From assembly GCF_964204645.1 (NCBI RefSeq), contig NW_027437453.1, positions 1 through 64,000 on the forward strand: a stretch of 64,000 nucleotides of DNA, in the 5' to 3' direction. Each line of letters begins with the position of its first letter. The first letter of the stretch is position 1. Under the pieces are notes generated by a model, which saw nothing but the letters and a program-made list of their open reading frames with translations, made no database searches and was not told the origin of the DNA. The translations under genes and the position numbers were made by a program. This document shows, one piece after another, positions 1 through 64,000 of this stretch. Origin of the DNA: Tubulanus polymorphus (Eukaryota > Animalia > Nemertea).

Positions 1-330
1 CCCTGGCGGCCATACTTGAACTCAATTTTCAATGAGGGTTAGACATCTCACCTACCAAAATTCTTACACCTCGTCTCATGAAAATTCATCAATAATTACA
101 GGCCGTTTCGTGCTAGAAATTCAAGATGGCTGACCTGGCGGCCATTTTTAAAAGCTGATGACCTCCATAGACAATAGGGATGGACAGCTTACCTACCCTG
201 ATCCGCACACCAAATTTTGCGGAAATCCATTAAGAATTGCGGGCTGCATTGTGAAACCAAGAAATTCAAGATTGCCACTCCAATGGCAGCCATATCTGAT
301 TACGAATGACCTTTTTTCGCAATAGGGGTG
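1..330. repeat. Degenerate tandem array (~140-bp units) of a dispersed repeat, truncated by the window edge
   Basis: Recurring CAAGATGGC...TGGCGGCCAT and ACCTACC...CACACC...GAAAT..AT.AA.AATT motifs at ~140-bp spacing. Confidence 0.45.
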
Positions 331-1424
331 GACATCTCGCCAGACCCAATCTTGAAGCTAATTTTCAAAAATATTCATCGCAAATTACAGGCGAATTACT
401 GCGTGGAATTCAATTCAATTCCAGAGGTCCTTGGCTTAGGCCTATGCAAAAGGAGTCAATTAAGATTCGACGTTTTGAAAAACCAGCACAGATGCCTATT
501 CAAATCACATGTAATTAAAAGATTCAGTGCTTCTTAGTTTGATGTCCCTGTTTTCATCGCGCACGTGGTTAATATTATTGTTTACAACGAACGTCTTCAA
601 TAGCTGATACAATCGCACCCGCGTATATCAATCATCTAAATTGATTCATATACTAAAACGCTCACTATGAAAAAAACTATGCGGTGAATCAATCCGGAAT
701 TTTTCAGTAGAATGTCAGACACTAGGTACCTTTAAAGGTTTATTTGTTGTATATCATTAACAATCAGTTATATAATACTTTATTCATAACTTTGAAGCGG
801 CGCGAACGCTCAAGCAAGGTCAGGCACTTAGGCCAACGATAACACTTCGTATGGATACAATCAAGATAATTCCACCCTATAATTGTTACCTAGCAGTGCG
901 GGTTTGCATAGAACGTGTGATTCAGCTGTTAGCACTGACCGAGGCTACAATATTGTAACCTAGGTCGGTTCCCTGCATGATCTTTGCTTGCGATTACTGG
1001 CCCAACCCCAGTCGGTTGTTTTTGCAGTCTTTAAAGTACTGGCCAATTGGATGTTACCATACACAGTATTTTAAGGATGTGGTGACGGAGAGAATCCGTT
1101 TTTTATTTCGTAATGAGAAGGTCCTACTGTTCGCTATTCTGTATCGAAATATGAATTGAAATATAAAGGATGGAGTTAGTTTCCTTTCCCGATACTGTAT
1201 TTATGCTTTTAATCGTGAAAGATAATTGTGTTATAGCAATTATAGTGATAACCAACCACAGTCTCGAATTCACGTATTAGAAAACTGCAATTATCTTTAA
1301 ATTCCAAATTTTATTTGAAAAGTGGCGTTTATGCGCACAATTCCTAAAATGTCAGAATTCCGAAAACTAGTGATTCACACGGTTAGAATGTTAACTAAAT
1401 AAGTTTCGTCAGAGCAAATCTATA

Positions 1425-1895
1425 CTATCCTTTGAGACCTGAGCCCTCACATGAAACGGTATCCGCCTATGACGCCGGGGGTACAGACTTATCGATGTGA
1501 AGGTGTACTTTGAAATCCTTCAACTGACCGATACCCGTAAAGATACTAGGGTATTTCTGCATATCCTCAGAAGACACTGTTTGGACCGCATGATTAGCTA
1601 CTTTAAGATGCCCTAACTTACGACTAGCATCTACACCTAACAAATTACCAAATTTCCCTTTCGTGACGTAAAAAGTGTCAGTAATAGAAAATTCACCACA
1701 CTTCACTCTAGAAGCAAATTTGCCCACAGTGCTGATACTTGTGCCCCCGTAGGCATTGAGTTTATCACTACATTCATCAAGCTTCATATCAAAATTGGAT
1801 AAGAATGTTTCTTCGTCAAGTATATTGCAGGTAGCAGCACTGTCAGCAGTCATAAAAATAGAACATTTGTCAAATTCAATCAGAAACTTGGGTAG
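1425..1895 (-). mobile_element. Gypsy LTR-retrotransposon pol fragment (aspartic protease and start of RT), degraded
   Basis: ORF 1467..2009 has ADSAATCNIL (protease DSG-like), LNAYGG, NLLGVD and YPSIFTGIGQLK; a frameshifted continuation reads RRIPFHVR. Confidence 0.8.
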
Positions 1896-2635
1896 GTTTT
1901 TCGGTTGATGCGCTTGTGCGCAGTGAGCCGGAAGTGCCCTCGCGACATCAGCGTTATAAGCATTACGCATTCGTATGCTGCGTACATATTTGTCGTTAAA
2001 CAACGACAAACACAGATTCGATACCGGTATATTTCTGAATGCAAATCTTGCACTGAAGGCATTGATGTATAGATAAAGTAAATCGGTACATAATTAACGA
2101 AATTACAGTATAAAACGTCGCACGGAGGGAGGTGTGACAGACAGTAGATATGGATATATCGAAAATCAAATCAGATTTGATCATTTACACGTCATGTCTT
2201 GATGCGTAAATGACATCAGATTATGAAATGAAATTGACATCCAACTTGCACACCAATATGATGTCATATTGCAATCATATGTTGACATCTTTCTGACATA
2301 ACAATGATATCTTCCCCACATCATATTTCGATAAAAATTTGAAGTCAAAATGAAGCCACTGCACATCCACTTTCATCCCGCGTTTACAATCCTTCCAATG
2401 ACTCAAAATTAATGCTCAACTAACTAAATGTTTAAAATTACATGTTCATTCTTGATCATTAATGAAATATTAATTTCTAAAACAGCACGCGTTTTACAGC
2501 AGCAAAAATGTCAAAGCAACACTGTTTTGAAATAAATCCTACAGACGAAATGATAAAAATGCTGTATCTGATGTTTCAAAATATTGGACTCGAAATTAAT
2601 CATTCATGGTAGTTAAGCTAAGGTCAGATTTTAGC

Positions 2636-2935
2636 AATTTATCATTTCAACTGTCTTATCATTTCAACAGTCGAACAATTTATCATTTCAACTGTCAAAC
2701 AATTTATCATTTCAACAGTCGAACAATTTATCATTTCAACTGTCAAACAATTTATCATTATAACTGTCAAACAATTTATCATTTCAACTGTCAAACAATT
2801 CATCATTTCAACTGTCAAACAATTTATCATTTCAACTGTCAAACAATTTATCATTTCAACTGTCAAACAATTTATCATTTTTACTGTCAAACAATTTATC
2901 ATTTCAACTGTCAAACAATTTATCATTTTAACAGT
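2636..2935. repeat. 24-bp minisatellite (CAATTTATCATTTCAACTGTCAAA)n, about 12 copies
   Basis: Direct inspection; explains the spurious repetitive ORFs 2606..2950 and 2642..2926. Confidence 0.95.
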
Positions 2936-3162
2936 CTATTAGATATTTAAATCATTTAACTCAATTCAATAATTATTTGACTATTTAATTTATTTTTAAT
3001 GTAGAATTGTTACTCTTTACGCCAGTTTTTATGTTTAATTGTTTCATAATGCTTTGATTTATGTGATTTTGAATATTTACCTCCGCAATAACAATGAATT
3101 TTTTCATTAGGATTGAATTTTCTAAATTCATCATCTAAATTACATTCTTTTTCTAGCGAGTA

Positions 3163-3281
3163 GAAAATGAAAAATTAATTCGAGTGTGCGAGAATTATTT
3201 TTCATTTTTATGAGTTTCGCGAGTAATTCAAGTAGAAATTGTTGTTATTTTCATATTTTACGAGCTCGACCGTTCGACCTT
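3163..3281 (+). repeat. Relic of a related Polinton terminal hairpin (diverged copy of ~42070-42200)
   Basis: Shares TTTTCATTTTTATGAGTTTCGCGAGTAATTCAAGTAGAAATTGTT and ACGAGCTCGACCGTTCGACCTTT with the right TIR. Confidence 0.85.
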
Positions 3282-3331
3282 TTGATCTAGAGATAAATGA
3301 AGCAGAAATACAATGGGGTTAGCCGCGGTAG

Positions 3332-4625
3332 TGTTTCGAAAGTTCGGTTACTAAGCCGCTCATCTTGGTGTGTTTATATATTTACTGTGGATGACATCCT
3401 GTTTATGTTTATTCTGCATCTATGTGAAATAAAATCAGTCACTTCCTAAGTTTCGTAGTAAGCAGACGTGTTGCTTCTTTCTCTCGGATCTGTCCCCTCT
3501 GATCGAATCGAACCTTTCACGACATTTTGGTGCCGTGACCAGGATGGGGTCAGAAGGAAGGCTAACGGCAATCAGAAGGGCCCAACGGGGCCAAATGACG
3601 AAGATTTTCGGTAAAACGGAAGAAAAACTCGCAGAGATTCTACTCGTCGATGAAAGTTCAAGAACTCTGGAAACTGTTCAACCGTTCTCCACGTTAATCG
3701 ACGCGCTGTTCACAAAATTCGAATATTTACGACAATTAGACCAACAATTAATGGATGAAATCGCTGATGAAACCGAGTTAACTAACACTATAGTTGAATC
3801 AGATGATTATCTCACTGAGATACAAATCAAACTCGGTCGATTCAAACTGAACTTGGATAATCTACTAACGAAGATACCAAAACCAAAAAAGCGACAAGAC
3901 ATCATAAAGGCAAATCGTAAGTGTTATAACTGTTTTGGCAATCACATGGTAACAGCTTGCCAATCGAAATATCGTTGTAAGGTTTGCAAAGGCAAACACC
4001 ACACTGCTATTCATATGGATCGAAATACTGATACGCATATTGCATCAAAAAATATTCATGTCAGTATAGCCCCAACTTCAAGTCCTGTTCTCTTGAAATC
4101 GGCTATTGGTCAAATAAATTATGGTTCGAATTCGACCACGGTAAATATCTTGTTTGATAGTCGATGGTATGGACCAATGCTTATGGGGCTGTAGCTTATC
4201 TGAAAACTGACAAATCGACTTCAATCATTATGGCAAAATCACGGGTTAAACCATTAAAAGAGGTAACTATCCCTAGACTTGAATTATTGGCAGCACTGAT
4301 CGCTGCACGGCTCGCGAAATTTATCCGTGATGCATTCGACAAGTCAAATTTAAGTTTAACAAAATGTGTGCTTTGGTCCGATAGTCAGATCAATATACAT
4401 TGGATTCGGAGTGAGAAGAAATTACCCACATTCGTCGAAAACAGAGTCCGTGAAATTAGGTCTGTCAAATTTGACATAATCAATTATTGTCCTACAAAGG
4501 ACAACCCTGCTGATCTCTTGACTCGGGCATCAATACCCAATACTTGGATAATAGTAGATTATGGTGGTTTGGACCAACTTGGCTGCCTAATGGCGATTGG
4601 CCAATTGATCGATTGAATAATTCAA
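3332..4625 (+). mobile_element. BEL/Pao LTR retrotransposon, internally deleted and 3'-truncated; 5' LTR at 3332-3524
   Basis: LTR TGTTTCGAAAG...CTTTCACGACA; PBS; gag with CYNC/CKVC knuckles; RNase H region AYGAVAYL, AKSRVKP, TIPRLELLAA, WSDS, NPADLLTR. Confidence 0.88.
3528..3545 (+). promoter_or_regulatory. Primer binding site complementary to the tRNA-His 3' end
   Basis: TGGTGCCGTGACCAGGAT, 3 nt downstream of the LTR. Confidence 0.85.
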
Positions 4626-5036
4626 CTGACAGTATATCACAGTTTTTTCATAGTCAACTGGAATTCAGTACTATTGTATATCACTCAGTCTATCGAGGTA
4701 AAAAACCACTAGGAAGCAGAATGCAGAAAAAGTGCAGTATGTGCAAATGTGCTAATTTATCTAAGGAAGTGTTTATTTTAATGTTTAATAAGCCTTATTC
4801 AGTACATTTCTTTTTGAATGACGTTATAAAAACGAGATGTATCGAAGAAGGCTATGGACAGATTATTACAACAAATGAATGGGCATACAAGCGCTACGCA
4901 TTTTACATTGATTCTGCAATTGAATAGTTCGGTAGAAATGTCATTTTTTCAAATTAGGGCGTCACCAAACTAGAGCTAAGTGAAGTGAACTAAAACTGGT
5001 GAATTATTGAATTAAAAGTGGTCCATCAATACTAAC

Positions 5037-6871
5037 CTGTCAAAAATATATTTTGCTGCATACTAATCAAATGTCCCGAATTCAGGTTCAAAATCACGAA
5101 ACGACGATCTGAAAGAGAATGTGTGCATGTATGAATGAATAGATCGATCTAGCGTAAAAGCTGACTTCCAAATAGATAGATATCTATCAGTTTGAATCAC
5201 CGCAATATACATGTACTTACTGAAGGATTCGGTAATTCGTGTTTTTCATTGATATCCTGTTCAATGCCTTCCTGTGCCTTCAAAAATGGAAGGTACCATA
5301 CAGCGGAATCTGCTAGCTTGACTGTCTTAGTTTCAATGGTATCGAGGAAATCATTCCACCAGCCTTGTTTTTCCTGTGGTAAAAAGCTTTTCCATTTCTC
5401 CATATTCTTTTTCATATCCTTGATTTCGATGTTTGAATAATTTAAATCGAGCACTGAAGGAGTACCAGTTGGTATACTTGTCAATACACCGCCTTCCATG
5501 CAGTGCCATTCCTGAGTTGATGAACACCTATAGTACATGTTTATTTGGGATTGATCTTGGCTGTCCCTTCGAAATAGAAAAATCCTTGGTTTCGAATGGT
5601 TCTTCATGTTGACGATATGTGGAGCAAGCCAAGATCGAATATCCAACAACCCCCCCAACTCGATACCATCGCACAGTTTGAGCAGGCCAGCCATATCGAA
5701 TGCATCTTCTCTTCTCAACCTACCGGCATACACGCTAAACAGCTGGTCGATGTCTTCGTGCGTATGACCAACGAAGAGAAAACTCAACTGAATCTGAAAT
5801 GATTGAAATAGTTCGTCTTTAGAATTTTCGATCTCATAACCCACACAATAATACGGGTGCGATGTATGGTTCTGAATTTAAGTTATAAGTTCAAAAGATA
5901 TACCACATGGAAATATATATGAGACATGATATCTATTGCAGTAGAAACTGCATAACTTGCCAATACATGTAGTTAGTTACAAGTTTGTCGATATGTGTAA
6001 TCTCTACCGAACAGAGGTACAAATAAGTGAGTATTTGCGTTGCTTCTTAATTGAAAGCCTCCATTTATTAGTAGCCTGCAACTAGCAGTTTCCTCACCTC
6101 GTTAAATATTTTCTTCTCTACTAGAATTTGCAAGAGGGCTAAAACGTATTTGTTCTTATTTTCGCGGCCACAGTTGTCGGCTTGTAAATACAAATGCGGT
6201 GGCAGTTGACCATTCTAAAAAAGTAAATAAATGAATTAAACATTAAATAAATGGATTTAACATTTCTTTTCACATTTGCTGACATAGAAATGTGTACCGG
6301 TATTGAATTGTTTATATTCGTCTTACCTTAGATATACACCATAATGTCTTGAGGATAACATTCATCGTCATGTTGCTGTTGTGTGGATAAAGATGATAAT
6401 CGACATACGACTGAGATATTTTATGACCATGACTTATCAAACTGTTATGTGTGTTTTTAGTAAGTGAGTAGCTGTCATGAACTGAAAAGAGAAATACCGG
6501 TAATAAGAAAATATAGTGCAAAAAGGCTATGATAAATAATGCAGATTAAATATGTTTTACAGTGGGTTTTTGTTTATTATCAAACAGTTCATTTTCATTG
6601 TACGCCATTGGAGGTTAATTACTGGTGAGTTCTATAGAATGGTTTGTGTACCGGGTAATACAACTGGATTGGATTTATGGGAAATTGGCGATAAATCGTA
6701 AGTTAAATGACAATAAGGTGGCTAGACGAGTTGCTCACCTTACCTTTTTCTCCGGCAAAATGTGGAAGAAATGACTTCGTTTGGTCCATACCATCGACTA
6801 TCAAACTAACGTAACGGTTCGGATTCGTCTGCGCTCTACTAACGCGTGCATAATAGGCGAGTCTCTCAGTC
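5037..6871 (-). CDS. Multi-exon DDD transposase, Sola-like (partial)
   Basis: GT-AG-bounded exons encode LIVDGMDQ (6744-6871), YLQADNCGRENKN (~6098-6214) and LSFLFVGHTHEDIDQLFS (~5217-5795); superfamily assignment is from motif recall. Confidence 0.75.
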
Positions 6872-6934
6872 CTGAAGCAGAGAAATACATGATGGTTTTT
6901 TACGTAAGAACATTAAAATTATCAAACACTGAGA

Positions 6935-7250
6935 TTGGAACAACATTCATATAAACATGGTTAATTATCATGGGGTCACTCACCATAAACACAAAAAATA
7001 TATTTCACTTCAAAAACAACTAACTCGAATTATTACCAAGCCTAACTTCACTGCCCACTCTGAACCACGCTTCAAACAGCTTATTAAAACTTCTCAAAAT
7101 AAATGATCTCTACAATCTTAAAGCCACTTTTCATCTATGACACAACCTTTGAAGGAATTGAACTGTGTATAGAGCAGAACAATTCTAGCACATGTAAACA
7201 ATGACTTACATAGTTCAATTCCCGCTCTACAAACATAAATCCAAGCTTAA
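6935..7250 (+). mobile_element. Degraded CR1/L2-group (Crack-like) LINE ORF2 C-terminal fragment
   Basis: Translates to SLQKQLTRIITKPNFTAHSEPRFKQL..LLKINDLY with frameshifts. Confidence 0.6.
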
Positions 7251-7282
7251 GTTCGCGTGCTGTTATATGTTCTTTTATTTAC

Positions 7283-7390
7283 TCTAACTCGGAACTGTGG
7301 AACTGGGTCCTGGATACTTCATTTTCAATGTTTTAACTCGGAGTCAAATCTTAACTCGGAACTGTGGAACTGAAATCCAATTTTGGGCCC
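7283..7390. repeat. MITE remnants (TTAACTCGGAACTGTGGAACTGGGTCC), related to 15492-15586
   Basis: Three partial copies; reverse complement of GGACCCAGTTCCACAGTT at 15493. Confidence 0.6.
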
Positions 7391-7412
7391 TGAAATATGA
7401 CGGCATACTTAC

Positions 7413-8911
7413 AGAAAATGTTTATAGTTGGTGACGAGGGGAGATCATCCTCAAACGAATCATCTCGGTTCATTTCAATAATACTGCGGTCCTCTTTGAA
7501 GAATGTTGTTAGCATTTCAAAACATTGCAAATGCACGTCAGTAGTTTTTCTTCCGCCAAAGGTCTTTTTCTTGTCTAGAAAAGTACGCAGCAACTCCAAC
7601 CTTGTGGAAACATGGGTTGAAAAGTCCTTTAGGTCGAAATTGATAGAGCATTCGCAAAGACGTACAAAATAAACTATTTCCTTAAAGACATGAGGCCACC
7701 TCTCAGTGAGACATTTAATGTCATGTTTAGTGTGAGCTTCAATTCTAATACTATCATATAATGATTCGAGCAGCTGTTCAATTTCAGCAGACTGCTTTTG
7801 TCCACTTTGAAAAAGTTCTTGAAGCTTCTTCATGGTGGGATTGTCGGATTTAGCCTTTTTCACAGAAATGTTTTCAAACTCTACGGCACTTTTACGTTTC
7901 TTCTCGCGCGTTTCTTGATCGCGGAATGATGCTAATCGTTTGAAAATTGCAGTGAAACCATTGTTTATAACCTGATCGAGCAATCTACACTCGAATGCTT
8001 TTGGGAAGGTCTTTGTAAGCGCATCAGCAATTTGCTTAAATTCAGCATTTCCTGGATTATCACAGAAACTTTTAAGTTCTGCATACATAAGTTTCAATAG
8101 TAATGATCGATTAGATTCATCAAGCCTTGTACCACCATTTAATTTTTGGAGAATTGATGGCGGTATTTTACTAAAAGGTATCTCAAATCGCTGTGCTGGT
8201 GTTGATTCTCGGAGTAGTAGCTTCGCTGACGGTTCATCTAGTTGAGAATATGTTGAGTTTTCCAGCATTGATGTTGGTGTCGTGTTGTCCAGAGAGGTGA
8301 GAACTGAAACAAAAATGTATCATCTACTACATGTACTAATCCCAGAATTGGGTACAAATACATGCCTATTATAATCACCTTTCACTTCAGGAACTAAAGT
8401 CATTTCTGTACCCTTTGGCACCACATCGAAAATGTCATCGTCTAATTCCACACCATCCTTTAGGGTGATCTTGAAATCATTCGGATCAATGTTGAATTTG
8501 AGCGATACTAGAAAAAAAAGTAAACCCTAAATCGGACATGTACTTCCGGTATTTATTCGACTCGGACAAACACATCTTTCCATCTATGTAATACTAAATT
8601 AAGTGCCTAATTCAGACAAATCATAGTCCCATTAGGTCAGTTGAGTGAGTTGAATGAGATTTCTTGTATATGATTAAAACTACGTACTATAATGATCAAA
8701 GCATAAAAACGGCCGATTTTGCGAACAAGGGGAAGGGGGTTGCAAAATCCAAATTTTATGTGTACATATTAAATGAAAAGAATAATGAATCCACATTTAA
8801 GTCGCGCTTACCATTAGTGATTAATTCATCGTAACAATCTCCCTTGATACCACATCTTCGTGTGTTATATTTCACGACATAATAACTCGGAGAGCCTGAA
8901 CTGAGTAATGA
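7413..8911 (-). CDS. CACTA second ORF (TnpA-like) with a CIDE-N-like N-terminal domain; exons 8812-8911, 8379-8507, 7413-8303, plus shared exon 14358-14390
   Basis: All GT-AG sites are present with matching phases (0,1,1); joins in frame to ORF 7351..8268. Confidence 0.75.
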
Positions 8912-10385
8912 CTGAAAAAAAAACATTAAAAAGCTGTAAATATATAAAACTGTCGGTTTCTGAACTCGCAGCCACAACTTAACATTTTTTGTGTTATGCA
9001 GAGACACATGATACAAATTAGCGACCTGTCCTGGCACACAAATTCTTTATGCCAAATCCTAGAGTCAGTGATTTTAGAATAATTAATGTATACATAAAAA
9101 CTACAGGTACAATTTCATTTAAACATTTCACGTTTATGATTTTGATCCTATACTTGATCCGCCACAAATACTGAGTATTTATTCGATTAAATTAATTACT
9201 TACATCGATACTAGAGTAGTCTGAGATATCAAGTGTAAGATCATCTCGCTTTGAACGACTGGCACCTAAAAGTAAAAAGTATTGCGGTAACAATTTCATA
9301 CACAAAGTCCTATTTATATATTGTTTACCCATTATATTTTATTATATGGAACCTAATTTCTACGTATTTCAACTTTGCTTGAGAGGATTAAATCGGTACC
9401 ATTCATCTGGTTCGGTTCAAATATTCAAATGACACTGTTGTCAGGTGTCCATCAACTTTATATTATCTTGTTATCACCTGCTGTAATTTTCTAATGTAAT
9501 TCAATTCGCGAATAAAGAATAATAATAATAATGATAATAAAGAACTAATAGTGAAGCAACACTTTAAATAAAAAACTCTTGAAAATCCTGATTAATTCAA
9601 ATAACAGACCCACTAATCGGTACTAATGTACCAACCAGCTAGTCTTAATTAACGGTCATTGGCACACTAATTTTTCAAATTTCTATTTCACAGTTTAATA
9701 CCATCCTGTTAACCTAGCTAAACATTTCTAATCATAATTTTACCAAATTATTTTGTTAACGCGCCTATGTGAAGATTAAGAGCACATTGTATTCACTGTG
9801 TGTAGTTCACTAAAGTACCGAGTGGAGTGGTTCACATTGACTCATTTGATTCGCACTGCTGCAGAGACTGTCTGCTATACACACGTTGAGGCAGCTTTTA
9901 TTCAGTTCACTTCAGTACTAGTGTTTTTAATTTGGCTCATACAGATAACGCAGTGCATAACAATCCATGACATTCACTGAAGGTTCTTCTCAGTTTATAT
10001 AGCTATCCAATGATGCCATTCAATAAATAATACATATTACATAAGCGATGATACAGTTGATTAAAAGTAGAGTGCTATGCTTTCAACATTGTAACCGTGC
10101 TGCTGAGCGAATCAAATGACGTCATGAATCACTGCTGTTTACAACAGACCACATTGTAGTTGTGCAGGAGAAGCAATGCTGATCGAAACCCGTTATGCCA
10201 TCTTTTTTAATGCTTTATTCAAGCAGAATGCAAGCATTTTATTTACTTCAATCTATCTATTAGAAGTAATTCTTGAATTCTAAAATAAATTTTTTTAATG
10301 TGCCAATGACCTTTAAATAACACAGAACAATCTTGAACAAAACTGTATAAAATTAGAACATCAAATGCCTCATCAATGTACCTTA

Positions 10386-13300
10386 TTAACGCATCACCAA
10401 TGCATGTTTGATTACAACCACATTTTTTGAGGACATTTTGTAAGATGGCAGTGGATAAAAATCACATAATTCTGACAGTTTTAAACACAGTTTTTCCTGT
10501 TTCAATTGGAGCTCGAATACACCATATGCTTCAGAGTATATAGCATTCTCCAGGTCCACGACGCAGAATGGTTCCTCATCGGAAACAAGCAGTAGAATAA
10601 TTCTTCCAAACACTGTCTCACTTTCACTACTTGAGATAGCTACATGCATGTCACTGTCCAATTTATATATAACACTTTTGAAATTAATTTCTTTAGTCAC
10701 TAAACACTGTTTGGAATAAGGTATGACATCTCGTACAGACTTAGAAATCTCAGCACTATAAATACTGTCAACAAATTTGAAACCTTCAACATAAGTCAAG
10801 TTTGGAGAAAAGAGACTACCAATAGAATAGTATGCCTGAAGATACTGATGTTTTTCAGAAAGTGAAAATAAGACGTTTTTAAAGTTTTGAGTTCGTCTGA
10901 CAATTTGCTTGAAGTATGTATGTTTGCTTTCCATGCGTAAAGTCCAGAGTCTAATTAAAGGGCCAAAATACAATGTCATCAATGGATAGTGTAGGATAAA
11001 ATGGTGCTTAGGACGTAAATTAGAATTTGGGAATACATCAATCCTCAATTGAATATACTGTTCAATCAAAGTTTCCATCATCGCTAACATTTCCATGGTG
11101 ACACATGGAGAACATATATACTCAACTACCTGCTTTAACATAATAAACAATCGCCATACTTCATCTGATGTATTCAGAATTTCATCTTCTAAAACCACCG
11201 GAATCAAACGAAGTAGGTTCCAATTCTGAACGGCACTCCCACTTACTTTAACTGATTTCTTCTTTTTTTTGTCAACACTCAAACATGGCCTATCTAGGAC
11301 ATCAGACCCTGCTAATTTGAATTTTCTAAATCTATCAACAACATTAGATGCTGTGAACCACTTTTTCTTAATAAAATCATTTAATATAAGGCCAAGATCA
11401 ATTTTCAGTATACCCTCAAAAACGTCATGTGCTAGGCAGGGGGGTAAACCTGGCTGCTGAACATGAAAATACTTCATCTGATTCAAGACAGAATTTTCCT
11501 TGACCCCATTATGTATAGAATTTTCAGTATTTACTTTTTCTACGGAGTCCTTATAACATTTTACATCACGGATGATTTTAGGCCATATGTCCTTGTTTTT
11601 TTGTTCTATGTTTGAATGAAGACAGTATCTGCACCAAAATGCAGAGGTTGAAAAATTTTCTGTGAAACCCCCAATACCGTTGGATCCTAAATTGTCCCCT
11701 AAAACACAAAGTACCGATCCTTTAATAGTTTTTCCTAAAGATTGAATTTCAATACCATTACTTTCAATAGATTTTATGTCTTGAACCAATCTTTCAAAGA
11801 CTTTTTTAATGCCAAGTTGCTTTACAGTACTACTTTTACACAAGAAGCACAATTGTATACTATCAATTTTAGACCGGTGCCATGGAAAGATATTACCCAA
11901 AGTGAAATAGCAGGCCAATACTTTGTGCCTGGTTTTGGCACTTCCTAGGGGATTAACAATTTCCATTTCATCCTGATATAATATAATTTCCAAGCATTTT
12001 TCATGAGAAGCATTGAAAAATTGATTTTGTCTAAAAGCCAACCCGTCATGGATATCAACCGTTTTATCAAGATTAGATGGGCATGGACAATTAAATTGGT
12101 TGACAACTGCTGAGTCACTGAAAAAGCCTTCAATGCTTCTAGCAATGGGTACATAATACATAAATTGGTCATTACCACCAAGAACTATTTTCTCTGGTGG
12201 AATTACATTAAAATTCTTTCCATAAAACTTTTTTCTACAATGCTCCGAACGAAATGGACCGTTCTTCATGTCTAGAATTTGAGAGAATTCATTTTGTTGA
12301 GCCAGTTCATCAATAACTTTCTGTGCGACATCATCTGTTATTTCAAGACTTTTCAACTTATGCCACAATACTCCACTTACATACTTTTGTTCAAGGTGGA
12401 AAACATTGGCAAATTCTTCAACTATTATTTGTACAGTAGAAGTTGGTACTAAAAGCTTAGACTGTAATTTCAGATACAAAAGAGCTAAGCTCATTTCAAG
12501 TTGCCTGACATCAGTAGAACTATTGGTTAGAGTTTCATCCAGGTGTAAATCTGAAATGTCTCCTGCTGCTTCTGCAGTTTCAATGGAATCACTGACTGAA
12601 TCGGTCTGAGAATCATTTTTCTCCAGAACTAACGGTACTGCAATTTCAGCCTTTATATTATCGCGAAACCAATCCTCCCTATGCTGCCGTGAAAGATGGC
12701 TTGAAAATGAAGACTTTACATCATATTTATAGCTACAATCCTTAAACGGACACGATATTTCATGACCCACTCCAATATGTACCTTTAGGTGCGCGATTAG
12801 ACTACTCAAAGACATAAATACTTTATCGCATAGAGACACTGAACATTTGAACTCAGCAAGACATGATGGTCTTCTGAGGCCTCCATCTTTTTTTTTAGCA
12901 TCATGATTCCTATTTATATGCTTACGTAGTGCATCATAGGAAGGTGATAAGACATTACAATGTGGGCAAGGTATGTTTGGAAAATTTGGTAGATTTTTAT
13001 GCTCTCTGTAATGACGACAATACGATTTCACTGATGTTGACTGTGCCTGACATACAAGGCATTTATATAGTTCCTACAAATAAACCCAGACCTTAGATTT
13101 AATCACAGCATGACTCAAGAATTTACCAATGCTCTTAGTCCTATCCTATATTTTTACTTGAATGCGAAACTATATCAAAATGGTGTGGGATCTTCCTAAT
13201 AATATTACATTAGAACACATGAATCTGGCATGGTCTTTAATAGGCTCTAGGCACGGGCTTGGTTCACTTTATTATAAAGAACTCATCCTCATTGATTAGG

Positions 13301-14390
13301 CCTAGCCTATATTGACCACACACTGACTGACACACATCATCCAGACCTGCCAACCCCAGAAAAATGTCGTCAGTTTTGAGTTTGTCAGTATTTTTTAATA
13401 GTAACTCGACACGAAAAATAACTTCCAGTTCCGGTCGAAAATAGAATTTCTAACCAAATAAATGACTAGGCCTATAGGCCTAAAACATTGTAAGAATTAA
13501 TGCTATCACAATTATTAATATTAATATATTATTATAGGCCTACTAAATTAGAAATAAATTACATTTCTTTTACAGTATCTAATCAGTATTAAATCTGATC
13601 AGTATCTAATAATTCAAGCAATTTCTTCAATATCATGATTATTTTTCTGTTATTTTCCAGAATCGCAAGGCCGGTGATGTAATATATCAAAACGAAATCA
13701 AAAACGTGCTCCAACACGTGTTACCAATTAAAACTACATGTATCAATTCAAGATTCTGAATAAACTCTTCAATAAATAGCGTCTTTTTAAGTCTAAATCT
13801 AATCGCCTTATTAATTCATAGGGCTAGGCCCTTATTACAATTTATGAATCATAAAGATATTATCAATCGTAGTTTCAAGATTCTGTTACTTTTGAATTAA
13901 ATTGAAATAAGCGCGCGTTAGAGCAGCTCCTTGTGTTACAATACAGCATGCAGATTCTCTATCGATCACTAGTTGCCTATTGCTACTGTCTAGTCAATTA
14001 TTTTATCACCACTCAGAATTCTATTCAAGACCGTACTAAATAGAGAGAGTCCATAGGCCTACACAAAAGCCCACAGCCATATGAAAATACGGTGAAAAAG
14101 TACGGTTGGCAGGTCCATGACACAGTTTACACTAGTTACACTACTACAGTTGTCCGAGGTGACATGACATTTATTTTAGTGCTTTAGTCTAACGAGACAT
14201 TTATTTTAGGCCCTTTTCCGGAAATATTCATATAATCAAACGGGAATTTGATACCGGAAACCTCCCTCCGGACACACGAGACCTGGAGAAAAGTTATCGC
14301 TACTTTTGATTGATGATGCTTGCAGTGAGAGGTTATAGAAATTAAAAAATTGCTTACCTGTAAAGTCGAACCGGTTTGCAGTTCCGCCAT
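10386..14390 (-). CDS. CACTA transposase with N-terminal C2H2 zinc fingers; join(14358..14390,10386..13073)
   Basis: LYQDEMEIVNPLG, DNLG, CRYC, AHDVFEG, PKHH, GPL..WTLRMESKH; exon 1 MAELQTGSTLQ|GTAAG splices in phase 0 to TTTGTAG|ELYKCLVC...H. Confidence 0.88.
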
Positions 14391-15491
14391 CTTGCATCGA
14401 ACACGCCTGTTGACGACAGTAAAATGCGGAAAAAAACGAAAAAATACGACCGGCTGCCTACGAAAAACGGCATTCTCCGTTTTGTGATGTTAAGATCAGT
14501 AATGACACGTCCGCACATCGTTATATATTTCACACTGACGGTATTTTAACGGTGCACGCCTCAGCCAAACGTCTACCTGTCGCAAAAAAATTGATTTTGC
14601 CGTCCCAGAAAAAATGTTGCCGTACCGAAACGTCGACCACCCATCTAATATCGCTGTGCACCGCACTGCTACGCTTGGTCAACCGTGAAAATGAGTTTTA
14701 TCGTCGTTTTCATGTCTTCCGTAAAAAAACGGCTACCTGTTTTACTGTTGTTTAACAGAAATTACTGGAAAAATAACGTAAAATTGCGAAATTTGGCTAA
14801 TTTTAACGTTTTATTGCGATTTTAATGGAAAAAGGGGTTTTAATAAACGATAAGCACCGTATCTTTTTTTACAGTGTACGAGCAATTATCTAAACGTTCA
14901 GATAATTGCTCGTAGCTCTTGCTCAATCTTTCAGTGACTGACCCGTAGTAGTTGTGACCCTGATCTCCGTTCAATATTGCATTTTATCAAATTTATTATC
15001 CCAAATTATGCAACTATTCGTTGAATTAGTTCCTAAAAATGTCTACGATTGGAGGGTTCGATGTGCTACCCGAGTGAACATTCTCAAATTTGTATCCAAA
15101 CTTCTTAGTGTCAAGAGGTTGAGAGGATTTATTGTCAATGTGTCAGAGCCAAAGTCAGAGCAATTGTTTTGCTAATGTACAAATTGTAAACTGAATAGTT
15201 ATCCAAACCGTCTTAGATGTTCACACTGACGAGCACTCTCCCCGGGCTTGAGGCCATATATTCAAGAGTTGTCTAATAATGATAATCCATTCACTATACT
15301 ATATACACTGCCGTCCCTAGATATCCCAATTACACATTTTCTAATTCTTATTTGCTTTATAATCCTTGTTCCCCTAGTCTAATGTCCTAGCGTATCATCT
15401 AATATAATTCATTCGATCTGAATCTAAACTAAAAACCCTTATTTGATAACTGATGGGGGAGCCTACTTAGTTGCATGAGAAAAGATTATAT

Positions 15492-15586
15492 TGGACCCAG
15501 TTCCACAGTTGAGATGTAAGAGTTAACTCTCGAGTTAATAGTTCATAATATTTACTAACTGTACATTTAATTCTTAACTGGGTCCA
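15492..15586. mobile_element. Small MITE with TIR TGGACCCAGTT
   Basis: TGGACCCAGTT...AACTGGGTCCA. Confidence 0.55.
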
Positions 15587-18500
15587 GTGCTTTAGTTTAA
15601 CAAGTCAACTTTTAACCATATCTGTGAAATCGTCAAGGAAGCTAAGCAACACTTATAGTGGTGGTTTAAATGTTTCCCAGACCCTATTCAATACTGCCTG
15701 CGGACGGCTATGGCTCTTCCACTGCTGCCTTTTATCTTTCCACAAACAAACTTTTCACATAAAATGATTTAAATGATGCGTGAAATAAAGATTATTTTAT
15801 AACACATAGACTAATATCACTGGTGCCGTCTTTGCTGAGCATTTGTTCCTTTTTACGGCTGACTCATACAAATGAAGATCAATCGCATATCAATGATTTA
15901 TGTCAGTCTAGATATTTTCATTTATTCAAATGTATTACTGAAATGTGTAAACATCCTATCCCGGACGCAAAGTTTAACATCTCAAAGAAACCCAGCATAG
16001 ATGTACACGCAACATAGTATTAATCGGGTCAAATAAAACCTAGTACCAAAATAGTACCCGCTGCTTATCTCAAAACCTTCCACTAATCATTATGAATGTT
16101 CCACTGCGCCTGATTTGTAATACCAACCCCAAACTAACACAAAATTAGATACCCTTTTGTCTATAAGTATCTAGCATTTAATTGTTGGAAAGCGATAAAC
16201 TCTTTGTTTTGAAATTTAAATTATTTTTGAAATATCAGTTTAATTTCCGTGTTTTGCCTGAAAAATGCAAGTTCTTATTATTGCCTATATAAAATATCTC
16301 ATTTTGAATAACTGGGGCTGCATTAAATATCAACTACTATATGGCTGCGTTTATTCTTTTACAAATACTTTTATTTTCGGAGCCGGTGGCCTAAAGTATC
16401 CACGCTCCTGTAATAAGAGGAGAATTGTACATTTTTATGAGTAACAATTGAGGTTCATTATTGTAAAACAGACCTCCCGCGACATGCATTAGGTCACCAA
16501 AAAGTGTCGTATGTTGAACGGTCGGGCCTTTATGCTTATGTTCCTATTAAAATAGAAATTCCACTTAGCCCTTTGCCTAAGAGTCCATGAGTGAAGCTAA
16601 GAATGTGTGTAGCTACTCATTTTGTCGCCTTCCTTCGATAGAGGAAATATTCTTGTTTAAAACATATACGTAATAAGCGAAAAAGTTACTTACCTCAAAC
16701 TATAAGTATTAAATTCGTATCAATCCTTAATCCCGATCCGGAGAAACTAAATGATACGGCGGCTCGAATCCAATCTCCCTTCGTTCACGATCTCCATACA
16801 GCTCACTGCGCATTCAAAACAGCCCGCGCATTTACACTAGATATGTAAATGTACCGATATCACTCATCACCACCCGTAGGCGTATCGTATCACTGGCCTG
16901 GATTATACATCCATGCTCATACATTTTATGTAAAACAGGTGGAACTTGAAATCTCCAGATATAGCCCAATCGAAGTCACTTTATAGATGTGAGAATAAAA
17001 TCGAATATATGTCAATTTGAAGAGTCTTCAATTCCGACGTTTTAGAAGTAATAAAAACAACAGATGTTGAAACAACTACTGACTTCATCGGTCAATTTGA
17101 AAGAAAATTATTTCTTTCTAGCTGATGCATTGTTTTGTTTTATGCCAATAACATTTTCCAGATTTTGCCGCTTAAATTCCATTACGTATCAAAGTGACAA
17201 GAAATCCCATTTTCCTAGGCCTATGAGGTTACTAAAATATCGAAACTTGAACTGAGATACAATTTGAAACGTAAGCAAAAGTAGAATTACTGCATTGACG
17301 GTGTTGAGATTTTCTGAACGTGCGTTACTACAGCAAATCATATTTAGATCAACACACTAAGACATTTTTTTGAATACTACTGTTTTAGAATTAGTTTTTG
17401 TCGGGTCTGTTCCGACCTGTGTTTATCAAACCAATGTTGTCGTTGTGGAGATGTCTCGGTTGGTGATGAATAAGTTTAGACAAGATGGGATTCGATTTAA
17501 GTATTGGTTTACACAAGTCTTAGGAAAATGAATTCTAGCTGTGAAAAAAACGCTAACTGGATATTGTTCTTTTTATCTGAAATACATAATGGACATTATC
17601 ACATCTCTCTCAATCAACTTTATAAGACAATTCTTCCGTTTACATATGATCACTGAGGCATAAAGGAATAATTACTGTTACTGTTATATCGTTCATATTC
17701 AATCTATATTCATGAAAGTAATAATATGTGAAAATTTTCTAAGTCATATATACACACATTTTAAATTTGACGATATACTCAAAAGCAAAACACTGCTTAC
17801 TTTCGCTATTAGATATTATCTTTATAATTAGCGCTCCGTGAATCCTAGTGATGGAGGCAAAACGTTTCATTGTGGACTTAATATAACGATCGAAAAAATT
17901 GTATGCGATAAAACTGTACTAAAAGCGATCATATATTACGGACAGTGCCCTGAAACTTCACAGACAGATAGAGGGGGGTCTAATCTAAATATGCAATGCT
18001 TAAAATTGGACCATGGACCCCCGCGAGCAGAATCCGACCCTTAGTCCCGCGGCCATATCTGTAGTCGAGACCTTCCATGTGACTACTTTTTGGAGGTTGG
18101 CAAGACCTTTTGTAGCAAGCGTAACTTCTCAGATACTTAGAAGGGGCAAGTTATACAACTATAGAAATCTTACTCGCGGGTTCCTGTGGATGTGAGCCCT
18201 ATCCAAATTGGAATAGGTTTGTTATACTAAATACATCAGTCACTCTATAGTATTCACCAGTGAATTCAAATTTGATGGAACCTCGGAGTAATCAGACTGA
18301 TTCAGTCCGATTAATCTAAGATGGAACAATTCCTTTCCTCGATGATGTTATGATACATATAATTATTTGTACATCGTTTACGGTTTATCCACTTAAGTTT
18401 GACACATTTCGTACGCGCTCTGAATCTGTTTTCAAGAACTTTTTGATAAAGAATCAAACATATATTTTATCCAAACTGCAAACATCCCCTAGACATTCAT

Positions 18501-19348
18501 ATGGTGTAGTTAGAAGAATGATGAAATATCTTTGACTGTACGAGGTCAATCTGATCGTAGACGTATAAATTAGTTAATGTCCATGATCTGATTCAAAAGC
18601 CCGTCGTCAATTCATGGGCGATAGAAGGCCATTTTAAGCGGTGAGCGGTGCAGCTGAAACGTTATAGCTGATACATATTCCAACTTAGCAAATATGGGAC
18701 TCGATGATTAACGTATTTTGGTTTTTTATCTATTTCTAATACGGCTGTGCGTCAGACAAGATATTCAAGTGATTAATGCAATTGCTACAAACAGGAAATT
18801 TCTGTGTCATTTAAGCTCCCTATCATAAATATTTCATCAAAAGAACAAAGCAAAGTAATACGCATTTTAAGTTAAAATCCGTTCGAACAATTTCCACCAA
18901 ATTATACATAGAGTATCAGTAAATTGTAATTACGAGTACAGTGTTAATGTTCAAAATGTTATCAAAGGAATACGAAAACTGTTTTTTTTCTATCGAAACT
19001 GTGGTAAACGCTTCCTAATCGCTTTTCTGACTCGCCGACGAATCACCAAATTCGATCAAGGCATTTTAATTATTTAAGCAATTAGTAGACAAACAAATGC
19101 AAAATGAAATTTTCTATTGAGATTAGGACGATCCGACTATCAAAACTATAGATACGGCATAATGATAGATGTGTTGTATTGCTGCAATAGTGGTAGTTTA
19201 GCCCAAACTAAGGAATTTCTTGATTTAAAAGACTAAATTATCCTAGGGAAGATTCTCCCGGCTGGACTTGATACATTGTTGTATCCCCTCGCGTCGCACA
19301 CTAATATTTATACATATGGATATAAAATATTAACATATTTTAAGCCGC

Positions 19349-19506
19349 GAACGATGAATTCACCAAGTGCTTTAAAACGCACTGAGAAAAAACTTCATTT
19401 TACCGGTAAAAATGTCCCGTCAATGAATTTCATTAATCAGTGTATTTAATTGAATTTCAACTAAAAACGGTGATTCGACGATCTGGTAATTCGGCGAAGT
19501 TCAAAC
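19349..19506 (+). repeat. Diverged dispersed repeat, second copy at ~21109-21260
   Basis: Shared GAACGATGAATTC..., CGGTAAAAATGT, CATTAATCA, TGAATTTCAACT and GTTCAAAC. Confidence 0.65.
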
Positions 19507-20672
19507 TAAACAACCCTGCCTGGTACGTATGTGCCAGATGAACATTATTGGAGCCTCGGAAACCTGTGCACGCATACGAACTATTCCCATCATCCCAGCA
19601 ACCCAGGGAACTTTTGCGGAAACAGATTTAGATATCAGGTCAGCTAAACAACATAGTAACGGGCCATATGGTCTGACTAATCCCTGTGAAAACTACAGGC
19701 GAGACTAAAGTACACATAGACACGTGTTGCTTCATTTGACAGGTCTCAGCCATCTCAAACCTACGCGAACAATGTTGTTTATTACTGAGAAAGAAACCAA
19801 ATGACATTCAAAAACAAAAAAGGCATAACTAGAACTCCACTAAAAAGTTTTCGTCAACGAATCAATAAACTGTCGAACTCGCATTTCATAATAGAATGCT
19901 GCCCTTTTTTCTTGCCGGGATTTAGAATCATTTTCTGATCGGGATTGTTATAAAAGAATCTTAAATTTTTTCAAATTGAAATTCAGAGCTGCTGAAGATA
20001 CACCGTGACACCAGTTCCGTCCAGTTCGAGATTAAATATTACTTTTGAGAATTTGATTCAATAAATTGAAAGTTCCTGAAGGAACCAGATCCTGCACTCA
20101 CAAATTGATGTAATATCTGCCACACATTGAAAGTGAATTGAAGAAGAGTTGTAAGATTGACATGAATACACTCTGACTATTATTCATTATTCATTCGATC
20201 ATCGGTTTATCGGTATATGACATTAGCATATATCTACGATGCATGCGATTGATCTAGTCAGCTTTGAGCGGATTGAAAATCAAGTAACATATTTCAAATC
20301 CGCCATTAACTGTAGTTTATAAATGAGATTGGCCTCGGACACAGAACGCTATTCTAAAAAATGAGGACCAATCATCACTCCGAAAACGATAGACTAGATA
20401 TCATTTGAAAAACTAGTTTGAAGTCCTTGTTTATACTTAACACCAGATAATAAGAAACCATCCTTTTATGGGTTTAGGGCAGGAGTTAACGGTAAATGAG
20501 ATAAACTTAAACGGATATAATTCAAGGTCCAAATAGATCTAGATATAACAGTTGGTTATGAGGAAAAAAGCCAAATTTGCGGTTATGCAGTTTTGAACAA
20601 CTTACGTTCAAATGTTTGCGTCTATTCAAAATATCGATACGGGAAAAATCAGTATCTACCTTTAAATCATTC

Positions 20673-20851
<179 letters not shown>

Positions 20852-22730
20852 AAATGTACAGTAATGCTTATGTTAGTTTTGAAGCCGGTTAAAATAAATA
20901 AATACAAAATATAAATTTGCTATTTAGATAGAAAGATGATCCGTATTCTGAAACTAGATCCGCGCCAGGCCCCGTTGGACTTTATATTGGATACAGTTTT
21001 GTGCATTGACCGTCGCATGGTTTTTATACATTTTATACATTATACATTTATACATTGGGTATGAAATATTAGTCCTAACAGGTAACATGAATAACATTTC
21101 TAAACCGTGAACGATGAATTCCCCAACGTGCTTTTTAAACGCATTTAGTAACAAGTTTGTTTCACTATAGCGGTAAAAATGTTAACAAATTGCATTAATC
21201 AATGTATCCTACTGAATTTCAACTGAATTCGGCGATTTGGTGATTCGGAGATGTTCAAACACCCGGTTACGTTCGTCGAGTCCGCCTTCTGGAGATAACG
21301 ACTTTTCTATAGACCACATGCCATAGGTTTATAGTGTGCATCTATTTTTTATAAAAGACTGTCTTTGAACTCGACTAGTTTAAGTTCAAGCTAATTTATT
21401 CAATGGAAAAGAACTCAAAACCTTGAAGGCCGATGAAGTAAGCACATAAGGAGAGCGCATGGCTATGTTTTTGTAGCAAGTGTTGTGCAAGTGACCCGAA
21501 GGCAGTATTAGATTCTAAATTTCCACGTGTTTAATCTGATATAATATTGATTATAGTTACATAACAACGGCTACGACGCGTGTCTCCTTCATTTCATATT
21601 TTCGATTATATCAAGTTGGAGTGTTGCATAAGTGACGGAATGAAATGAAATCTGAATGAATTAATTTTGTCCTAAACTTTTGAAACAGTTTTGACTACTC
21701 CAGAGAATGTTTGAATGTCCATGCTCTGAAGATAGGTTTTGTGATTCCCCGTAGTTACTTAACTATTCAGTTATGAATATAGTTGCGCACAAAAAACAAC
21801 CGTAATATAACCAGAGAGATGCACTATACTAAAGATTAAAGAAATAAAATCAGCCTTGTCGATGATAAAGATTTATGACGGTGATCCTCAGGCCGGGCGG
21901 ATTGAGAAAGGTCCGAGGGGGTCCGTATCCCCCTCCATAAATTGGAAGGTCCCTACAAACGTCTACTCCAAGAAATCCTAAGTGACCATTTTTAAATTAA
22001 GGTGAATTAGAACACAAACAGAAGTGCAAAATGATGAATATACGATGGTATTGTGATTGTGGTCGTGGTGTTGTGTATGTTACGATTATTATCATGGATT
22101 TCATTGTTCAACTACGTGGAAATCTTTCCATCACATTCTTCTCAAATTTTCAAAACGTTTCTATAGTCGAGTAGCCCCTAACGGTCGGATGTCTATGTAA
22201 TGTCGTTGTGCGTGTTGCATCGTCATTACAGTAACATTTAATATGGTTCCTTTTTACTTTCCCGGACTCCACCCCTACAAAAGTCCTAGATCCACCCCTG
22301 ATCCCGACATGTTTTATTTTCGATTGAGTCCAGAGTGGAACTTTTGCTGACGAGAGTGGGGGGGGGGGGGGGGGGCTCTTTCAAATCCAGCCAACCCTAG
22401 GCCTGCTGATAATATCGTCACATTGGTTAGGCAATAGACTTGGGCAGTGAGGATTGGAACTGGGGGTCAATGTTTCGGATATCTAAAAATTGTGGAGTTC
22501 ACCTAAGTATATAAATATCTTGCAGCTTTTATTACAATTGTTATATTCATATTTCTCAAGTGAGTTAAACCGTTTTAACAGTTTATCTGAAATTCAAAAC
22601 GTGCGCTGTTCATTTGAGAAACGTTCAGGATCCATCAGATACCACCAATATATAATTTGTGTTTCCTGTGACTAAAAGAAATCTAGTCCCAAAAGCGAAA
22701 GATGATTTAAATCTTTGTGACTGTCCATTT

Positions 22731-23187
22731 CAGGCCTGGATCCAGGGGCATTCAGTGACGACTTACTGCACAGTGAAAAAAAGGGCACCAACTTTGAAAA
22801 GGGCCAGTATTAAAGCCCAACGAGCGAGTTGAGTTTGAGTGCCATTTATTGGCATCATGCCACTAAATCTGTCTTCATTCAATTTGCTTGTGCCTTTTTA
22901 GATTTTTGGCGAAATTTACCCTTTTTCAATTAAATTTATAGAGCAACAATAATGTCTATTTTGTAATAGTGCCCTTTTGAGTAAAGGAAAATGCCTTAGA
23001 TTGCCTTTTTTGATTTGGGCAATTTCATTCACATTTTGCTTTAGGCCTAGAAAGGCAATTATTTTTTATGACGCACAAATTGTGTGCCCTTTTATTTAAC
23101 TTTTTCCTCGAAACATAAATTTTTCAAGGGCATTTGAAAACTGCGACTACCGCGTGCTGCATGTGCGATAGTCTGGATCCGCGCCTG
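22731..23187. mobile_element. MITE (hAT-like) with 15-bp TIRs and 5-bp TSD CATTT
   Basis: CAGGCCTGGATCCAG...CTGGATCCGCGCCTG, flanked by CATTT on both sides; internal TGCCCTTTT repeats. Confidence 0.75.
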
Positions 23188-24087
23188 CATTTGAGAACTA
23201 AAACTATGAGATGTACTTTAATTAGCTCTTCTATACGTGACTGGACATTGTGTAAAAGCTTTTGATTAAACTCAGAGGCCTATATGATATGCGTGATCTG
23301 AAAACAATTTATCGCTTTTAAGGGTGTATGCGACAAATAAGGAAAATACAGTTAATTTCCCTGTTTTCGGCTTAAATTTGAAGTAGATGAAAACCTGTTT
23401 TCTTTGAATTGAAGCCACGGGAACCACTTAACCTCATTTTCAAGCCGGCTTAGAATAGGCGATGTTGGGTTATTATGTCATTGATTTGCACAGAACGGAC
23501 ACCAGTATAATCAAATTCCCATCCTCGATGGCGAGCGTTTCCAAAAACCCAGCAACAGTGAGTTCCGGGAACTCATTTTGACATGGAATGTCGGAATCCC
23601 AGCCTTCGATAATTTCCCGTCTTCCTAATGGCCCAATAAGGTCAAATACCGTGATTTACGGAGTTAACGCGGCATTAAACATTTTAAACCTGCCAGGGAC
23701 TCGAATTTAAATCAAGTAGAAAATAAAGAAAAACTCCCAAAAAACTATTCTATCTTATACATTACTATTGTTAAGTCCACTACATATAAACAAGTTGAAA
23801 CCTCATTAATCAGTAGGTTGTACACTATACATCTTTTTAAATATATTATAACAATCGAAGTTTTAGGTTCCAAAACCTGGAACAAAGTTCCGTAATTATG
23901 AAAGTCACAATTATTATAGATAAGTTACTTTATCAAATTCTGATGCTTGATAGAGTGTAAAACATATTTGCAGAGTGTAAGCGCATTTATTTTCCAACCT
24001 CCAATAAAATCCACGAGAAATAGTATTATACACTACAATGACTTCACTGCATGCGCAACGAATCAATAGGCAATACAAACCGTTGTG

Positions 24088-24550
24088 AGTAATAGGGATA
24101 ATAGGCTTTCAAGCCAAAGGTCGAACGGTCGAGCTCGTAAAAAATGAAAAACATAAAAATAATAACAATTTCTACTTGAATTACTCGCGAAACTCATAAA
24201 AATGAAAAATAAATTCTCACACGCTCGAATTTATTTTTCATTTTCATGAGTTTCACTCCTAATTCAAGTAGAAATTGTTATTATTTTTATGTTTTTCATT
24301 TTTACTCACCCGCCCGTTCAACCTTTAGCTTGAAAGCCTATTATCCCTATTACTCTTAAAATATTCATATATATATGAATAACATTTAAATCATTGAACT
24401 TCTAAAATCAATTTTAATAAAAAATATAGTATTAAAATGGAAGCAAATAAGTACTACTGCCCAACATGTAAGATAAATATAGATAAGTCTCAAAAAGCAA
24501 GACACAATAAAACTATAACACATTTAGAGAATAAATTGAAACTAGAATAT
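24088..24550 (+). repeat. Left TIR; contains a 267-bp hairpin (24088-24354) and the first 38 codons of pPolB
   Basis: Near-identical reverse complement of 41765-42228. Confidence 0.95.
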
Positions 24551-27500
24551 AAGGATGATATATTAGAAACTAAATTAGAAGAATTAAAGAATGAAAAAGA
24601 AACATACAAATGTGATACATGTAATCAATCATTCAGTGATAAAAGATATTATAAAGAACATTTAAAATCTATAAGTCATATTAGAAATAAGAATAATGAT
24701 ATTTTAGGTGAAGATTATTTTGATAATGATAACGATAAGAAACAGAAGACAATTAAAAGAATAAAAAATAAATTAAACAATAAAAGACCATACATGGAAG
24801 ATGTAAGAAAATATATTAATTCATTAGATAATAAAAAAGATATAGAGATAACCGAAGCATTTAAAAGTGATATTGGTCCAGCAGCTATCGAGTTTAAATT
24901 TCATAAAGGTAAAACATTAGAAGAAAATAAAAAACATTTAGAAAATATGAAAGAAATAATAAAAATAATTACGGATGTTGAATATCCTAAAATAAGTATA
25001 TCAGTTAAAGTAAAGTTTATAAAATCTGAAGATAAACCAATATATAATATAAATTCTCATTCACAACATATTATATCTAAACAACATATAGATGATAAAT
25101 TAAATAAATGTTATAATGAAATAAAAACTAAAATAGAAGAGAAATATTTTGAAGGATCTGGTTTAATATTTGATGAGATAATATTTATAACTTTACATGT
25201 TTATAACACAAAATATAATAAGTTAACTAAATCAAAACCAATTGATGAAAATAATTTATCATATTATAAAGATGATAGTATAAATGGAACAAGTTATATT
25301 AAATTACCATTTAAAACTAATGGTGTAATAAATATACAAAATTTTGATAATAAATGTTTTATATGGGCAATAATAAGTTGTTTACACCCAGTTGAAGATT
25401 ATAAACAACATAGTTTTAGATTAACTCATTATAAACAATTTGAAAATAATTATAAGATAGATAAATATCCTGTTAGAATTAAAAATATTCCAAAAATAGA
25501 AAGAGATAATAATCTTAAAATAAATGTATTTGATTTAATTAAATTACCAAATACAAAAGGAAATAATATTAAACATTATACATTAGAACCTTTATATCTA
25601 TCAAAAGATTATGATTCAAATAATGTTATAGATATACTATATTATGAAAATCATTACATGTGGATTAAACAAATAGATTTATTTTTTAGAACAGAAAGTG
25701 ATCACCATAATAAAATATATCTATGTAGAAAATGTTTACATAAATTGAGTAATGAAAGTATATTATTAAATCATAAACAACTATGTGATAATCATGATTA
25801 TTGTAAATTAGTTTTACCAAATGAAAAAGATAAAATATTAGAATTCAAAAAATATGATTACAAAAATAAAGTACCATTTGTAATATATGGAGATTTTGAA
25901 TCATTAAATAAAGAATTAACAGATAAAGATAGAAAAGAAATATATTATAAAAGAAAGAAATTAAATTCTAATGAAAATGATTTTTCAGATGAACCACCAA
26001 AAACAAATACAATTAAAAAGATTCATCAATCAGCTGCAGCTTTCGGGTTATATATTAAATCTGATTATCCAGAACTAATTGAAAGTGAATATTATAATTA
26101 TAGAAATGAAAATGTTATCAATCATTTTTGTGACTTATTAATTGAATATGAAATAAGATTTAGTAAATTATTGAATACAAATATAGAAATTATAATGACA
26201 GAAGAAGATAAAGAAGAATTTGCGTTTGCAGATAAATGTTATTATTGTGAAAAACTATTTAATTATAAAGATAAAAAAGTAAGAGACCATGATCATTTGA
26301 ATGGAAAGTTTAGAGGCGCTGCACATGAGAATTGTAACTTACAAGCTAAGAAAATTAACTTTGTACCAGTTATATTTCATAATCTATCAGGATATGATGC
26401 ACATTTATTTATCAAACAGCTATGTTATAAAATAGAAGAAATCAATAATGAAATAGAAATATTAAATTCAAATAGATCAAAAGATAAAATACCAACTTAT
26501 AAATTTAAAATGTTAGCTAAAACATCTGAGAATTATATATCATTCCAATTTGGTTGTCTAAGATTTATAGATTCATATAGATTTTTAAATAGTTCATTAG
26601 ATAACTTATCAAAATCATTAATTGATGATGAATTAAAGATATTAAAAGAATATTACCCAAATTATGATGATTTTAAATTAATGAGATATAAAGGTGCAAT
26701 TCCATATTCTTTCTATAAAAATCATAATGATTTTGAAATAACTGAATTATTGAAAGAACAATTCTATGATGAATTAAAAAATGAATATGTTAAAGATGAA
26801 GTTTATAATAGAACATTGAATATTTGGAATCATTTCAAAATAGAAAATCATGGGCAATTAGTAGATTTATATTTAAAATCAGATGTATTATTATTAACCG
26901 ATATATTCGAAAGGTTTAGAGATGTAAACCTAAAATATTTCAATATTGATCCTTGTCATTGTTATTCATCACCAGGATTAACTTGGGATTGTGGTTTAAA
27001 ATTTACAGATATAAAAATGGATTTGTTAACAAATATAGATCAATTACTATTATTTGAAAAATCTATAAGAGGAGGTGTTTCAGGTGTATTGGGTGATAGA
27101 TATTTCAATGTAAATGATAATCCTGGATATAAATTATTATACATAGATGCAAATAATCTTTATGGTTGGGCAATGATGGAACCACAACCTTATGGGATGT
27201 TTGAAATAACTGAAGTTTTACAAATTGATAAATTTGATTGGAAGAAAAGAATCCTAGATATTGCAGATGATTCAGATACTGGTTACTTCTTTGTTGTAGA
27301 TTTAGAATACCCTGAAAATATTAAATTCAAATCTAGAAATCTAGCATATTGTCCCGAACATAAAACTGTTAAACATGAAGAATTATCAAATTATCAAAAA
27401 AGAATTAAACCCGATAATCATATTCATACTGAAAAGTTAATGGTAACTCAAGAAGATAAATATAATTATGTAGTGCATTATAGAATGTTAAAGTTTTATT

Positions 27501-28471
27501 TGAGACAAGGAATGATATTTAAAAAAGTACATAGATATATTTCATTTAATCAATCTAAATGGTTAGAAAAATATATAGATTTTAATACTACACAGAGAAC
27601 TAAATCTAAAACTGATTTTGAGAAGGATTTTTTTAAATTGATGAATAATGCATTTTATGGAAAAACATGTGAAAATATTAGAAATAGAAGTGATATTGAG
27701 TTAGTTAGTAATGGTAAAAGGATAAAGCATTTACAATCGTATCCGAAATTCATAAGCAACAGAATATTTGATGAAAATTTAGCTGCAGTTAAAATAAGGA
27801 GAACTTCTATGAAGTTCAATAAACCAATCTATGTTGGTGCTACAGTTTTAGAATTATCAAAGTTATTAATGTATAAATTTTACTATAACATATTACAACC
27901 CCATTTTGGAGAAAAAAATATAGAAATATTATATTTTGATACAGATTCTTACATATTAAAGATAAAAAGTGATAATATAAGAGATGATTTAAAAATATTA
28001 AAACATCATTTTGATTTTAGCAATTATCCTGAAGATCATGAACTATTTAGCAATGATAATAAAAAGATTCCTGGTAAGTTTAAGGATGAATTAGGTGGTG
28101 AAGAAATGATAGAGTTCATAGGTATTAGATCTAAAATGTATTCATATAAAACTAAAGAACATGAAGCTAAAAAGTTAAAAGGAATAACCAAAAGCGTTGT
28201 TGAAAAGAATATTCATTTTAAAGATTACATCAATTGTATATTTAATGAAGAAGTTAGAAAACATAAAATGAAATGTTTAAGATCTGAAGATCATGAAATG
28301 TATATTGAAGAGATAGAGAAGATAAGTCTAAACCAATTTGATGATAAAAGATATATTTTAGATGATGGAATCCACACAGTCGCCTATGGTTGCAATTTAG
28401 ATGAATATATAAAATTAAAAAGAGAAGAAACAAAAGAAAATGAGATTATGAAAAGGATTCTAACATGTTAA
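24437..28471 (+). CDS. pPolB: Protein-primed family B DNA polymerase with N-terminal C2H2 fingers and an inserted endonuclease VII-like His-Me finger
   Basis: YGDFES, FHNLSGYD, YLKSDV, YIDANNLYG, KLMNNAFYGK, YFDTDS; CYYC..RDHDH..RG..H..CN. Confidence 0.97.
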   Translation: MEANKYYCPTCKINIDKSQKARHNKTITHLENKLKLEYKDDILETKLEELKNEKETYKCDTCNQSFSDKRYYKEHLKSISHIRNKNNDILGEDYFDNDNDKKQKTIKRIKNKLNNKRPYMEDVRKYINSLDNKKDIEITEAFKSDIGPAAIEFKFHKGKTLEENKKHLENMKEIIKIITDVEYPKISISVKVKFIKSEDKPIYNINSHSQHIISKQHIDDKLNKCYNEIKTKIEEKYFEGSGLIFDEIIFITLHVYNTKYNKLTKSKPIDENNLSYYKDDSINGTSYIKLPFKTNGVINIQNFDNKCFIWAIISCLHPVEDYKQHSFRLTHYKQFENNYKIDKYPVRIKNIPKIERDNNLKINVFDLIKLPNTKGNNIKHYTLEPLYLSKDYDSNNVIDILYYENHYMWIKQIDLFFRTESDHHNKIYLCRKCLHKLSNESILLNHKQLCDNHDYCKLVLPNEKDKILEFKKYDYKNKVPFVIYGDFESLNKELTDKDRKEIYYKRKKLNSNENDFSDEPPKTNTIKKIHQSAAAFGLYIKSDYPELIESEYYNYRNENVINHFCDLLIEYEIRFSKLLNTNIEIIMTEEDKEEFAFADKCYYCEKLFNYKDKKVRDHDHLNGKFRGAAHENCNLQAKKINFVPVIFHNLSGYDAHLFIKQLCYKIEEINNEIEILNSNRSKDKIPTYKFKMLAKTSENYISFQFGCLRFIDSYRFLNSSLDNLSKSLIDDELKILKEYYPNYDDFKLMRYKGAIPYSFYKNHNDFEITELLKEQFYDELKNEYVKDEVYNRTLNIWNHFKIENHGQLVDLYLKSDVLLLTDIFERFRDVNLKYFNIDPCHCYSSPGLTWDCGLKFTDIKMDLLTNIDQLLLFEKSIRGGVSGVLGDRYFNVNDNPGYKLLYIDANNLYGWAMMEPQPYGMFEITEVLQIDKFDWKKRILDIADDSDTGYFFVVDLEYPENIKFKSRNLAYCPEHKTVKHEELSNYQKRIKPDNHIHTEKLMVTQEDKYNYVVHYRMLKFYLRQGMIFKKVHRYISFNQSKWLEKYIDFNTTQRTKSKTDFEKDFFKLMNNAFYGKTCENIRNRSDIELVSNGKRIKHLQSYPKFISNRIFDENLAAVKIRRTSMKFNKPIYVGATVLELSKLLMYKFYYNILQPHFGEKNIEILYFDTDSYILKIKSDNIRDDLKILKHHFDFSNYPEDHELFSNDNKKIPGKFKDELGGEEMIEFIGIRSKMYSYKTKEHEAKKLKGITKSVVEKNIHFKDYINCIFNEEVRKHKMKCLRSEDHEMYIEEIEKISLNQFDDKRYILDDGIHTVAYGCNLDEYIKLKREETKENEIMKRILTC

Positions 28472-28499
28472 TCAATTTCAATAAAAATTTGTATAATAA

Positions 28500-28841
28500 A
28501 TGGAGAGTAAACAAGTACATAGTGAATTCTTAGATAGAATTAAAGATACTTCAAACGTCAAATCTGTAGATTATAAATTTAAAAAACTAACTGAGTTAAC
28601 AATTCACATGAAATATTTAATTACTAACATTGAAACAATTACTAATAAATATGGAGATAAATTAGTAATTCATTTAGAATATGAAGGATTAAAAGGAAAT
28701 ACACATAAATTCAGAACTTATTTACCAGATAGATTTCATAGATTATCAAGTGAAGATCTAGAAGAATTATGTTCTGGGTATTTCTATTTCATATACAAAG
28801 GTAAGAATGAAAAAGGGCACCATGAAATAGATTTCGAATAA
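28500..28841 (+). CDS. Hypothetical Polinton protein (113 aa; possibly beta-rich/OB-like)
   Basis: Intact ORF with TAAATG start, tightly packed after pPolB. Confidence 0.75.
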   Translation: MESKQVHSEFLDRIKDTSNVKSVDYKFKKLTELTIHMKYLITNIETITNKYGDKLVIHLEYEGLKGNTHKFRTYLPDRFHRLSSEDLEELCSGYFYFIYKGKNEKGHHEIDFE

Positions 28842-28858
28842 GAAAATATGTAAAATAA

Positions 28859-29617
28859 ATGGCGGAATTAAAAGAATACAGAATATTTGTTGATTCTAGA
28901 AGGCTTACAAATTATAAATCTCATAATTTACTAGTACAATTAGATAGAGAATTCAAGAATTGTGTTGATTTAAAATTGATAAATATAAGTCTATGTAATT
29001 CTTTTTATAATATATCGAATAAAACTATTGAACATAGAGCCTTTTTAATTTTTAATAAGAATAAAAATGAATGGGCTTATATATATTTAAAACCGGGGTT
29101 ATATAATTTAGATACATTAGCACAAGAAATTAATAGAAAAGCCTGGCACAAGTCAGGTAATAATTCCGGGTTTAATATTAGATTTTTAAAAAGTGAGAGT
29201 ACTGACAAAATAAAGATAAGGTTGTCTGATAGTGAAAAACATGCGTTTATGGTAAAAAAACCTATAGCTAAACTGTTAAGAATTCCTCCAGATAAATCTT
29301 TTACAAATGTTGATGCTACACCAAACTTGATACCTTACACACACTTTTATATTTATTACAATTTAATCGATCCTACAAAAACATTCGAAGCAACTAAAGA
29401 TATAACTTGTAATTCTGGTTTACTAAACATTTTACCATTGAAGAATGTTAAAGAATTTGGAACACAAATAAATTATAATTTAACAGAATGTGATTTCAAA
29501 CCATGCATTCCTCGTTTTAATAATTTTAGATTAGAAATTAGAAATCATAATGGATACTTAATTGATTTAAATAATTTCCCTGTAATTTATGAATTAGTTA
29601 TAAGATGTAAAGAGTAA
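28859..29617 (+). CDS. Minor capsid protein (penton, single jelly roll)
   Basis: IFVDSR, NSFYNI, PGLYNLDTL and C-terminal IRNHNGYLIDLNN.PV.YEL, typical of Polinton/virophage pentons. Confidence 0.75.
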   Translation: MAELKEYRIFVDSRRLTNYKSHNLLVQLDREFKNCVDLKLINISLCNSFYNISNKTIEHRAFLIFNKNKNEWAYIYLKPGLYNLDTLAQEINRKAWHKSGNNSGFNIRFLKSESTDKIKIRLSDSEKHAFMVKKPIAKLLRIPPDKSFTNVDATPNLIPYTHFYIYYNLIDPTKTFEATKDITCNSGLLNILPLKNVKEFGTQINYNLTECDFKPCIPRFNNFRLEIRNHNGYLIDLNNFPVIYELVIRCKE

Positions 29618-29633
29618 TTTTTTCATTATATAA

Positions 29634-29975
29634 ATGAATATAACTGTTGGACCGAGTATATGTTTTGGGTTTGATTTTAAACATGGTAAAGAAATGAGAA
29701 TTAAACTAAATGATGTAATTACTGATATAAAAAGTAAATCATTTAACAATGCATCAATGATTGATAAAGAAAAGTATAATATAGAAAAAGTAATTGATTT
29801 AATTAAATCACCTTTAGAATATTATGAATTAAATGAAGATGGAATTATTGATGATATTAAAAACATATTATCCAAAATATATGATAATCATAAAACTAGT
29901 AATGAAATAAATGTTGAAATAATCATCACTAAGTTAACTAAATATTTTGAAGATAGTAATTTTTTTGATAAATAA
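29634..29975 (+). CDS. Hypothetical Polinton protein (113 aa)
   Basis: Intact ORF preceded by T6-N7-TAAATG. Confidence 0.7.
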   Translation: MNITVGPSICFGFDFKHGKEMRIKLNDVITDIKSKSFNNASMIDKEKYNIEKVIDLIKSPLEYYELNEDGIIDDIKNILSKIYDNHKTSNEINVEIIITKLTKYFEDSNFFDK

Positions 29976-30197
29976 ATGAGTGATAATAAGTGGATAATAA
30001 CTGGATTATATAATGGCGCATTACTATCAGTTGGAACTGTTGGTTATTCAATGGTATTAAAAAAAGTATTCAAAATGGGAAGTGTTAATGTTGATAGATT
30101 TGATATAAATGATATTTTGAAATTAACGTTAGCAGTTACTTTATCTAATTTAACTATTGATTATTTGGAAAAACAAAAATATATTCCTCCCATATAA
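29976..30197 (+). CDS. Small hydrophobic/membrane protein (73 aa)
   Basis: Two hydrophobic segments; TAAATG start. Confidence 0.75.
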   Translation: MSDNKWIITGLYNGALLSVGTVGYSMVLKKVFKMGSVNVDRFDINDILKLTLAVTLSNLTIDYLEKQKYIPPI

Positions 30198-30221
30198 ATG
30201 TATAATTTTTTTACTAAATAA

Positions 30222-30644
30222 ATGGCTTCTGCAATTATAACTATTATAGGATCGGCAATTGTTAACGCTTTAGCATTTACTGGTGGTGGTTATTTATTTA
30301 AACATATTGATAAAAATAGTTCATTAGGAGAACAAAGAAGACATAATTTAGCGTTAGAGAAATACAATAAAGCTGCAGAAGAATATAGAGAAAAGAGACA
30401 AAACTATATGGATTACATCAATAAAGAATTATATGATCAGAAGATTTCAAACAGAGATTTTCAATCAGTTGATGATGCAATGAGTTTATATAACACAGTA
30501 ACAAATAAAGAAAAATTACATCTATACAAACCTAAATTATCAGATTATTATACCCCAAGTAAAGAACAACAGAAATATGAAATAATATGGATTTTAGGTG
30601 GAACAGTTATTGTTATATTTGTTGCTTATAAGTTTACTAATTAG
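30222..30644 (+). CDS. Membrane protein (140 aa) with a hydrophobic Gly/Ala-rich N-terminus, coiled coil and C-terminal TM
   Basis: MASAIITIIGSAIVNALAFTGGG; IIWILGGTVIVIFVAY. Confidence 0.8.
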   Translation: MASAIITIIGSAIVNALAFTGGGYLFKHIDKNSSLGEQRRHNLALEKYNKAAEEYREKRQNYMDYINKELYDQKISNRDFQSVDDAMSLYNTVTNKEKLHLYKPKLSDYYTPSKEQQKYEIIWILGGTVIVIFVAYKFTN

Positions 30645-30663
30645 TAATTTTTATTCTAAATAA

Positions 30664-31098
30664 ATGGAAGATAAAGTTGATAATATTGATATTATTCCTC
30701 ATGATATAAATAAAACTAAATTAAAAACATATTTAGAAAAACAAATATTAGAATTTGAAAGTGACTTAAAGATAAAAAAGAAAAAATATTTAAAAAGTAA
30801 AATTATATATTATTTGATTATAAGTGGTTCGGTTACAATTAGTTCTGTAATAACATTTCTAGCAATATTCAGCCCATTAACACCTTTAGCTATATCAATT
30901 GGTGTATTAGGATTAAGTTCAAGTGTTTTAACTGGTATAAGTTCAAAATTAAATATAAAAAGTAATAAAGAAAAAATTAAAACTAATATAAATGAAATTA
31001 ATAAATTAAAGAACACACTAGATTATATAATAAGTTTAAATGGTCATATAACAGTTGAAGAACAAGATAAATTATTAAAAGAATTAATAAATTATTAA
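30664..31098 (+). CDS. Two-TM membrane protein (144 aa) with flanking coiled coils
   Basis: IIYYLIISGSVTISSVITFLAIF and LAISIGVLGLSSSVLTGI. Confidence 0.8.
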   Translation: MEDKVDNIDIIPHDINKTKLKTYLEKQILEFESDLKIKKKKYLKSKIIYYLIISGSVTISSVITFLAIFSPLTPLAISIGVLGLSSSVLTGISSKLNIKSNKEKIKTNINEINKLKNTLDYIISLNGHITVEEQDKLLKELINY

Positions 31099-31114
31099 TT
31101 TTTTAATTATATAA

Positions 31115-32416
31115 ATGGGGTTTCCAAAAGCTTTCCAATATAATAAATCAATTAAATATAATATTCCGGCAATAGATTTTAAGAAAAATATTACATATAA
31201 AAATGTAGTTTTAGATTCATTAACTAATTTAGAAATTTATGTTAATGAATCACAGTTTTTTATTTCTAAAATGGAAAATATATTTAATACATATGAAGTT
31301 ACTTTTACTCGAGATGAATATCATATATATAAAGTAAAATCTAATATGAAATATTGGCAGAATCAATTAAATTTTGCTGTTTATTGTGCAACAACAGGAT
31401 GTGGAATTAGTTGGAATGATCATTTAAATAACTTAGATAAAAATTTGAAGTATTCTGATTTAAAATTAATTCACACAATATTTAGATTTCACACATATTT
31501 TCAAATCAGAATAATATTAAATGAATTAGAATGTCCTTTACCCGGGTCTAAATATTTTAAAGAATTGGATAATAATATTAATATATCCAAGTTTTATAAA
31601 ATATGTAATGAATTTAATATAAATATTAATTCCGATTTTAGAGCGCATGGTAAATTGCAAGGTGTTGGTGAAGAGTATGAAATAAAAAGAATTGATTATA
31701 TGCATAGAATTTCAGCTTATCATAATTATAAAATTGATAATAATAATGGTTGGGTTAATTTCATTTTAGAAAATGGTGAAGGTTTTACAAAATCAGGTAT
31801 ATAAAGAATAAATCAATCTATTAGAATTTATTTGATATGTATTTTAGGCGCTCAAGTTGAAACAAGATCCCCAATAATTGGAAATGATAACACTTCATTC
31901 GATGCGCAGAAACAATTTAAAGTTTTATTTGAAGATTCAATTCATAATGATAAAAATAGATCGATTCCAGAAAACATTATAAGATATCAAAATTATTTAG
32001 ATAAATCTCATGTAAGACTAAATTATTGTATAGGCCCTAATCTATTAATTATTTCTAATGATTTAGTATTAAAGATGGGAAATATAATTGGTTATAATAA
32101 TCTAATTAAAACTGCAACAATAAATAATTCATTTGGATTAAATGATATAAATAAAAAGATTATTACTGCTCCAAAATTAATGGAAGGTGAAAAAAATAAA
32201 AAACATATTCAATCAACTGAAACTAAAACTAATAATATTAAATTGGTTAATGATTCCAAAATAAAAGATTACAATACATCAGAAAATAATAGAACTGATA
32301 AAATTCAACATGATATAATTAAACTAAATGATGATAATAAATCCCATGAAAATACTAAATTAGCTATAACTTGTATAGGAATTGTAATCGGAGGAATATT
32401 ATATTTTAAATTTTAA
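31115..32416 (+). pseudogene. Polinton protein with C-terminal TM, broken by one in-frame stop (31802-31804)
   Basis: ORFs 31115..31804 and 31832..32416 share a frame (GFTKSGI*RINQSIR); YWQNQLNFAVYCATTGCGIS motif; terminal LAITCIGIVIGGILYF. Confidence 0.8.
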
Positions 32417-32432
32417 TTTTTTTATTATGTAA

Positions 32433-34139
32433 ATGGATGTAGAAGGTGGAGAAGATTATGAAATGGGAGAAATGGGAAATAATAAGGAAGGATATATTGA
32501 TGATGATTATAATGATACAGAAACTAATATTGATAATAATGATGAATCAGCATATAATACTAATTTAGGTGAAGATAATGATTATGATGATGATGATGGA
32601 ATTAATACCGAAGTACGTGAAAAATTAAATAAATATTTAGAAGCTCCTGAAAGGGGTAGAATTTCAACTAGAAGAGAAAGAAAAGAATTTATGGAACAAT
32701 TAGTAAAACAACAAGAAAAATATCCTGATGAACATTTGGAATTATTTAAAATGAAATCTAGAGTAACAGATACAATTGTTAACGAATTATTACCATCAGT
32801 TGTAATAGATGAAATTGATACTGAAGATGTTGTAGAACAAATTTTTAAAGATGACCCATATTTCACAAATAATTTAGAATTTAAAAATGATGCATGGTAT
32901 TATAATCTTGATTTAAATAGGAATATTGTAACAATTCAATTATCTAAAATAGGTCAAGAAAATATTTTTGAACCTGAAATGCGAGCAACATCTACAATTG
33001 AAAATTCAAAAGGTGGTAGAGAATTTCTCAAAATTATATGGAATGCACTCGATAGAATAAATGAAGAAGAACCAATTCCTAAAATTAATATAAACAAATA
33101 TTCACCATTTAAAAATCCAAATCCTACTGATTTTGATCCAGAAATGGAAGAGAATAGAAATCGATTAGATAGATTAAGATCTTCAACACCCGAAACATCG
33201 AGAAGAGACACTCAACAAATTGATAATGATTCAAGTAAATTACAATTAGAAAAACAAATTGATAGATTAAGAGATTCAGAAGAACTGATGAATAGTATAT
33301 CAGATACATCTGGTTCTGAAACTGGAATAAATCGACTGCAATATTTACTAGAAAAAGGATTTCTTAATTTAACTGATGAAGAATTAGAAGCATTTCCTGA
33401 ACAAATACGTAGAGAAATTAAAGGTATACAAGTATCAGCTGATGAAATTGCTAATATTAAGATGAGATTTTCTAAAATAACCATGTTAGAAAAAGAATTA
33501 GTTAATGTAGATGAAGAATTAAAACAATTAGAATTAAATAGAAATCATCAAGTAGTTTATGAAGCTGATTTTGAAAGCAGAAAGTTAGCTTTAGTAAAAG
33601 AAATAGATGATTTAGAATATAACATAAAATTACAAAAAGAAGAAAGAGATATATTATTAAAATCATATGATCTTAATCATATTAAAAAATTAAAAGTTAT
33701 TTTTAAAGATTTGTTGATTAAACCAGATTCTGAAATATCATTAAAAGATAGAATAAAATTATTATTTAAATTAGAAGGAATAACAATTCTTTCAATTCTA
33801 ACATCTGTAACTATGGTATTTACAACAATAGGTTTAGCTATATCAAATGCTTTGAAATCTACTCCTACTCCCACTCCAAATAAACCGGATAAACCTCCAG
33901 GCAATAATTCTATACAAGATAAAGTTAAAGATGGTTTAAAGAAATTAGCAAAATATTTATGGGAACTATCTAAAAAATCTGCTGCAGCTTTACCAGGAGT
34001 TATTGCTTCAATTGTTGGTTTTATATTGAAATCTGCAGGTAATATTCTTAACTTTGCTGCTGAACATATTATTTTATTTTTAATTACAGTTGTTAGTGCT
34101 ATTATTTTTGGTTTAGTAAACATGATTAAAAATAAATAA
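32433..34139 (+). CDS. 568-aa protein with acidic N-terminus, long coiled coil and C-terminal membrane helices
   Basis: Heptad-rich region, TM segment, PTPTPNKPDKPP linker, amphipathic helix, terminal TM. Confidence 0.85.
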   Translation: MDVEGGEDYEMGEMGNNKEGYIDDDYNDTETNIDNNDESAYNTNLGEDNDYDDDDGINTEVREKLNKYLEAPERGRISTRRERKEFMEQLVKQQEKYPDEHLELFKMKSRVTDTIVNELLPSVVIDEIDTEDVVEQIFKDDPYFTNNLEFKNDAWYYNLDLNRNIVTIQLSKIGQENIFEPEMRATSTIENSKGGREFLKIIWNALDRINEEEPIPKININKYSPFKNPNPTDFDPEMEENRNRLDRLRSSTPETSRRDTQQIDNDSSKLQLEKQIDRLRDSEELMNSISDTSGSETGINRLQYLLEKGFLNLTDEELEAFPEQIRREIKGIQVSADEIANIKMRFSKITMLEKELVNVDEELKQLELNRNHQVVYEADFESRKLALVKEIDDLEYNIKLQKEERDILLKSYDLNHIKKLKVIFKDLLIKPDSEISLKDRIKLLFKLEGITILSILTSVTMVFTTIGLAISNALKSTPTPTPNKPDKPPGNNSIQDKVKDGLKKLAKYLWELSKKSAAALPGVIASIVGFILKSAGNILNFAAEHIILFLITVVSAIIFGLVNMIKNK

Positions 34140-34159
34140 TTAATTTTTTTGTTAAATAA

Positions 34160-35407
34160 ATGAGTGGGAGTTATATCAATCCTTCTAAGAATCATAGAAT
34201 ATCTAATGCTATTAAAGCAGAAAGATCACATCATATAATTACTCATAACCCTTCAAATATTAATCCCGATGAAACTTTATATGTTAGAATTCCTAGATTA
34301 ACACAAAATACTTTTTATGTTCCAAACAGTATTTATTTATCAGCTGATATAAAAGTAATCGGTAATAATAATAATTATGTCGTTGATAATGTTGGAAGAT
34401 ATTTGATTAAAAAGTTAACAATAAAGATTGGTCCAGAAACAGTTTTCTCATTAGATGATTATAATTTATTTATGCACTATTAAGATTTATGGTTAACTAA
34501 AGAAAATAGAAATAATATGATATTTCAAGGCATCCAATCAGAAAACCAAAATAAATTAAGATCAGAAGCTAATAGCGCAATATTAACAAATGATGTAGAT
34601 AAATTGATAAAAAGTATATATGGAAACAAATATAAAATTCCATTAGACTTTGAATTGATAAATAATAATGCACCTTTATATAAATACGCAATTCAAGAAG
34701 ATATTATATTTGAGATAACATTTGCTCCCGTAAATGAAATTGTAATATCTAGCGTTAATAAAGATATGAGTTATAAATTATCGAATATATGTTTAGAATA
34801 TGATACAGTAACTGATGAAAATATTTCAAGTATAATTCAAACTAAATACAATCAAGGATTTTCATTATTATATGATTATATTGATAAATTTAAAACCGTA
34901 ACTATTAATGCAAATGATGAAATAATTAATGAGAATATTAACTTCCCAAGAAGATCTATTAACGGTATATTAATATTTTTTACTATTGGAACGTATACTA
35001 ATGGCGCAATAAATGTTGACAATTATTATAATCCTGAAATAACAAAAGTAGAAATAACTATCGAAGGAATAGCAAATAAAATATTTTGTCAAGGAATGAG
35101 AATGATAGATCAATGGGTAGAAATTAAAAAACATTTTATGAATGAAAAAGTAAAATCATTTGAAAATTGTAACATTAATCAAATTGATTATTATACCGGT
35201 AATAAATATGCATTATGGTTAGATTTTAGAACAACTGAAGATAATTCATTACATGGTTCTGGGAAAAAACTACAAAATACAAAAGATGGAATACAATTAT
35301 TCATGACAAAGAAAAAGGGAATTAAAAATTTTAAAATGCACATTTATATTATATCTGACGCGCAATTAAATATTGTAAATTCACAATTAGATAGTGTTAT
35401 GTATTAG
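34160..35407 (+). pseudogene. Major capsid protein (double jelly roll) with a premature stop at 34481-34483
   Basis: ORFs 34160..34483 and 34517..35407 are in frame (HY*DLWLTK); beta-rich pattern, IKKLTIKIG, ALWLDF; ~415 aa. Confidence 0.8.
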
Positions 35408-35439
35408 AATTTTAACTTTAATAAAAATATATATAATAA

Positions 35440-36507
35440 ATGGAAGGAGGTAAAGTATATGAAAGAATCAAAGCTGATAAAGAAATCAATGATGATTTGT
35501 ATTATGTAATACCTTATAAAAGAATAAATGAATATATTGGAACATTTTTATTAAATGAATTAAATCAATACAAAGAATATTTAATTGAACGTAATAATAA
35601 TATTGATATAAAAATAGAAGATAATATTGAAACAAAAATAGAAGATAATATTGAAACAAAAATAGATAATAATATTGAAACAAAAATAGAAGATAATGTT
35701 ATACCTTCTACATCGAATGATGATAAGATTGAAACAAAAATAGAACATAATATTGAACCTAAAATAGAAAAATCAAATGTTCAACCAAAAGATAACATTA
35801 GATGTATGTATTGTGAAGAAGATTTTGATAATTACAATGATTATTTATTACACATCAAAAAAGATGAACATATTTTACAATTAGTAAAAACATATGCCAA
35901 TATATATAAAGATAAATGTAAAGAGGATCAGAATTATTGTGCCTTCTGTAATGAATGTATAACAAAGGCTAATTGGGCAAAACATTATAAATTAAAAACA
36001 AAAGGTGGAAATGATTCAGCCCATGCAATACAAGTATTTAAATCTTGGTGTGAAAAATGTAAAGAATATGTAATATATGATAAACAATTGAATCATAAAT
36101 ACTCAATTAAACATATTGGTACAGATAACGTAATAGAAAATCCAACAGTTATAAATCCAAAATTTAATAATATGAATATATTAGATTATCGGTGGTATAG
36201 AAAAACATTTATAGATTATTTCTTGAGTAATGATATAGTTACCATATTGAAAAAGTTAGATAACTTTAAACCAAATGTAACTTATGCAATGAACTTATTT
36301 GAACTTAAATATGATGATTTTAGAGAATTTTTAAATAAAAATCCATCTAAAACTGAAATCGAAAATTATATTCCAAAAATATTTTCAAGAAAAACATTCA
36401 ATAAATATAAACTTGGGAATTATTCAGGACCTATATCAAAGATAATGCAAAGGGATATATATTTAGAATACAATAAGCTTAAAGAAAAATATGAAAATGA
36501 AAATTAA
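35440..36507 (+). CDS. Zinc-finger protein (355 aa) with an internal (IEDNIETK)n repeat
   Basis: CMYC..H..H, CAFC..H, CEKC..H..H. Confidence 0.8.
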   Translation: MEGGKVYERIKADKEINDDLYYVIPYKRINEYIGTFLLNELNQYKEYLIERNNNIDIKIEDNIETKIEDNIETKIDNNIETKIEDNVIPSTSNDDKIETKIEHNIEPKIEKSNVQPKDNIRCMYCEEDFDNYNDYLLHIKKDEHILQLVKTYANIYKDKCKEDQNYCAFCNECITKANWAKHYKLKTKGGNDSAHAIQVFKSWCEKCKEYVIYDKQLNHKYSIKHIGTDNVIENPTVINPKFNNMNILDYRWYRKTFIDYFLSNDIVTILKKLDNFKPNVTYAMNLFELKYDDFREFLNKNPSKTEIENYIPKIFSRKTFNKYKLGNYSGPISKIMQRDIYLEYNKLKEKYENEN

Positions 36508-36511
36508 AAAG

Positions 36512-36889
36512 ATTATAGAATTCACTGTATATTGATGGATGAATGGATGAGTTGGAAGAGTTGGATGAATTGGATGAGTGGAAGAGTGGATGAGTATAAT
36601 AATATATATATTTTACTTTTTAACACATAAATTGGAAGAATAGTATGAGTATAAATATAATATTTTTATTCTTTATTAAATTTAACACAATATATATATA
36701 TTATTAAAATAATATTTAAATATAGTATAAAATTGATAAAATAACTTCAAATCAAACTCTTACTGTTTTAAAAATAAAAAACATATGTAAATTATATATT
36801 ATTACACTCATCCATTCATCCACTCTTCCAATTCATCCAATTCATCCAATTCATCCACTCATCCATCAATATACAGTGAATTCTATAAT
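36512..36889. repeat. Inverted repeat (~90-bp arms built of GGATGA(A/G)T microrepeats) between convergent gene blocks
   Basis: ATTATAGAATTCACTGTATATTGATGGATGA...TCATCCATCAATATACAGTGAATTCTATAAT. Confidence 0.9.
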
Positions 36890-36905
36890 ATTTTGAATTA
36901 GGATT

Positions 36906-37517
36906 TTATTTTATAAATTTATATTCATAGGGAAATTGTAATCTCATTAATAATTTTGAACCTTTATTATTTTTTAATTTATTCATATATTCATCATGTA
37001 ATTCAGTAGGTATAATTTGATTTTCTTCCAATGATTGTTGCATAGATTTTCTATCTTTGTTGTAGAATAAAACTAGAAATCTTATATTCTCTCTAAAATC
37101 TTTCACAATTGAATTATATTTTTGATTTAAAACCCATGTTGTTATCCCAAAATGTCTACCAGAGAAAGCTAAATAACATAACTCACTTTCTCTAATTTTA
37201 GAATCATGTAAATTTGCGCAATCATCGATAATAAATAATGTATTTGATCCTTTATAAATATCTAATGCAATTTTTATACAATTATCTAAATTTTCTTTTA
37301 CTGTTTTAGGGTCTAATATAATAAACTTTTTTATCTTAACTATATCTCTATTATATGTTTTATTCATTTCATATGTAGGACAGAATAATATTATATTATC
37401 AAAATGATTTTTATAAATAGTTTCTAACAAGTCTAATATGAAATGTGTTTTACCACAATTTGTAACTCCAATAACTAACATATTATGTGGTTCAAATATA
37501 AATAAATCTTTATTCAT
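36906..37517 (-). CDS. A32-like (FtsK/HerA) DNA packaging ATPase
   Basis: Walker A GVTNCGKT, Walker B FIIDD, GRH motif, Q sensor. Confidence 0.92.
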   Translation of the reverse strand: MNKDLFIFEPHNMLVIGVTNCGKTHFILDLLETIYKNHFDNIILFCPTYEMNKTYNRDIVKIKKFIILDPKTVKENLDNCIKIALDIYKGSNTLFIIDDCANLHDSKIRESELCYLAFSGRHFGITTWVLNQKYNSIVKDFRENIRFLVLFYNKDRKSMQQSLEENQIIPTELHDEYMNKLKNNKGSKLLMRLQFPYEYKFIK

Positions 37518-38599
37518 TTATTCTTTTAATTTTACTAGATAAAATCCATTCATTAAATTTATCATCATATCCTTTATATTTCACCAAAGAATACTTTTTT
37601 CCTTTAAGAGTTTTTGTTTTCAATACTTTTTCTATTTTGTATTCTATTTCATCTGGATTTGGTACTAATGATAATTCTTGTTCATAAAAATAACCTAATA
37701 TTTCTTCATCTTTTAAATCAAACAATTTATAAACAAATGGTTTAGTTAATATTATCTTTTTAATTTTAAATATTTCTTCAGTAAAATTAGGGGTATAACC
37801 TTTATAAAATGTTTTTCGATATTTAGAAATTCTAACATGTTGTCCTATTTTTAATTTAGGTTCTCCAAAATCGTGTGTAACAAATGCGCCATAAAAATTA
37901 TTCCAAACTATTTCTGAATTTTCTTCTTTTCTAGCTTGTATAGGTTTTAATATTTATAGAACTATGTTTAGAATTATTATAACCTTTAACTAAATCATCT
38001 AACACATCGATATATTTATATGTTTCATTAGCGGTGAAATATTTCCACATTCTAGTTTTCAATGTTTTATTAAATCTTTCTATAACAAATGCTTTTTTAT
38101 CTGAATGTGTTGAAAAATATTCTACATCGTTATCAGTTAATAGTTTTTTAAAATGTTTGTTATAAAATTCCTTACCTTCATCAAATTGTATCTTATCTGG
38201 AATAGCTTCTTTAAATATTAATTTGAAAGAATTTGTAACTTCTATACCAGTTTTATTTTTAATCGGGATACTCCATGCGTATCTACTGAATATGTCTATA
38301 ACATTTAGTATCCAAAAATATCCTTTGTTATATTTTTCTAAGTTTTTCATATCAATTAAATCAGCTTGCCATTGTTGGTCAATATATGAAACCATTACTT
38401 TTCTTGTTAAATATTTTTTATCCATCTTTTTATGAATTTGATATGTGGGTTGATTTTGTAACCATGATTTTAATTCACTATATTTTATTTTTTCTTTATC
38501 AGATTTAATTTTATCCCATAATTCCGAAACACTTGAATATGATACTTCACTTTCTGGGTTATAATATAAATCTCTTAAATATTGTTCTTTTTTCATCAT
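37510..38599 (-). pseudogene. RVE (retroviral-type) integrase with C-terminal chromodomain; one frameshift near 37945-37955
   Basis: WQADLIDM, FDEGKEF, IERFNKTLK; the alternative frame continues KPIQA...VRISKY..F.KGYTPNFTEEIF into the chromodomain (LVKYKGYDDKFNEWI). Confidence 0.92.
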
Positions 38600-38602
38600 A
38601 TT

Positions 38603-38998
38603 TTAATCCATTAATAATATTTTAGATTTATTTTCATTTGATTTATGATTTGACTTATTTTCTGGTATAATAGGTTTATCATCATTGGAATCATCTTTAT
38701 CATCAGATTTGAATTTTGATTTATATATTACACCGGATAATATAATAATTGTGATTAACCCAATTGTAATATATAAGTAATTATTTCTTCCACTATTAGA
38801 AGAATTAGATGGATTATTATTTGAATCAATACCACCGTGTGGGTGCTGTACGGCACCATCAGATAATTTCTGTGATTCATTTATATCAGTTAATTTCTTT
38901 TTCTTAGCTTTTTTTAATTCTGATGATCTTTTACCTAATTCTCTTGCCCATTTAATTTGTTTCTCGGATCTAGCCTTTTTCTTAACTCCATCACTCAT
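38603..38998 (-). CDS. 131-aa protein with a basic N-terminus and one TM
   Basis: KKKARSEKQIKWARELGKRS; YLYITIGLITIIILSGVIY. Confidence 0.75.
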   Translation of the reverse strand: MSDGVKKKARSEKQIKWARELGKRSSELKKAKKKKLTDINESQKLSDGAVQHPHGGIDSNNNPSNSSNSGRNNYLYITIGLITIIILSGVIYKSKFKSDDKDDSNDDKPIIPENKSNHKSNENKSKILLMD

Positions 38999-39593
38999 TT
39001 ATTTTAGTTAATTTTTGTTCTGATTCATTTTCTGTTTCGATGTTTTGTTGTAGTACATCTGTTTCGTTCTTACCTGATTTATATTCCATATTCTTGATGT
39101 TCGAAAATGTTATGACGCCAGTAGAAATTAATGTCATAACCGATCCTAATTGGAATGAAGCATAACCGACCCATTTTTGTAATTCAGTCATAACTAAGTA
39201 GTCATTTTTCAAATCATTATATAATTTATTTTCATCATCAATTGGTATTAACTGGTTACATAACTTAGAATAACATTTGACAATACCATCTGAAATAGAA
39301 TCATTTATTCTAGCTAATCTTGACTCTTCATAAATCTTAAAATATTTTATTACTTTTTCTTTGTTCATATTATCTAATTCTTGAAAAGTTATTGTTTTAC
39401 CAATAAACTCTTTAGTTTTTCCACTCGCAATCAATAGTTCTAGATGATGTTTACAATATAAGTAGTATTCATAATCTATATTGTTATTAACTTGAATAGA
39501 ATTAGTTACAACTGTATCTTTATTATCACTTATACCCAAATCATCTAATGTTTTTTCAATATCAATACTATTCTTATTAGATTTCTTTGACAT
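38991..39593 (-). CDS. Hypothetical Polinton protein (200 aa) with a hydrophobic C-terminal segment
   Basis: Intact ORF preceded by T6-N9-TAAATG. Confidence 0.75.
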   Translation of the reverse strand: MSKKSNKNSIDIEKTLDDLGISDNKDTVVTNSIQVNNNIDYEYYLYCKHHLELLIASGKTKEFIGKTITFQELDNMNKEKVIKYFKIYEESRLARINDSISDGIVKCYSKLCNQLIPIDDENKLYNDLKNDYLVMTELQKWVGYASFQLGSVMTLISTGVITFSNIKNMEYKSGKNETDVLQQNIETENESEQKLTKINE

Positions 39594-39896
39594 TTATATT
39601 AGAGGAAAAAAGCAAAAAAAAATATTTTAAGTATTCTTCAAATGATACTAGATAGTTAAAGTTAAAGAACTCTAGTATTGACTACTGATACTAGCTATTT
39701 GAATTTAAAGAATTTCTATTTGAATCTATTCAAAATATAAAGTATTCTTTTTTGAAAAGAAAATATTAAAAATATAATAGAATTCACAAGCTAGTTGAAG
39801 TTATTGTTTTTTAAATATTTTTTATTTAAAATCTATTTGATATCTCACTACTTTTGTTTATCTATTAGGAGCAGTAGTTATAACTGTCCAGATAAG

Positions 39897-40571
39897 TCAT
39901 TTCGGATCCTTGATATCAAATTCCTCAACGTATTGTTCATTCTGTGGGTTACTATTCCACCAATCAATAAATTTCCTTGCTTTATTCAACTGTTCCAAAT
40001 ATAATTGTAAATCTAGTTTATTAGATTTGATTTGATTTTCTTTCTTTTCTAAAGGCCTTAGATTCTTCCAATTCCAAATAAGTTTTTTATTGTATTCATC
40101 ATTCATGTTAAATTTAGATATTGGTAACACGTGATCAATATGGTAATAATCCCCATAATTATCTATATTCATTTTATCATCGAATTGATATATTATCCAT
40201 GATTTGAGAAATTCATCTGAACAACCCAATAAATTAGATAGTGTTTCTGAATGTGTTTCTTTGTTGAATAATTGTGTTAATCTAGACCTTAAGCATTGTT
40301 TCAATCTAAAATTAAGATCTGTTTGATATCTTTCTCTCATATATTCTGTCATATAATCATTATAATGTTCTCTATTATCTTCTCGATATTGTTTGGTGTA
40401 TAGTTTAGTACAAGTTTTACAACAATATTGAAAACCATCTTTGCTAATCTTACGCTTACTAAATTCTGTTAATGATTTATCTAATTCACATTTAGAACAC
40501 TTCTTGTAGTATATGTTTATAACACCAGTGTTATTTGTAATATTGATAATTTGTGGTTCTTCTGGTTCCAT
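39897..40571 (-). CDS. HNH endonuclease with an N-terminal Cys4 zinc finger (type common in large DNA viruses)
   Basis: CSKC...CKTC; YHIDHVLP...NLRPL...EN. Confidence 0.85.
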   Translation of the reverse strand: MEPEEPQIINITNNTGVINIYYKKCSKCELDKSLTEFSKRKISKDGFQYCCKTCTKLYTKQYREDNREHYNDYMTEYMRERYQTDLNFRLKQCLRSRLTQLFNKETHSETLSNLLGCSDEFLKSWIIYQFDDKMNIDNYGDYYHIDHVLPISKFNMNDEYNKKLIWNWKNLRPLEKKENQIKSNKLDLQLYLEQLNKARKFIDWWNSNPQNEQYVEEFDIKDPK

Positions 40572-41686
40572 TTATTATACATATTTTTTCACTAAATTGG
40601 TTAATATTTTAGAATCCTCTTCCATTTCTTCGACCAACGTCATCCTTTTTCATTCTTCGTTGCTTTTGATAAGTTGTTTCGATTCCTTGATATCTAAATA
40701 ATACCACTGGGCAAAACCGCTCTTATAGGAGCGCTTTTGCTTAATGCGCATGCGTTAATCATAATTATATATTCATTCTGTAAATTCTGTAAAATAGAAA
40801 CGACCGACATAAAATATCAAAACGTGTTCGCATTAAGCAAACCGCGCATTCATGCGCGCTTTTGCTTAATGCGCATGCGCTAATCATAATTGAAACGAAT
40901 TATTATTGAAACGACTGAACATAAAAATTCACCAAACAGATTTACACAATACATTATACAATTTGTTCAGTCGTTTCTTCCAATACATCATTTGATTTCT
41001 ATAAATACAATTTATAATTACAAACATTTTTTCAATTGCTGGTAAATATTTAACTACATCAACAAATGTTAAACTTAATCATTGGAGTCTTAATGTTTTT
41101 GAAATTCTTATATAGTTTCTTCGACGATCTTTTGGCGATTCTTGTGTTTCTTGTGCTAATTTCTATTGGTTCGATATCCATTGCTGTTGATTCCTCAGTC
41201 AGAAAGAGTATCTTGAGTTTCTCTATCACTTCTTGATGCGTATGGCGTTTTATTAATCTAAAAGATATTAGCGGTAACTCTAGCTATCTAAAAGATATAC
41301 TAAATACACTTAAATATATCTAAAGGTTTCATATTTAATAGTCTTAATAACTACAACAAACAGTACTTACATTTAGATTTATAATTGTAAACTATAAACT
41401 CCTAATTTCGTTTCGAAAGATAGAATATCCTGAGCACAATATTACAACGTATATCCATTTCCGGGGCGATTTCTAGAATGAACACGTCGTTGATTATGCC
41501 ACGTCATCTAGTTCGGGTTTAGAGTGTTCTACACGTTTCTGATTATGACGCGTCATAATGTCTCGTCGTTATAGTAACAACTGTAACAGCTGTGAATTTA
41601 TAGATTTATTCTATAGCTCTGTATATTGAATGTATATAGGCTAAAATAGAATCATTTTCTAGTATAAACATCATATCCTCAATGTA

Positions 41687-41878
41687 TTATTCATTATTTG
41701 GATCAGTGTTCCATAATTCAATAAATTTCTTTCCTTTTGTTAACTGTTCTGAATATAACTGTAAATATTCTAGTTTCAATTTATTCTCTAAATGTGTTAT
41801 AGTTTTATTGTGTCTTGCTTTTTGAGACTTATCTATATTTATCTTACATGTTGGGCAGTAGTACTTATTTGCTTCCAT
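41687..41878 (-). pseudogene. Chimeric ORF: pPolB N-terminal zinc finger (from the TIR) fused to the tail of an HNH paralog
   Basis: First 38 aa identical to pPolB; LQLYSEQLTKGKKFIELWNTDPNNE resembles LQLYLEQLNKARKFIDWWNSNPQNE. Confidence 0.75.
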
Positions 41879-42228
41879 TTTAATACTATATTTTTTATTA
41901 AAATTGATTTTAGAAGTTCAATGATTTAAATGTTATTCATATATATATGAATATTTTAAGAGTAATAGGGATAATAGGCTTTCAAGCTAAAGGTTGAACG
42001 GGCGGGTGAGTAAAAATGAAAAACATAAAAATAATAACAATTTCTACTTGAATTAGGAGTGAAACTCATGAAAATGAAAAATAAATTCGAGCGTGTGAGA
42101 ATTTATTTTTCATTTTTATGAGTTTCGCGAGTAATTCAAGTAGAAATTGTTATTATTTTTATGTTTTTCATTTTTTAACGAGCTCGACCGTTCGACCTTT
42201 GGCTTGAAAGCCTATTATCCCTATTAGT
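41765..42228 (-). repeat. Right TIR; contains the terminal hairpin 41961-42228
   Basis: Reverse complement of the left TIR; ends ...CTATTAGT (one mismatch to the expected ...CTATTACT). Confidence 0.95.
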
Positions 42229-45200
42229 GTTGTGTATTTTGTTAGTAGCTGGGTGTGTGCAAAACAAAGCATTCAGGGTCCAAGTTCAAATTCTGTCAAA
42301 GAAATGATTTTATTTCTTTAGTTTGGTTTGCTTCTTTATTAACGAAATTAATTGAATATCCGTTTGGTTGAATGACAGGACTTCATTTCATCTGATCTCT
42401 ATTCTTGTGTAGGCCTATAGGCAATAACGAGCGTCAGGAAATAAACAGTCAATCTTTACTACAATGCTGCATCAGTGCTTTGACTTATATTATAAATCTC
42501 CAGCAATAATTTATCATATGTATATGGAGATGATGATGCCCGCACAAATACCCGTGCCTAAATCCGTATTATCGGGGTACTAAATGGTCTGATCGCTTTT
42601 GTTTTATATGGCGAATTAATCGAATTCAATCGAAAAACATACCCCAAGCAATATTGTTTCTGAAGTATACTTCAGAAACAATATTCTTTATTATTCTCAA
42701 TTATCATTTGATCACTGTCACCTAAAGTTGATAAACAAGGTTATGAAATTGTAATTCTGATCGTAGTATTTAATTCGACGTAAGGATTGCATACTGCAGA
42801 GATTGGGAAACAGTGGAAACATGCAATATTTTAGAAACCCGTGGATAATATTTTTTACAACGGTGTTGAGGAATATATATATGTAAAATCATTGAATTTA
42901 GGTTAAATAGACATTATTCATTTTCACGTGACCTTTATTAGCCAATTGTCTTATTCTATGGGCTGAGGTTCGAATCTAATCAACAACTCGTACTCCTAGA
43001 ATCAAAATATCCTCAAGTTATCATTCCTTAAAATGATTCGTGTGCTTCGCTAGCGTTCGCAGTACACTTTGAAGGGATTACTGTCGATCATCTAGTGCTC
43101 AGTAGAAATAGTAACATCGATAAATGTTTTTCTTAATCAAGATGAGAATCATCGATTAACATGTTATGAAATTCAATTTGGAAGGGCTAGATTTTTATGT
43201 GGCGGATTATTACCCGTTACCCGGATAGACTCACGCTTATAAATCAACAACCGTATTAATGCGTTAACTTACTTGATAAATACATATTCAAATAATATCA
43301 GATTGCATAGACCTGCAATGGGCTCGATAACTAAATTATGTCTATTAATGTATATCGTGTATTATTAATCTATAAATACAATCTTCGAAATTGAAGGTAC
43401 AGTATTTGCCTAAAGATGTTCATTGCACATTTTAGATATCATCGTTTTTGATAGTGTGGTTTTTTCTATTTTCTCGAAAGACATGAAACAAAATGTAGAG
43501 ATGTATTCGGATTTTTGTAGGTCCATTTTAATTGCAAAGCAGAGTACTGGATATTGGATCCCGTTGACTATTGACCTCCTCAGTTGTTTTTGTTATAGCG
43601 AGCCCATGGTGCAACTATGGCGATATCCTCTTGTTTGTGTATAAGGTAAAAGGCTTCAAATAGAAATGGCACAATTTATTTTGGGATGGATTAGAACTAA
43701 GTATTCTTGAGAGCACTTGAGAGCGGCTGAACGAGCAACCCTATTAGTTTATACAGTGAGACCATCACCTAAACTGTCTCCTATGCGATCTTTCTGTAGG
43801 TTCATTGGCATAGATTTATCAAATACTGGTTGGACCACATGAAAAAATAATTTCTTTACTAGAATTTAGGGTGTAGGAGTCAGCACTCACACCCTATTTT
43901 TCATAGACTAGTTTTCATTACCGATACCTTTAATCTGTGTCGCATTAGACTGATCGATTTCACTATTATCTTAACCGTAGCGTGCCTATATAGTCTATGT
44001 GTTAATATTAACTTTCGGACTATTAATTCATTGAAAACGAGAGCAGAAAAAACACAGTCAATATGGCTCAGTTATTTCAGAATTTCAAAGTAGGCCTATA
44101 TATAATTATATAATGCCGACACTAAAAGCCCCAGATCGTTGCTTGCTGGTGCAGGTTGAATGGAATTATTTACTGAACTGGAATTTCCTAACTGGATGTT
44201 TTATATAAACTGAAATTTCAGTGAATCTGCGATAATCCATACATAGAATATTCGTTACCCCGAATTTTGACTTCAAAATCCGAGCCCGTAATTCAGTCCC
44301 GGCAGGAGTGGTGGGTTAGTAGGGACACACCAAATAAATAAGAGATAAGCTCTGAATAATGTTGAAGGTATTAAAATGATAACAAGATGACGACAGCGAT
44401 TCCGATCTCAAAAGCCTATTTCAGGACTTTGAAACCCGTGAGGTTTGTTCCTATACCATATGCGTTGCCCGATTATGAGACAGATATCAGAAGATATTAA
44501 ATGAGGACTTATGAATCAGGCATTAAAATCCATTTTTTTCAAATACTATAAAGTTAATTCTTCAACTGGAGGTAACTCAACTGTTCAAAGACTGTTCTGA
44601 CAAAAATTGTTCTGCTGGTACAAGTACATTTATTCATGTTCACGGTCAACGTCAATAGAACAAATAGCTCACTAATATCACTGCATCGTGTCAATGTGAA
44701 ATGTTTCACATATTATTTGATATATTTTCATGATATAGAATATCCATTCTATTTGTTTTGTTGTATGAAACCGGAACGTTCAATCATAAGTCCAATCTAA
44801 TTGGCTCATACTCATAACAATGATAATCATATCTAATTTAACTCATTGTGATCGAAACTCACTGAACATAGGCCTATTATTTAGATAAAACGAAACTTGC
44901 TTAAACTAGTGGATTAACATAGTGGATTTTCCATCTGAGTTCTATAAGGGTTTCTATTTTCAAGAAAATGAACAATTGAATCAAACGACCAATTGTAATT
45001 ACTATACGAAAATTAAAATATCATTTGGTTTAATCTGATCACACCATTCTCGCATCAGAATTACCACGAGCACCGGCTAAAACTATTAATCTAAATGTGA
45101 TATTTCTTAGTGATGACACAACTATTTCGAATCAGTTGCAATGCCGCCTACTACTGGCCTGATAATTCACATTATTTTGTAAATAACTTTCACATGGTTC

Positions 45201-45508
45201 GCTCTTTCTTCGAGACCATGCATTTGACCGCTGTAAAGACTTTCTTTGTAGGCCTATACTAGAGCATTTTATTTATAATTCCGTAACATTAGGACATAAA
45301 GCTATATAGACCGATAGCGACCAGGCCATTCCGTCTACCCGATAATACCTATTGCACATGGACACTTAAACGAACTTCAATAATACACGCACTATACATC
45401 ACTGCTGGATATTAAGAACACTTAAAAGTCAGTGTATACATTGAACATTCTCAGATTCGTGATTATTTGCTACTTATGTCCTTTCTAGCTATTACATGGG
45501 CATATACA

Positions 45509-46356
45509 AATCATCTTTGTTATCGATTGAAGGTGATATGGGATGGCTACCGGTATTTATTAGGCATCGTATTGAGGTTTTGCGCCTATGGTTTCGTCTT
45601 TGTAATATGCCAGATACTAGATTAACCAAACATTTGTTTCTCTATGATGATGAACAGGCCTTTATTGGCAAAGCTAATTGGTGTTCATTCGTCAAGTCAG
45701 TTCTAACTGAATGTAATATGGAATATTTTTATGAGAACATCTATTCTAAATACCCATCAAATCAAAAAGGTTTTGAATGATATTAGAATAATTTTATATA
45801 GAAACTATGCAATAACGTGGTCAAGAAATGTTCCTCTGCAATCAAAACTCCGTACTTATACCGTACTTAAGCCAAAATTTGGAACAGAAGACTATGTCAA
45901 ATTACACACATCACGTTCAAACCGCTCCACAATAGCAAGGTTAAGAAATGGTACTTTCCCCTTGAACATAGAACTAGGTCGCTACCGTAATTTGCCAATT
46001 GAACAATATGTGTTGCATGTACAGCGAATGAAGTTGAAACAGAGGAACATTTCTTGTGCACTTGCTACAAATACGTTGATCTACGTAATGACCTCTTTTC
46101 TAAGATCAATGGTATCCTAGAACTAGATATCAATCTTTTGTCTAATGCCGTAAAAACTAAAATTCTACTAAGTAATAGTCGTATCGTAAGTGTTTGCGGA
46201 TTCATATCAGCCGCAATGAAACTTCGAAATTCTAAATTCTTTATTCTTAATCCAATGTCACATGTTTGTTGTACTTGTAAATGTCAATGTGTCTTGTAAG
46301 CCTTATTATAGGCTGGCTTGTTTATCGAGATGACACGTTAATAAATATATATATTT
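45509..46356 (+). mobile_element. 5'-truncated non-LTR retrotransposon (RTE-X-like C-terminus) with 7-bp TSD ATATACA
   Basis: GDMGWLP..LRLWFRL..TRLTK, ARLRNG..PLNIELGRY, ETEEHFL.C; AATAAA plus TA tail; the empty site is visible in the paralogous copy at 58330-58345. Confidence 0.85.
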
Positions 46357-48641
46357 ATATACACTAATACAGATAAAAGAGCTGACATTCTATCTTTAAT
46401 TAGTATTCAATCACCATCACTCTCATATAGCAATAGATCCGCTCGCGTATTGTGAATCACTTTGAAAATAACCCGACAGTGGAAAAAGTATAATACACTG
46501 TGTCATAAAAGATCCAGTTGCGAGACGATACTGCGATTCAGCTAAACAACTTTTCCATCAACCCGTTAATAGAAATAAAAGCAAAAGTACATTTAGAATA
46601 TATCAAAAACATCTGAATGTTTTGCTTTGCATGCTAGTAACAAAATAGATAACTGATTAGTGTTGAACCAGTTCCTTTAGGAATAAAATGAAAAGCTTAT
46701 TTTGTGGTAGTAGTTCATGTCACGTAAATTCTGTTATGGCTTGTTTAACTGAAAACTTTAATAATATCTATAATGCTGGGTATATATATATACACGTACG
46801 TGGGTAAGATGATAATTGTTCCGTATAATTTCCTACCGGTAAACTTTTATTCATTTATCAAAAGTTTTATTAATTCAATTTCGTGGGCGATTCCTTGGCG
46901 GGTTTTGAATATTAACGTCGTGTCAAAATGAGGTCCGCAAATTATTTGAGTAATTGAGTCTATTGGGTCATGGTGGAGATGGGAAATTATCGAAGGCTGG
47001 GATTCCGACATTCCATGTCAAAATGAGTTCCCGGAACTCACTGTTGCTGGGTTTTTGGAAACGCTCGCCATCGAGGATGGGAATTTGATTATACTGGTGT
47101 CCGTTTTGTGCAAATCAATGACATAATAACCCAACATCGCCTATTCTAAGCCGGCTTGAAAATGAGGTTAAGTGGTTCCCGTGGCTTCAATTCAAAGAAA
47201 ACAGGTTTTCATCTACTTCAAAATTAAGCCGAAAACAGGGAAATTAACTGTATTTTCCTTATTTGTCGCATACACCCTTTGAAACGTTACTGAAAAAAAT
47301 TCAATTTATTACTGATACCACTTTTCAGAGGTTGGCAGCCCTGCGTATACATACATTGGATTCAGAAGACGCTCATTTCTTTTGACATGTAACACTATTA
47401 TTGGGCACTTGATTATGTAACTGTAATTGAATATACTATAAATTGCATTAAGGGAAAAATGAGGTTTATTCAATTAACATTCGATTCGTGTAACATGAGT
47501 GGATGGTTTTTCGAGCATGTGCATGCATTGTAAATTTGAATTATGAAACACAATAAAAACCACCAACAAATTGATTGATATTTCGATTTTGTCTTGAAAC
47601 ATTTTGGTTATCGTTGGCCGGATGGATTTCCTCATTTTTCAGTCGGTGACTTTCGGTGGTCGCGGTAGTTTACAAAGAAAAAGACGATCAAGCCGCTTTT
47701 TGAAAAATTATTCAGCTGTTCCAAACTGGATTCACAAGTTCCGACAAGCAGAAAGTACATGCTTCACAAAGATAGCAGTACCTAGTGTATTATATAGAAA
47801 TATCCCCAAAAAGCATATTCTAGATGATGAAACCCTAGTTCGAACTTTGGAATGCCGGTATCGAGCAGAAATATTGTTATGATAAACATTTTGGCGTTTG
47901 ATGATGTCTAAATTATGGAGGCAGCAATCTTACATCACAATTTCTGTTCCTTTATCTCATTTCCGCAGTCCTTCCAAGATTGTATCTGAACAATACTCCA
48001 ATAAAAGGAATAAATTCAAAATGCTTAAGTGATTAGGAAAAAAGGCCTATACACTGAAATGAACCGTGTTAGATTCACATGCGAGTCACATTCTCACCAG
48101 CCGGGAGAAAAAAGAGGTTAAACAAAGCAGCACAATAAATCGAACCCATGATAATTTAGTTGGCGATGCTTTAGTCGAAAGTAACTTGAATTTCACAATC
48201 GGAATCAGATTTGAATAAAGGTTAATTAAGTTTTATTAGTCGCCAAGTATACCTTGCGACTTAATATGTGTAAGATGAAATCGGTGTGACCTAATTTCAC
48301 TGTGCATAGTACATCTAGAAAATGGGATTCTTGTTTATCGCCCTGTCGCTCGGTGTTGTGAACTGTCAAGTTTGATTAATTCGTAATTAGTGCACGGGCA
48401 AGACTAGTGTGGCAGGGTTTCTCAGCCGCGGCTGAGTCGTATACCGATGCCATCAGGTTCGAATCGAGGTTCGAGATTCGAATCAGGTTCGCCGAGGGAT
48501 AATGACATGAGGCATTTTTGAGACATATGTGGTTTAAGTCGGCCAGCCCCGTCGTTTTGTGGAGCCCACATCGCCCTGAACCTTCAATTTGAACACCCGT
48601 TACAACATACAACATGTCCTGTCCAATTAGAAAATGGGATT

Positions 48642-49605
48642 GAGTAGAAATTTCGGCGCTAGTCCAGTATACGACATTATAGTGCGTGTGTAGAGTTACA
48701 CAGCGTTCTTCGGTCAGTGTTAACAGCGTTTGACAGTTGACAGTTGACAGTTAGAGTAAACGACGAGACGAGCTGGCAACCTGTCAACCATGACTGCAGT
48801 GTGGCTTTTATTTCATCTGCCTTTTGCTGATATTTTTCTTCATTATAGATTGTCATTGTTTATCATATATGCATTGTGTAAGAATCATAAGGTTGCGGAT
48901 GACATAGGCCTATATATGTTTAATATTTCGAAAATACCAAAAAAGGTACATGAATAAAATTGCAAATCTATTTCCGGGGCACATTCGCATATACTTTAGC
49001 AATTTCACTGTCAAAACAGGCAAGTTCATGCGTGAATAAGCGTCCCCATATTTACCTATTTAAGTTCATGCTGCATTGAGCGTTACGTTATTTTGGTATA
49101 AAAACGAAATATCAACAACCAATCTGTCAGCACAGATAGCAGCTGATTCAAGCATGAAGCGTGTAGGGTGTCATCTGTCAACCGTCCTGTGGGGTCGTCA
49201 CCTAACTGGTGTGTTGGGTGTCCACCTGTCAACCTTCCTGTGGAGTCGTCACCTAACTGGTGTGTAGGGTGTCATCTGTCTACCGTCCTGTGGAGTCGTC
49301 ACCTAACTGGTGTGTAGGGTGTCATCTGTCAACCGTCCTGTGGAGTCGTCACCTAACTGGTGTGTTGGGTGTCACCTGTAAACCGTCATTTAGAGTCATC
49401 GCCCTAGTATGTAAGGTGTCGCGTGCCATCAGCTGTAGAATATGGATCCCAATCAAGGAATCTATTTTCATGAAACTTCTTTTAGTTCCATATTACTACG
49501 CTTTCATATTTCAGCTTGCGCATTAATTCCCCGATTTACTCCAAAAGTATCTCTACACGTTGCACTATAATGTCGTATATCGGACTTGGGCAGAAATTTC
49601 TTCTC
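48642..49605. mobile_element. Non-autonomous DNA transposon with ~50-bp imperfect TIRs, containing a minisatellite
   Basis: GAGTAGAAATTTC..ATACGACATTATAGTGC..GTGTAGAG versus its inverted copy at 49551-49605. Confidence 0.65.
49161..49420. repeat. 50-bp tandem repeat, 4 copies plus a diverged fifth
   Basis: GTGTAGGGTGTCATCTGTCAACCGTCCTGTGGAGTCGTCACCTAACTGGT units. Confidence 0.9.
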
Positions 49606-49683
49606 CCCGTCGCGCTTTGAGAAAATTTCGCTGTTATTTGAGAGAGGAAAAAGATTTCAGTGAGACTTTTAGAGTTAAGTTTT

Positions 49684-49819
49684 GGCCGGTTCCATACTCA
49701 TCGCTTAGACTTAAGACCAGTCTAAGACTATCTTAGTTCTATAGCTAATCTAACAGCTTAAAACCAGTCTTAAGATTTAAGACCACTTTTGGACTTAAGT
49801 CTCGACTATGGAACCGGCC
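49684..49819. mobile_element. PIF/Harbinger-like MITE
   Basis: GGCCGGTTCCATA...TATGGAACCGGCC with internal TTAAGAC repeats. Confidence 0.7.
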
Positions 49820-50892
49820 CCTGGTGAAGTAATGGAAGGGTTAGGTGCGCTACAGAGCTGCCAACTGTTTCACTGTATTTTCGTAGGGCAGTAGCTTTTT
49901 GCTTCTGCTGTGCCCAAAGCATTTCCTGATAGTATGTCTGAAATCGAATATGTCAGCGTAGTGACACACTAGCTGCAAGTGCTACTAAATTTATCGCGAG
50001 TATAATGAAATCTTTAAAAACCATATATTGTTATAAGCGGCTAAAAATTAATTAGGGGAAAACTGTTACGCTCGCTTGACCAAATAACAACGAGCTACTT
50101 TATACACAAAAAACCGGATGTTCTATTCAATTTTCTTATTGCCATATATTATTTACCATTACATAATATTCATGCATAAAGGCCACCACCTTACAGTTTC
50201 CATATTCTAAACAAACAGATGCGCTTGTATGGCTACGCAAAAGAGATACCCTTGATTCTCATCAGTCCTTTTTTGGGAAATGTGACGAGGGAGGCAGGTT
50301 TTCATTTTCACCTCAACTTTGAAAGAAAAATAAAAGAGGAACAAAAAGCCTTATATCATTCCAAATTCCAAAAGCAACAGTGACGAGGGCGACAATTTCT
50401 TATTTCCTAAATGAGGAAATTGCGTTATGAAAGGCGTCAACGACCTTGAATGGCGACGGAAAGCACTTCGTTAGCGAAATGCTCACCTGCCATTCATAAT
50501 TAAAGTATCGACCGTCAGACAAAAACATTCAAAAGTGTCATTAGGTTGTTTATCGGGATGCGTTTACTTTAAAGAAAGAAACGAAGACAGCTTTCTGCAT
50601 ACGGGACGCATATTCATATTCTGCTTATTTCTTACTGAAGAACGATTTTTGGCGCGCCGAAATGAAACCGATGAGAAACCAGCTAGCTATTATTTTTTGC
50701 GTGGCCTAATACGAGTATAAAGAAATGAATTTAAATAGAAGAAAATACAAGAAATGAACGTGAACGTGATTATTATCCCAACTAATGTATGATGACGTAA
50801 TTTTCACTCTGGATACACTAGATCAACATAAGGTAGATGAATTACACAAGGTTTCAACCGGACCTCGAATTATGGTTATTCATACGTGTTCT

Positions 50893-51789
50893 TCAGACGT
50901 TTCTGGCCAGTAAGAAGTTTTCCAGTGTCATAGGCAACATCGGGAACCCATAACTATATACGACATGTTTACGGATGACATCCTGGATTTGTGCGCGCAA
51001 CGTTTCTGCTAAGGTATCTAAATCTAGGCCAGTGATAAACGTCGGTATCGCGTGGCACATTTGACGAATGGCTGCTTCCTGTTTGTTGACGCATAATCTG
51101 GCTGTTTTCAGAGCTAGGTGCATCAGAAGTGCGGCCTCATCGGTGGAGCGCGAAACCACCTTCATCTTAGCCGCTTTCATGCGTAGGAGTTCATCTATGT
51201 CATATCGAATGAAGGGAATGGATTGACCGTCATCGGCGAGAGCTTGGATTTCTTGACAAACGCTGAAAACCTTTTCATTCGTCGTAGAAGTCAGGAACAC
51301 TCGTCCACACTCGTTAGCTAGCTTATAGAGCGACACATCCAAACATTCTGCCGGATTGTCCAAGTATTAGAGCACGTGCGAAAAAATTATCAAATCATAG
51401 AAGTCATTTGGTAAGAAAGAAGGCGCCTCCTCGCTAGAGAACTTACGTTTATAGACCTCGGATTCGAGGTTGTACTTGCTGGCGAGTGTATTCATTCGAG
51501 TCTCCAGCTCCCGTGCCATAGCGTCGTTTGGTTCAATACAGTCCATGCGTTCGAAACTCACTTCATCGCCGAGTTCGGTCACCACGTCTTCCAACAAATA
51601 TCCGTGAGCCGAACCGACTGATAGCAGCCTCAAACCTCTCCACCTGCTATTGTCTGTTGCCGACAGTTTGTCGCTAGAAGACTTACGGACAGCGCGAACG
51701 GCTTCACATAATCGCTTCGGTCCGAAATTATTTTCGCTGTGATGCAAACGAAATGATCGGAAAGCTTCGCTGTATTTTAGATCATTCAT
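50893..51789 (-). pseudogene. Class I SAM-dependent methyltransferase (histamine N-methyltransferase-like); intronless CDS with one premature stop at 51367-51369
   Basis: LRLLSVGSAHG (motif I), DCIEPN, YDLIIFSHVL*YLDNP (canonical FSHxLYY); the two ORFs are in frame. Confidence 0.8.
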
Positions 51790-54700
51790 CTTCCTGTCCT
51801 GAAGTGTCGTCTACCAAAGAGAAAATATGTTCTGGTCGAAACGAACGTCCGAAGATAATGACGGAATCGGTAGAGAACAATCAGAACTAGCTTTCTGCGC
51901 TGCTATAATGCAAATTCTAGTTCAACTACACCGATTATTCCTAAAGCACCATATTGTTGGGTATTATTGCTTTCTATGCATGAATATAAAGTAGTATAAG
52001 GCCAAATAAAAAAAGTTCTTTTTCGTTACATAAGCTCCATATTCAGATTCGACAGCTAATCGGTAATAAACGCTCATGTATTATAACCACGTCACCAGTT
52101 TTCACGGTGTTAGCTTTCGCGCCATTTTTCTTAATTTCGTTTGCGTGGCGTTCACGCAGTACTGCGAGGTACTCATTTTTGAAGCGCTTCTGAAAGTGTC
52201 GAACTATTTGCGCTCGGTGAAACGCCATTTTTTGAAGAGACTGGCTAACTTTACCTTGACCGAATTCTGGGTCGAAAATTTCGGTCTCATCGATACTTTC
52301 ACACGGAATCAATTCGACTTCGCGACCAAACAGTAACGAGTTCGGTGTTATGGGTTTGATATCCTCGATCTCTGTCGGGATGACGGTTAAGGGGCGGTTA
52401 TTTATCGTAGCTTGTATTTCTTTAATCAAGGTTTGTAATTCGTCTAATGATACTTGTGCATGTGCTAGAACCTTTTTAATAGCGGTTTTGACGATGCCGA
52501 TGCATCTTTCATGCATCCCCGCCATCCACGGCGCTTGGACCGGAGTATATTTAAACTTCATTCTTTTATCCGCGTAGATTTTTTGTGCGTTGTCGGATGA
52601 AGCGATTTCATACAGACGTTTTATCTCAACCTCCCCCGCGATGAAGGTCTTTGCGTTGTCCGAGTATATAATATTCGGAGCCGAATAAGAACTACAGAAG
52701 CGTCGGAATGCCCTGATGTAAGAATCAACGGTTGCGTCTGTAACTATCTCGAGATGAATTGCTCGAGTCGTACAGCATGTGAAAAGACAAATATAAACTT
52801 TATTTTCGCCGCGGACGTATAAATGGCCAGTAAAGTCGATGGCCGTAGCGGTGAATGGTTTTAGCTCATTGAGCCTGAAACTGGGTAATGGTGGTGGTGG
52901 TGGTGGTGCTAGATATGGGCGACCGTACAATCTTTTGCATGTCACGCATTTCCTCAGTATTTTCTTTGCTAGAGATCTAAGAGATGTGATCCAGAAACGT
53001 TTGCGGACTTTGTTGACTGTCATTCCTGTGCCGTAGTGAAATACCGATTCGTGTGCATCCCTGACAATTAATGACGCTAGGTACGACTGGTTTGGGATGA
53101 GAATGGGTTCTTTCCGTGCTTGGGTTATTTCAGCATTTCTGAGCCTGCCAGCACATCTCAATGTTCCTTTCGCATTGCGATAGACCCCTAATTGTCGCAC
53201 TATAGTCGGACACTTTGATGTCTTGTGGGTGAAGTAAGAGTGGTCTTCCGGATATTCCTTCAGTTGGACACTTTGTATCCAGATGACTTCTGCCTCCCGT
53301 ATATCGTCTGCTGAAATGATGTTTTTAGATTTTAACCCTTTTCTGAAGGCTCGTTTGACCAACGCGGTGACCCGTAATAGTCTTCGATAGTCAGTGAAGT
53401 CCTGAACCTGTATGATCTGGTCTATACCAGTAATTTCCGCCTGACCGGTCCTTGTCTGGAATTCGTTTTCAATCTCTAGGCTAACGACGAGTATGACCGA
53501 GGTGTCTGGTTGGTCGTCGGGAGGTGGTTCGTCTTGGTTTTCCATCCACTCTGGGCCAGTAATCCACATTGATCTCATGAGCTCGTCATATGTGGCCCCT
53601 CTCGAAAGGATGTCTGCTGGATTTAGCTTCGACGGTACGTGCTTCCACTCATGCACATTGCAGAGCTGTTTAATCGCTGTAACTCGATTTTTTACGAACA
53701 CTTTAAGTTCCTTTTCTGATTTCAACCAGTACAGGGCTACAGCTGAGTCTGTGAAATAATGATTGTCAATGCCCGCGTATTCCTTCTCGTAGATTCTTCT
53801 GATTGAATCGGCGTATTTCGCTGCCATAACCATGCCCTCTAATTCAAGGTTTGGGACTGTTCACCCGGCCTTTGCTTTAGAGATGACCTTGTTTTTCGAG
53901 CCTATGAGACGTATTTTGTTGCCTTGCTTTCCATATATAACACAGCCTACCGCACTATTTGGGGCTGCGTCGCAAAATACCATAAGTTTAATCGGTGACT
54001 CGTTGTCGAATCCGAGCCACCTCGGAAATTCGATCTGATGAGTCTGATTTAGATTGCTGTGAATGATGCTCCATTCCTTTAGCTCGCTTTGGTCTAATTC
54101 TTGATCCCACTCTTTGGACGACTGCCAGAGTTTGTTGATAAACACCTTAGCAGTAACTGTAACTGGAGCAACCAGACCTAGTGGGTCAAATAATGCCGCT
54201 GTGCGTGATGCGACCTTTCGCTTTGTTATGGTGGCTTCAGTCTGTGTCATTGATTTCCTGGCTATAGTTATGACGTCATTATCTGCATTCCAGGTCATTC
54301 CTAGCAGTGGCACTGATGTTGTATCTCTCACATGGATATCTCGGTTGGTTGCCTTTTTCATTAGGAGTTGAGAGTTAGATGCCCACTGCCTCAGTCTGAA
54401 GTTACCCCGTTGCATTATCTCCATAGCTTCTTCGAAGTATTCAGATACTTGGTCTTCTTTGCTTAATGTACTGAGTAGATTGTCAACGTAGAGTTTCATA
54501 CCCATGTCCTGTGCCACCCACGAGTCTCGGTGGGCGTCAAAGTGTTTCGACAGGACAGCCGCCAGCGTGAATGGGCTCGCCGTAGATCCAAATATGACAG
54601 TATTATGTTGGTATGGGACGATGCCCTTCGATGGATCGTTATCCTTATACCAAAGGAAACGTACGTATCGTCTATCTTTCTCCGCTAGTTGGACTGACAA

Positions 54701-55835
54701 AAAGGCTCGGGCGATGTCGGCTGACATAGCGACTACACCCGTTCTGAACTGCATGATCAGTGAGGGCAGATCCACCAGCATATTGGGCCCTTGGTATAAA
54801 CAGTCGTTCAGTGAGGGTGAACCTGCGCTCGCGTCAAATACTATTCTCAGTGGAGTTGTTGGGCTGTCTTTCATGATGAAGAAGTGTGGGATGTAATAAC
54901 AACCCTCTTCCAACAAGGCTTGGTCTGGGTTTGGGATTTCCGAGACAGTTCTTCTCAATATGCTCTTGCATCACCTTGGTGTATGCGCCCATAAGTTCAA
55001 GGCGTTGTAGACGATTAGTTACTTGTTTTAATCTGTACCTACTCTGGGTTAGATTGTTTTGAAGTTCTGAGTGGTCTTCCTTCCATGGTAGCGGTGCGTA
55101 GTAGCAGTTATCCTTGTACTGGATTTTCTCTTTATAATCCTCTAAGAATATATTATCCTCTATGCATCCTTGATCTTCGAAATGGCCAGGGAATTCGGCG
55201 GTATTATTCCTCAGGAATTCGTTGAGTATCGTGTCACTAAATTTTTGGTTAGCATCCCCGATCTCTAGCATATCAGAAACTGCGGTAAGCGTGAATGCAT
55301 GTGGATTGTGGTCATCTTTGTACTACGGACCATAAACAAAACAACCGAGATTAGAAAATTGGATGATTGGCCCACCGGGGATATTTTCCGTACGGTTTTC
55401 GAGGAATAAATATAGTGACCGCAACCGATTAATATATCCACGGTGAATAACTCAGCTTCGAAATTATCCGCGAGGTGGTCTAATCTAGATATTTCCGGAA
55501 ACTCAAGACATTCGGCCCATCGTTTGCGATATATGGGCTTAACGATTTCATTCGATATGGCGACATCGATATGTATCGTACCTTCGGTGGTAACGATGTC
55601 ATACACGCGTTTTGAAGTATGACCCCCAAAACCATTTACGGTCAACGATCGTTGGTAGCGCGGTTTTAACCCGTGAGCGGTGGCTATATCCTTGCGGATG
55701 TAACTGAGCATGGAACCGTGGTCGAGAAGGAGATTTGCATTTTTAAACTTATGACCATTATTTTCCAGATTAATTTGGCCCGTTTCCAACAAAACTATAT
55801 CGCTGGGAGCAACGGCAGCCTGAATCGCATTGCTT

Positions 55836-55950
55836 TCACAAGTATATTCCGATTGATTTTCGCATGTATATTCCGATTGATTTTCGCATGTATTTTCCGA
55901 CTGATTTTCGCATGTATATTCCGTTGTTTGATTCGACAAACTTTCGCATG
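55836..55950. repeat. 24-bp tandem repeat within BEL gag (TCENQSEY)n
   Basis: GATTTTCGCATGTATATTCCGATT-like units. Confidence 0.8.
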
Positions 55951-57248
55951 TTTCGCTCACAATCTCGTGATTGTGGACTCGATTCGCATTTGGTTCGATT
56001 AATCCAATGTTTGTGTTTTTGTTTTGTATCGCTGCGCATCCAGTAGTAGTAGTTAAATTATCTCTGTGTAGACTCGTGTGGTGTTGTCTGTTGCACTTCA
56101 TACATCTACCCGAATTCCGGCAATTTTTTACTCAATGGTTCGGTTTCAGGCAATTAATACACAGTTGCCTCTCTTCAGTTTTCGCTTTTCGATTTTCGAG
56201 ATTTAGATGACATCTGGTAGGTCCATGTTCTCCGTCGCAGAATGGACACTGGTATCTTCGCTGGTTTCCGACAAAGGACGTAGTTGTCATTCTCGGTCGC
56301 TGTTGGTTAGACGATGTTGATGTGATTTCTCCAATGTTTTCAAGTTGTTCTTCGAATTTCTTAATAAATTCATCGAGTTCAAAATCACCTGCTTGGCCAC
56401 ATGTGCCCATCTTTTCGAGAAAGACTCTCGGGATTTTCTTTTCCATTGATGTGACAATAAATGAAGCACATGCGTTGACATCTACGCCCAGGTGTTGTAG
56501 AGATCGAATGTTGGCGTTGGCTTGATTGACGAATTGTGATAGAGACGCAAAGTTCATAGCCGCTGGTGGTAATTCGTGAAGGTTGTTTACGTGAGCGCGA
56601 ACTATTTTACGTTTCTGTCCGAATCGATCCGTGAGTATTGATATTAAGGAGTCCAAATTAGAACCGGACGCGTGGATACCCTTAACGGCATCAAGTGCGT
56701 TACCTCTCAGCTGCCCGATTATGTAGTTAAATTTAGTGATTTGTGAGAATTTACCCATCAATACGTCAGCTTGTATTGTCTCCCAAAATGATGTCCAATC
56801 AGTATAATTCCCGCTGAACGTTGGTAATTTCAGTTTGGGTAACTGCGCGGTCTTCTGGGTGTCGGTATCCTGGATCTGCTCAAGCTTGGTGTTCTGATGA
56901 TTACGATTTTCGAGGTACTTTTTTATTTTCAAGAGTCCTATGCGTTCCTGGCTGCGTCTTTCATTCGAATCTTTGATTTCTTTTTCGAATTCATCGTCGT
57001 CTTTTCGCATTTCTTGGATTCTTTCTGCTAACGTTTCTCTGGATTCGTGGACCAGTCGCATCTCGTCTAATCGTGCTTCGATTTCGGTTGCATCGTCTTC
57101 TGCGATATTGACTTCTTGCATAAGTATTAGGATTCGCTCGTAGTTCGTATCAAATGTGTCGATATCCGCATTTCTTCGTTTTCGGAGCTGGTCCAGCGTT
57201 TCTTTTTCTTTTGGCATTTCTGATCGTCTAGAGGTTTTGGTTTGTGTA

Positions 57249-57266
57249 ATCCTGGTCACGGCACCA
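57249..57266 (-). promoter_or_regulatory. tRNA-His primer binding site
   Basis: Reverse complement TGGTGCCGTGACCAGGAT, directly abutting the LTR. Confidence 0.85.
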
Positions 57267-57523
57267 TGTCGTTACGAGTGTAACGGTGGAGAATTGAACA
57301 TAGAAAAACGTGACTGCTTGGTTAAGATATCATAGCAAGAGTGTCCTTTATTTTACGTAATGATAACAAAAGAGTATAGTACGCATGCGCGGGCCAGCAA
57401 AGATGAAGAGAAACCGCAGATATAAACCAGATGTAAACAGCTATATGCATGAATAGAATTAGTAACGCTTGACTTCAATATAGTTATGTAAGTTGGGTGA
57501 GAATTGGGACGCAGTTTCCGACA

Positions 57524-59274
57524 GTGTCAATGCGAACTGTTTCACATATTTGATATATTTTCATGATATAGAATATCCATTCTATTTGTTTTGTTGTATG
57601 AAACCGGAACGTCCGATCATAAGTCCAACCTAATTTGGCTCATTCTCATAACAATGATAATCATATCTAATTTAACTGATTGTGATCGAAACTACACTGA
57701 ATATATTAATATATTATTTAGATAAAACGAAACTTGTTTAAACTAGTGGATTAACATAGTGGATTTTCCATCTGAGTTCTATAAGGGTTTCTATTTTCAA
57801 GAAAATGAACAACTGAATCAAACGACCAATTGTTATCACTACACGATAATTAAAATATCATTTGGTTTAATCTTATCACACCATTATCGCATCAGAATAC
57901 CACGAGCACCGGCTAAAAATATAATTCTAAATGTGATAACTCTTAATGATGACACAACTATTTCGAATCAGTTGCAATGCCGCCTACTACCATGGCCTGA
58001 TAGTTCACATTATTTATAAATAACTTTCGCATGGTTCGCTCTTTCTTCGAGACCATGCATTTGACCGCTGTAAAGACTTTCTTTGTAGGCCTATACTAGA
58101 GCATTTTATTTATAATTCCGTAACATTACAACATAAAGCCACATAGACCGAAAGCGACCAGGCCATTCCGTCTACTCGATAATACCTATTGCACATGGAC
58201 ACGAACTTCAATAATACACACACTATACATCACTGCTGGATATTAAGAACACTTAAAAGTCAGTGTATACATTGAACATCCTCAGATTCGTGATTATTTG
58301 CTACATATGTCATTTCTAGCTATTACATGGGCATATACACTAATACAGATTAAAGAGCTGACATTTTATCTTTAATCAGTATTCAATCACCATCACTATC
58401 ATATAGCAATAGATCCGCTCGCGTATTGTGAATCACTTTGAAAATAACCCGAAAGTGGAAAAAGTATAATACACTGTGTCATAAAAGATCCAGTTGCGAG
58501 ACGATACTGCGATTCAGCTAAACAACTTTTCCATCAATTCCGTTAATAGAAATAAAAGCAAACAATGCATTTAGAATATATCAAAAATTTGAATGTTTTT
58601 GAACATTTGAATGTTTTGCTTTGCATGCTAGTAACAAAATAGATAACTGATTTGTGTTGAACCAGTTCCTTTAGGAATAAGATGAAAAGCTTATTTTTTG
58701 GTAGTAGTTCATGTCACCTAAATTCTATTATGTCTTGTTTAACTGAAAACTTTAATAATATCTATAATGCTGGGTATATATATACACGTACGTGGGTAAG
58801 ATGATAATTGTTCCGTATAATTTCCTACCGGTTAACTTTTATTCATGTATTAAAAATTGAATTAATTGAATTTCGTGGTCGATTCCTTGGCGGGTTTTGA
58901 ATTCTTAATGTCGTGTCAAAATGAGGTCCGCAAATCATTTGAGTAATTGAGTCTATCGGGTCATGGTGGAGATGGAAAATTATCGAAGGCTTGGATTCCG
59001 ACATTCCATGTCAAAATGAGTTCCCGGAACTCACTGTTGCTGGGTTTTTGGAAACGCTTGCCATCGAGGATGGGAATTTGATTACACTGGTGTCCGTTTT
59101 GTGCAAATCAATGACATAATAACCCAACATCGCCAATTCTAAGCCGGCTTGAAAATGAGGTTAAGTGGTTCCCGTGGCTTCAATTCAAAGAAAACAGGTT
59201 TTCACCTACTTCAAATTTAAGCCGAAAACAGGGAAATTAACTGTATTTTCCTTATTTGTCGCATACACCCTTTT
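57524..59274 (+). mobile_element. Second copy of the right part (incl. ~300-bp TIR) of the long-TIR element; paralogous to 44688-47279 minus the LINE
   Basis: Colinear high identity over ~1.75 kb. Confidence 0.9.
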
Positions 59275-59679
59275 TTATCGCTTATGCGCGAAGAAACGTT
59301 TTACATTGGAATGTCCAACACCAAGATTTGCGGTCCAAACACGCATATGTGAGAAAAGGTCAAGAACAGAAAATATACAAAGCTACCGAACTGCGGCGGA
59401 TGGTAGCAGATGCTGAGCGAAAACAGTGCATCCTGCTGTCAGTTTGTGCAGTCGTTGTAGGTCAACGCGTTATCAGAATCATTCGCACGATAGGTTTAAT
59501 CGAGTGAGCATATCCGTTTGGAGCTGAGCAGCAGAATTTACTTATTCTTCTATTCGAAGGTAAGATTTTATCTATACTTAGTTATAATTAACGGGTTTTA
59601 GTATAAATACTGATATAAGTCTAACAGACTTTTGAATGACCAAGTCCGTGTAAATGGGTTATCAATATCGTGCCTTCTT

Positions 59680-60249
59680 CAAACCCGTAGCCAGGATTTT
59701 GAAAGGGGCGTTGTTTGAATTATAAAAAGGGCACTTCTGCATGTTTTGTATCCCAGGAAAGCGAGCATCGTGTGCTTAAAAACAGAATTCTGTAGTTATT
59801 CCACAAACAATAAAAACACAACAAATGCATTTCAGTATAACCATTTGAAATGTTAGAATGACATTTATTCACCGCTAATAGAAGTAACTCTGGATGTTCA
59901 ATAGTTCAAATTAAAATGTTTGCTAACTACATTCGTCTTGGGTTTTTTCCCGCGTATATTTTCGCAACAGCTGGTGAATTCGAATCTGTTGCTGAGTCGC
60001 TGGTAGGATGTGGCCTACACTGAACATCTCAAGTGGTGCCTCTGAACCCTTTTACATATTCGATAGCTCAGGCAGTAGTGTTTCGATTGATGCGCAAAAG
60101 CGATGATCAATTGACAACAAACAAGTGTAATAAAGCGTGTAATAATTCGTAACAAGTTGGCTGAAAAAATTACCAAAATCACTAAGGGCACTTTCTATAA
60201 AGGCGCGTTCGTTCGAACGGACAACCCCCCCCCCCTGGCTATGGGCTTG
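59680..60249. mobile_element. MITE (hAT-like)
   Basis: CAAACCCGTAGCCAGG...CCTGGCTATGGGCTTG. Confidence 0.65.
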
Positions 60250-60392
60250 TTGTTAAAAGCATCACTAGAAATGAAATACAAATGTTTTTCCCGATAGCAA
60301 AGACATTGAAATAGGATTTCCAGAGGATGAACCTTTTATATCTATAGCATATTAGATAAATTAGATACAAATATGATTGTTTTTTTTTTCAG

Positions 60393-60766
60393 TATCCGGA
60401 AATAAAACGAACGTGAAGATGGATCGCAACATAAACGTCGAAGGACCGTGGGGTTTACGTTTCATCGGAAACGACGCATGGTTGGTTAATGACAACGATA
60501 TCTCTGTACATATAAAAGACATAAAACAAGCCGGCTGGATTGGATGGGTGAAGGTATGTAAGTTCAAATTTCGCTTCTCTTACAGTGAACATGAACAGAG
60601 CTCTATAACGCAACCTTTTTTCCACAGATTTCGACTTCGAATACCACAAAGCGCTACAAGCTGTCCCAGTTGATCACCGAAAACCTCCCCGAATGTTTAA
60701 AGCGGACAGTGAACTCGAGATCAGAATTTGTGAAGGCGTTTAATGAGTTGTTATTAGAGGATTCTC
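60393..60766 (+). CDS. Two probable coding exons of an unidentified host gene (60393-60553, 60628-60766)
   Basis: Polypyrimidine-AG acceptors and GTATGT/GTAAGT donors; the frame stays open across the 74-bp intron. Confidence 0.5.
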
Positions 60767-60878
60767 GTAAGTTACCTTAAGATTTTAGTCGAATAATTTT
60801 GTATCTAGTAACATAAGCATGAAATGAGAGATTCTACAATGGGAAAAATGACGATAACCGAGATCTAGAAATATGTTC

Positions 60879-61491
60879 AATAGATCTAAAAATCGCCTGA
60901 GTTTTCGACGATGTGATCTCATTATATAAAAGGGAACCTCGCTTTATTCGGACACAGTAATACTGGCAAACATTTGTTTGATATAGAATAATAATTATCT
61001 TTATTTACATTGAGATGATTGGAAGGTTAGAAAAATATGCCAGAAAGTCGAAAAATGATCTCTTTTAGTTTTGGAAAAGTATCCACAATTTAGATAATAA
61101 CAGAAAAATTTCATATTTGATTACGTAGATCAGTTTAGAATGTACACGCTCGATTTCGGTTAACAGGTTAACATCGTGTGTGTATAATAGATCTAAAAAT
61201 CGCCTGAGTTTTCGACGATGTGATCTCATTATATAAAAGGGAACCTCGCTTTATTCGGACACAGTAATACTGGCAAACATTTGTTTGATATAGAATAATA
61301 ATTATCTTTATTTACATTGAGATGATTGGAAGGTTAGAAAAATATGCCAGAAAGTCGAAAAATGATCTCTTTTAGTTTTGGAAAAGTATCCACAATTTAG
61401 ATAATAACAGAAAAATTTCATATTTGATTACGTAGATCAGTTTAGAATGTACACGCTCGATTTCGGTTAACAGGTTAACATCGTGTGTGTA
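60879..61491. repeat. Apparently perfect tandem duplication with a 307-bp period
   Basis: 60879-61184 repeated at 61186-61491. Confidence 0.9.
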
Positions 61492-64000
61492 GCATCACAC
61501 ACTCGACTTTTTGAAGAGAAATTGAGTTGTCTCAAATTCTCGATTTCTCAACTTCTGATAGAAAAATAAACAAAGTTGTGTCAAAATGCGCGCGAATATG
61601 CTGTATGTTGATTGGTTAGATTACTCTCGACTCCTCGACTTCGTTACGCCCGATTTTCCTCGAAACAACTCTCGTCTTGACTAGTCGAGAGAAATACTTC
61701 TATATTGGCTAGAGAAAAATCTAGCCAATCTGGCGCATTTTTAATAGTCTTCCTTTCTGGTAAGAGAAGGCAATATATTTCTACAATAAAAAGACTATAC
61801 CTTTGATAAAAATCGTATCGAATCAACTTCAGTGACTCTCAGATAGTTGATATAATGATACTCATTTCCTCTTTTAAAATTGATATCCGTAGTACTTGAT
61901 GACTGATTTCGTTTATCGACAATCATATCTTTGATTATGATTTCTTGTTCATCCATGTATGGGTCAATGCACTGCTGCATCAACGCTCAGCTGGTGTTGT
62001 GTGTGTGTGAACAAAAATTTAGACACAAATTTTATTTATTTTGCCAACCGGGTCAACAATAATTGAGAAATCGAGCTTCAAAAAGTTGTATGGTCGAACC
62101 ATCGTGTGCTTGCCGGCAGATACGCGTGTGACCTGAACCCGCTTCATCTGCCTCATGTTAGTGGAGATAATGTATTTATTCGTTTTAGAGTCCGTGATTT
62201 ATCTTAGCGACTTTTTGCATATAGCTATCTGTTTAAAAGCTAACGAACTTTTCCAAAGCGCGAATTTTCTATTTTTAGTTTATCCAGTCTAGTGGTCAAC
62301 ACAGGCCACGTGTGACCTAAAACCTTCAGCCGTTATCATAACAGACGCTCATTAGAAACTCTCAAATATACTGATCACCTCTCTCGCCCTGTAACCCTCT
62401 CTCCAGGCGTGGTTCCAATGAGAGAGTGCAGGCCGGGGGTCCCCTTCTAGACATTATTATCAAGTTGCGCTGAAATTTTACGAGTAAACGAGAAATATTG
62501 ATACCAAGAGAAGTTTAAATTCATAAGTATTTCTAAAGAAAACTGTTAATTTTTGTCTATTGGTTTTTTTTCGGGGTCCCCTTTTTATCACGATATGCCC
62601 TATTCTTGGGGGGGGGGGGGCATTCCTCACTGAATCAGAGCCAAGATCCGCCGTTGCCATCCGACGTTGGCGTCAAATTCCCAAGTAAAGGCTATTATTA
62701 CATCATTTTGTTAATCAATGATGTCTTGCTGTTTATCAAGTAATCAAACATTACTAAAGCGGATAACAGGCTCAGCGTAGCCTTTTATAGATGCAGCGTT
62801 TTAGTTACGATTCGCAATTATAGACGTGTAAATAGATACACGTTTTCACTCTAATCTCGGTTTAAGAAAATGCAATACACTAAGGTCGAAAAATAAACCG
62901 CAACGACAAAATCCAATCCAACTACGCGGCAATAACTAACGTGAGATAATGTTTATATCGATTGTATATTCAACATGAGATTGATTTTAAATTTTTACAG
63001 GTAATAAAAGTCCAATACGCCATGAAAAAAGTACTTCTGATGACACTTTTGAAACGAACGACATCTATACATTCAATGGTAAGGTTTCATTATTGACACC
63101 CAGAAGAACTCTCCGAGTAAGCATTTAATAAAAACATGAAAGGGGTGGAATTTTTCAAGCTACTTATTATAAACATTTATAACAAGTAGTTTGCTGGATC
63201 CATGAATTTTGATTGCGAATTATTTGTCTATATTACATTGCAAAAGTACGCTCAGAATGCACGTCATTGCCTACAGTAGACTCCGCCTATTCTCTGTTCT
63301 AATTCTATCGAATACCGACTCAAGAGTTCGGGGAATTTTTCGTTAACAGTAGATGTTTTGAAATGTTACTTCGTACTGGATCGGCCATCACATTACATTT
63401 TGGCTCAAAGGGAAGGTAGCTGAGTTGATCCGTCACGTTATGAGTTTATCCCCCACGTTACTACATTATACTTCAATTTTTGAGTTTATCCTTCACGTGA
63501 TGACCTAAACTTCTGTTTGGCGGGGATGGCCGCCCATAACCTATTGCTTTAATTTTCGCAAGGCCCTTTTTTAAAATGAATCCGCCCATAACATCAGCCC
63601 CGGGTTGTTCTATGTCGAAATAAATGCTGAAATTACATAGGTCAATAATCGCATGGAATGACATGCCGCGACTTGAATTATTATACAAATTATAAAAAAT
63701 GTCATTATTAATATAATCATTGAAATAAATTCTTAATTTGAAATGTATTGAGTTCATTATATGACTTAGAATACAGTAGAATGCTCTCTAGTAGTTGATT
63801 ATACTTTCCGACCTTAAGTGGTGGTAGACATGTGTCCAACTTGAGTGACGTCAAATTGAAATGTGATAAGATATCCAAGTTGATCATATCTGAATTGAGT
63901 GAAGCGTTACATTTTTATCAAATTCCATTCTTGTTTTGTTCTATATTTTCGAGCGACTTTTCGAGATCATATCGATCGATAATCTCCCTCTTTTTAAAAC

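Follow-up and report, generated by a model that had tools for sequence, protein, structure and literature searches.

Can the ends of two neighbouring transposon copies together carry a gene to a new place in an animal genome? The question is raised by a 36-kb block in the ribbon worm Tubulanus polymorphus, lying in a window of 64,000 nucleotides (contig NW_027437453.1, positions 1 to 64,000, forward strand). Crosses in maize give good evidence of macrotransposition, and composite transposons abound in bacteria; the Ac/Ds macrotransposons of maize are reportedly treated by Huang and Dooner in 2008 and by Wang et al. in 2022. To our knowledge, a composite move by two element ends is a known process but seldom documented for animal genes. 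In animals, the capture of host DNA by elements with terminal inverted repeats (TIRs) is mostly ascribed to repair (PMC8277862; here and below, papers given by number are cited for those parts of their text that were available). The present locus bears the marks by which transposition could be told from repair. Its site is empty in another sample, its outer ends are flanked by a duplication, an inner end next to an orphaned half-target stayed unused, and its TIRs are marked by subfamily.

Architecture of the block

An earlier note on this DNA had described one left TIR and two right TIRs, an arrangement that is borne out: the left TIR begins with AAGGG at 23320, and the right TIRs end with CCCTT at 47279 and 59272. 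The Polinton, the 848-bp insert in copy A, the BEL element and the methyltransferase ORF likewise lie where that note had placed them.

23308..23317, + strand: left copy of the 10-bp repeat; one unit of a small tandem duplication that the target already had, not a target site duplication (TSD)
23316..23319, + strand: left TSD, TTTT; 4 bp on the perfect-TIR reading, from the contig overlap
23320..23618, + strand: left TIR of copy A; near-perfect over 299 bp, followed by ~100 bp of weaker match
23320..47279: copy A, a non-autonomous long-TIR DNA transposon; ~5 kb minus its two inserts
24088..42228: Polinton/Maverick in copy A; 18,141 bp, TIRs identical at 461 of 462 positions
45509..46356, + strand: 848-bp insert in copy A; 7-bp TSD ATATACA, TA-rich tail, no Pfam match
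46981..47279, - strand: right TIR of copy A; inside the block, unused in the last insertion, no TSD in common with the left flank
47280..47343: 64-bp end of another high-copy repeat, into which copy A originally inserted; the other part missing here
47344..52073: cargo of low-copy DNA, 4.7 kb; run X6 read depth of 20–29 in four bins, lower than anywhere else in the stretch
near 48560–49470: mid-copy repeat in the cargo
49684–49825: very high-copy MITE in the cargo
50896..51789, - strand: methyltransferase-like gene (class I SAM) without introns; 298 codons, of which codon 141 is the one in-frame stop
52074..57523, - strand: BEL/Pao retrotransposon with stops and frameshifts; truncated at 52074
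57524..59272: right 1,749 bp of copy B, which lacks its left part on the far side of the BEL; right TIR at about 58974–59272
59273..59276, + strand: right TSD, TTTT, from the empty-site contig

Position 23320 marks the terminus of the family: in run X6, 135 reads show loose ends ahead of it, with mixed flanks whose consensus is A-rich. Copy B is 93–94% alike to copy A and in the same orientation. Six indels that separate the two copies segregate in 25–73% of run X6 reads, so that copies A and B represent subfamilies and not one decayed copy. Over 23320–23618 the left TIR has two differences from the near right TIR and seven from the far one, as the earlier note had counted. At informative sites it agrees with the inner right TIR at seven of eight (one-sided binomial p 0.035), in a comparison that presumes left and right TIRs to match within a subfamily and in which a copy-B-type left end takes no part.

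No transposase was found in the element, where 42227–45500 holds 16 ORFs of at least 45 aa, the longest being 76 aa. A 19-nt pattern of the terminus gave four metagenome loci, none of which matched the window past the pattern at E 1e-3, and these were dropped as chance. The Polinton has Pfam matches to rve integrase, Pox_A32 ATPase and chromo, is flanked by a 6-bp TSD, GTTGTG (24082–87 and 42229–34), and may have entered before or after the block moved; the block may therefore have measured 35,953 bp at the move with the Polinton, or 17,806 bp if the Polinton came later. The 848-bp insert is, by its resemblance, presumably a LINE 3' fragment. The BEL retains its 5' LTR (57267–57523) with an adjoining primer site, and its 3' end and 3' LTR are absent from the window.

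The empty site and the target site duplication

The block from 23320 to 59272 is one insertion, and its site is empty in another sequenced sample, the empty site, and hence the TSD, being known from one contig of one run. This 652-nt contig from public run X1 (minus strand, depth 109.3) joins the left flank, 23161–23320, directly to the right flank, 59273–59769, with its letters 1–497 corresponding to the right flank and 493–652 to the left; the two pieces overlap by five letters, the last of which is also the element's first base. A 4-bp TTTT duplication, readable as 2–5 bp within the T run if the element ends are not a perfect pair, predicts an empty contig of 652 nt and was the sole exact fit among four models tested. 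A footprint with both 4-bp copies retained predicts 656 nt and was rejected. Spy elements make no TSD, insert at an A|T target and have the termini GGG..CCC; a no-TSD reading of this type predicts 660 nt and was likewise set aside.

The 10-bp repeat TTTATCGCTT occurs at 23308 and 59274 and is absent after 47279, just as the earlier note had observed. It is not due to chance, because a shared run of at least ten letters between two random 14-nt flanks of the window arose in only 19 of 200,000 draws. The earlier note had taken it for the TSD of a MULE and had proposed a search for the empty allele; an empty site was found, though with two copies of the repeat in tandem rather than one, the contig lacking only the element and four Ts. 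As the repeat was a tandem duplication before the block arrived, the element is very probably not a MULE. It is scarcely credible that MULE ends moved the block with a 10-bp TSD and one or two extra terminal bases: the repeat is real, and MULEs do have long TIRs and TSDs of 7–12 bp (PMC10741241), but this reading predicts an empty contig of 643 nt, the observed contig fits a duplication of 4 bp and not 10, and the family terminus at 23320 leaves three bases unexplained. The earlier note had named a different TSD as grounds for giving up its reading; the 4-bp duplication costs that reading no more than its MULE label, since these very two ends are connected by the empty site.

The depth of the flank in run X6 is 58–80, against 20–29 in the cargo, which together with the depth of the contig suggests that the flank is a low-copy repeat; the empty site may therefore be paralogous rather than allelic. 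In run X1 the empty contig crosses 23319/23320 without a break and is the sole contig over 23210–23299. In runs X2 and X4 the left flank has zero depth, to which no weight was given, as holes prove nothing.

The inner right end and the enclosed DNA

Copy A as a simple insertion at this position was rejected, as it has no shared TSD. Before 47280, eleven run X2 contigs extend into a single sequence (agreement 0.87), which is unlike the left flank of the window, and behind 47343 there are 38, 16 and 13 contigs in three runs that continue into mixed sequence. Since the inner right end adjoins a stub whose natural upstream differs from the left flank, copy A once had another left neighbour.

On the evidence of the empty-site contig, the DNA at 47280–52073 is not native to the block's position, in keeping with the earlier note's view of 47282–52070 as derived from a donor locus. 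In run X1 the cargo is present in four contigs (2,736 nt, 7 differences, depth 70–76), alongside a BEL contig that breaks off at 52074, and there is no filled left junction. These point to a placement of the cargo elsewhere in that sample, with the proviso that contigs show presence and not absence. Contigs of runs X1 and X2 stop exactly at 52074, the junction of cargo and BEL.

Probable composite transposition and its alternatives

The probable explanation is that a transposase paired copy A's left end with copy B's right end. It would thereby have moved 18–36 kb of DNA, in which lay the methyltransferase pseudogene and the truncated BEL. The outer ends, the TTTT duplication, the empty site and the orphaned half-target at the inner right end are directly seen. 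At the donor locus, which we infer, copy A would have stood ~10 kb upstream of copy B in the same orientation, with copy B already without its left part and the BEL inserted in it already without its 3' end. A transposase from elsewhere would then have paired left-A with right-B, bypassing the inner right end, and cut-and-paste from left-A to right-B would have brought along the 4.7 kb of low-copy DNA with the methyltransferase gene. The copy-A-type state of seven of the eight left TIR sites supports this, because models based on recombination expect the opposite pairing, except where a crossover fell within the first 67 bp (2%) of the 3,222 bp of common left sequence. Movement by a transposase rather than by in-place recombination is supported, not proven. 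The earlier note's claim that the block moved as a unit stands as far as the left TIR and the distal right TIR bound one insertion.

The main rival is an in-place history in which no composite moved: copy B inserted here, duplicating TTTT, the BEL entered copy B, and the cargo and copy A came later inside it, through gap filling from an ectopic copy A with its flank, or through nesting followed by recombination between left parts. Such a history is unlikely, if worth serious consideration, as one step would explain why there is an outer TSD and why copy B has no left part and the BEL no 3' end, and gap filling is the commonest reported origin of single-copy animal Pack-TIRs (PMC8277862). It expects a copy-B-type left TIR, however, and the sites are predominantly of copy-A type; the outermost informative site, 23376, does agree with copy B, but 95 of 415 run X6 reads have its T, which is what a variant confined to the right ends of one subfamily should give. 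It also expects the cargo–BEL junction only together with a filled left junction, whereas run X1 has a break at 52074 and an unbroken empty site.

Recombination could also have acted at the donor, with a DNA circle arising from the two right parts and integrating by homology into a resident solo copy, the TSD of which stayed untouched. This would yield the same order of parts with the outer TSD kept, and such integration has been proposed for KolobokP multimers (PMC9587614); it is nevertheless improbable here, as the left and far right TIRs would derive from one resident copy and should match best, but match worst (7 against 2 differences), and no allele with a solo element at the target is found among the run contigs and reads listed. 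A misjoin of haplotypes or loci in the assembly, via two near-identical element copies, is very improbable. It draws on the fact that none of the reads or contigs listed spans the block or its junctions at 23319/23320, 47279/47280 and 57523/57524, yet a single misjoin would not give flanks that are the halves of one contiguous sequence together with a duplicated target, and the cargo–BEL junction is crossed by contigs in runs X2 and X3.

With composite transposition as the best reading, the block is a good example from nature of a process already known, its donor being one that we infer. Were the donor found, the locus would show cleanly that two element ends, probably of Sola type, can relocate a whole gene in nature. 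The open-access literature text searched contained no case of such relocation for Sola or for ribbon worms.

The element family and comparison with known systems

The family is likely Sola-type, judging from its ends. Sola elements have a 4-bp AT-rich TSD, TIRs of 11–1124 bp and a size of 2–9 kb (PMC10741241, PMC3627910). The TTTT duplication agrees with this on the perfect-TIR reading, at one site where the T run allows 2–5 bp, and the ~300-bp TIR and ~5-kb copy fall within the Sola ranges, TIR length being weakly discriminating. The AAGGG terminus, in contrast, was matched to no described Sola subgroup, and the likeness is one of ends and copy size. The available parts of PMC4455052, PMC10294476 and PMC10175614 contributed nothing on termini.

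The 5'-RR termini of Kolobok (PMC9587614) are present here as AAGGG / CCCTT; its TTAA-specific TSD is not, the outer ends having TTTT and the inner end being followed by TGAA. KolobokP elements, which occur in marine invertebrates including Nemertea, resemble the block in having direct-repeat copies that flank an internal region, 5'-RR termini and a TSD of 3–5 bp (PMC9587614). They differ in their repeats of 450 or 660 bp, TIRs of up to 18 bp, and an enclosed transposase and nuclease of their own (PMC9587614), whereas the block has repeats of at least 1.7 kb (from 5-kb copies), 300-bp TIRs and a foreign interior of low-copy DNA and BEL, and so falls outside KolobokP.

Another parallel in organisation is with maize Ac/Ds macrotransposons, in which two neighbouring elements delimit, by their outer ends, a segment tens of kb long that includes host DNA (10.3 and 28 kb) and has a TSD outside it (PMC9910405). 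Here too the outer ends come from two copies in direct orientation, assuming matched TIRs within a subfamily, and there is a TSD at the outer ends with an empty site, seen in one contig and either allelic or paralogous. The maize elements are hATs with 8-bp TSDs that were followed in crosses (PMC9910405), whereas the block belongs to a non-autonomous long-TIR family of an invertebrate, has a 4-bp duplication, and has its movement deduced from natural sequence. In animal Pack-TIRs, too, TIR ends surround gene-bearing host DNA that has been copied or moved, but the filler lies inside one element (PMC8277862); the block has a third intact terminus inside, and its outer ends come from two subfamilies.

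The methyltransferase gene

The methyltransferase copy in the block is a broken pseudogene and shows no new function; at the site of its stop codon, all 38 run X6 reads (38/38) carry a different letter. The encoded protein is 72–74% identical to five Tubulanus polymorphus proteins, and a profile search against solved structures gave no match at E 0.1. The family comprises seven named Tubulanus loci on at least four chromosome-scale contigs, with next relatives that are unnamed or bacterial and very distant. It is doubtful that paired Sola-type ends were a recurring vehicle in this lineage of worms, with the composite itself a multi-copy mobile unit that spread this lineage-restricted, intronless family, possibly of microbial origin.

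The idea of the methyltransferase as an additional BEL ORF is unsupported, the BEL being cut at 52074, ahead of a normal 3' end. No longer protein with a fusion was present among 3,852 candidates (weak evidence), and the literature searched contained no BEL carrying a methyltransferase. One contig of run X3 crosses the cargo–BEL junction without a break at BEL-like depth, which leaves some room for the extra-ORF idea.

Ends of the block and the two element copies

The block proposed to have moved as a unit (23320-59272) begins and ends in terminal inverted repeats (TIRs) and contains the following features:

23320: start of the left TIR, AAGGG
47279 and 59272: ends of two right TIRs, CCCTT
23320-47279: copy A
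57524-59272: copy B, right part only
24088-42228: Polinton within copy A, with a 6-bp target site duplication (TSD), TIRs identical at 461/462 positions, and integrase and A32 ATPase matches
848 bp within copy A: second insert, with a 7-bp TSD
50896-51789, minus strand: intronless methyltransferase-like gene with one in-frame stop, in 4.7 kb of low-copy DNA
52074, minus strand: cut end of a BEL element, whose retained 5' LTR (57267-57523) adjoins copy B

Self-comparison of the window revealed that both right ends are parts of longer direct repeats, 44688-45508 and 46357-47280 matching 57524-59273 at 93-94%. The left TIR is closer to the nearer right TIR, as the earlier note had observed, differing over 23320-23618 at 2 sites from that of copy A and at 7 from that of copy B, and 7 of 8 informative sites over 23320-23649 group it with A. 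Reads from the public sequencing run X6 are polymorphic for six indels that distinguish A from B (25-73% of reads), and A and B are therefore subfamilies. The family terminus at 23320 is found in 135 reads of this run, with mixed flanks; a further 77 match inward from 23325 with the first five bases different, which suggests that a related family exists whose terminus is altered.

The empty site and the target duplication

Five of the ten public runs listed contain part of the stretch, and four were compared over 47200-60800 and four over 22850-23385. In both regions run X1 has a 652-nt contig (depth 109.3, minus strand), equated between them by length, depth and strand. Its letters 1-497 correspond to 59273-59769 with 5 differences, and 493-652 to 23161-23320 with 2; the five letters common to both pieces are TTTTA, at 23316-23320 and 59273-59277, and the opposite piece order gave no fit. 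With identical end points, a 4-bp TSD predicts a contig of 652 nt, which indicates that the block interrupts one contiguous sequence and that the duplication is TTTT, although 2-5 bp within the T run would be allowed if the ends are not a perfect pair. Insertion without a TSD (660) and a footprint keeping both 4-bp copies (656) are ruled out.

The 10-bp direct repeat reported at 23308 and 59274 is present, and sharing of at least this extent occurred in 19 of 200,000 random flank pairs; as a TSD it predicts 643 nt and is ruled out, so it is a pre-existing tandem duplication in the target. By joining the left and right flanks directly, the contig upholds the idea of a single unit and provides, as one contig in one run, an empty site of the kind that the earlier note proposed to seek in other haplotypes or relatives. 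The target (23188-23319 plus 59277-59769), adjoined by a high-copy repeat ending at 23187, has a depth of 58-86 in run X6, suggesting a low-copy repeat, and the empty site may consequently be paralogous.

Contents of the block

The Polinton is young, has 24% GC and a 164-bp internal near-palindrome within each TIR, carries stops in several ORFs, and has one base at its right terminus that departs from the left end. A 120-bp piece at 3163-3282, just ahead of a Pao/BEL fragment (3433-4616), has 87-88% identity to the Polinton TIR, and is probably a second, decayed end. The 848-bp insert we take, by resemblance, to be a LINE end. Minus both inserts, copy A is ~5 kb and non-coding.

Beyond 47279 lie 64 bp of another repeat, the 4.7 kb of low-copy cargo (47344-52073) and the BEL, whose 3' LTR is absent within the window. 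Sequence ahead of 47280 has a single version in 11 contigs of run X2, unlike the window's left flank, and beyond 47343 contigs from three runs extend into mixed sequence; the original target of copy A was therefore a different repeat, of which the left portion is now lost. The carried DNA also includes a 50-bp tandem array (49122-49403) and a very high-copy MITE with internal repeats (49684-49825), at which the binned depth in run X6 reaches roughly 2,300.

Four cargo contigs of run X1, between 47595 and 51439, align over 2,736 nt with 7 differences (depth 70-76), the longest having no listed placement for its first 327 letters. A BEL contig of this run (depth 110) and one of run X2 both stop exactly at 52074, a junction that is crossed by contigs from X2 and X3. 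Over 23210-23299 run X1 has the empty contig alone, continuous across the insertion point; together these suggest that the X1 sample has the cargo and its BEL junction at a different locus, although absence cannot be proved from contigs.

The stop in the methyltransferase-like gene is private to the window, 38/38 run X6 reads having a different letter, and may be an assembly error. Close relatives are only five Tubulanus polymorphus proteins (72-74%), plus two more distant from the same species. A profile search of 1.84 billion representatives gave 12 matches, three from Tubulanus and nine at E 3e-11 to 8e-4; of five of these nine looked up, the only one with a name is annotated as a class I SAM methyltransferase from a bacterium. 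The affinities of the gene make a ribbon worm, or something akin to one, the probable source of the window. Pfam gave only Methyltransf_23, sub-threshold (E 0.0036). Protein searches returned no intact 99%-identical protein, which fits a move leaving no donor copy in this haplotype, but equally a donor that lacks annotation or belongs to a different species. The gene has 47% GC, against 37-39% around it. Among named matches the intronless family is restricted to Tubulanus (7 loci, at least 4 contigs), its next relatives being very distant and either unnamed or bacterial, and horizontal transfer is possible.

Mechanism and comparison with known systems

We consider it reasonably probable that a transposase paired the left end of copy A with the right end of copy B and moved everything between, 35,953 bp with the Polinton or 17,806 bp without; the donor arrangement, the catalysis and the order of Polinton entry we infer. 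Such pairing would account for the way the TIRs match, for the duplication at the outer ends, for a half-target left orphaned and for cargo that lies elsewhere. In-place repair or recombination is the less likely course, kept alive because work on animal Pack-TIRs ascribes most single-copy captures to repair (PMC8277862). Scenarios based on recombination, whether nesting followed by deletion, filling of a gap or integration of a circle, would however all retain the resident element's left end together with the far right one, whereas here the left TIR matches the inner one. Of the 3,222 bp of left sequence in common, no more than the first 67 could conceal a crossover, though transposase-made breaks may cluster at ends. 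Integration of a DNA circle is improbable on the same ground, misassembly slightly more so, and the 10-bp MULE of the earlier note, with its predicted 643 nt against 652 found, the least credible.

Large transposing elements flanked by foldback sequences in Drosophila are one precedent. The block works like the maize Ac macrotransposons (PMC9910405). Its TSD is not that of MULEs, so the earlier note's family assignment falls too, nor the TTAA of Kolobok, and it is not a KolobokP (PMC9587614). Two structural features are shared with Sola, to which it may belong (PMC10741241, PMC3627910). Searches of open-access text gave no published example from Sola or from ribbon worms; the block is a real feature, and a well-marked example of a known process.

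Other features of the window

Three ORFs at 5197-13073 (minus strand), encoding a DUF7869 protein (226 aa), a 322-aa protein and an 895-aa C2H2 zinc-finger protein, presumably represent an EnSpm/CACTA-type element, which they resemble. A perfect 306-bp tandem duplication (60879-61491, 100% identical) is either a recent event or an assembly artefact. There is also a 24-bp minisatellite at 2610-2984, and a long (AT)n run at 20678-20850.

Follow-up and report, generated by a model that had tools for sequence, protein, structure and literature searches.

Polinton ends in a nemertean genome are a real, recurrent and polar variant of a known terminal-palindrome design

The window, that is, the whole stretch of 64,000 nucleotides of Tubulanus polymorphus DNA analysed here, contains a Polinton of 18,141 bp (24088-42228), and a 6-bp target-site duplication, GTTGTG, flanks the whole element. 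The element is AT-rich, with a GC content of about 0.22 versus 0.36 around it, and encodes the proteins that characterize Polinton/Mavericks: a pPolB with TP and vOTU, an rve integrase, a packaging ATPase and a DJR major capsid protein. It also has the long TIRs, the 6-bp target duplication and the 5'-AG terminus of this group, the right end with one substitution. The two TIR copies (463 and 464 bp) are unlike at two places, one substitution at the penultimate base and one extra base on the right. The parts of the element are as follows.

24082-24087, forward strand: target-site duplication GTTGTG, left copy, from end comparison
24088-24550, forward strand: left TIR, 463 bp, taking in the first 114 nt of pPolB
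24437-28471, forward strand: pPolB, 1344 aa, with zinc fingers, a TP-like domain (about aa 144-261), vOTU, an exonuclease with an endonuclease VII-like insert (aa 588-636) and polymerase
34160-35407, forward strand: DJR major capsid protein gene, divided into two ORFs by an in-frame stop; assigned from its atlas neighbours and from homologues in related elements
36494-36907: internal imperfect palindrome, 414 bp, z -16.8, separate from the terminal palindromes
36906-37517, reverse strand: A32-like packaging ATPase (Pox_A32, E 5e-12)
37543-38599, reverse strand: rve integrase (PF00665, E 2.3e-9), the gene broken by a frame change near 37,940
39897-40571, reverse strand: HNH-like ORF, lineage-specific, a weak match (E 0.056)
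41765-42228, reverse strand: right TIR, 464 bp, from end comparison
42229-42234, forward strand: target-site duplication GTTGTG, right copy, from end comparison

At the right end, a 63-aa ORF with a pPolB-like start (41687-41878) is present, as the TIR holds the first 114 nt of pPolB (24437-24550). The internal palindrome at 36494-36907 lies where two convergent gene blocks meet and overlaps the stop codons of both; in two related loci, L019 and L017, convergent junctions likewise contain intergenic palindromes. A short direct repeat occupies 40714-40891, in the non-coding part of the Polinton. No maturation protease was matched by Pfam in the ORFs of the element (best tblastn E 0.37, with the protease of one relative), and an HUH (Rep/NS1) nickase had no Pfam match in its 17 ORFs of at least 100 aa, several ORFs being without family. 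Elsewhere in the window, where BEL/Pao retrotransposons are present, we noticed a second BEL/Pao element (52043-57217), a dispersed repeat in three places (44714-47289, 57547-59272 and 23310-23649), a 24-bp tandem array (2610-2984) and a TA microsatellite (20678-20855).

For the TP region, modelling from one sequence gave low confidence (pLDDT 41), and a model based on an alignment was used instead. In this N-terminal model of pPolB (pLDDT 83), a TP fold resembles the little finger of Pol eta (Z 8.6, rmsd 2.7, 103 residues) and is followed by vOTU (Z 6.8), with Ser241 sitting between helix 2 and strand 4. Ser241 of the TP-like domain and Cys307 and His406 of vOTU are invariant in 77 of 77 sequences. 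Because the TP fold is present and these residues are invariant, protein priming has likely been retained, as judged from sequence and model. A little-finger-like TP with vOTU has been described for pPolB in the available text of a recent preprint (bioRxiv 10.1101/2024.03.18.585575), and the present protein matches that description.

The outer 267 bp of the 463-bp TIR form an imperfect palindrome that is flush with the terminus and adjoins the target duplication. The structures that concern the element ends are listed below.

24088-24354: left terminal imperfect palindrome (outer arm 24088-24216, apex 24217-24226, inner arm 24227-24354)
24129-24138: outer side of bubble 1, opposite about 24304-24313; the 3'-terminal strand has tandem G.A in a TGAG/CGAG context
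24184-24188: bubble 2, outer side, partner 24255-24259; G.G and tandem G.A on the 3'-terminal strand
24216-24227, reverse strand: apex motif, CGA-GC-GT-GT-GAG on the 3'-terminal strand; predicted tandem sheared G.A and 2-bp mini-stem
41961-42228: right terminal imperfect palindrome, same isomer as the left
3163-3282, reverse strand: partial, diverged hairpin copy with outer arm and apex but without the terminal 28 nt; apex descriptor (see below) kept, mini-stem changed

The preliminary description of this DNA had placed an imperfect hairpin of about 267 bp with CTC-containing bubbles at each Polinton end, and folding of both ends bears this out. The sequence 24088-24354 folds as a single hairpin of -101.5 kcal/mol (z -24.6), a value that none of 200 shuffles matched; its arms measure 129 and 128 nt and pair with 12 mismatches, leaving one base unpaired. 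Its reverse complement at 41961-42228, from which it differs by the substitution at the penultimate base and the extra base, also folds as a hairpin (z -28.3). The terminal decamer, said to be present four times, is exact in three copies, the fourth copy (at the right outer end) carrying the substitution. The terminal 27 bp have an exact inner copy within the palindrome, and in the predicted fold the 3'-OH of the 3'-terminal strand falls exactly at the base of the stem. The CTC of the bubbles mirrors a GAG. On the 3'-terminal strand, tandem G.A occurs in both bubbles and at the apex, twice in the window hairpin in a Y-GA-R context, which favours sheared G.A pairing. Sheared pairing would also be expected at the apex motif (24216-24227) from general knowledge of DNA structure. 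Rfam gave no match. The partial copy at 3163-3282 lies just upstream of a BEL/Pao element (ORFs 3544-4616).

Raw reads came from one Illumina run (X6) of another study carrying the same species label, about 12 in 100 of which was read; reads were placed on the inner arm and interior at 98% likeness, with 446 reads in the main placement. Seventy raw reads (46, 13 and 11) cross the apex with a change of strand, and the palindrome is therefore real DNA and no assembly artefact. The Polinton family is multi-copy and variable in this run. Outer-arm alleles at 24320 and 24327, the positions nearest the inner end, are absent from the complete variant table at a depth of about 67-79, where variants are reported from 3 reads upwards. 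Nor does depth drop across the inner end (211 just inside vs 200 just outside). Given these two observations, few if any integrated copies have flop ends or exist as solo hairpins, so far as the reads tell. Two sets of 31 reads that carry outer-arm letters continue into unlike sequence, and no joint between outer arm and interior appears among the groups of loose ends listed, which leave aside 25 groups of fewer than 21 reads each and from which the 98% filter could clip such reads. A further 47 reads represent other subfamilies, which diverge right up to the inner copy of the terminal motif yet keep the motif itself.

Relatives were sought with an alignment of 33 pPolB sequences, which led to 170 loci (22, 80 and 68), the contigs of five loci being read further; every relative was reached either by pPolB homology or through its position next to such an element in a record. 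An imperfect palindrome of 61-174 nt begins at the element end in ten further Polinton families, giving a range of 61-267 nt with the window included.

G002:C67: 19.4-kb element, 159-bp palindrome at both ends, same isomer
G002:C9: 15.1-kb element, 174-bp hairpins at both ends, same isomer, duplication TAGGAA, other pPolB class
G002:C50, a second end in G002:C9, L053, L046, L048, L058 and L124: single ends, 73-137 nt
G001 subfamily 1: 61 nt, pairing of the terminal bases incomplete, target duplication not seen

Most of the fetched loci show no element end, and the family counts do not give a prevalence; short-read contigs presumably tend to break at hairpins. A palindrome scan of shuffled loci and phage control loci gave no matches. 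Hairpin status is scattered on the pPolB tree, with at least three changes on a quick tree of 39 polymerase cores. Five ends that start with an AGTAG motif (L005, L017, L072, L079 and L166) lack a terminal palindrome, a count that leaves out L019, L009 and G004:C2, whose termini are unclear. Among 30 ends fetched from G001, 2 are truncated, 8, which belong to multi-copy subfamilies, are without inner arm, and all 20 that have both arms are of one isomer. Because the AGTAG ends and some G001 subfamilies are without terminal palindrome or inner arm, a panhandle alone can suffice. In collections of viral contigs, single-protein scans (pPolB, integrase and second pPolB class) found no match and pattern scans for terminal motif and apex found chance matches only, without stems; a phage collection gave no pPolB match.

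Several arrangements were seen in passing among these loci. In G002:C9 (L430, 169-465), the ends of two different Polinton families, both with terminal hairpins, stand head to head 8 bp apart. The G001 family (L315, L394-L423) is about 24 kb long and has TGT-type ends, with no target duplication seen; its pPolB is split at the same places in many copies, likely by introns. In some elements that have no terminal palindrome, hairpins are found in a subterminal position, 80-250 nt inward of the end (L072 250-415, L079 121-192 and the G004:C2 ends).

The palindrome is thus an integral and conserved part of the Polinton end: the hairpin belongs to the Polinton, as first described, and it lies flush with the terminus and recurs in ten other families. 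That it could be an unrelated MITE is contradicted by a duplication that flanks the whole element, by a read depth that does not fall at the inner end and by the terminal palindromes of the ten other families. The same evenness of depth (211 inside, 200 outside) speaks against the suggestion that the hairpin moves alone as a mini-element. Flip and flop isomers, also proposed, were not encountered in integrated copies, to which our data refer: no flop alleles occur at a depth of about 67-79, both ends are of the same isomer in the window, G002:C67 and G002:C9, and the 20 two-armed ends of G001 agree.

In four related families (G002:C67, C9, C50 and L053), 94.9% of 178 cells pair in a structure that was taken from the same sequences, and 22 of 48 pairs have changed on both sides, a degree of co-variation reached in none of 500 shuffles, slid controls being 34-59% paired. 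The two arms are 89-95% alike within a family and 49-77% between families (three families). Such double-sided changes can arise by fold-back copying without selection. The mismatches, however, are polar, and a neutral palindrome is strand-symmetric, so neutral fold-back copying cannot explain their distribution. On the 5'-terminal strand we counted 28 C-type against 3 G-type mismatches in seven families (sites within a family are not independent, and L058, whose arms align poorly, was left out); the 3'-terminal strand therefore carries G.T, G.A and G.G, and it folds more stably than the other strand in 10 of 11 families. At the apex, 8 of 11 families conform to the descriptor CGA-xy-loop-x'y'-GAG on their 3'-terminal strand; its 2-bp mini-stem co-varies, and the loop is often GNA. 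None of the 11 has the descriptor on the opposite strand, and its background is 6.5e-5 per position. This descriptor was drawn from the window, G002:C67, L053 and L046, and was then met in L058, G002:C50, both G002:C9 hairpins and the partial copy at 3163-3282; the hairpins of L048, L124 and G001 lack it. Taken together, the co-varying arms and conserved apex support the view that the hairpin is maintained, as read from sequence comparison. Two placements of the descriptor depart from this pattern: in L085, where the nuclease insert is degenerate, the opposite strand carries six copies close to the start (1-450), and in L082 one copy lies inside the element, in a weak stem (about 5005).

The preliminary description had named two candidate resolvases, the endonuclease VII-like domain of pPolB and the HNH nuclease. 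The insert of the window pPolB keeps its D-H and N residues; a search of solved structures with its sequence gave no meaningful match. Of the 93 relatives that were scored, 86 have an intact active-site pattern, among them the hairpin-less L017 and L166; the insert region is present in all of 113 sequences, with the full pattern in 102 and the other 11 diverged. A presence/absence link between insert and hairpin was rejected as an artefact of the regular expression, the insert region being present throughout. What is left is a weak link between absence of a hairpin and decay of the active site: among six hairpin-less or doubtful ends, two are clearly degenerate, two have His for Asp and two are intact, whereas the pattern is intact in all 6 scorable hairpin-bearing relatives of the window's pPolB clade. 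The two degenerate cases, L079 and L019, have as tree neighbours L108 and L046, which bear hairpins and keep the residues, a contrast that is suggestive only. The HNH-like ORF is common to L023 alone among the loci searched. These distributions lend no support to a dedicated resolvase: the insert is general to the clade and intact also in relatives with hairpin-less ends, and the HNH ORF is shared with a single locus. A second pPolB class, encoded by the 15.1-kb element of G002:C9 (L430, 11485-15321), has 24% identity to the window pPolB and matches PF03175; it contains what we take to be a VSR-like motif, without Pfam match. At both ends of this element, the 68-bp stem of the terminal hairpin contains one mismatch, which on the 3'-terminal strand is a G.T.

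How the single strand of a Polinton, excised or displaced, becomes a duplex with correct ends has been the subject of a model since 2006, of which we know of no direct test. We consider it slightly better than an even bet that the 3'-terminal strand folds to rebuild a duplex terminal origin, where the element's own TP-primed pPolB starts the second strand. This explanation supposes that a full-length single strand exists and folds, that TP-pPolB loads on the fold and that it copies the outer arm. The single strand would arise by strand displacement or by excision from the chromosome, and once freed would end in the order inner arm, apex, outer arm. In the fold, the terminal 27 nt would be fully paired to their inner copy and the 3' end would come to lie at the start of the unique sequence, the local fold being a substitute for a long-range panhandle between ends 18 kb apart. 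TP-pPolB would then load on the fold, initiate opposite the true 3' end and copy the outer arm; a single isomer would be kept because initiation takes place at the true 3' end. Simple terminal resolution of a closed hairpin would instead invert the end at each round, as is established for AAV-type ends. The paired 3'-OH might self-prime too. If the stem were nicked at its base, with the pPolB insert as candidate nuclease, and TP-primed synthesis filled in the terminal 267 nt, the outcome would be the same single isomer.

A broader version, which we put forward tentatively and regard as rather unlikely, is that many Polintons use a hybrid route, in which a single-strand telomere with a tandem-G.A apex would be read by TP-pPolB, would self-prime and would be nicked by a built-in mismatch-type nuclease (endonuclease VII-like or VSR-like), TP-primed filling then restoring the fixed isomer. 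If true, this route would account for the unexplained nuclease inserts of pPolB and would show, in a living system, a stage between protein-primed ends and the telomeric hairpins of large DNA viruses.

True hairpin telomeres are, in our estimate, unlikely. Here the 3' fold-back would itself prime, the ends of the free genome would be covalently closed, concatemer junctions would form and the pPolB insert would resolve them, the bubbles forcing a one-sided cut and hence one isomer. The 3'-OH placed exactly at the stem base would suit this scheme, as would the nuclease pattern intact in the window and in all 6 scorable hairpin-bearing clade relatives, its degeneration in L079 and L019 beside the hairpin-bearing L108 and L046, and the second hairpin-ended pPolB class, with its presumed VSR-like motif and one G.T in the 68-bp stem. 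Some parvovirus ends also occur in one form only, according to the available text of PMC8242256. However, no flop alleles and, among the read groups listed, no joints of outer arm to interior were found, the TP and vOTU residues are invariant, and the insert is intact in 86 of 93 relatives, hairpin-less L017 and L166 among them; besides, the HNH ORF is not common to the relatives and no HUH nickase was matched among the ORFs scanned. Flip/flop ends of the poxvirus type are unsupported. The end structure is real, recurrent and polar; a telomere of the poxvirus type is not demonstrated.

It is less probable still that the fold is a recognition or protection signal apart from priming, which would shield the 3' end from nucleases or mark the end for packaging or for the integrase. 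The strand-specific stability of the fold would be in keeping with such a role, and precedents exist in what is available of the cited sources, where mismatches of the vaccinia telomere serve virion maturation and not DNA synthesis (PMC8956199) and sheared G.A loops resist single-strand nucleases (PMC4513846; PMC5449611). Yet a signal of this kind has no need for an exact inner copy of the terminus, and 19-28 perfect terminal pairs are found in the window, G002:C67, L124 and G002:C9; the other subfamilies in the reads, too, diverge beside the inner terminal motif but keep it. A palindrome without function, left by ends that were copied by fold-back again and again or by the capture of a MITE, would fit the scattered distribution, the loss in active-looking subfamilies and the variable length (61-267 nt), but we hold it to be very improbable in view of the polar mismatches (28 vs 3) where a neutral palindrome is strand-symmetric, of an apex descriptor that stays on one strand while stems turn over, and of a hairpin that has no duplication of its own and whose inner end continues into the interior in reads.

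Folding of the 3'-terminal strand as an origin for TP-primed pPolB remains our preferred reading. The idea of hairpin ends operating beside protein priming survives in part: a role in end replication is likely, given the co-varying arms, the conserved apex, the flush position and the recurrence in other families. Weighing against the preferred reading are the five AGTAG ends and the G001 subfamilies that do without terminal palindrome or inner arm, the three of 11 hairpins without descriptor, its aberrant placements in L085 and L082, the scattered hairpin status on the tree and the fact that double-sided changes need no selection. The strand-specific end fold provides a defined oligonucleotide substrate for assays of TP priming, self-priming and nicking by the pPolB insert. 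Our results also suggest that short-read assemblies, which break at such ends, may have hidden a common feature.

In size, TIR, 6-bp duplication, pPolB with TP, vOTU and nuclease insert, integrase, ATPase and capsid, the element resembles Polinton/Mavericks with HNH- or VSR-containing pPolB (bioRxiv 10.1101/2023.08.22.554363; 10.1101/2024.03.18.585575). The word 'hairpin' is in the available text of neither preprint, and 'palindrom' is also absent from that of the former, on nematodes. Hairpin ends of pPolB Polintons are likewise not described in the available text of PMC11296320 and of bioRxiv 10.1101/2023.08.22.554363, 10.64898/2026.10.13.758929 and 10.1101/2022.07.28.501842. Literature searches turned up no pPolB Polinton with terminal hairpins; palindromic ends may be mentioned by Kapitonov and Jurka (2006), Starrett (2021), Repbase or preprint supplements.

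The preliminary description had treated imperfect terminal hairpins as foreign to the Polinton-like group, a view that is out of date since a 2026 preprint, in its available text, reported TIR palindromes and proposed hairpin priming for Halocafeteria virophages (subtypes 1, 2, 5 and 6) and PLV subtype 4 (bioRxiv 10.64898/2026.07.28.741278). As in those elements, the palindrome described here lies in the TIR beside the target duplication and is accompanied by an rve integrase. It is longer, with 267 nt (61-174 in relatives) versus 52 nt in the virophage example, and whereas the Halocafeteria-type palindromes are mostly found in elements without pPolB, a full pPolB with intact TP and a single isomer occur here, together with a strand-specific G.A motif of which the available text of that preprint makes no mention. 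Terminal palindromes of protist virophages are thus already known; their occurrence in pPolB Polintons and the strand-specific G.A motif did not turn up in our literature searches.

As far as the available text of each source goes, the ends share with parvovirus hairpins an imperfect hairpin flush with the 3' end, bubbles and, at some parvovirus ends, a single form, but rolling-hairpin replication of parvoviruses needs an HUH nickase and a host polymerase (PMC8242256), whereas the Polinton has TP-pPolB, an integrase and a DJR capsid. Poxvirus telomeres are likewise AT-rich imperfect terminal hairpins, with conserved mismatches, but are covalently closed and occur as two isomers (PMC8956199), in contrast to the open, full palindromes of one isomer seen here in the chromosome. 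By analogy, the palindromic end would most likely work like a Streptomyces telomere. There, TP priming takes place on a folded 3' strand with sheared G.A closures, often with GNA loops (PMC4513846; PMC5449611, in their available text). Like those ends, the Polinton ends are probably TP-primed, and in both the fold of the 3' strand pairs the first bases with an internal copy, in silico only in our case. Streptomyces has several short palindromes, an internal origin and Tap/Tpg, whereas the Polinton has one long stem and a TP fused to pPolB, and homology is not claimed. The Polinton ends described here are a real, recurrent and polar variant of the terminal-palindrome design, linked by that design, though not by demonstrated homology, to the telomeres of Streptomyces, parvoviruses and poxviruses.

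Follow-up and report, generated by a model that had tools for sequence, protein, structure and literature searches.

Structure and gene content of the element

A signal at the gene starts of a Polinton from the nemertean Tubulanus polymorphus bears on whether animal Polintons live as autonomous viruses, as transposons or as satellites. The capsid-encoding element (18.1 kb) lies at 24088-42228 of the window, i.e. the whole stretch of 64,000 nt that was analysed. It exhibits the traits of Polintons/Mavericks: terminal inverted repeats, a 6-bp target-site duplication, an rve integrase, a packaging ATPase, a double jelly-roll capsid protein, a penton and, according to family B motifs read by eye, a protein-primed DNA polymerase B (pPolB). 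The empty-site joint leads from 24081 to 42229 with a 6-nt overlap (DNA runs X1, X6). The arms of the left and right repeats are 100% complementary over 413 nt, and the outer 267 nt of the left repeat make up an imperfect hairpin (z -25). DNA reads reveal that the family is multi-copy in the host and has therefore spread in the germ line by some route. The copy in the window is damaged in three places, with interruptions in the integrase, the 31115 gene and the major capsid gene (Table 1). This broken state was missed in the preliminary description of the locus.

Table 1. Features of the Polinton and its gene-start signals (window coordinates).
Feature	Position	Strand	Evidence or remark
Left 6-bp target-site duplication	24082..24087	+	empty-site joint
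Left terminal inverted repeat	24088..24550	+	contains pPolB start
pPolB, 1344 aa	24437..28471	+	endonuclease VII/HNH domain PF02945, E 4e-5
A-type promoter-like signal of 113-aa gene	28483..28502	+	exact class A match
113-aa gene, no family match	28500..28841	+	ORF
A-type signal of penton gene	28843..28861	+	exact class A match
Penton (minor capsid protein), predicted single jelly roll	28859..29617	+	structure model pLDDT 91
T-type signal T6-N7-TAAATG	29618..29636	+	gene 29634-29975, 113 aa
T-type signal, embedded in preceding coding sequence	29960..29978	+	gene 29976-30197, 73 aa, hydrophobic
T-type signal	30206..30224	+	gene 30222-30644, 140 aa, hydrophobic ends
T-type variant T5-N8	30648..30666	+	gene 30664-31098, 144 aa, hydrophobic middle
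T-type signal	31099..31117	+	gene 31115-32416, stop at 31802-31804
T-type signal	32417..32435	+	gene 32433-34139, 568 aa, hydrophobic C-terminus
T-type signal of major capsid gene	34144..34162	+	exact motif
Gene of major capsid protein, predicted double jelly roll	34160..35407	+	stop at 34481-34483
A-type signal	35423..35442	+	gene 35440-36507, 355 aa, Cys/His-rich
Imperfect inverted repeat	36494..36907	.	115-nt arms, 89%; separates two convergent gene blocks
A32-type packaging ATPase	36906..37517	-	PF04665, E 5e-12; A-type-like TAAATG start
rve integrase	37521..38599	-	PF00665; frame broken near 37931, lower end approximate; start TAAAATATG
131-aa gene, TAAATG start	38603..38998	-	ORF
200-aa gene (38991-39593) and T-type variant T6-N9	38991..39611	-	ORF, motif match
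224-aa HNH-type gene (39897-40571) and A-type signal	39897..40589	-	exact class A match
Right terminal inverted repeat	41765..42228	-	complement of left repeat
Right 6-bp target-site duplication	42229..42234	+	empty-site joint

The pPolB matches neither PF03175 nor any other polymerase of Pfam or the PDB, and its identity as a polymerase is therefore taken from the family B motifs. The Pfam scan also gave no match for an OTU domain at its N-terminus. Compared with the mavirus penton, the predicted penton reached an E-value of 2e-11; its structural superposition gave Z 11.9 and rmsd 7.2 with 239 aligned residues. The structure model of the relative P0001 resembles the capsid proteins of iridoviruses and PBCV-1 (E about 1e-15). 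In related loci the orthologue of the interrupted 31115 gene has 442 aa (L003), and that of the integrase 362 aa with a chromo domain (L001). The L001 orthologue of the HNH-type gene shows a weak match to PF01844 (E 0.006, below the cut-off), and a homologue search with this gene returned 10 relatives, none linking to a helper. The 568-aa protein found no usable match in a protein atlas search. No protease family, and hence no maturation protease (adenain), was detected among the 18 frames of the window by a Pfam scan, which a divergent protease could escape. No relatives came to light when collections of viral and prokaryotic genomes were scanned with the capsid protein and the ATPase.

Start signals in the window

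On recounting, 14 of the 16 genes start at TAAATG, as had been described before; the exceptions are pPolB, with an A-rich core and TAAAATG, and the integrase (TAAAATATG). The T-type (class B) signal T6-N7-TAAATG has six exact matches in the element, all at gene starts and at the very ATGs named in the preliminary description, including the one inside upstream coding sequence (29976); their T-runs begin at the first positions given in Table 1. There is none on the opposite strand and none in the 45,860 nt of flank, and Markov models of orders 2-4 (200 runs each) gave an expectation of 0.02-0.04 matches and a maximum of 1. The enrichment that had been suggested as a check is thereby present. Both variants reported at 30664 and 39593 were found as well, and the A-type (class A) pattern has exactly the four matches claimed, at 28500, 28859, 35440 and 40571. 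The bare hexamer TAAATG is weakly enriched (42 on the coding strands versus 20-30 expected); the signal lies in its placement at starts, not in its abundance. Class A and class B are the ends of one A/T core with the final T at ATG-12.

The regions upstream of 28500 and 40571 had been regarded as homologous. Their likeness is upheld, the alignment of the two 60-nt stretches beating 1000 of 1000 shuffles. The stretch upstream of 28500 overlaps the final codons of pPolB, so that the likeness may stem from duplication of this junction instead of an extended promoter.

Conservation in related elements

In the window and 15 related loci, the relatives being drawn from other samples, TAA-ATG stands at 63 of 76 homology-supported starts versus 45 of 1176 internal ATGs, so that the signal is conserved in homologous elements, another check put forward earlier. 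A T at -12 is present at 66 of these 76 starts. The signal is retained in L005 and L006 at 40-44% GC, and also in six head-to-head gene pairs, in which 19-30 nt are shared between two starts. Distant relatives mostly lack it (1 of 30 starts) and branch outside the motif-bearing capsid clade (quick tree, SH-aLRT 83).

The promoter class is stable across orthologues for seven genes and switches for six; the orthologue of the 28500 gene in L003, for instance, carries a T-type signal. The capsid gene has a T-type signal at 10 of 14 starts. Since class A includes the penton and the packaging ATPase, and several genes change class between orthologues, the proposal of two discrete classes forming a temporal cascade is weakened.

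Comparison with viral promoters

In vaccinia late promoters, TAAAT(G) is preceded at a distance of 10 nt by a T amid other Ts; intermediate promoters have TAAA and an AT-rich block followed by a T (PMC11980589). The Polinton starts share with both (PMC11980589, PMC5294985) the TAAAT(G) over the start codon, a T- or A-rich core about 10 nt upstream and the G after the ATG, whereas their core is about 1 nt closer and A is stronger at -4 and -6. Comparing orthologue-weighted upstream T profiles, in gene groups with a TAAATG-majority start only and at the best of three shifts (both chosen after an earlier comparison), we obtained a median r of 0.52 for poxviruses, 0.15 for iridovirus-like loci and 0.21 for other polymerase-bearing loci. 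Poxviruses outscored the iridovirus-like loci in 97.5% and the other polymerase-bearing loci in 92.7% of the bootstraps. The latter set comprises 57 loci from a polymerase-motif scan, many of them phage-like, and replaced an "other NCLDV" set partly picked by the Polinton pattern itself. With all TAAATG-bearing groups, the poxvirus bootstrap r fell to 0.3, and the pattern-picked set scored higher (0.5). A G follows the ATG in 0.66 of the Polinton starts compared to 0.57 in poxviruses and 0.28 in both other sets.

Agreement with chordopoxviruses is moderate and greatest at a shift of one base, the T peak being at ATG-12 in Polintons and at -13 in the poxvirus loci, and a matrix built from Polinton starts scored every poxvirus locus below zero. 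TAAATG starts make up 42% in the poxvirus core region sampled versus 83% in the Polinton clade; the 42% includes L297 (1 of 29 starts), which was rejected as a chance phage match and dropped from later profile comparisons and the polymerase search. L041 and L030 were excluded from the control set of the start-signal comparison. In the two promoter-pattern scans used as controls, the matches listed were mostly phages and unrelated viruses, with TAAATG inflated by selection. Among the viral sets tested, which left out entomopoxvirus, fish poxvirus and asfarvirus genomes, the Polinton signal appears nearest to poxvirus post-replicative promoters, with moderate strength. To this extent the helper proposed earlier is supported, with poxviruses as the candidate group; TAAATG starts are common also in iridovirus-like and other large-virus records.

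A further suggested link, to the vaccinia concatemer resolution sequence (PMC8956199), did not hold up. The likeness is that of late promoters only, and a role as resolution sequence was rejected, as T5/T6-N7-9-YAAAW is absent from both strands of the left terminal repeat.

Terminator and polyadenylation words

TTTTTNT, the terminator word of poxviruses and an early signal in vaccinia (PMC3061580), occurs 11 times on the coding strands of the relatives versus 45 expected. The deficit specific to this word is modest (p 0.004; 0.015 after removing near-duplicates), and the window by itself does not show it (p 0.54). T6 occurs 6 times on coding strands of the clade versus 33.5 expected. TTTTTNT lies near only 17 of 78 gene ends, and it is found on both strands of the inverted repeat between the two gene blocks. 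AATAAA is not avoided on the relatives' coding strands (167 versus 176 expected, 0.95); in motif-free relatives, a small sample, it was found 7 times versus 15 expected. An early-type TTTTTNT alongside late-type promoters is an odd pairing.

Relation to known systems

Terminal inverted repeats, the 6-bp duplication, pPolB, rve integrase, ATPase and double and single jelly-roll capsid proteins are shared with Polintons/Mavericks (Polintoviricetes) and adintoviruses (Starrett et al., PMC8502044), and the pPolB without a pfam03175 match with the Beta type of the latter. In contrast to adintoviruses, the element has long terminal hairpins and no detected maturation protease. The word "promoter" is absent from the main text of that paper. 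Barth et al. 2024 (PMC11296320) describe Polinton-like viruses from the occlusion bodies of entomopoxviruses; like our element, these are small Polinton-type viruses proposed to be poxvirus parasites, but they measure about 12 kb, possess a protease and have, in place of an rve integrase, either a tyrosine recombinase or no integrase that was detected. Their poxvirus link is co-purification, that of the integrated clade cis-signals. No promoter analysis of them turned up, nor did we find a paper on poxvirus-style promoters in a clade of Polintons.

Mavirus and endogenous mavirus-like elements, which share the late motif of their helper CroV (PMC8547959), are likewise rve-integrated proviruses with a helper-type late motif at gene starts and no RNA polymerase of their own. 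Mavirus differs in having a virophage capsid, a TCTA motif and, in a protist host, a helper of mimivirus type on which its dependence is experimentally shown.

Candidate helper and alternative explanations

Because most genes start at a signal shaped like a poxvirus promoter, the RNA polymerase on which they depend is likely to be that of a helper related to poxviruses. In agreement with the preliminary description, Pfam scans and poxvirus core profiles revealed no RNA polymerase gene in the window, nor in L001-L025; several frames have no family match. Searching 1308 six-frame pieces with 23 poxvirus core-region profiles gave no match and thus no poxvirus-derived gene. In the Pfam scan, a Rap94 match in L016 (E 0.019, below the cut-off) was rejected as noise. 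A helper virus was not found. On balance we lean towards a clade of provirophage-like satellite Polintons whose genes would be read in the cytoplasm by the RNA polymerase that a poxvirus-type helper brings.

The helper might instead be another large DNA virus, related to iridoviruses, asfarviruses or others, with TAAAT or TATA as late initiator. Iridovirus-like loci have TAA-ATG at 30 of 96 starts (11 of 19 in L317), L365 has TAAATG at 7 of 16, and A at -4 is as frequent in iridovirus-like loci (0.87) as in Polintons (0.89; poxviruses 0.49). ASFV has TATA late initiators and runs of 6-7 T as terminators (PMC7458399), a point to be set beside the depletion of T6 in the clade. We nevertheless consider such a helper unlikely, as the iridovirus-like starts read TAATAAATG without the T-tract at -14 to -12; asfarvirus loci were outside the comparison. 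Supply of the polymerase in trans, by a linear plasmid in the cytoplasm of the same host or by a sister element and without any infecting helper, has a precedent in the linear virus-like elements of the yeast cytoplasm (pGKL), whose TAAAN initiator is read by a poxvirus-related polymerase and whose transcripts bear 5' poly(A) leaders (PMC6211774). These elements encode their own polymerase, and their upstream conserved sequence is related to early poxvirus promoters, whereas the Polinton lacks an RNA polymerase and encodes a capsid and an integrase. With no polymerase subunit found in the window or in L001-L025, supply in trans is distinctly improbable.

A/T tracts can bind TBP, and the element is integrated and multi-copy, with no helper found. 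It might hence be autonomous in the nucleus, as a virus or a transposon that host RNA polymerase II transcribes, its motif a compact AT-rich core promoter that is pox-like by convergence. From a TATA-like word abutting the ATG, however, Pol II would begin transcription about 25-30 nt into the gene, for which reason a TATA box in this position was rejected. The head-to-head pairs leave only 19-30 nt for two promoters, and AATAAA is unavoided in the clade, in contrast to the small sample of motif-free relatives, which makes transcription by Pol II rather improbable. That the motif is no promoter at all and acts in translation or processing (stop-start coupling, re-initiation, trans-splice acceptor, overlapping poly(A) signal) is scarcely credible, even though 33 of 67 starts have an overlapping AATAAA and a T-run directly follows the upstream stop in three window genes. 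At only 2 of 72 starts does the TAA double as an upstream stop, and starts with no gene before them on the same strand carry the motif as well. Stop-start coupling was rejected on these grounds, and also because the signal is kept at 40-44% GC and in head-to-head pairs. A trans-splice acceptor was rejected since G reaches at most 3% at -7 to -4, leaving no AG.

Proposed life cycle and implications

Under transcription by a poxvirus-type helper, the core at ATG-18 to -12 would be bound by the helper's post-replicative factors. RNA synthesis would start within TAAA, giving almost no templated leader and probably a slipped poly(A) leader, and the T-runs may also terminate transcripts. A-type and T-type cores could conceivably correspond to intermediate-like and late-like timing, a weak suggestion. 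The element would be copied by its pPolB and packaged with the capsid, penton and ATPase that it encodes, and the rve integrase would insert it anew.

More tentatively, it is possible that a whole clade of integrating animal Polintons represents provirophages of poxvirus-like viruses, with intermediate-/late-like promoters, terminator avoidance and silence in the germ line until infection by the helper. Its members would then mark the hosts of pox-like viruses yet to be discovered, and might form a heritable defence against viruses as mavirus does in protists. A conserved helper-type promoter provides a sequence rule for sorting Polintons by their likely helper. If this holds true, pox-like viruses are predicted in hosts without known ones, and the triangle of host, giant virus and provirophage would be extended from protists to animals.

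A conserved signal at the gene starts

The TAAATG start that the preliminary description assigned to 14 of the 16 element genes was confirmed. T6-N7-TAAATG with exact spacing (T-type) is strongly enriched in the element, with six matches, all at starts, compared to 0.02-0.04 expected under the null, and none within the 45,860 nt of flank. The pattern with an A-run core (A-type) matches four times, likewise always at starts. The homology described upstream of the genes at 28500 and 40571 is real, the score of the shared 60 nt being reached by 0 of 1000 shuffles, but it does not have to reflect a promoter because the end of the gene for the protein-primed DNA polymerase B (pPolB) is overlapped at 28500.

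We gathered 25 metagenomic loci through capsid alignment. In the window and the 15 of these loci that show the motif, TAA precedes ATG at 63 of 76 starts backed by N-terminal homology (internal ATGs: 45 of 1176) and T occupies ATG-12 at 66 of 76, counts which are not independent because the 15 loci are interrelated and were picked after inspection of their starts. The remaining 10 loci have TAA-ATG at 1 of 30 starts. In a quick capsid tree, which included 16 of these 25 loci, the rows with the motif group into one clade, although its SH-aLRT value of 83 is not strong. L015, L019 and L020, with capsid genes lacking the motif, fall outside this clade, and L018 exhibits a TAAAATG-like variant plus a T-run. 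Among relatives, the motif is kept at 40-44% GC and despite altered gene order. Some capsid homologues (P0009, P0127-P0134) are labelled hypothetical proteins of Bartonella and lie on short contigs; they probably represent host-derived DNA in those assemblies. Two relatives encode a deoxynucleoside kinase (table). Large DNA viruses commonly have genes of this type, so that tracing where it came from could give a hint of the helper.

At only 2 of the 72 starts does the TAA double as the stop codon of an upstream gene, and six head-to-head gene pairs have a common spacer of 19-30 nt with TAAATG on each strand. This excludes stop-start coupling and re-initiation as main cause. A trans-splice acceptor is excluded as well, since no AG precedes the aligned starts. 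The best inference is a promoter with initiator; that the motif is a translation signal instead appears highly improbable.

Aligned at the ATG, the starts exhibit a single G/C-free core from -18 to -12, grading from A6T to AT6, followed by a G/C-tolerant spacer and A-W-A-TAAATG, usually then G. Of the two promoter classes proposed previously, each is stable for some genes: A-type for the 355-aa gene (4/4), penton (2/2) and ATPase (5/6 TAAATG starts), T-type for the 73-, 144-, 200- and 442-aa genes and the capsid gene (10/14 starts). Six genes, however, switch class among orthologues and the classes are not discrete. Within head-to-head pairs, one and the same tract counts as T-type when read from one strand and as A-type when read from the other. 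By analogy, the split between DNA-handling and packaging genes (A-type) and membrane genes (T-type) echoes the vaccinia intermediate/late division as outlined in PMC5294985. The putative two-class temporal cascade is the weakest part of the interpretation.

Comparison with poxviruses and other large viruses

According to PMC11980589, vaccinia late promoters combine TAAAT(G) and, 10 nt upstream of it, a conserved T amid other Ts, and intermediate promoters contain TAAA plus an AT-rich block and then T. Our poxvirus set comprised 37 loci around a polymerase motif (36 with poxvirus layout; the similar locus L345 was confirmed by Pfam), covering a single 20-kb core region and apparently chordopoxviruses only. 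Further sets were 14 iridovirus-like loci and the 80 loci retrieved with a polymerase scan of broader scope. TAA-ATG was found at 67/81 starts of the Polinton clade, 275/652 of the poxvirus set, 30/96 of the iridovirus-like loci and 118/1157 of the controls. The unweighted T-profile correlation with Polinton TAAATG starts was 0.66 for poxviruses, 0.09 for iridovirus-like loci and 0.02 for controls. Weighting by orthologue group lowered the poxvirus value to a median of 0.3; iridovirus-like loci gave 0.1, and a set partly selected by the same promoter pattern 0.5. With an unselected comparison set, medians for majority-TAAATG gene groups at the best of three shifts were 0.52 (poxviruses), 0.15 (iridovirus-like) and 0.21 (other polymerase-bearing loci), poxviruses being higher in 97.5% of bootstraps against the iridovirus-like and 92.7% against the other loci. 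Compared to poxviruses, the Polinton T peak lies one base nearer to the ATG and A is stronger at -4 and -6; all poxvirus loci score below zero with a matrix of the Polinton starts. Judged by these sequence profiles, poxviruses are the best match tested, not an exact one.

Many TAAATG gene starts were also seen in iridovirus-like and other large-virus records (L317, L303-L316, L365). In contrast to the Polinton starts, the iridovirus-like ones mostly read TAATAAATG, without a T-tract; the portions of the review literature consulted contained no mention of them.

The element and its flanks

Terminal inverted repeats with a perfect core of 413 nt bound the element, which is flanked by a 6-bp target duplication. 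Host DNA runs contain the empty site as well as numerous further flanks, so that there are multiple copies of the family and this insertion is not fixed. Poor coverage of the 355-aa gene and the beginning of the 568-aa gene by reads of other copies indicates that both vary within the family. Encoded are a pPolB of 1344 aa with an endonuclease VII domain, an A32-type ATPase, an rve integrase, a penton protein and a capsid protein predicted to be a double jelly-roll from a model of the relative P0001. The capsid gene, the integrase gene and the gene at 31115 are disrupted in the window copy. Among 18 window frames no Pfam match to an RNA polymerase or protease was found. The terminal hairpin means that the terminal sequence reappears inverted at the inner edge of the repeat; as a speculation, the endonuclease VII domain of the pPolB might act on it. 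Pao elements are biased towards animals, and the Pao-type retrotransposon together with other transposon-like frames suggests that the flanking DNA is eukaryotic, probably animal.

Features of the insertion, its flanks and two related loci
Feature	Position	Strand	Remarks
Zinc-finger, transposase-like frame	10386-13073	-	895 aa; flank
Capsid-encoding Polinton insertion	24088-42228		18,141 bp; 24% GC, surrounding DNA ~36% GC
Outermost 267 nt of the terminal repeats	24088-24354 and matching right end		imperfect hairpin, z -25
Tandem coding repeat	35593-35795		24-nt unit; 355-aa gene
Imperfect inverted repeat	36494-36907		short GGATGA-type repeats; separates convergent gene blocks; candidate terminator or origin
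Two direct repeats	40714-40891		53 nt each; GC-richer; gene-free stretch ahead of right terminal repeat
Copy of pPolB start in right terminal repeat	41687-41878	-	continues into tail resembling C-terminus of 224-aa HNH gene (64% identity, 25 aa), which suggests a decayed duplicate
Pao-type retrotransposon	52043-57271	-	flank
Deoxynucleoside kinase (PF01712)	L003:10343-10981	-	relative
Deoxynucleoside kinase (PF01712)	L006:2898-3377	-	relative

Which polymerase reads the element?

On balance, we consider it probable that a poxvirus-type polymerase from a co-infecting virus drives the element's genes. This cytoplasmic enzyme would recognise the core and begin transcription within TAAA, and the element would then replicate, package and integrate by means of its own proteins. 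The mechanism would parallel that of integrated mavirus-like elements, which carry the late motif of their helper according to PMC8547959. Of the pox-like helper postulated in the preliminary description, the promoter resemblance holds, but the match is inexact and neither the helper virus nor, with 23 core-region profiles covering only some polymerase subunits, a poxvirus-derived gene was found.

T-runs on coding strands bear on the same question. Relative to synonymous-codon shuffles, TTTTTNT is avoided in the 15 relatives (11 vs 45 expected). The corresponding observed/expected ratios were 0.79 for poxvirus core genes and 0.97 for controls, both AT-rich, and 0.99 for the iridovirus-like loci. 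T5-V-T (10 vs 35 expected) is rarer than T5-V-V (48 vs 69 expected; p 0.004, or 0.015 excluding near-duplicates), a specific deficit that is not significant for the window alone. T6 is depleted too, as it is in a small host-transposon sample (0 vs 5). TTTTTNT is described as the poxvirus early terminator in PMC3061580, and genes of ASFV end at runs of 6-7 T in the account of PMC7458399. Taken together, by analogy with these terminators, the avoidance supports a viral polymerase halting at U-runs and leaves unfixed which virus supplies it. A different large virus as helper is conceivable but rather unlikely. We regard transcription by host Pol II as still less likely; AATAAA is not avoided on coding strands (ratio 0.95), but since iridovirus-like loci likewise show 1.0, this speaks only weakly against nuclear processing. 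Slightly more doubtful again is a polymerase supplied by a sister element, for which the yeast linear elements treated in PMC6211774 provide a precedent. Helper dependence is plausible, with a poxvirus as the favoured identity.

A link between Polinton-like viruses and entomopoxviruses has already been published (PMC11296320); in the main text of that paper we found no mention of promoter motifs or transcription. Our search of the open-access literature, supplements excluded, turned up no account of animal Polintons with promoters of poxvirus type, and an earlier description could have escaped it. The cis-signal is real, conserved and surprising, and the dependence of the element on a helper is directly testable.

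What the first reader, a model, noticed from the sequence alone, without database searches (positions are those of the whole stretch)
29976..39593. Membrane-protein-rich, protease-less gene set
Seen: about 7 ORFs have TM-like segments (29976, 30222, 30664, 31115-32416, 32433, 38603, 38991). Five of them form a contiguous block between the penton and MCP genes, all under class B promoters. No adenain-like cysteine protease is recognisable. Known: canonical Polintons encode that protease and are considered non-enveloped. Inference: a lipid-containing virion, a dedicated entry/egress module, or membrane-disrupting effectors acting against the host or a helper virus.
Basis: partly seen in the sequence, partly recalled or inferred. 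Interest (0 to 1): 0.75.

Follow-up and report, generated by a model that had tools for sequence, protein, structure and literature searches.

The report
Polinton lineage with membrane-protein virion module
This virus-like jumping element in an animal genome belongs to a widespread Polinton lineage that keeps seven hydrophobic or membrane-anchored proteins beside its capsid genes and has no detectable adenovirus-type maturation protease, which likely means its particle carries a lipid membrane under the capsid, and its sub-group has poxvirus-type promoters that suggest it relies on a helper virus.

Summary
The finding lies in an 18.1-kb Polinton (24088-42228, 6-bp target duplication, multi-copy host family; this copy has broken genes). 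Five of the seven ORFs carry clear transmembrane-strength segments; 29976 and 38991 are weak here, though 98 of 120 homologues of 38991 have an N-terminal anchor. The set is not a local oddity. Six families occur with this capsid in 14 of 14 related loci of 10 kb or more (SLATT-like 13 of 14), across 20-60% GC and in shuffled order. No adenain was found here or in 66 accessory ORFs of relatives, but the polymerase keeps a vOTU-like Cys/His pair, so 'protease-less' is too strong. The capsid is a double jelly-roll that does not look like an adintovirus hexon, and protease absence is normal for Polinton-like viruses. The 31115 protein is a tail-anchored domain with no fold match. Best reading (0.5): an internal-membrane virion, as in PRD1 or NCLDVs. 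14 of 16 genes start with TAAATG in late-like and intermediate-like classes, in one sub-clade only, which points to a poxvirus-type helper. No particle or lipid was observed.

The parts
24088..42228 (.). Whole Polinton-type element; terminal inverted repeats; 6-bp target-site duplication at 24082-24087 and 42229-42234
   Evidence: 413-nt 100% inverted arms 24138-24550 / 41765-42177; flanks read directly; 37 reads join the empty site and loose ends at both termini show many different flanks
24437..28471 (+). Protein-primed DNA polymerase B, 1344 aa, with Zn fingers, a vOTU-like Cys307/His406 pair and an endonuclease-VII-like insert
   Evidence: domain assignment by motif and position following PMC11161782, not by fold
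28859..29617 (+). Putative penton (minor capsid), 252 aa; A-rich + TAAATG start
   Evidence: family in 27 related loci plus the window; weak DUF5901 match E 0.0046; identity inferred, not folded
29634..29975 (+). 113-aa non-hydrophobic ORF with late-type start, shared only with L001
29976..30197 (+). 73-aa two-helix, moderately hydrophobic protein; not a clear TM protein
   Evidence: 29 of 86 loci; dN/dS 0.07 against L001; max KD 1.16; alignment
30222..30644 (+). 140-aa protein: N-terminal hydrophobic helix, long charged helical stretch, C-terminal anchor
   Evidence: 31 of 86 loci; 1646 clusters at 50% identity
30664..31098 (+). 144-aa two-segment SLATT-like protein
   Evidence: SLATT_fungal E 0.0037, below cut-off; link to the 23-locus family F9 is indirect, via L028 at E 2.5e-4
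31115..32416 (+). About 433-aa tail-anchored protein, broken here by an in-frame stop: a ~350-aa globular domain with near-invariant Cys/His/Glu, a disordered linker and one C-terminal helix
   Evidence: 32 of 86 loci; 822 homologues; model of an intact natural homologue pLDDT 83; no fold match; conservation
32433..34139 (+). 568-aa protein: variable acidic N-half, coiled coil, hydrophobic segment, Pro/Gly linker, basic amphipathic helix, two more hydrophobic segments
   Evidence: 51 of 86 loci; only generic coiled-coil hits in PDB sequences
34160..35407 (+). Double jelly-roll major capsid protein, broken here by an in-frame stop at 34481-34483
   Evidence: model of an intact natural homologue pLDDT 85; PBCV-1 Z 27.1, rmsd 3.3, 349 aligned; 637 homologues
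35440..36507 (+). 355-aa variable protein with Zn-finger-like C/H motifs and a 24-bp repeat
   Evidence: one weak homologue, in L003
36906..37517 (-). A32-type packaging ATPase; A-rich + TAAATG start
   Evidence: Pox_A32 E 5e-12
37519..38599 (-). rve integrase, frameshifted near 37930-37950 in this copy
   Evidence: rve E 2e-9; two frames
38603..38998 (-). 131-aa single-pass protein: basic N-terminal helix, central TM segment, C-terminal tail usually ending in M-D/E
   Evidence: 33 of 86 loci, 14 of 14 long loci; a profile from distant members alone finds it at E 6e-4
38991..39593 (-). 200-aa helical protein; most homologues have an N-terminal TM anchor that this sub-clade lacks; usually next to the ATPase
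   Evidence: 43 of 86 loci; within 400 nt of the ATPase in 36 of 40 loci; N-terminal segment in 98 of 120 homologues
39897..40571 (-). Endonuclease VII / HNH accessory gene
   Evidence: phrog_1035 E 1e-18

Best explanation
The seven ORFs are a conserved core module of a widespread animal Polinton lineage with a non-adintovirus double jelly-roll capsid and no detectable adenain, and they likely build a lipid membrane inside the capsid, as in phage PRD1 and the large DNA viruses. Shown: lineage-wide co-occurrence, purifying selection, conserved anchors, no signal-peptide-like segment in the largest domain, and shared late-type starts with the MCP for six of seven. Inferred roles: 38991 and 38603, usually next to the ATPase, anchor the packaging motor and genome to the membrane; 30222 and 29976 tie capsid to membrane; 32433 (coiled coil, hydrophobic segments, amphipathic helix) and the tethered 31115 domain act in entry; 30664 may be a holin-like egress or defence protein. 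A membrane-templated capsid would not need adenain-type maturation. In the window's sub-clade, transcription would come from a poxvirus-type helper reading intermediate-like and late-like TAAATG promoters.
For: 14 of 14 loci of 10 kb or more carry five families with the MCP and the sixth, 38603; SLATT-like 13 of 14; GC 20-60% and several gene orders. Anchors are conserved in position. dN/dS 0.07-0.61. 0 of 134 homologues of 31115 have an N-terminal hydrophobic segment, unlike the glycoproteins of budding viruses (general knowledge). 38991 lies beside the ATPase in 36 of 40 loci; PRD1 packages through membrane proteins P20/P22 with ATPase P9 (PMC4267777 passages), and among phages FtsK-type motors are said to occur only with internal membranes (PMC7617512 passage). 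Best named MCP fold matches are NCLDV capsids; the first adintovirus row is rank 19 at 10% identity; 15 of 59 homologues weakly match Capsid_N. TAAATG at 14 of 16 starts against 61 of 741 ATGs overall. Eight starts are T-rich with T at -10 (MCP, six hydrophobic ORFs, 29634) and six are A-rich (ATPase, penton, 38603 and three others), matching the vaccinia late and intermediate consensus; vaccinia A32 is intermediate and virion membrane proteins are mainly late (PMC11980589 passages).
Against: No particle, lipid or expression data. 29976 is not TM-strength, and 38991 lacks its anchor in this copy and its closest relatives. No sequence or fold link to any PRD1, poxvirus or NCLDV membrane protein was found. 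A PBCV-1 top hit does not discriminate, because canonical Polinton MCPs also match VP54 best (PMC4028283). Protease-less PLVs are not known to me to have membranes, so losing adenain does not imply lipid. Hydrophobic 'Macc', holin-like and SLATT proteins are already described in elements treated as non-enveloped. TAAATG is absent from 35 of 50 MCP starts that have the same module, so the promoter argument covers one sub-clade only. The family profiles were built from the same loci they were counted in.
Confidence: 0.5

Rival explanations
1. Non-enveloped capsid whose hydrophobic proteins are internal cement and membrane-penetration proteins (adenovirus VI/X-like, 'Macc' class), with no bilayer.
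For: Adintoviruses encode PLA2X, GasderminX and cupiennin-like membrane-active proteins (PMC8502044). 32433 has a strongly amphipathic basic helix (moment 0.63). 29976 is amphipathic rather than TM.
Against: Three to four families have classic single anchors at fixed positions on otherwise soluble proteins (31115, 38603, most 38991 homologues, the C-terminus of 30222). Seven such proteins is far more than the one to three described for adintoviruses.
Confidence: 0.25
2. Outer envelope gained by budding, with 31115 and 32433 as attachment and fusion proteins.
For: 31115 is a large domain on a flexible tether with a C-terminal anchor and three conserved Cys. 32433 has a coiled coil plus several hydrophobic segments.
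Against: No N-terminal signal-like segment in 0 of 134 homologues. No match to known fusogen folds beyond short generic helices.
Confidence: 0.1
3. Non-structural membrane effectors for lysis or abortive infection, acting against the host or a helper virus.
For: 30664 weakly matches SLATT. A 2026 preprint reports holin-like and SLATT groups in polisuviruses and proposes these roles.
Against: Conflict effectors are usually patchy and fast-evolving (general knowledge), whereas these are in 14 of 14 long loci with dN/dS mostly under 0.3 and share the MCP's promoter class. Plausible for 30664 alone.
Confidence: 0.1
4. Separate axis: maturation cleavage still happens, done by a hidden or borrowed protease (the 31115 domain as a new-fold Cys/His enzyme, the pPolB vOTU, or a helper's I7-type protease).
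For: 31115 keeps C94, C99, H106, H122, C160 and E162 at 96-100%. The vOTU pair is intact. An M/I/L-x-G-G pattern sits near the N-terminus of 25 of 28 homologues of 30222. Vaccinia I7 is a late gene.
Against: No papain-like or other protease fold matched the 31115 model. The window's own 30222 lacks the G-G. No conserved AG-X site occurs in any family (at most 6 of 24 in the locus alignments). The Cys/His set fits metal binding equally well.
Confidence: 0.2
5. Separate axis: TAAATG is read by host Pol II or an element-encoded factor, or is just AT-rich start context or a poly(A) signal, so no helper is involved.
For: 10 of the 14 window motifs contain AATAAA (read). Other Polintons are reported in unchecked scan notes to carry their own TBP and late box.
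Against: Only 7 of 14 MCP and 0 of 6 ATPase TAAATG starts in the sub-clade contain AATAAA. The motif persists at 40-44% GC and is missing from equally AT-rich distant loci. No TBP-like gene is seen in the element.
Confidence: 0.35

Closest known systems
Canonical Maverick-Polintons / adintoviruses (Polintoviricetes, mavpol 1 and 2; PMC8502044, PMC4028283)
   Same: pPolB with OTU domain, rve integrase, A32 ATPase, double jelly-roll MCP, TIRs, 6-bp duplication, animal host, about 18 kb; some membrane-active accessory proteins
   Different: No adenain detected; MCP not close to adintovirus hexons in BFVD; no PLA2X or gasdermin match; seven conserved hydrophobic families instead
Animal 'Polintons' with non-mavpol capsids: Polinton-3_NV and N1A_NV (PMC11296320), Octocorallia/Hydrozoa/Bivalvia elements near Aquintoviruses (bioRxiv 10.64898/2026.06.19.733378), Meld23486 (bioRxiv 10.1101/2024.03.25.586562)
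   Same: pPolB plus rve joined to a different capsid module in animals; two 38991 homologues are named from lucinid-bivalve symbiont bins
Polinton-like viruses (Aquintoviricetes; PMC4642659)
   Same: MCP + mCP + ATPase without maturation protease; SLATT and holin-like groups reported across polisuviruses
   Different: This lineage has pPolB and rve, sits in animals, and no lipase was detected; no relative found in 2.9 million IMG/VR contigs
Phage PRD1 (Tectiviridae) and NCLDV internal-membrane virions
   Same: Works-like comparison: protein-primed linear genome of about 15 kb, double jelly-roll capsid, packaging ATPase with small membrane partners (PMC4267777)
   Different: No detectable homology of the membrane proteins; eukaryotic integrating element; membrane not observed
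Entomopoxvirus-associated PLVs (PMC11296320)
   Same: Small polinton-like genomes proposed to parasitise poxviruses
   Different: All four encode an adenovirus-type protease; the paper has no occurrence of 'promoter', 'TAAATG' or 'membrane'

Membership tests
Polinton (mobile-element definition) | pPolB and rve integrase | tested here: met
   integrase frameshifted in this copy
Polinton (mobile-element definition) | Terminal inverted repeats and 6-bp target duplication | tested here: met
Adintovirus / mavpol | OTU-like domain in pPolB | tested here: met
   Cys307/His406 motif pair; by motif and position, not by fold
Adintovirus / mavpol | Adenain-type maturation protease | tested here: not met
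   No peptidase family in 18 window ORFs or 66 accessory ORFs from 25 loci of 7 kb or more; no motif in six frames. Caveats: most loci are partial, and there was no positive control for profile sensitivity
Adintovirus / mavpol | Hexon recognisably similar to adintovirus hexons | tested here: inconclusive
   First adintovirus row is rank 19, 10% identity, in BFVD; no reference hexon was available for a direct comparison
Aquintoviricetes (PLV) | MCP or ATPase grouping with PgVV/TsV-type references | not testable with these tools
   No reference sequences or profiles held; MCP matches only Capsid_N weakly, 15 of 59
Aquintoviricetes (PLV) | MCP + mCP + ATPase without protease | tested here: met
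   penton identity inferred
Internal-membrane DJR viruses (works like) | Lipid bilayer under the capsid | not testable with these tools
   needs particles
Internal-membrane DJR viruses (works like) | Several conserved virus-encoded integral membrane proteins | tested here: met
   hydropathy-based only
Internal-membrane DJR viruses (works like) | Homology to PRD1, poxvirus or NCLDV membrane proteins | tested here: inconclusive
   no matches; absence of a match does not exclude it
SLATT domain (30664) | Pfam SLATT score above cut-off | tested here: inconclusive
   17.8 bits against cut-off 26.5; 2 of 22 family members match at E<0.01
Poxvirus-dependent satellite | Post-replicative TAAAT(G) promoters in late and intermediate classes | tested here: met
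   14 of 16 starts; consensus from PMC11980589; sequence match only
Poxvirus-dependent satellite | Replication only with a helper | not testable with these tools
   no helper identified

The most novel reading that the evidence does not exclude
A large, unnamed family of animal Polintons builds tectivirus-like virions with an internal membrane and a new-fold tail-anchored entry protein, so it is a living link between PRD1-type phages and NCLDV membranes; and one sub-clade, including this element, is an endogenous virophage of poxvirus-type viruses that uses their intermediate and late transcription cascade.
Probability: 0.3. Interest if true: 0.88.

Novelty: new variant of a known kind. Interest (0 to 1): 0.62.

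Why it matters
Polintons are proposed to descend from membrane-containing tectiviruses and to be related to membrane-containing giant viruses, yet no Polinton virion has been seen. A very common animal lineage (637 MCP clusters, 1646 clusters for one small protein) with a fixed membrane-protein set and no adenain gives a concrete place to ask whether the ancestral membrane was kept. It also supplies a confidently modelled domain with no fold match. The TAAATG sub-clade predicts helper-dependent, virophage-like biology in animals, which can be tested with simple promoter reporters.

Tried and rejected
No whole genome is held for this window. No MCP relatives in the phage collection or IMG/VR. 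PDB sequence searches with family profiles gave nothing useful: MCP 0 hits; 31115 one hit at E 5; 32433 only coiled-coil hits; 38991 and 30222 noise. ESM Atlas gave no usable hit for 32433 residues 330-568 or a 31115 homologue; this shows neither novelty nor absence. Fold searches of the 31115 model listed no protease, fusogen or poxvirus entry protein (best Z 3.7; the model is over 400 residues, so a single-domain match could be missed). Homology of 30664 and 32433 was rejected (hhalign probability 12%). The ATPase-38991 complex prediction gave no verdict, so the proposed partnership is untested. No RNA holder was listed. A recoded genetic code was rejected as the cause of the stops: homologues are open under the standard code and only 2 of the ORFs are interrupted this way. 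Conserved AG-X cleavage sites were not found. Other ORFs in the window are BEL/Pao retrotransposon parts, with no second Polinton to supply adenain. The MCP tree is the quick version only; the careful search did not finish. Literature searches found no paper describing this gene set, an internal membrane in a Polinton, or TAAATG promoters in one. Two key reviews were not held, and I did not open any supplements (orthogroup tables, genome maps), which may already list these families.
Full report
Setting. The finding lies in an AT-rich island (18-29% GC against about 37% in the flanks) bounded by 413-nt perfect inverted arms. The element runs 24088-42228 with a 6-bp target duplication. It encodes pPolB, an A32 ATPase (E 5e-12) and an rve integrase (E 2e-9). 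Flanking DNA holds BEL/Pao retrotransposons, which points to an animal host (general knowledge). Public reads of the coded 'organism A' cover the whole element, mostly at 90-99% identity; 1084 and 609 reads run off the two ends into unlike flanks, and 37 reads span the empty site. So this is one copy of a multi-copy, polymorphic family. This copy is broken in three genes: in-frame stops in 31115-32416 and in the MCP, and a frameshift in the integrase.

Observation. Five ORFs have TM-strength segments; 29976 and 38991 do not in this copy. Only three beat their own shuffles at p<0.01. The stronger evidence is conservation of anchor position across families, against near-zero rates in MCP, penton, integrase and pPolB controls.

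The set is lineage-wide. The MCP has 637 homologues. Its alignment retrieved 80 of 191 confirmed metagenome loci and 6 loci from genome bins. Among these 86 mostly partial loci, profiles found 31115 in 32, 30222 in 31, 29976 in 29, 38991 in 43, 32433 in 51 and the SLATT-like family in 25, and 38603 in 33. All 14 loci of 10 kb or more carry six families, and 13 of 14 carry the SLATT-like gene. The profiles were built from these same loci. A leave-out test still found the window's 38603 at E 6e-4, whereas the link of 30664 to the wider SLATT-like family is only indirect. GC ranges from 20 to 60% and gene order varies. The commonest order is SLATT-like, penton, 31115, 32433, MCP, ATPase, 38991, 38603, 29976, 30222, integrase, pPolB. 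dN/dS against L001 is 0.07-0.61.

Anatomy. 31115: the model of an intact homologue (134 sequences, pLDDT 83, pTM 0.79) shows a mostly helical domain of about 350 residues, a disordered linker (363-414) and a terminal helix (416-441). Foldseek gave no match at E<=0.001 in BFVD or PDB, and the best exhaustive Z was 3.7. Three Cys, two His and a Glu are 96-100% conserved. 32433: coiled coil, hydrophobic segment, Pro/Gly linker, basic amphipathic helix, two more hydrophobic segments. 30222: hydrophobic at both ends of a charged helical stretch; 1646 clusters at 50% identity. 38603: basic helix, one TM segment, tail usually ending M-D/E. 38991: N-terminal anchor in 98 of 120 homologues, and next to the ATPase in 36 of 40 loci, two of which are fused ORFs.

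Protease. No adenain motif or peptidase family was found in the element, nor in 66 accessory ORFs of 100 aa or more from the 25 loci of 7 kb or more. I had no positive control, and most loci are partial. pPolB keeps a vOTU-like Cys307/His406 pair, a domain proposed to cut off the terminal protein (PMC11161782 passages).

Capsid. The MCP model (pLDDT 85) is a double jelly-roll: PBCV-1 Z 27.1, faustovirus 23.8, ASFV 22.4, Sputnik 19.0, PRD1 13.2, adenovirus 11.8. In BFVD the top named rows are NCLDV capsids and the first adintovirus row is rank 19. Canonical Polinton MCPs also match PBCV-1 best, so only the BFVD ranking argues for a non-mavpol capsid. Animal Polintons with such capsids are mentioned in print: Polinton-3_NV and N1A_NV (PMC11296320, parts 2-3 of 8); Octocorallia, Hydrozoa and Bivalvia elements near Aquintoviruses (bioRxiv 10.64898/2026.06.19.733378, passages and parts 2-3 of 5); Meld23486 (bioRxiv 10.1101/2024.03.25.586562 passages); and a coral clade outside the main clusters (PMC11131425, passages and section 6). 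I could not test identity with these.

Promoters. TAAATG overlaps 14 of 16 start codons against 61 of 741 ATGs in the element. Eight starts have a T-tract and T at -10 (MCP, 29634, 29976, 30222, 30664, 31115, 32433, 38991); six are A-rich (28500, penton, 35440, ATPase, 38603, HNH). This matches the vaccinia late and intermediate consensus and the functional split there (PMC11980589 passages; PMC5294985 passages). On a quick MCP tree of 50 rows, 14 TAAATG rows including the window form one branch (SH-aLRT 99), a fifteenth sits nearby on a long branch, and 35 lack the motif. So helper-type transcription, if real, belongs to a sub-clade, while the membrane module is older.

Mechanism. I commit at 0.5 to an internal-membrane virion. 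The reasons are many conserved anchors, no signal-peptide-like segment on the largest domain (0 of 134), an ATPase-linked membrane protein as in PRD1 (PMC4267777 passages; PMC7617512 passage), and co-regulation with the MCP. All role assignments are inference. The main rival (0.25) is a naked capsid with adenovirus-VI-like penetration proteins, a class already proposed for adintoviruses (PMC8502044, parts 1-3 of 6). Holin-like and SLATT groups are reported across polisuviruses (bioRxiv 10.64898/2026.10.13.758929, passages and parts 2-3 of 5), which may cover some of these families; I did not see its supplements.

Verdict. The feature is real and conserved but partly misframed. It is a new variant of a known kind, interest 0.62. 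Ten literature searches found no description of the module or the promoters.

Noticed in passing
window 24437-40571, gene starts: Two-class poxvirus-type promoter system (late-like T-tract + TAAATG; intermediate-like A-rich + TAAATG), shared by a sub-clade of 14-15 loci; may deserve its own follow-up as an endogenous poxvirus-type virophage.
   Followed up: partly
window 41687-41878 (-): The right terminal repeat duplicates the first ~37 codons of pPolB, then continues into sequence 79% similar to the end of the HNH gene (39922-40012).
   Followed up: no
window 39915, 40801, 41924: Hundreds of reads from sister copies leave the reference here, so the right-end accessory region is swapped among copies; L001 has a deoxynucleoside kinase in a similar slot.
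   Followed up: partly
L028:8189-12388; L022:9967-13596; L039:9276-12458: The same membrane/capsid module is paired with different pPolB classes (a pfam03175-type in L028, a third type in L022 and L039), so replicases are exchanged.
   Followed up: no
L021, L041, L042 pPolB N-terminal region: An L-R-G-G motif, like the ubiquitin C-terminus (recalled), lies just before the vOTU domain and is a candidate self-cleavage site; the window has a different sequence there.
   Followed up: no
L021:944-2218, L022:680-1435, L050:1181-1705: A fibre-like gene (T7 tail-fibre or C1q-like matches; family F17, 10 loci) sits next to the penton in distant relatives but is absent from the window element.
   Followed up: no
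L081-L086; P0009; P0534, P0563: Members of this lineage are filed in bacterial genome bins and named as Bartonella or Thiodiazotropha proteins, most likely animal DNA contamination.
   Followed up: no
window 3544-4616 and 52043-57217: Degraded BEL/Pao LTR retrotransposons; 10386-12815 is an 809-aa ORF without a Pfam match.
   Followed up: no
window 36494-36907: 115-nt imperfect inverted repeat between the converging ends of the two gene cassettes.
   Followed up: no
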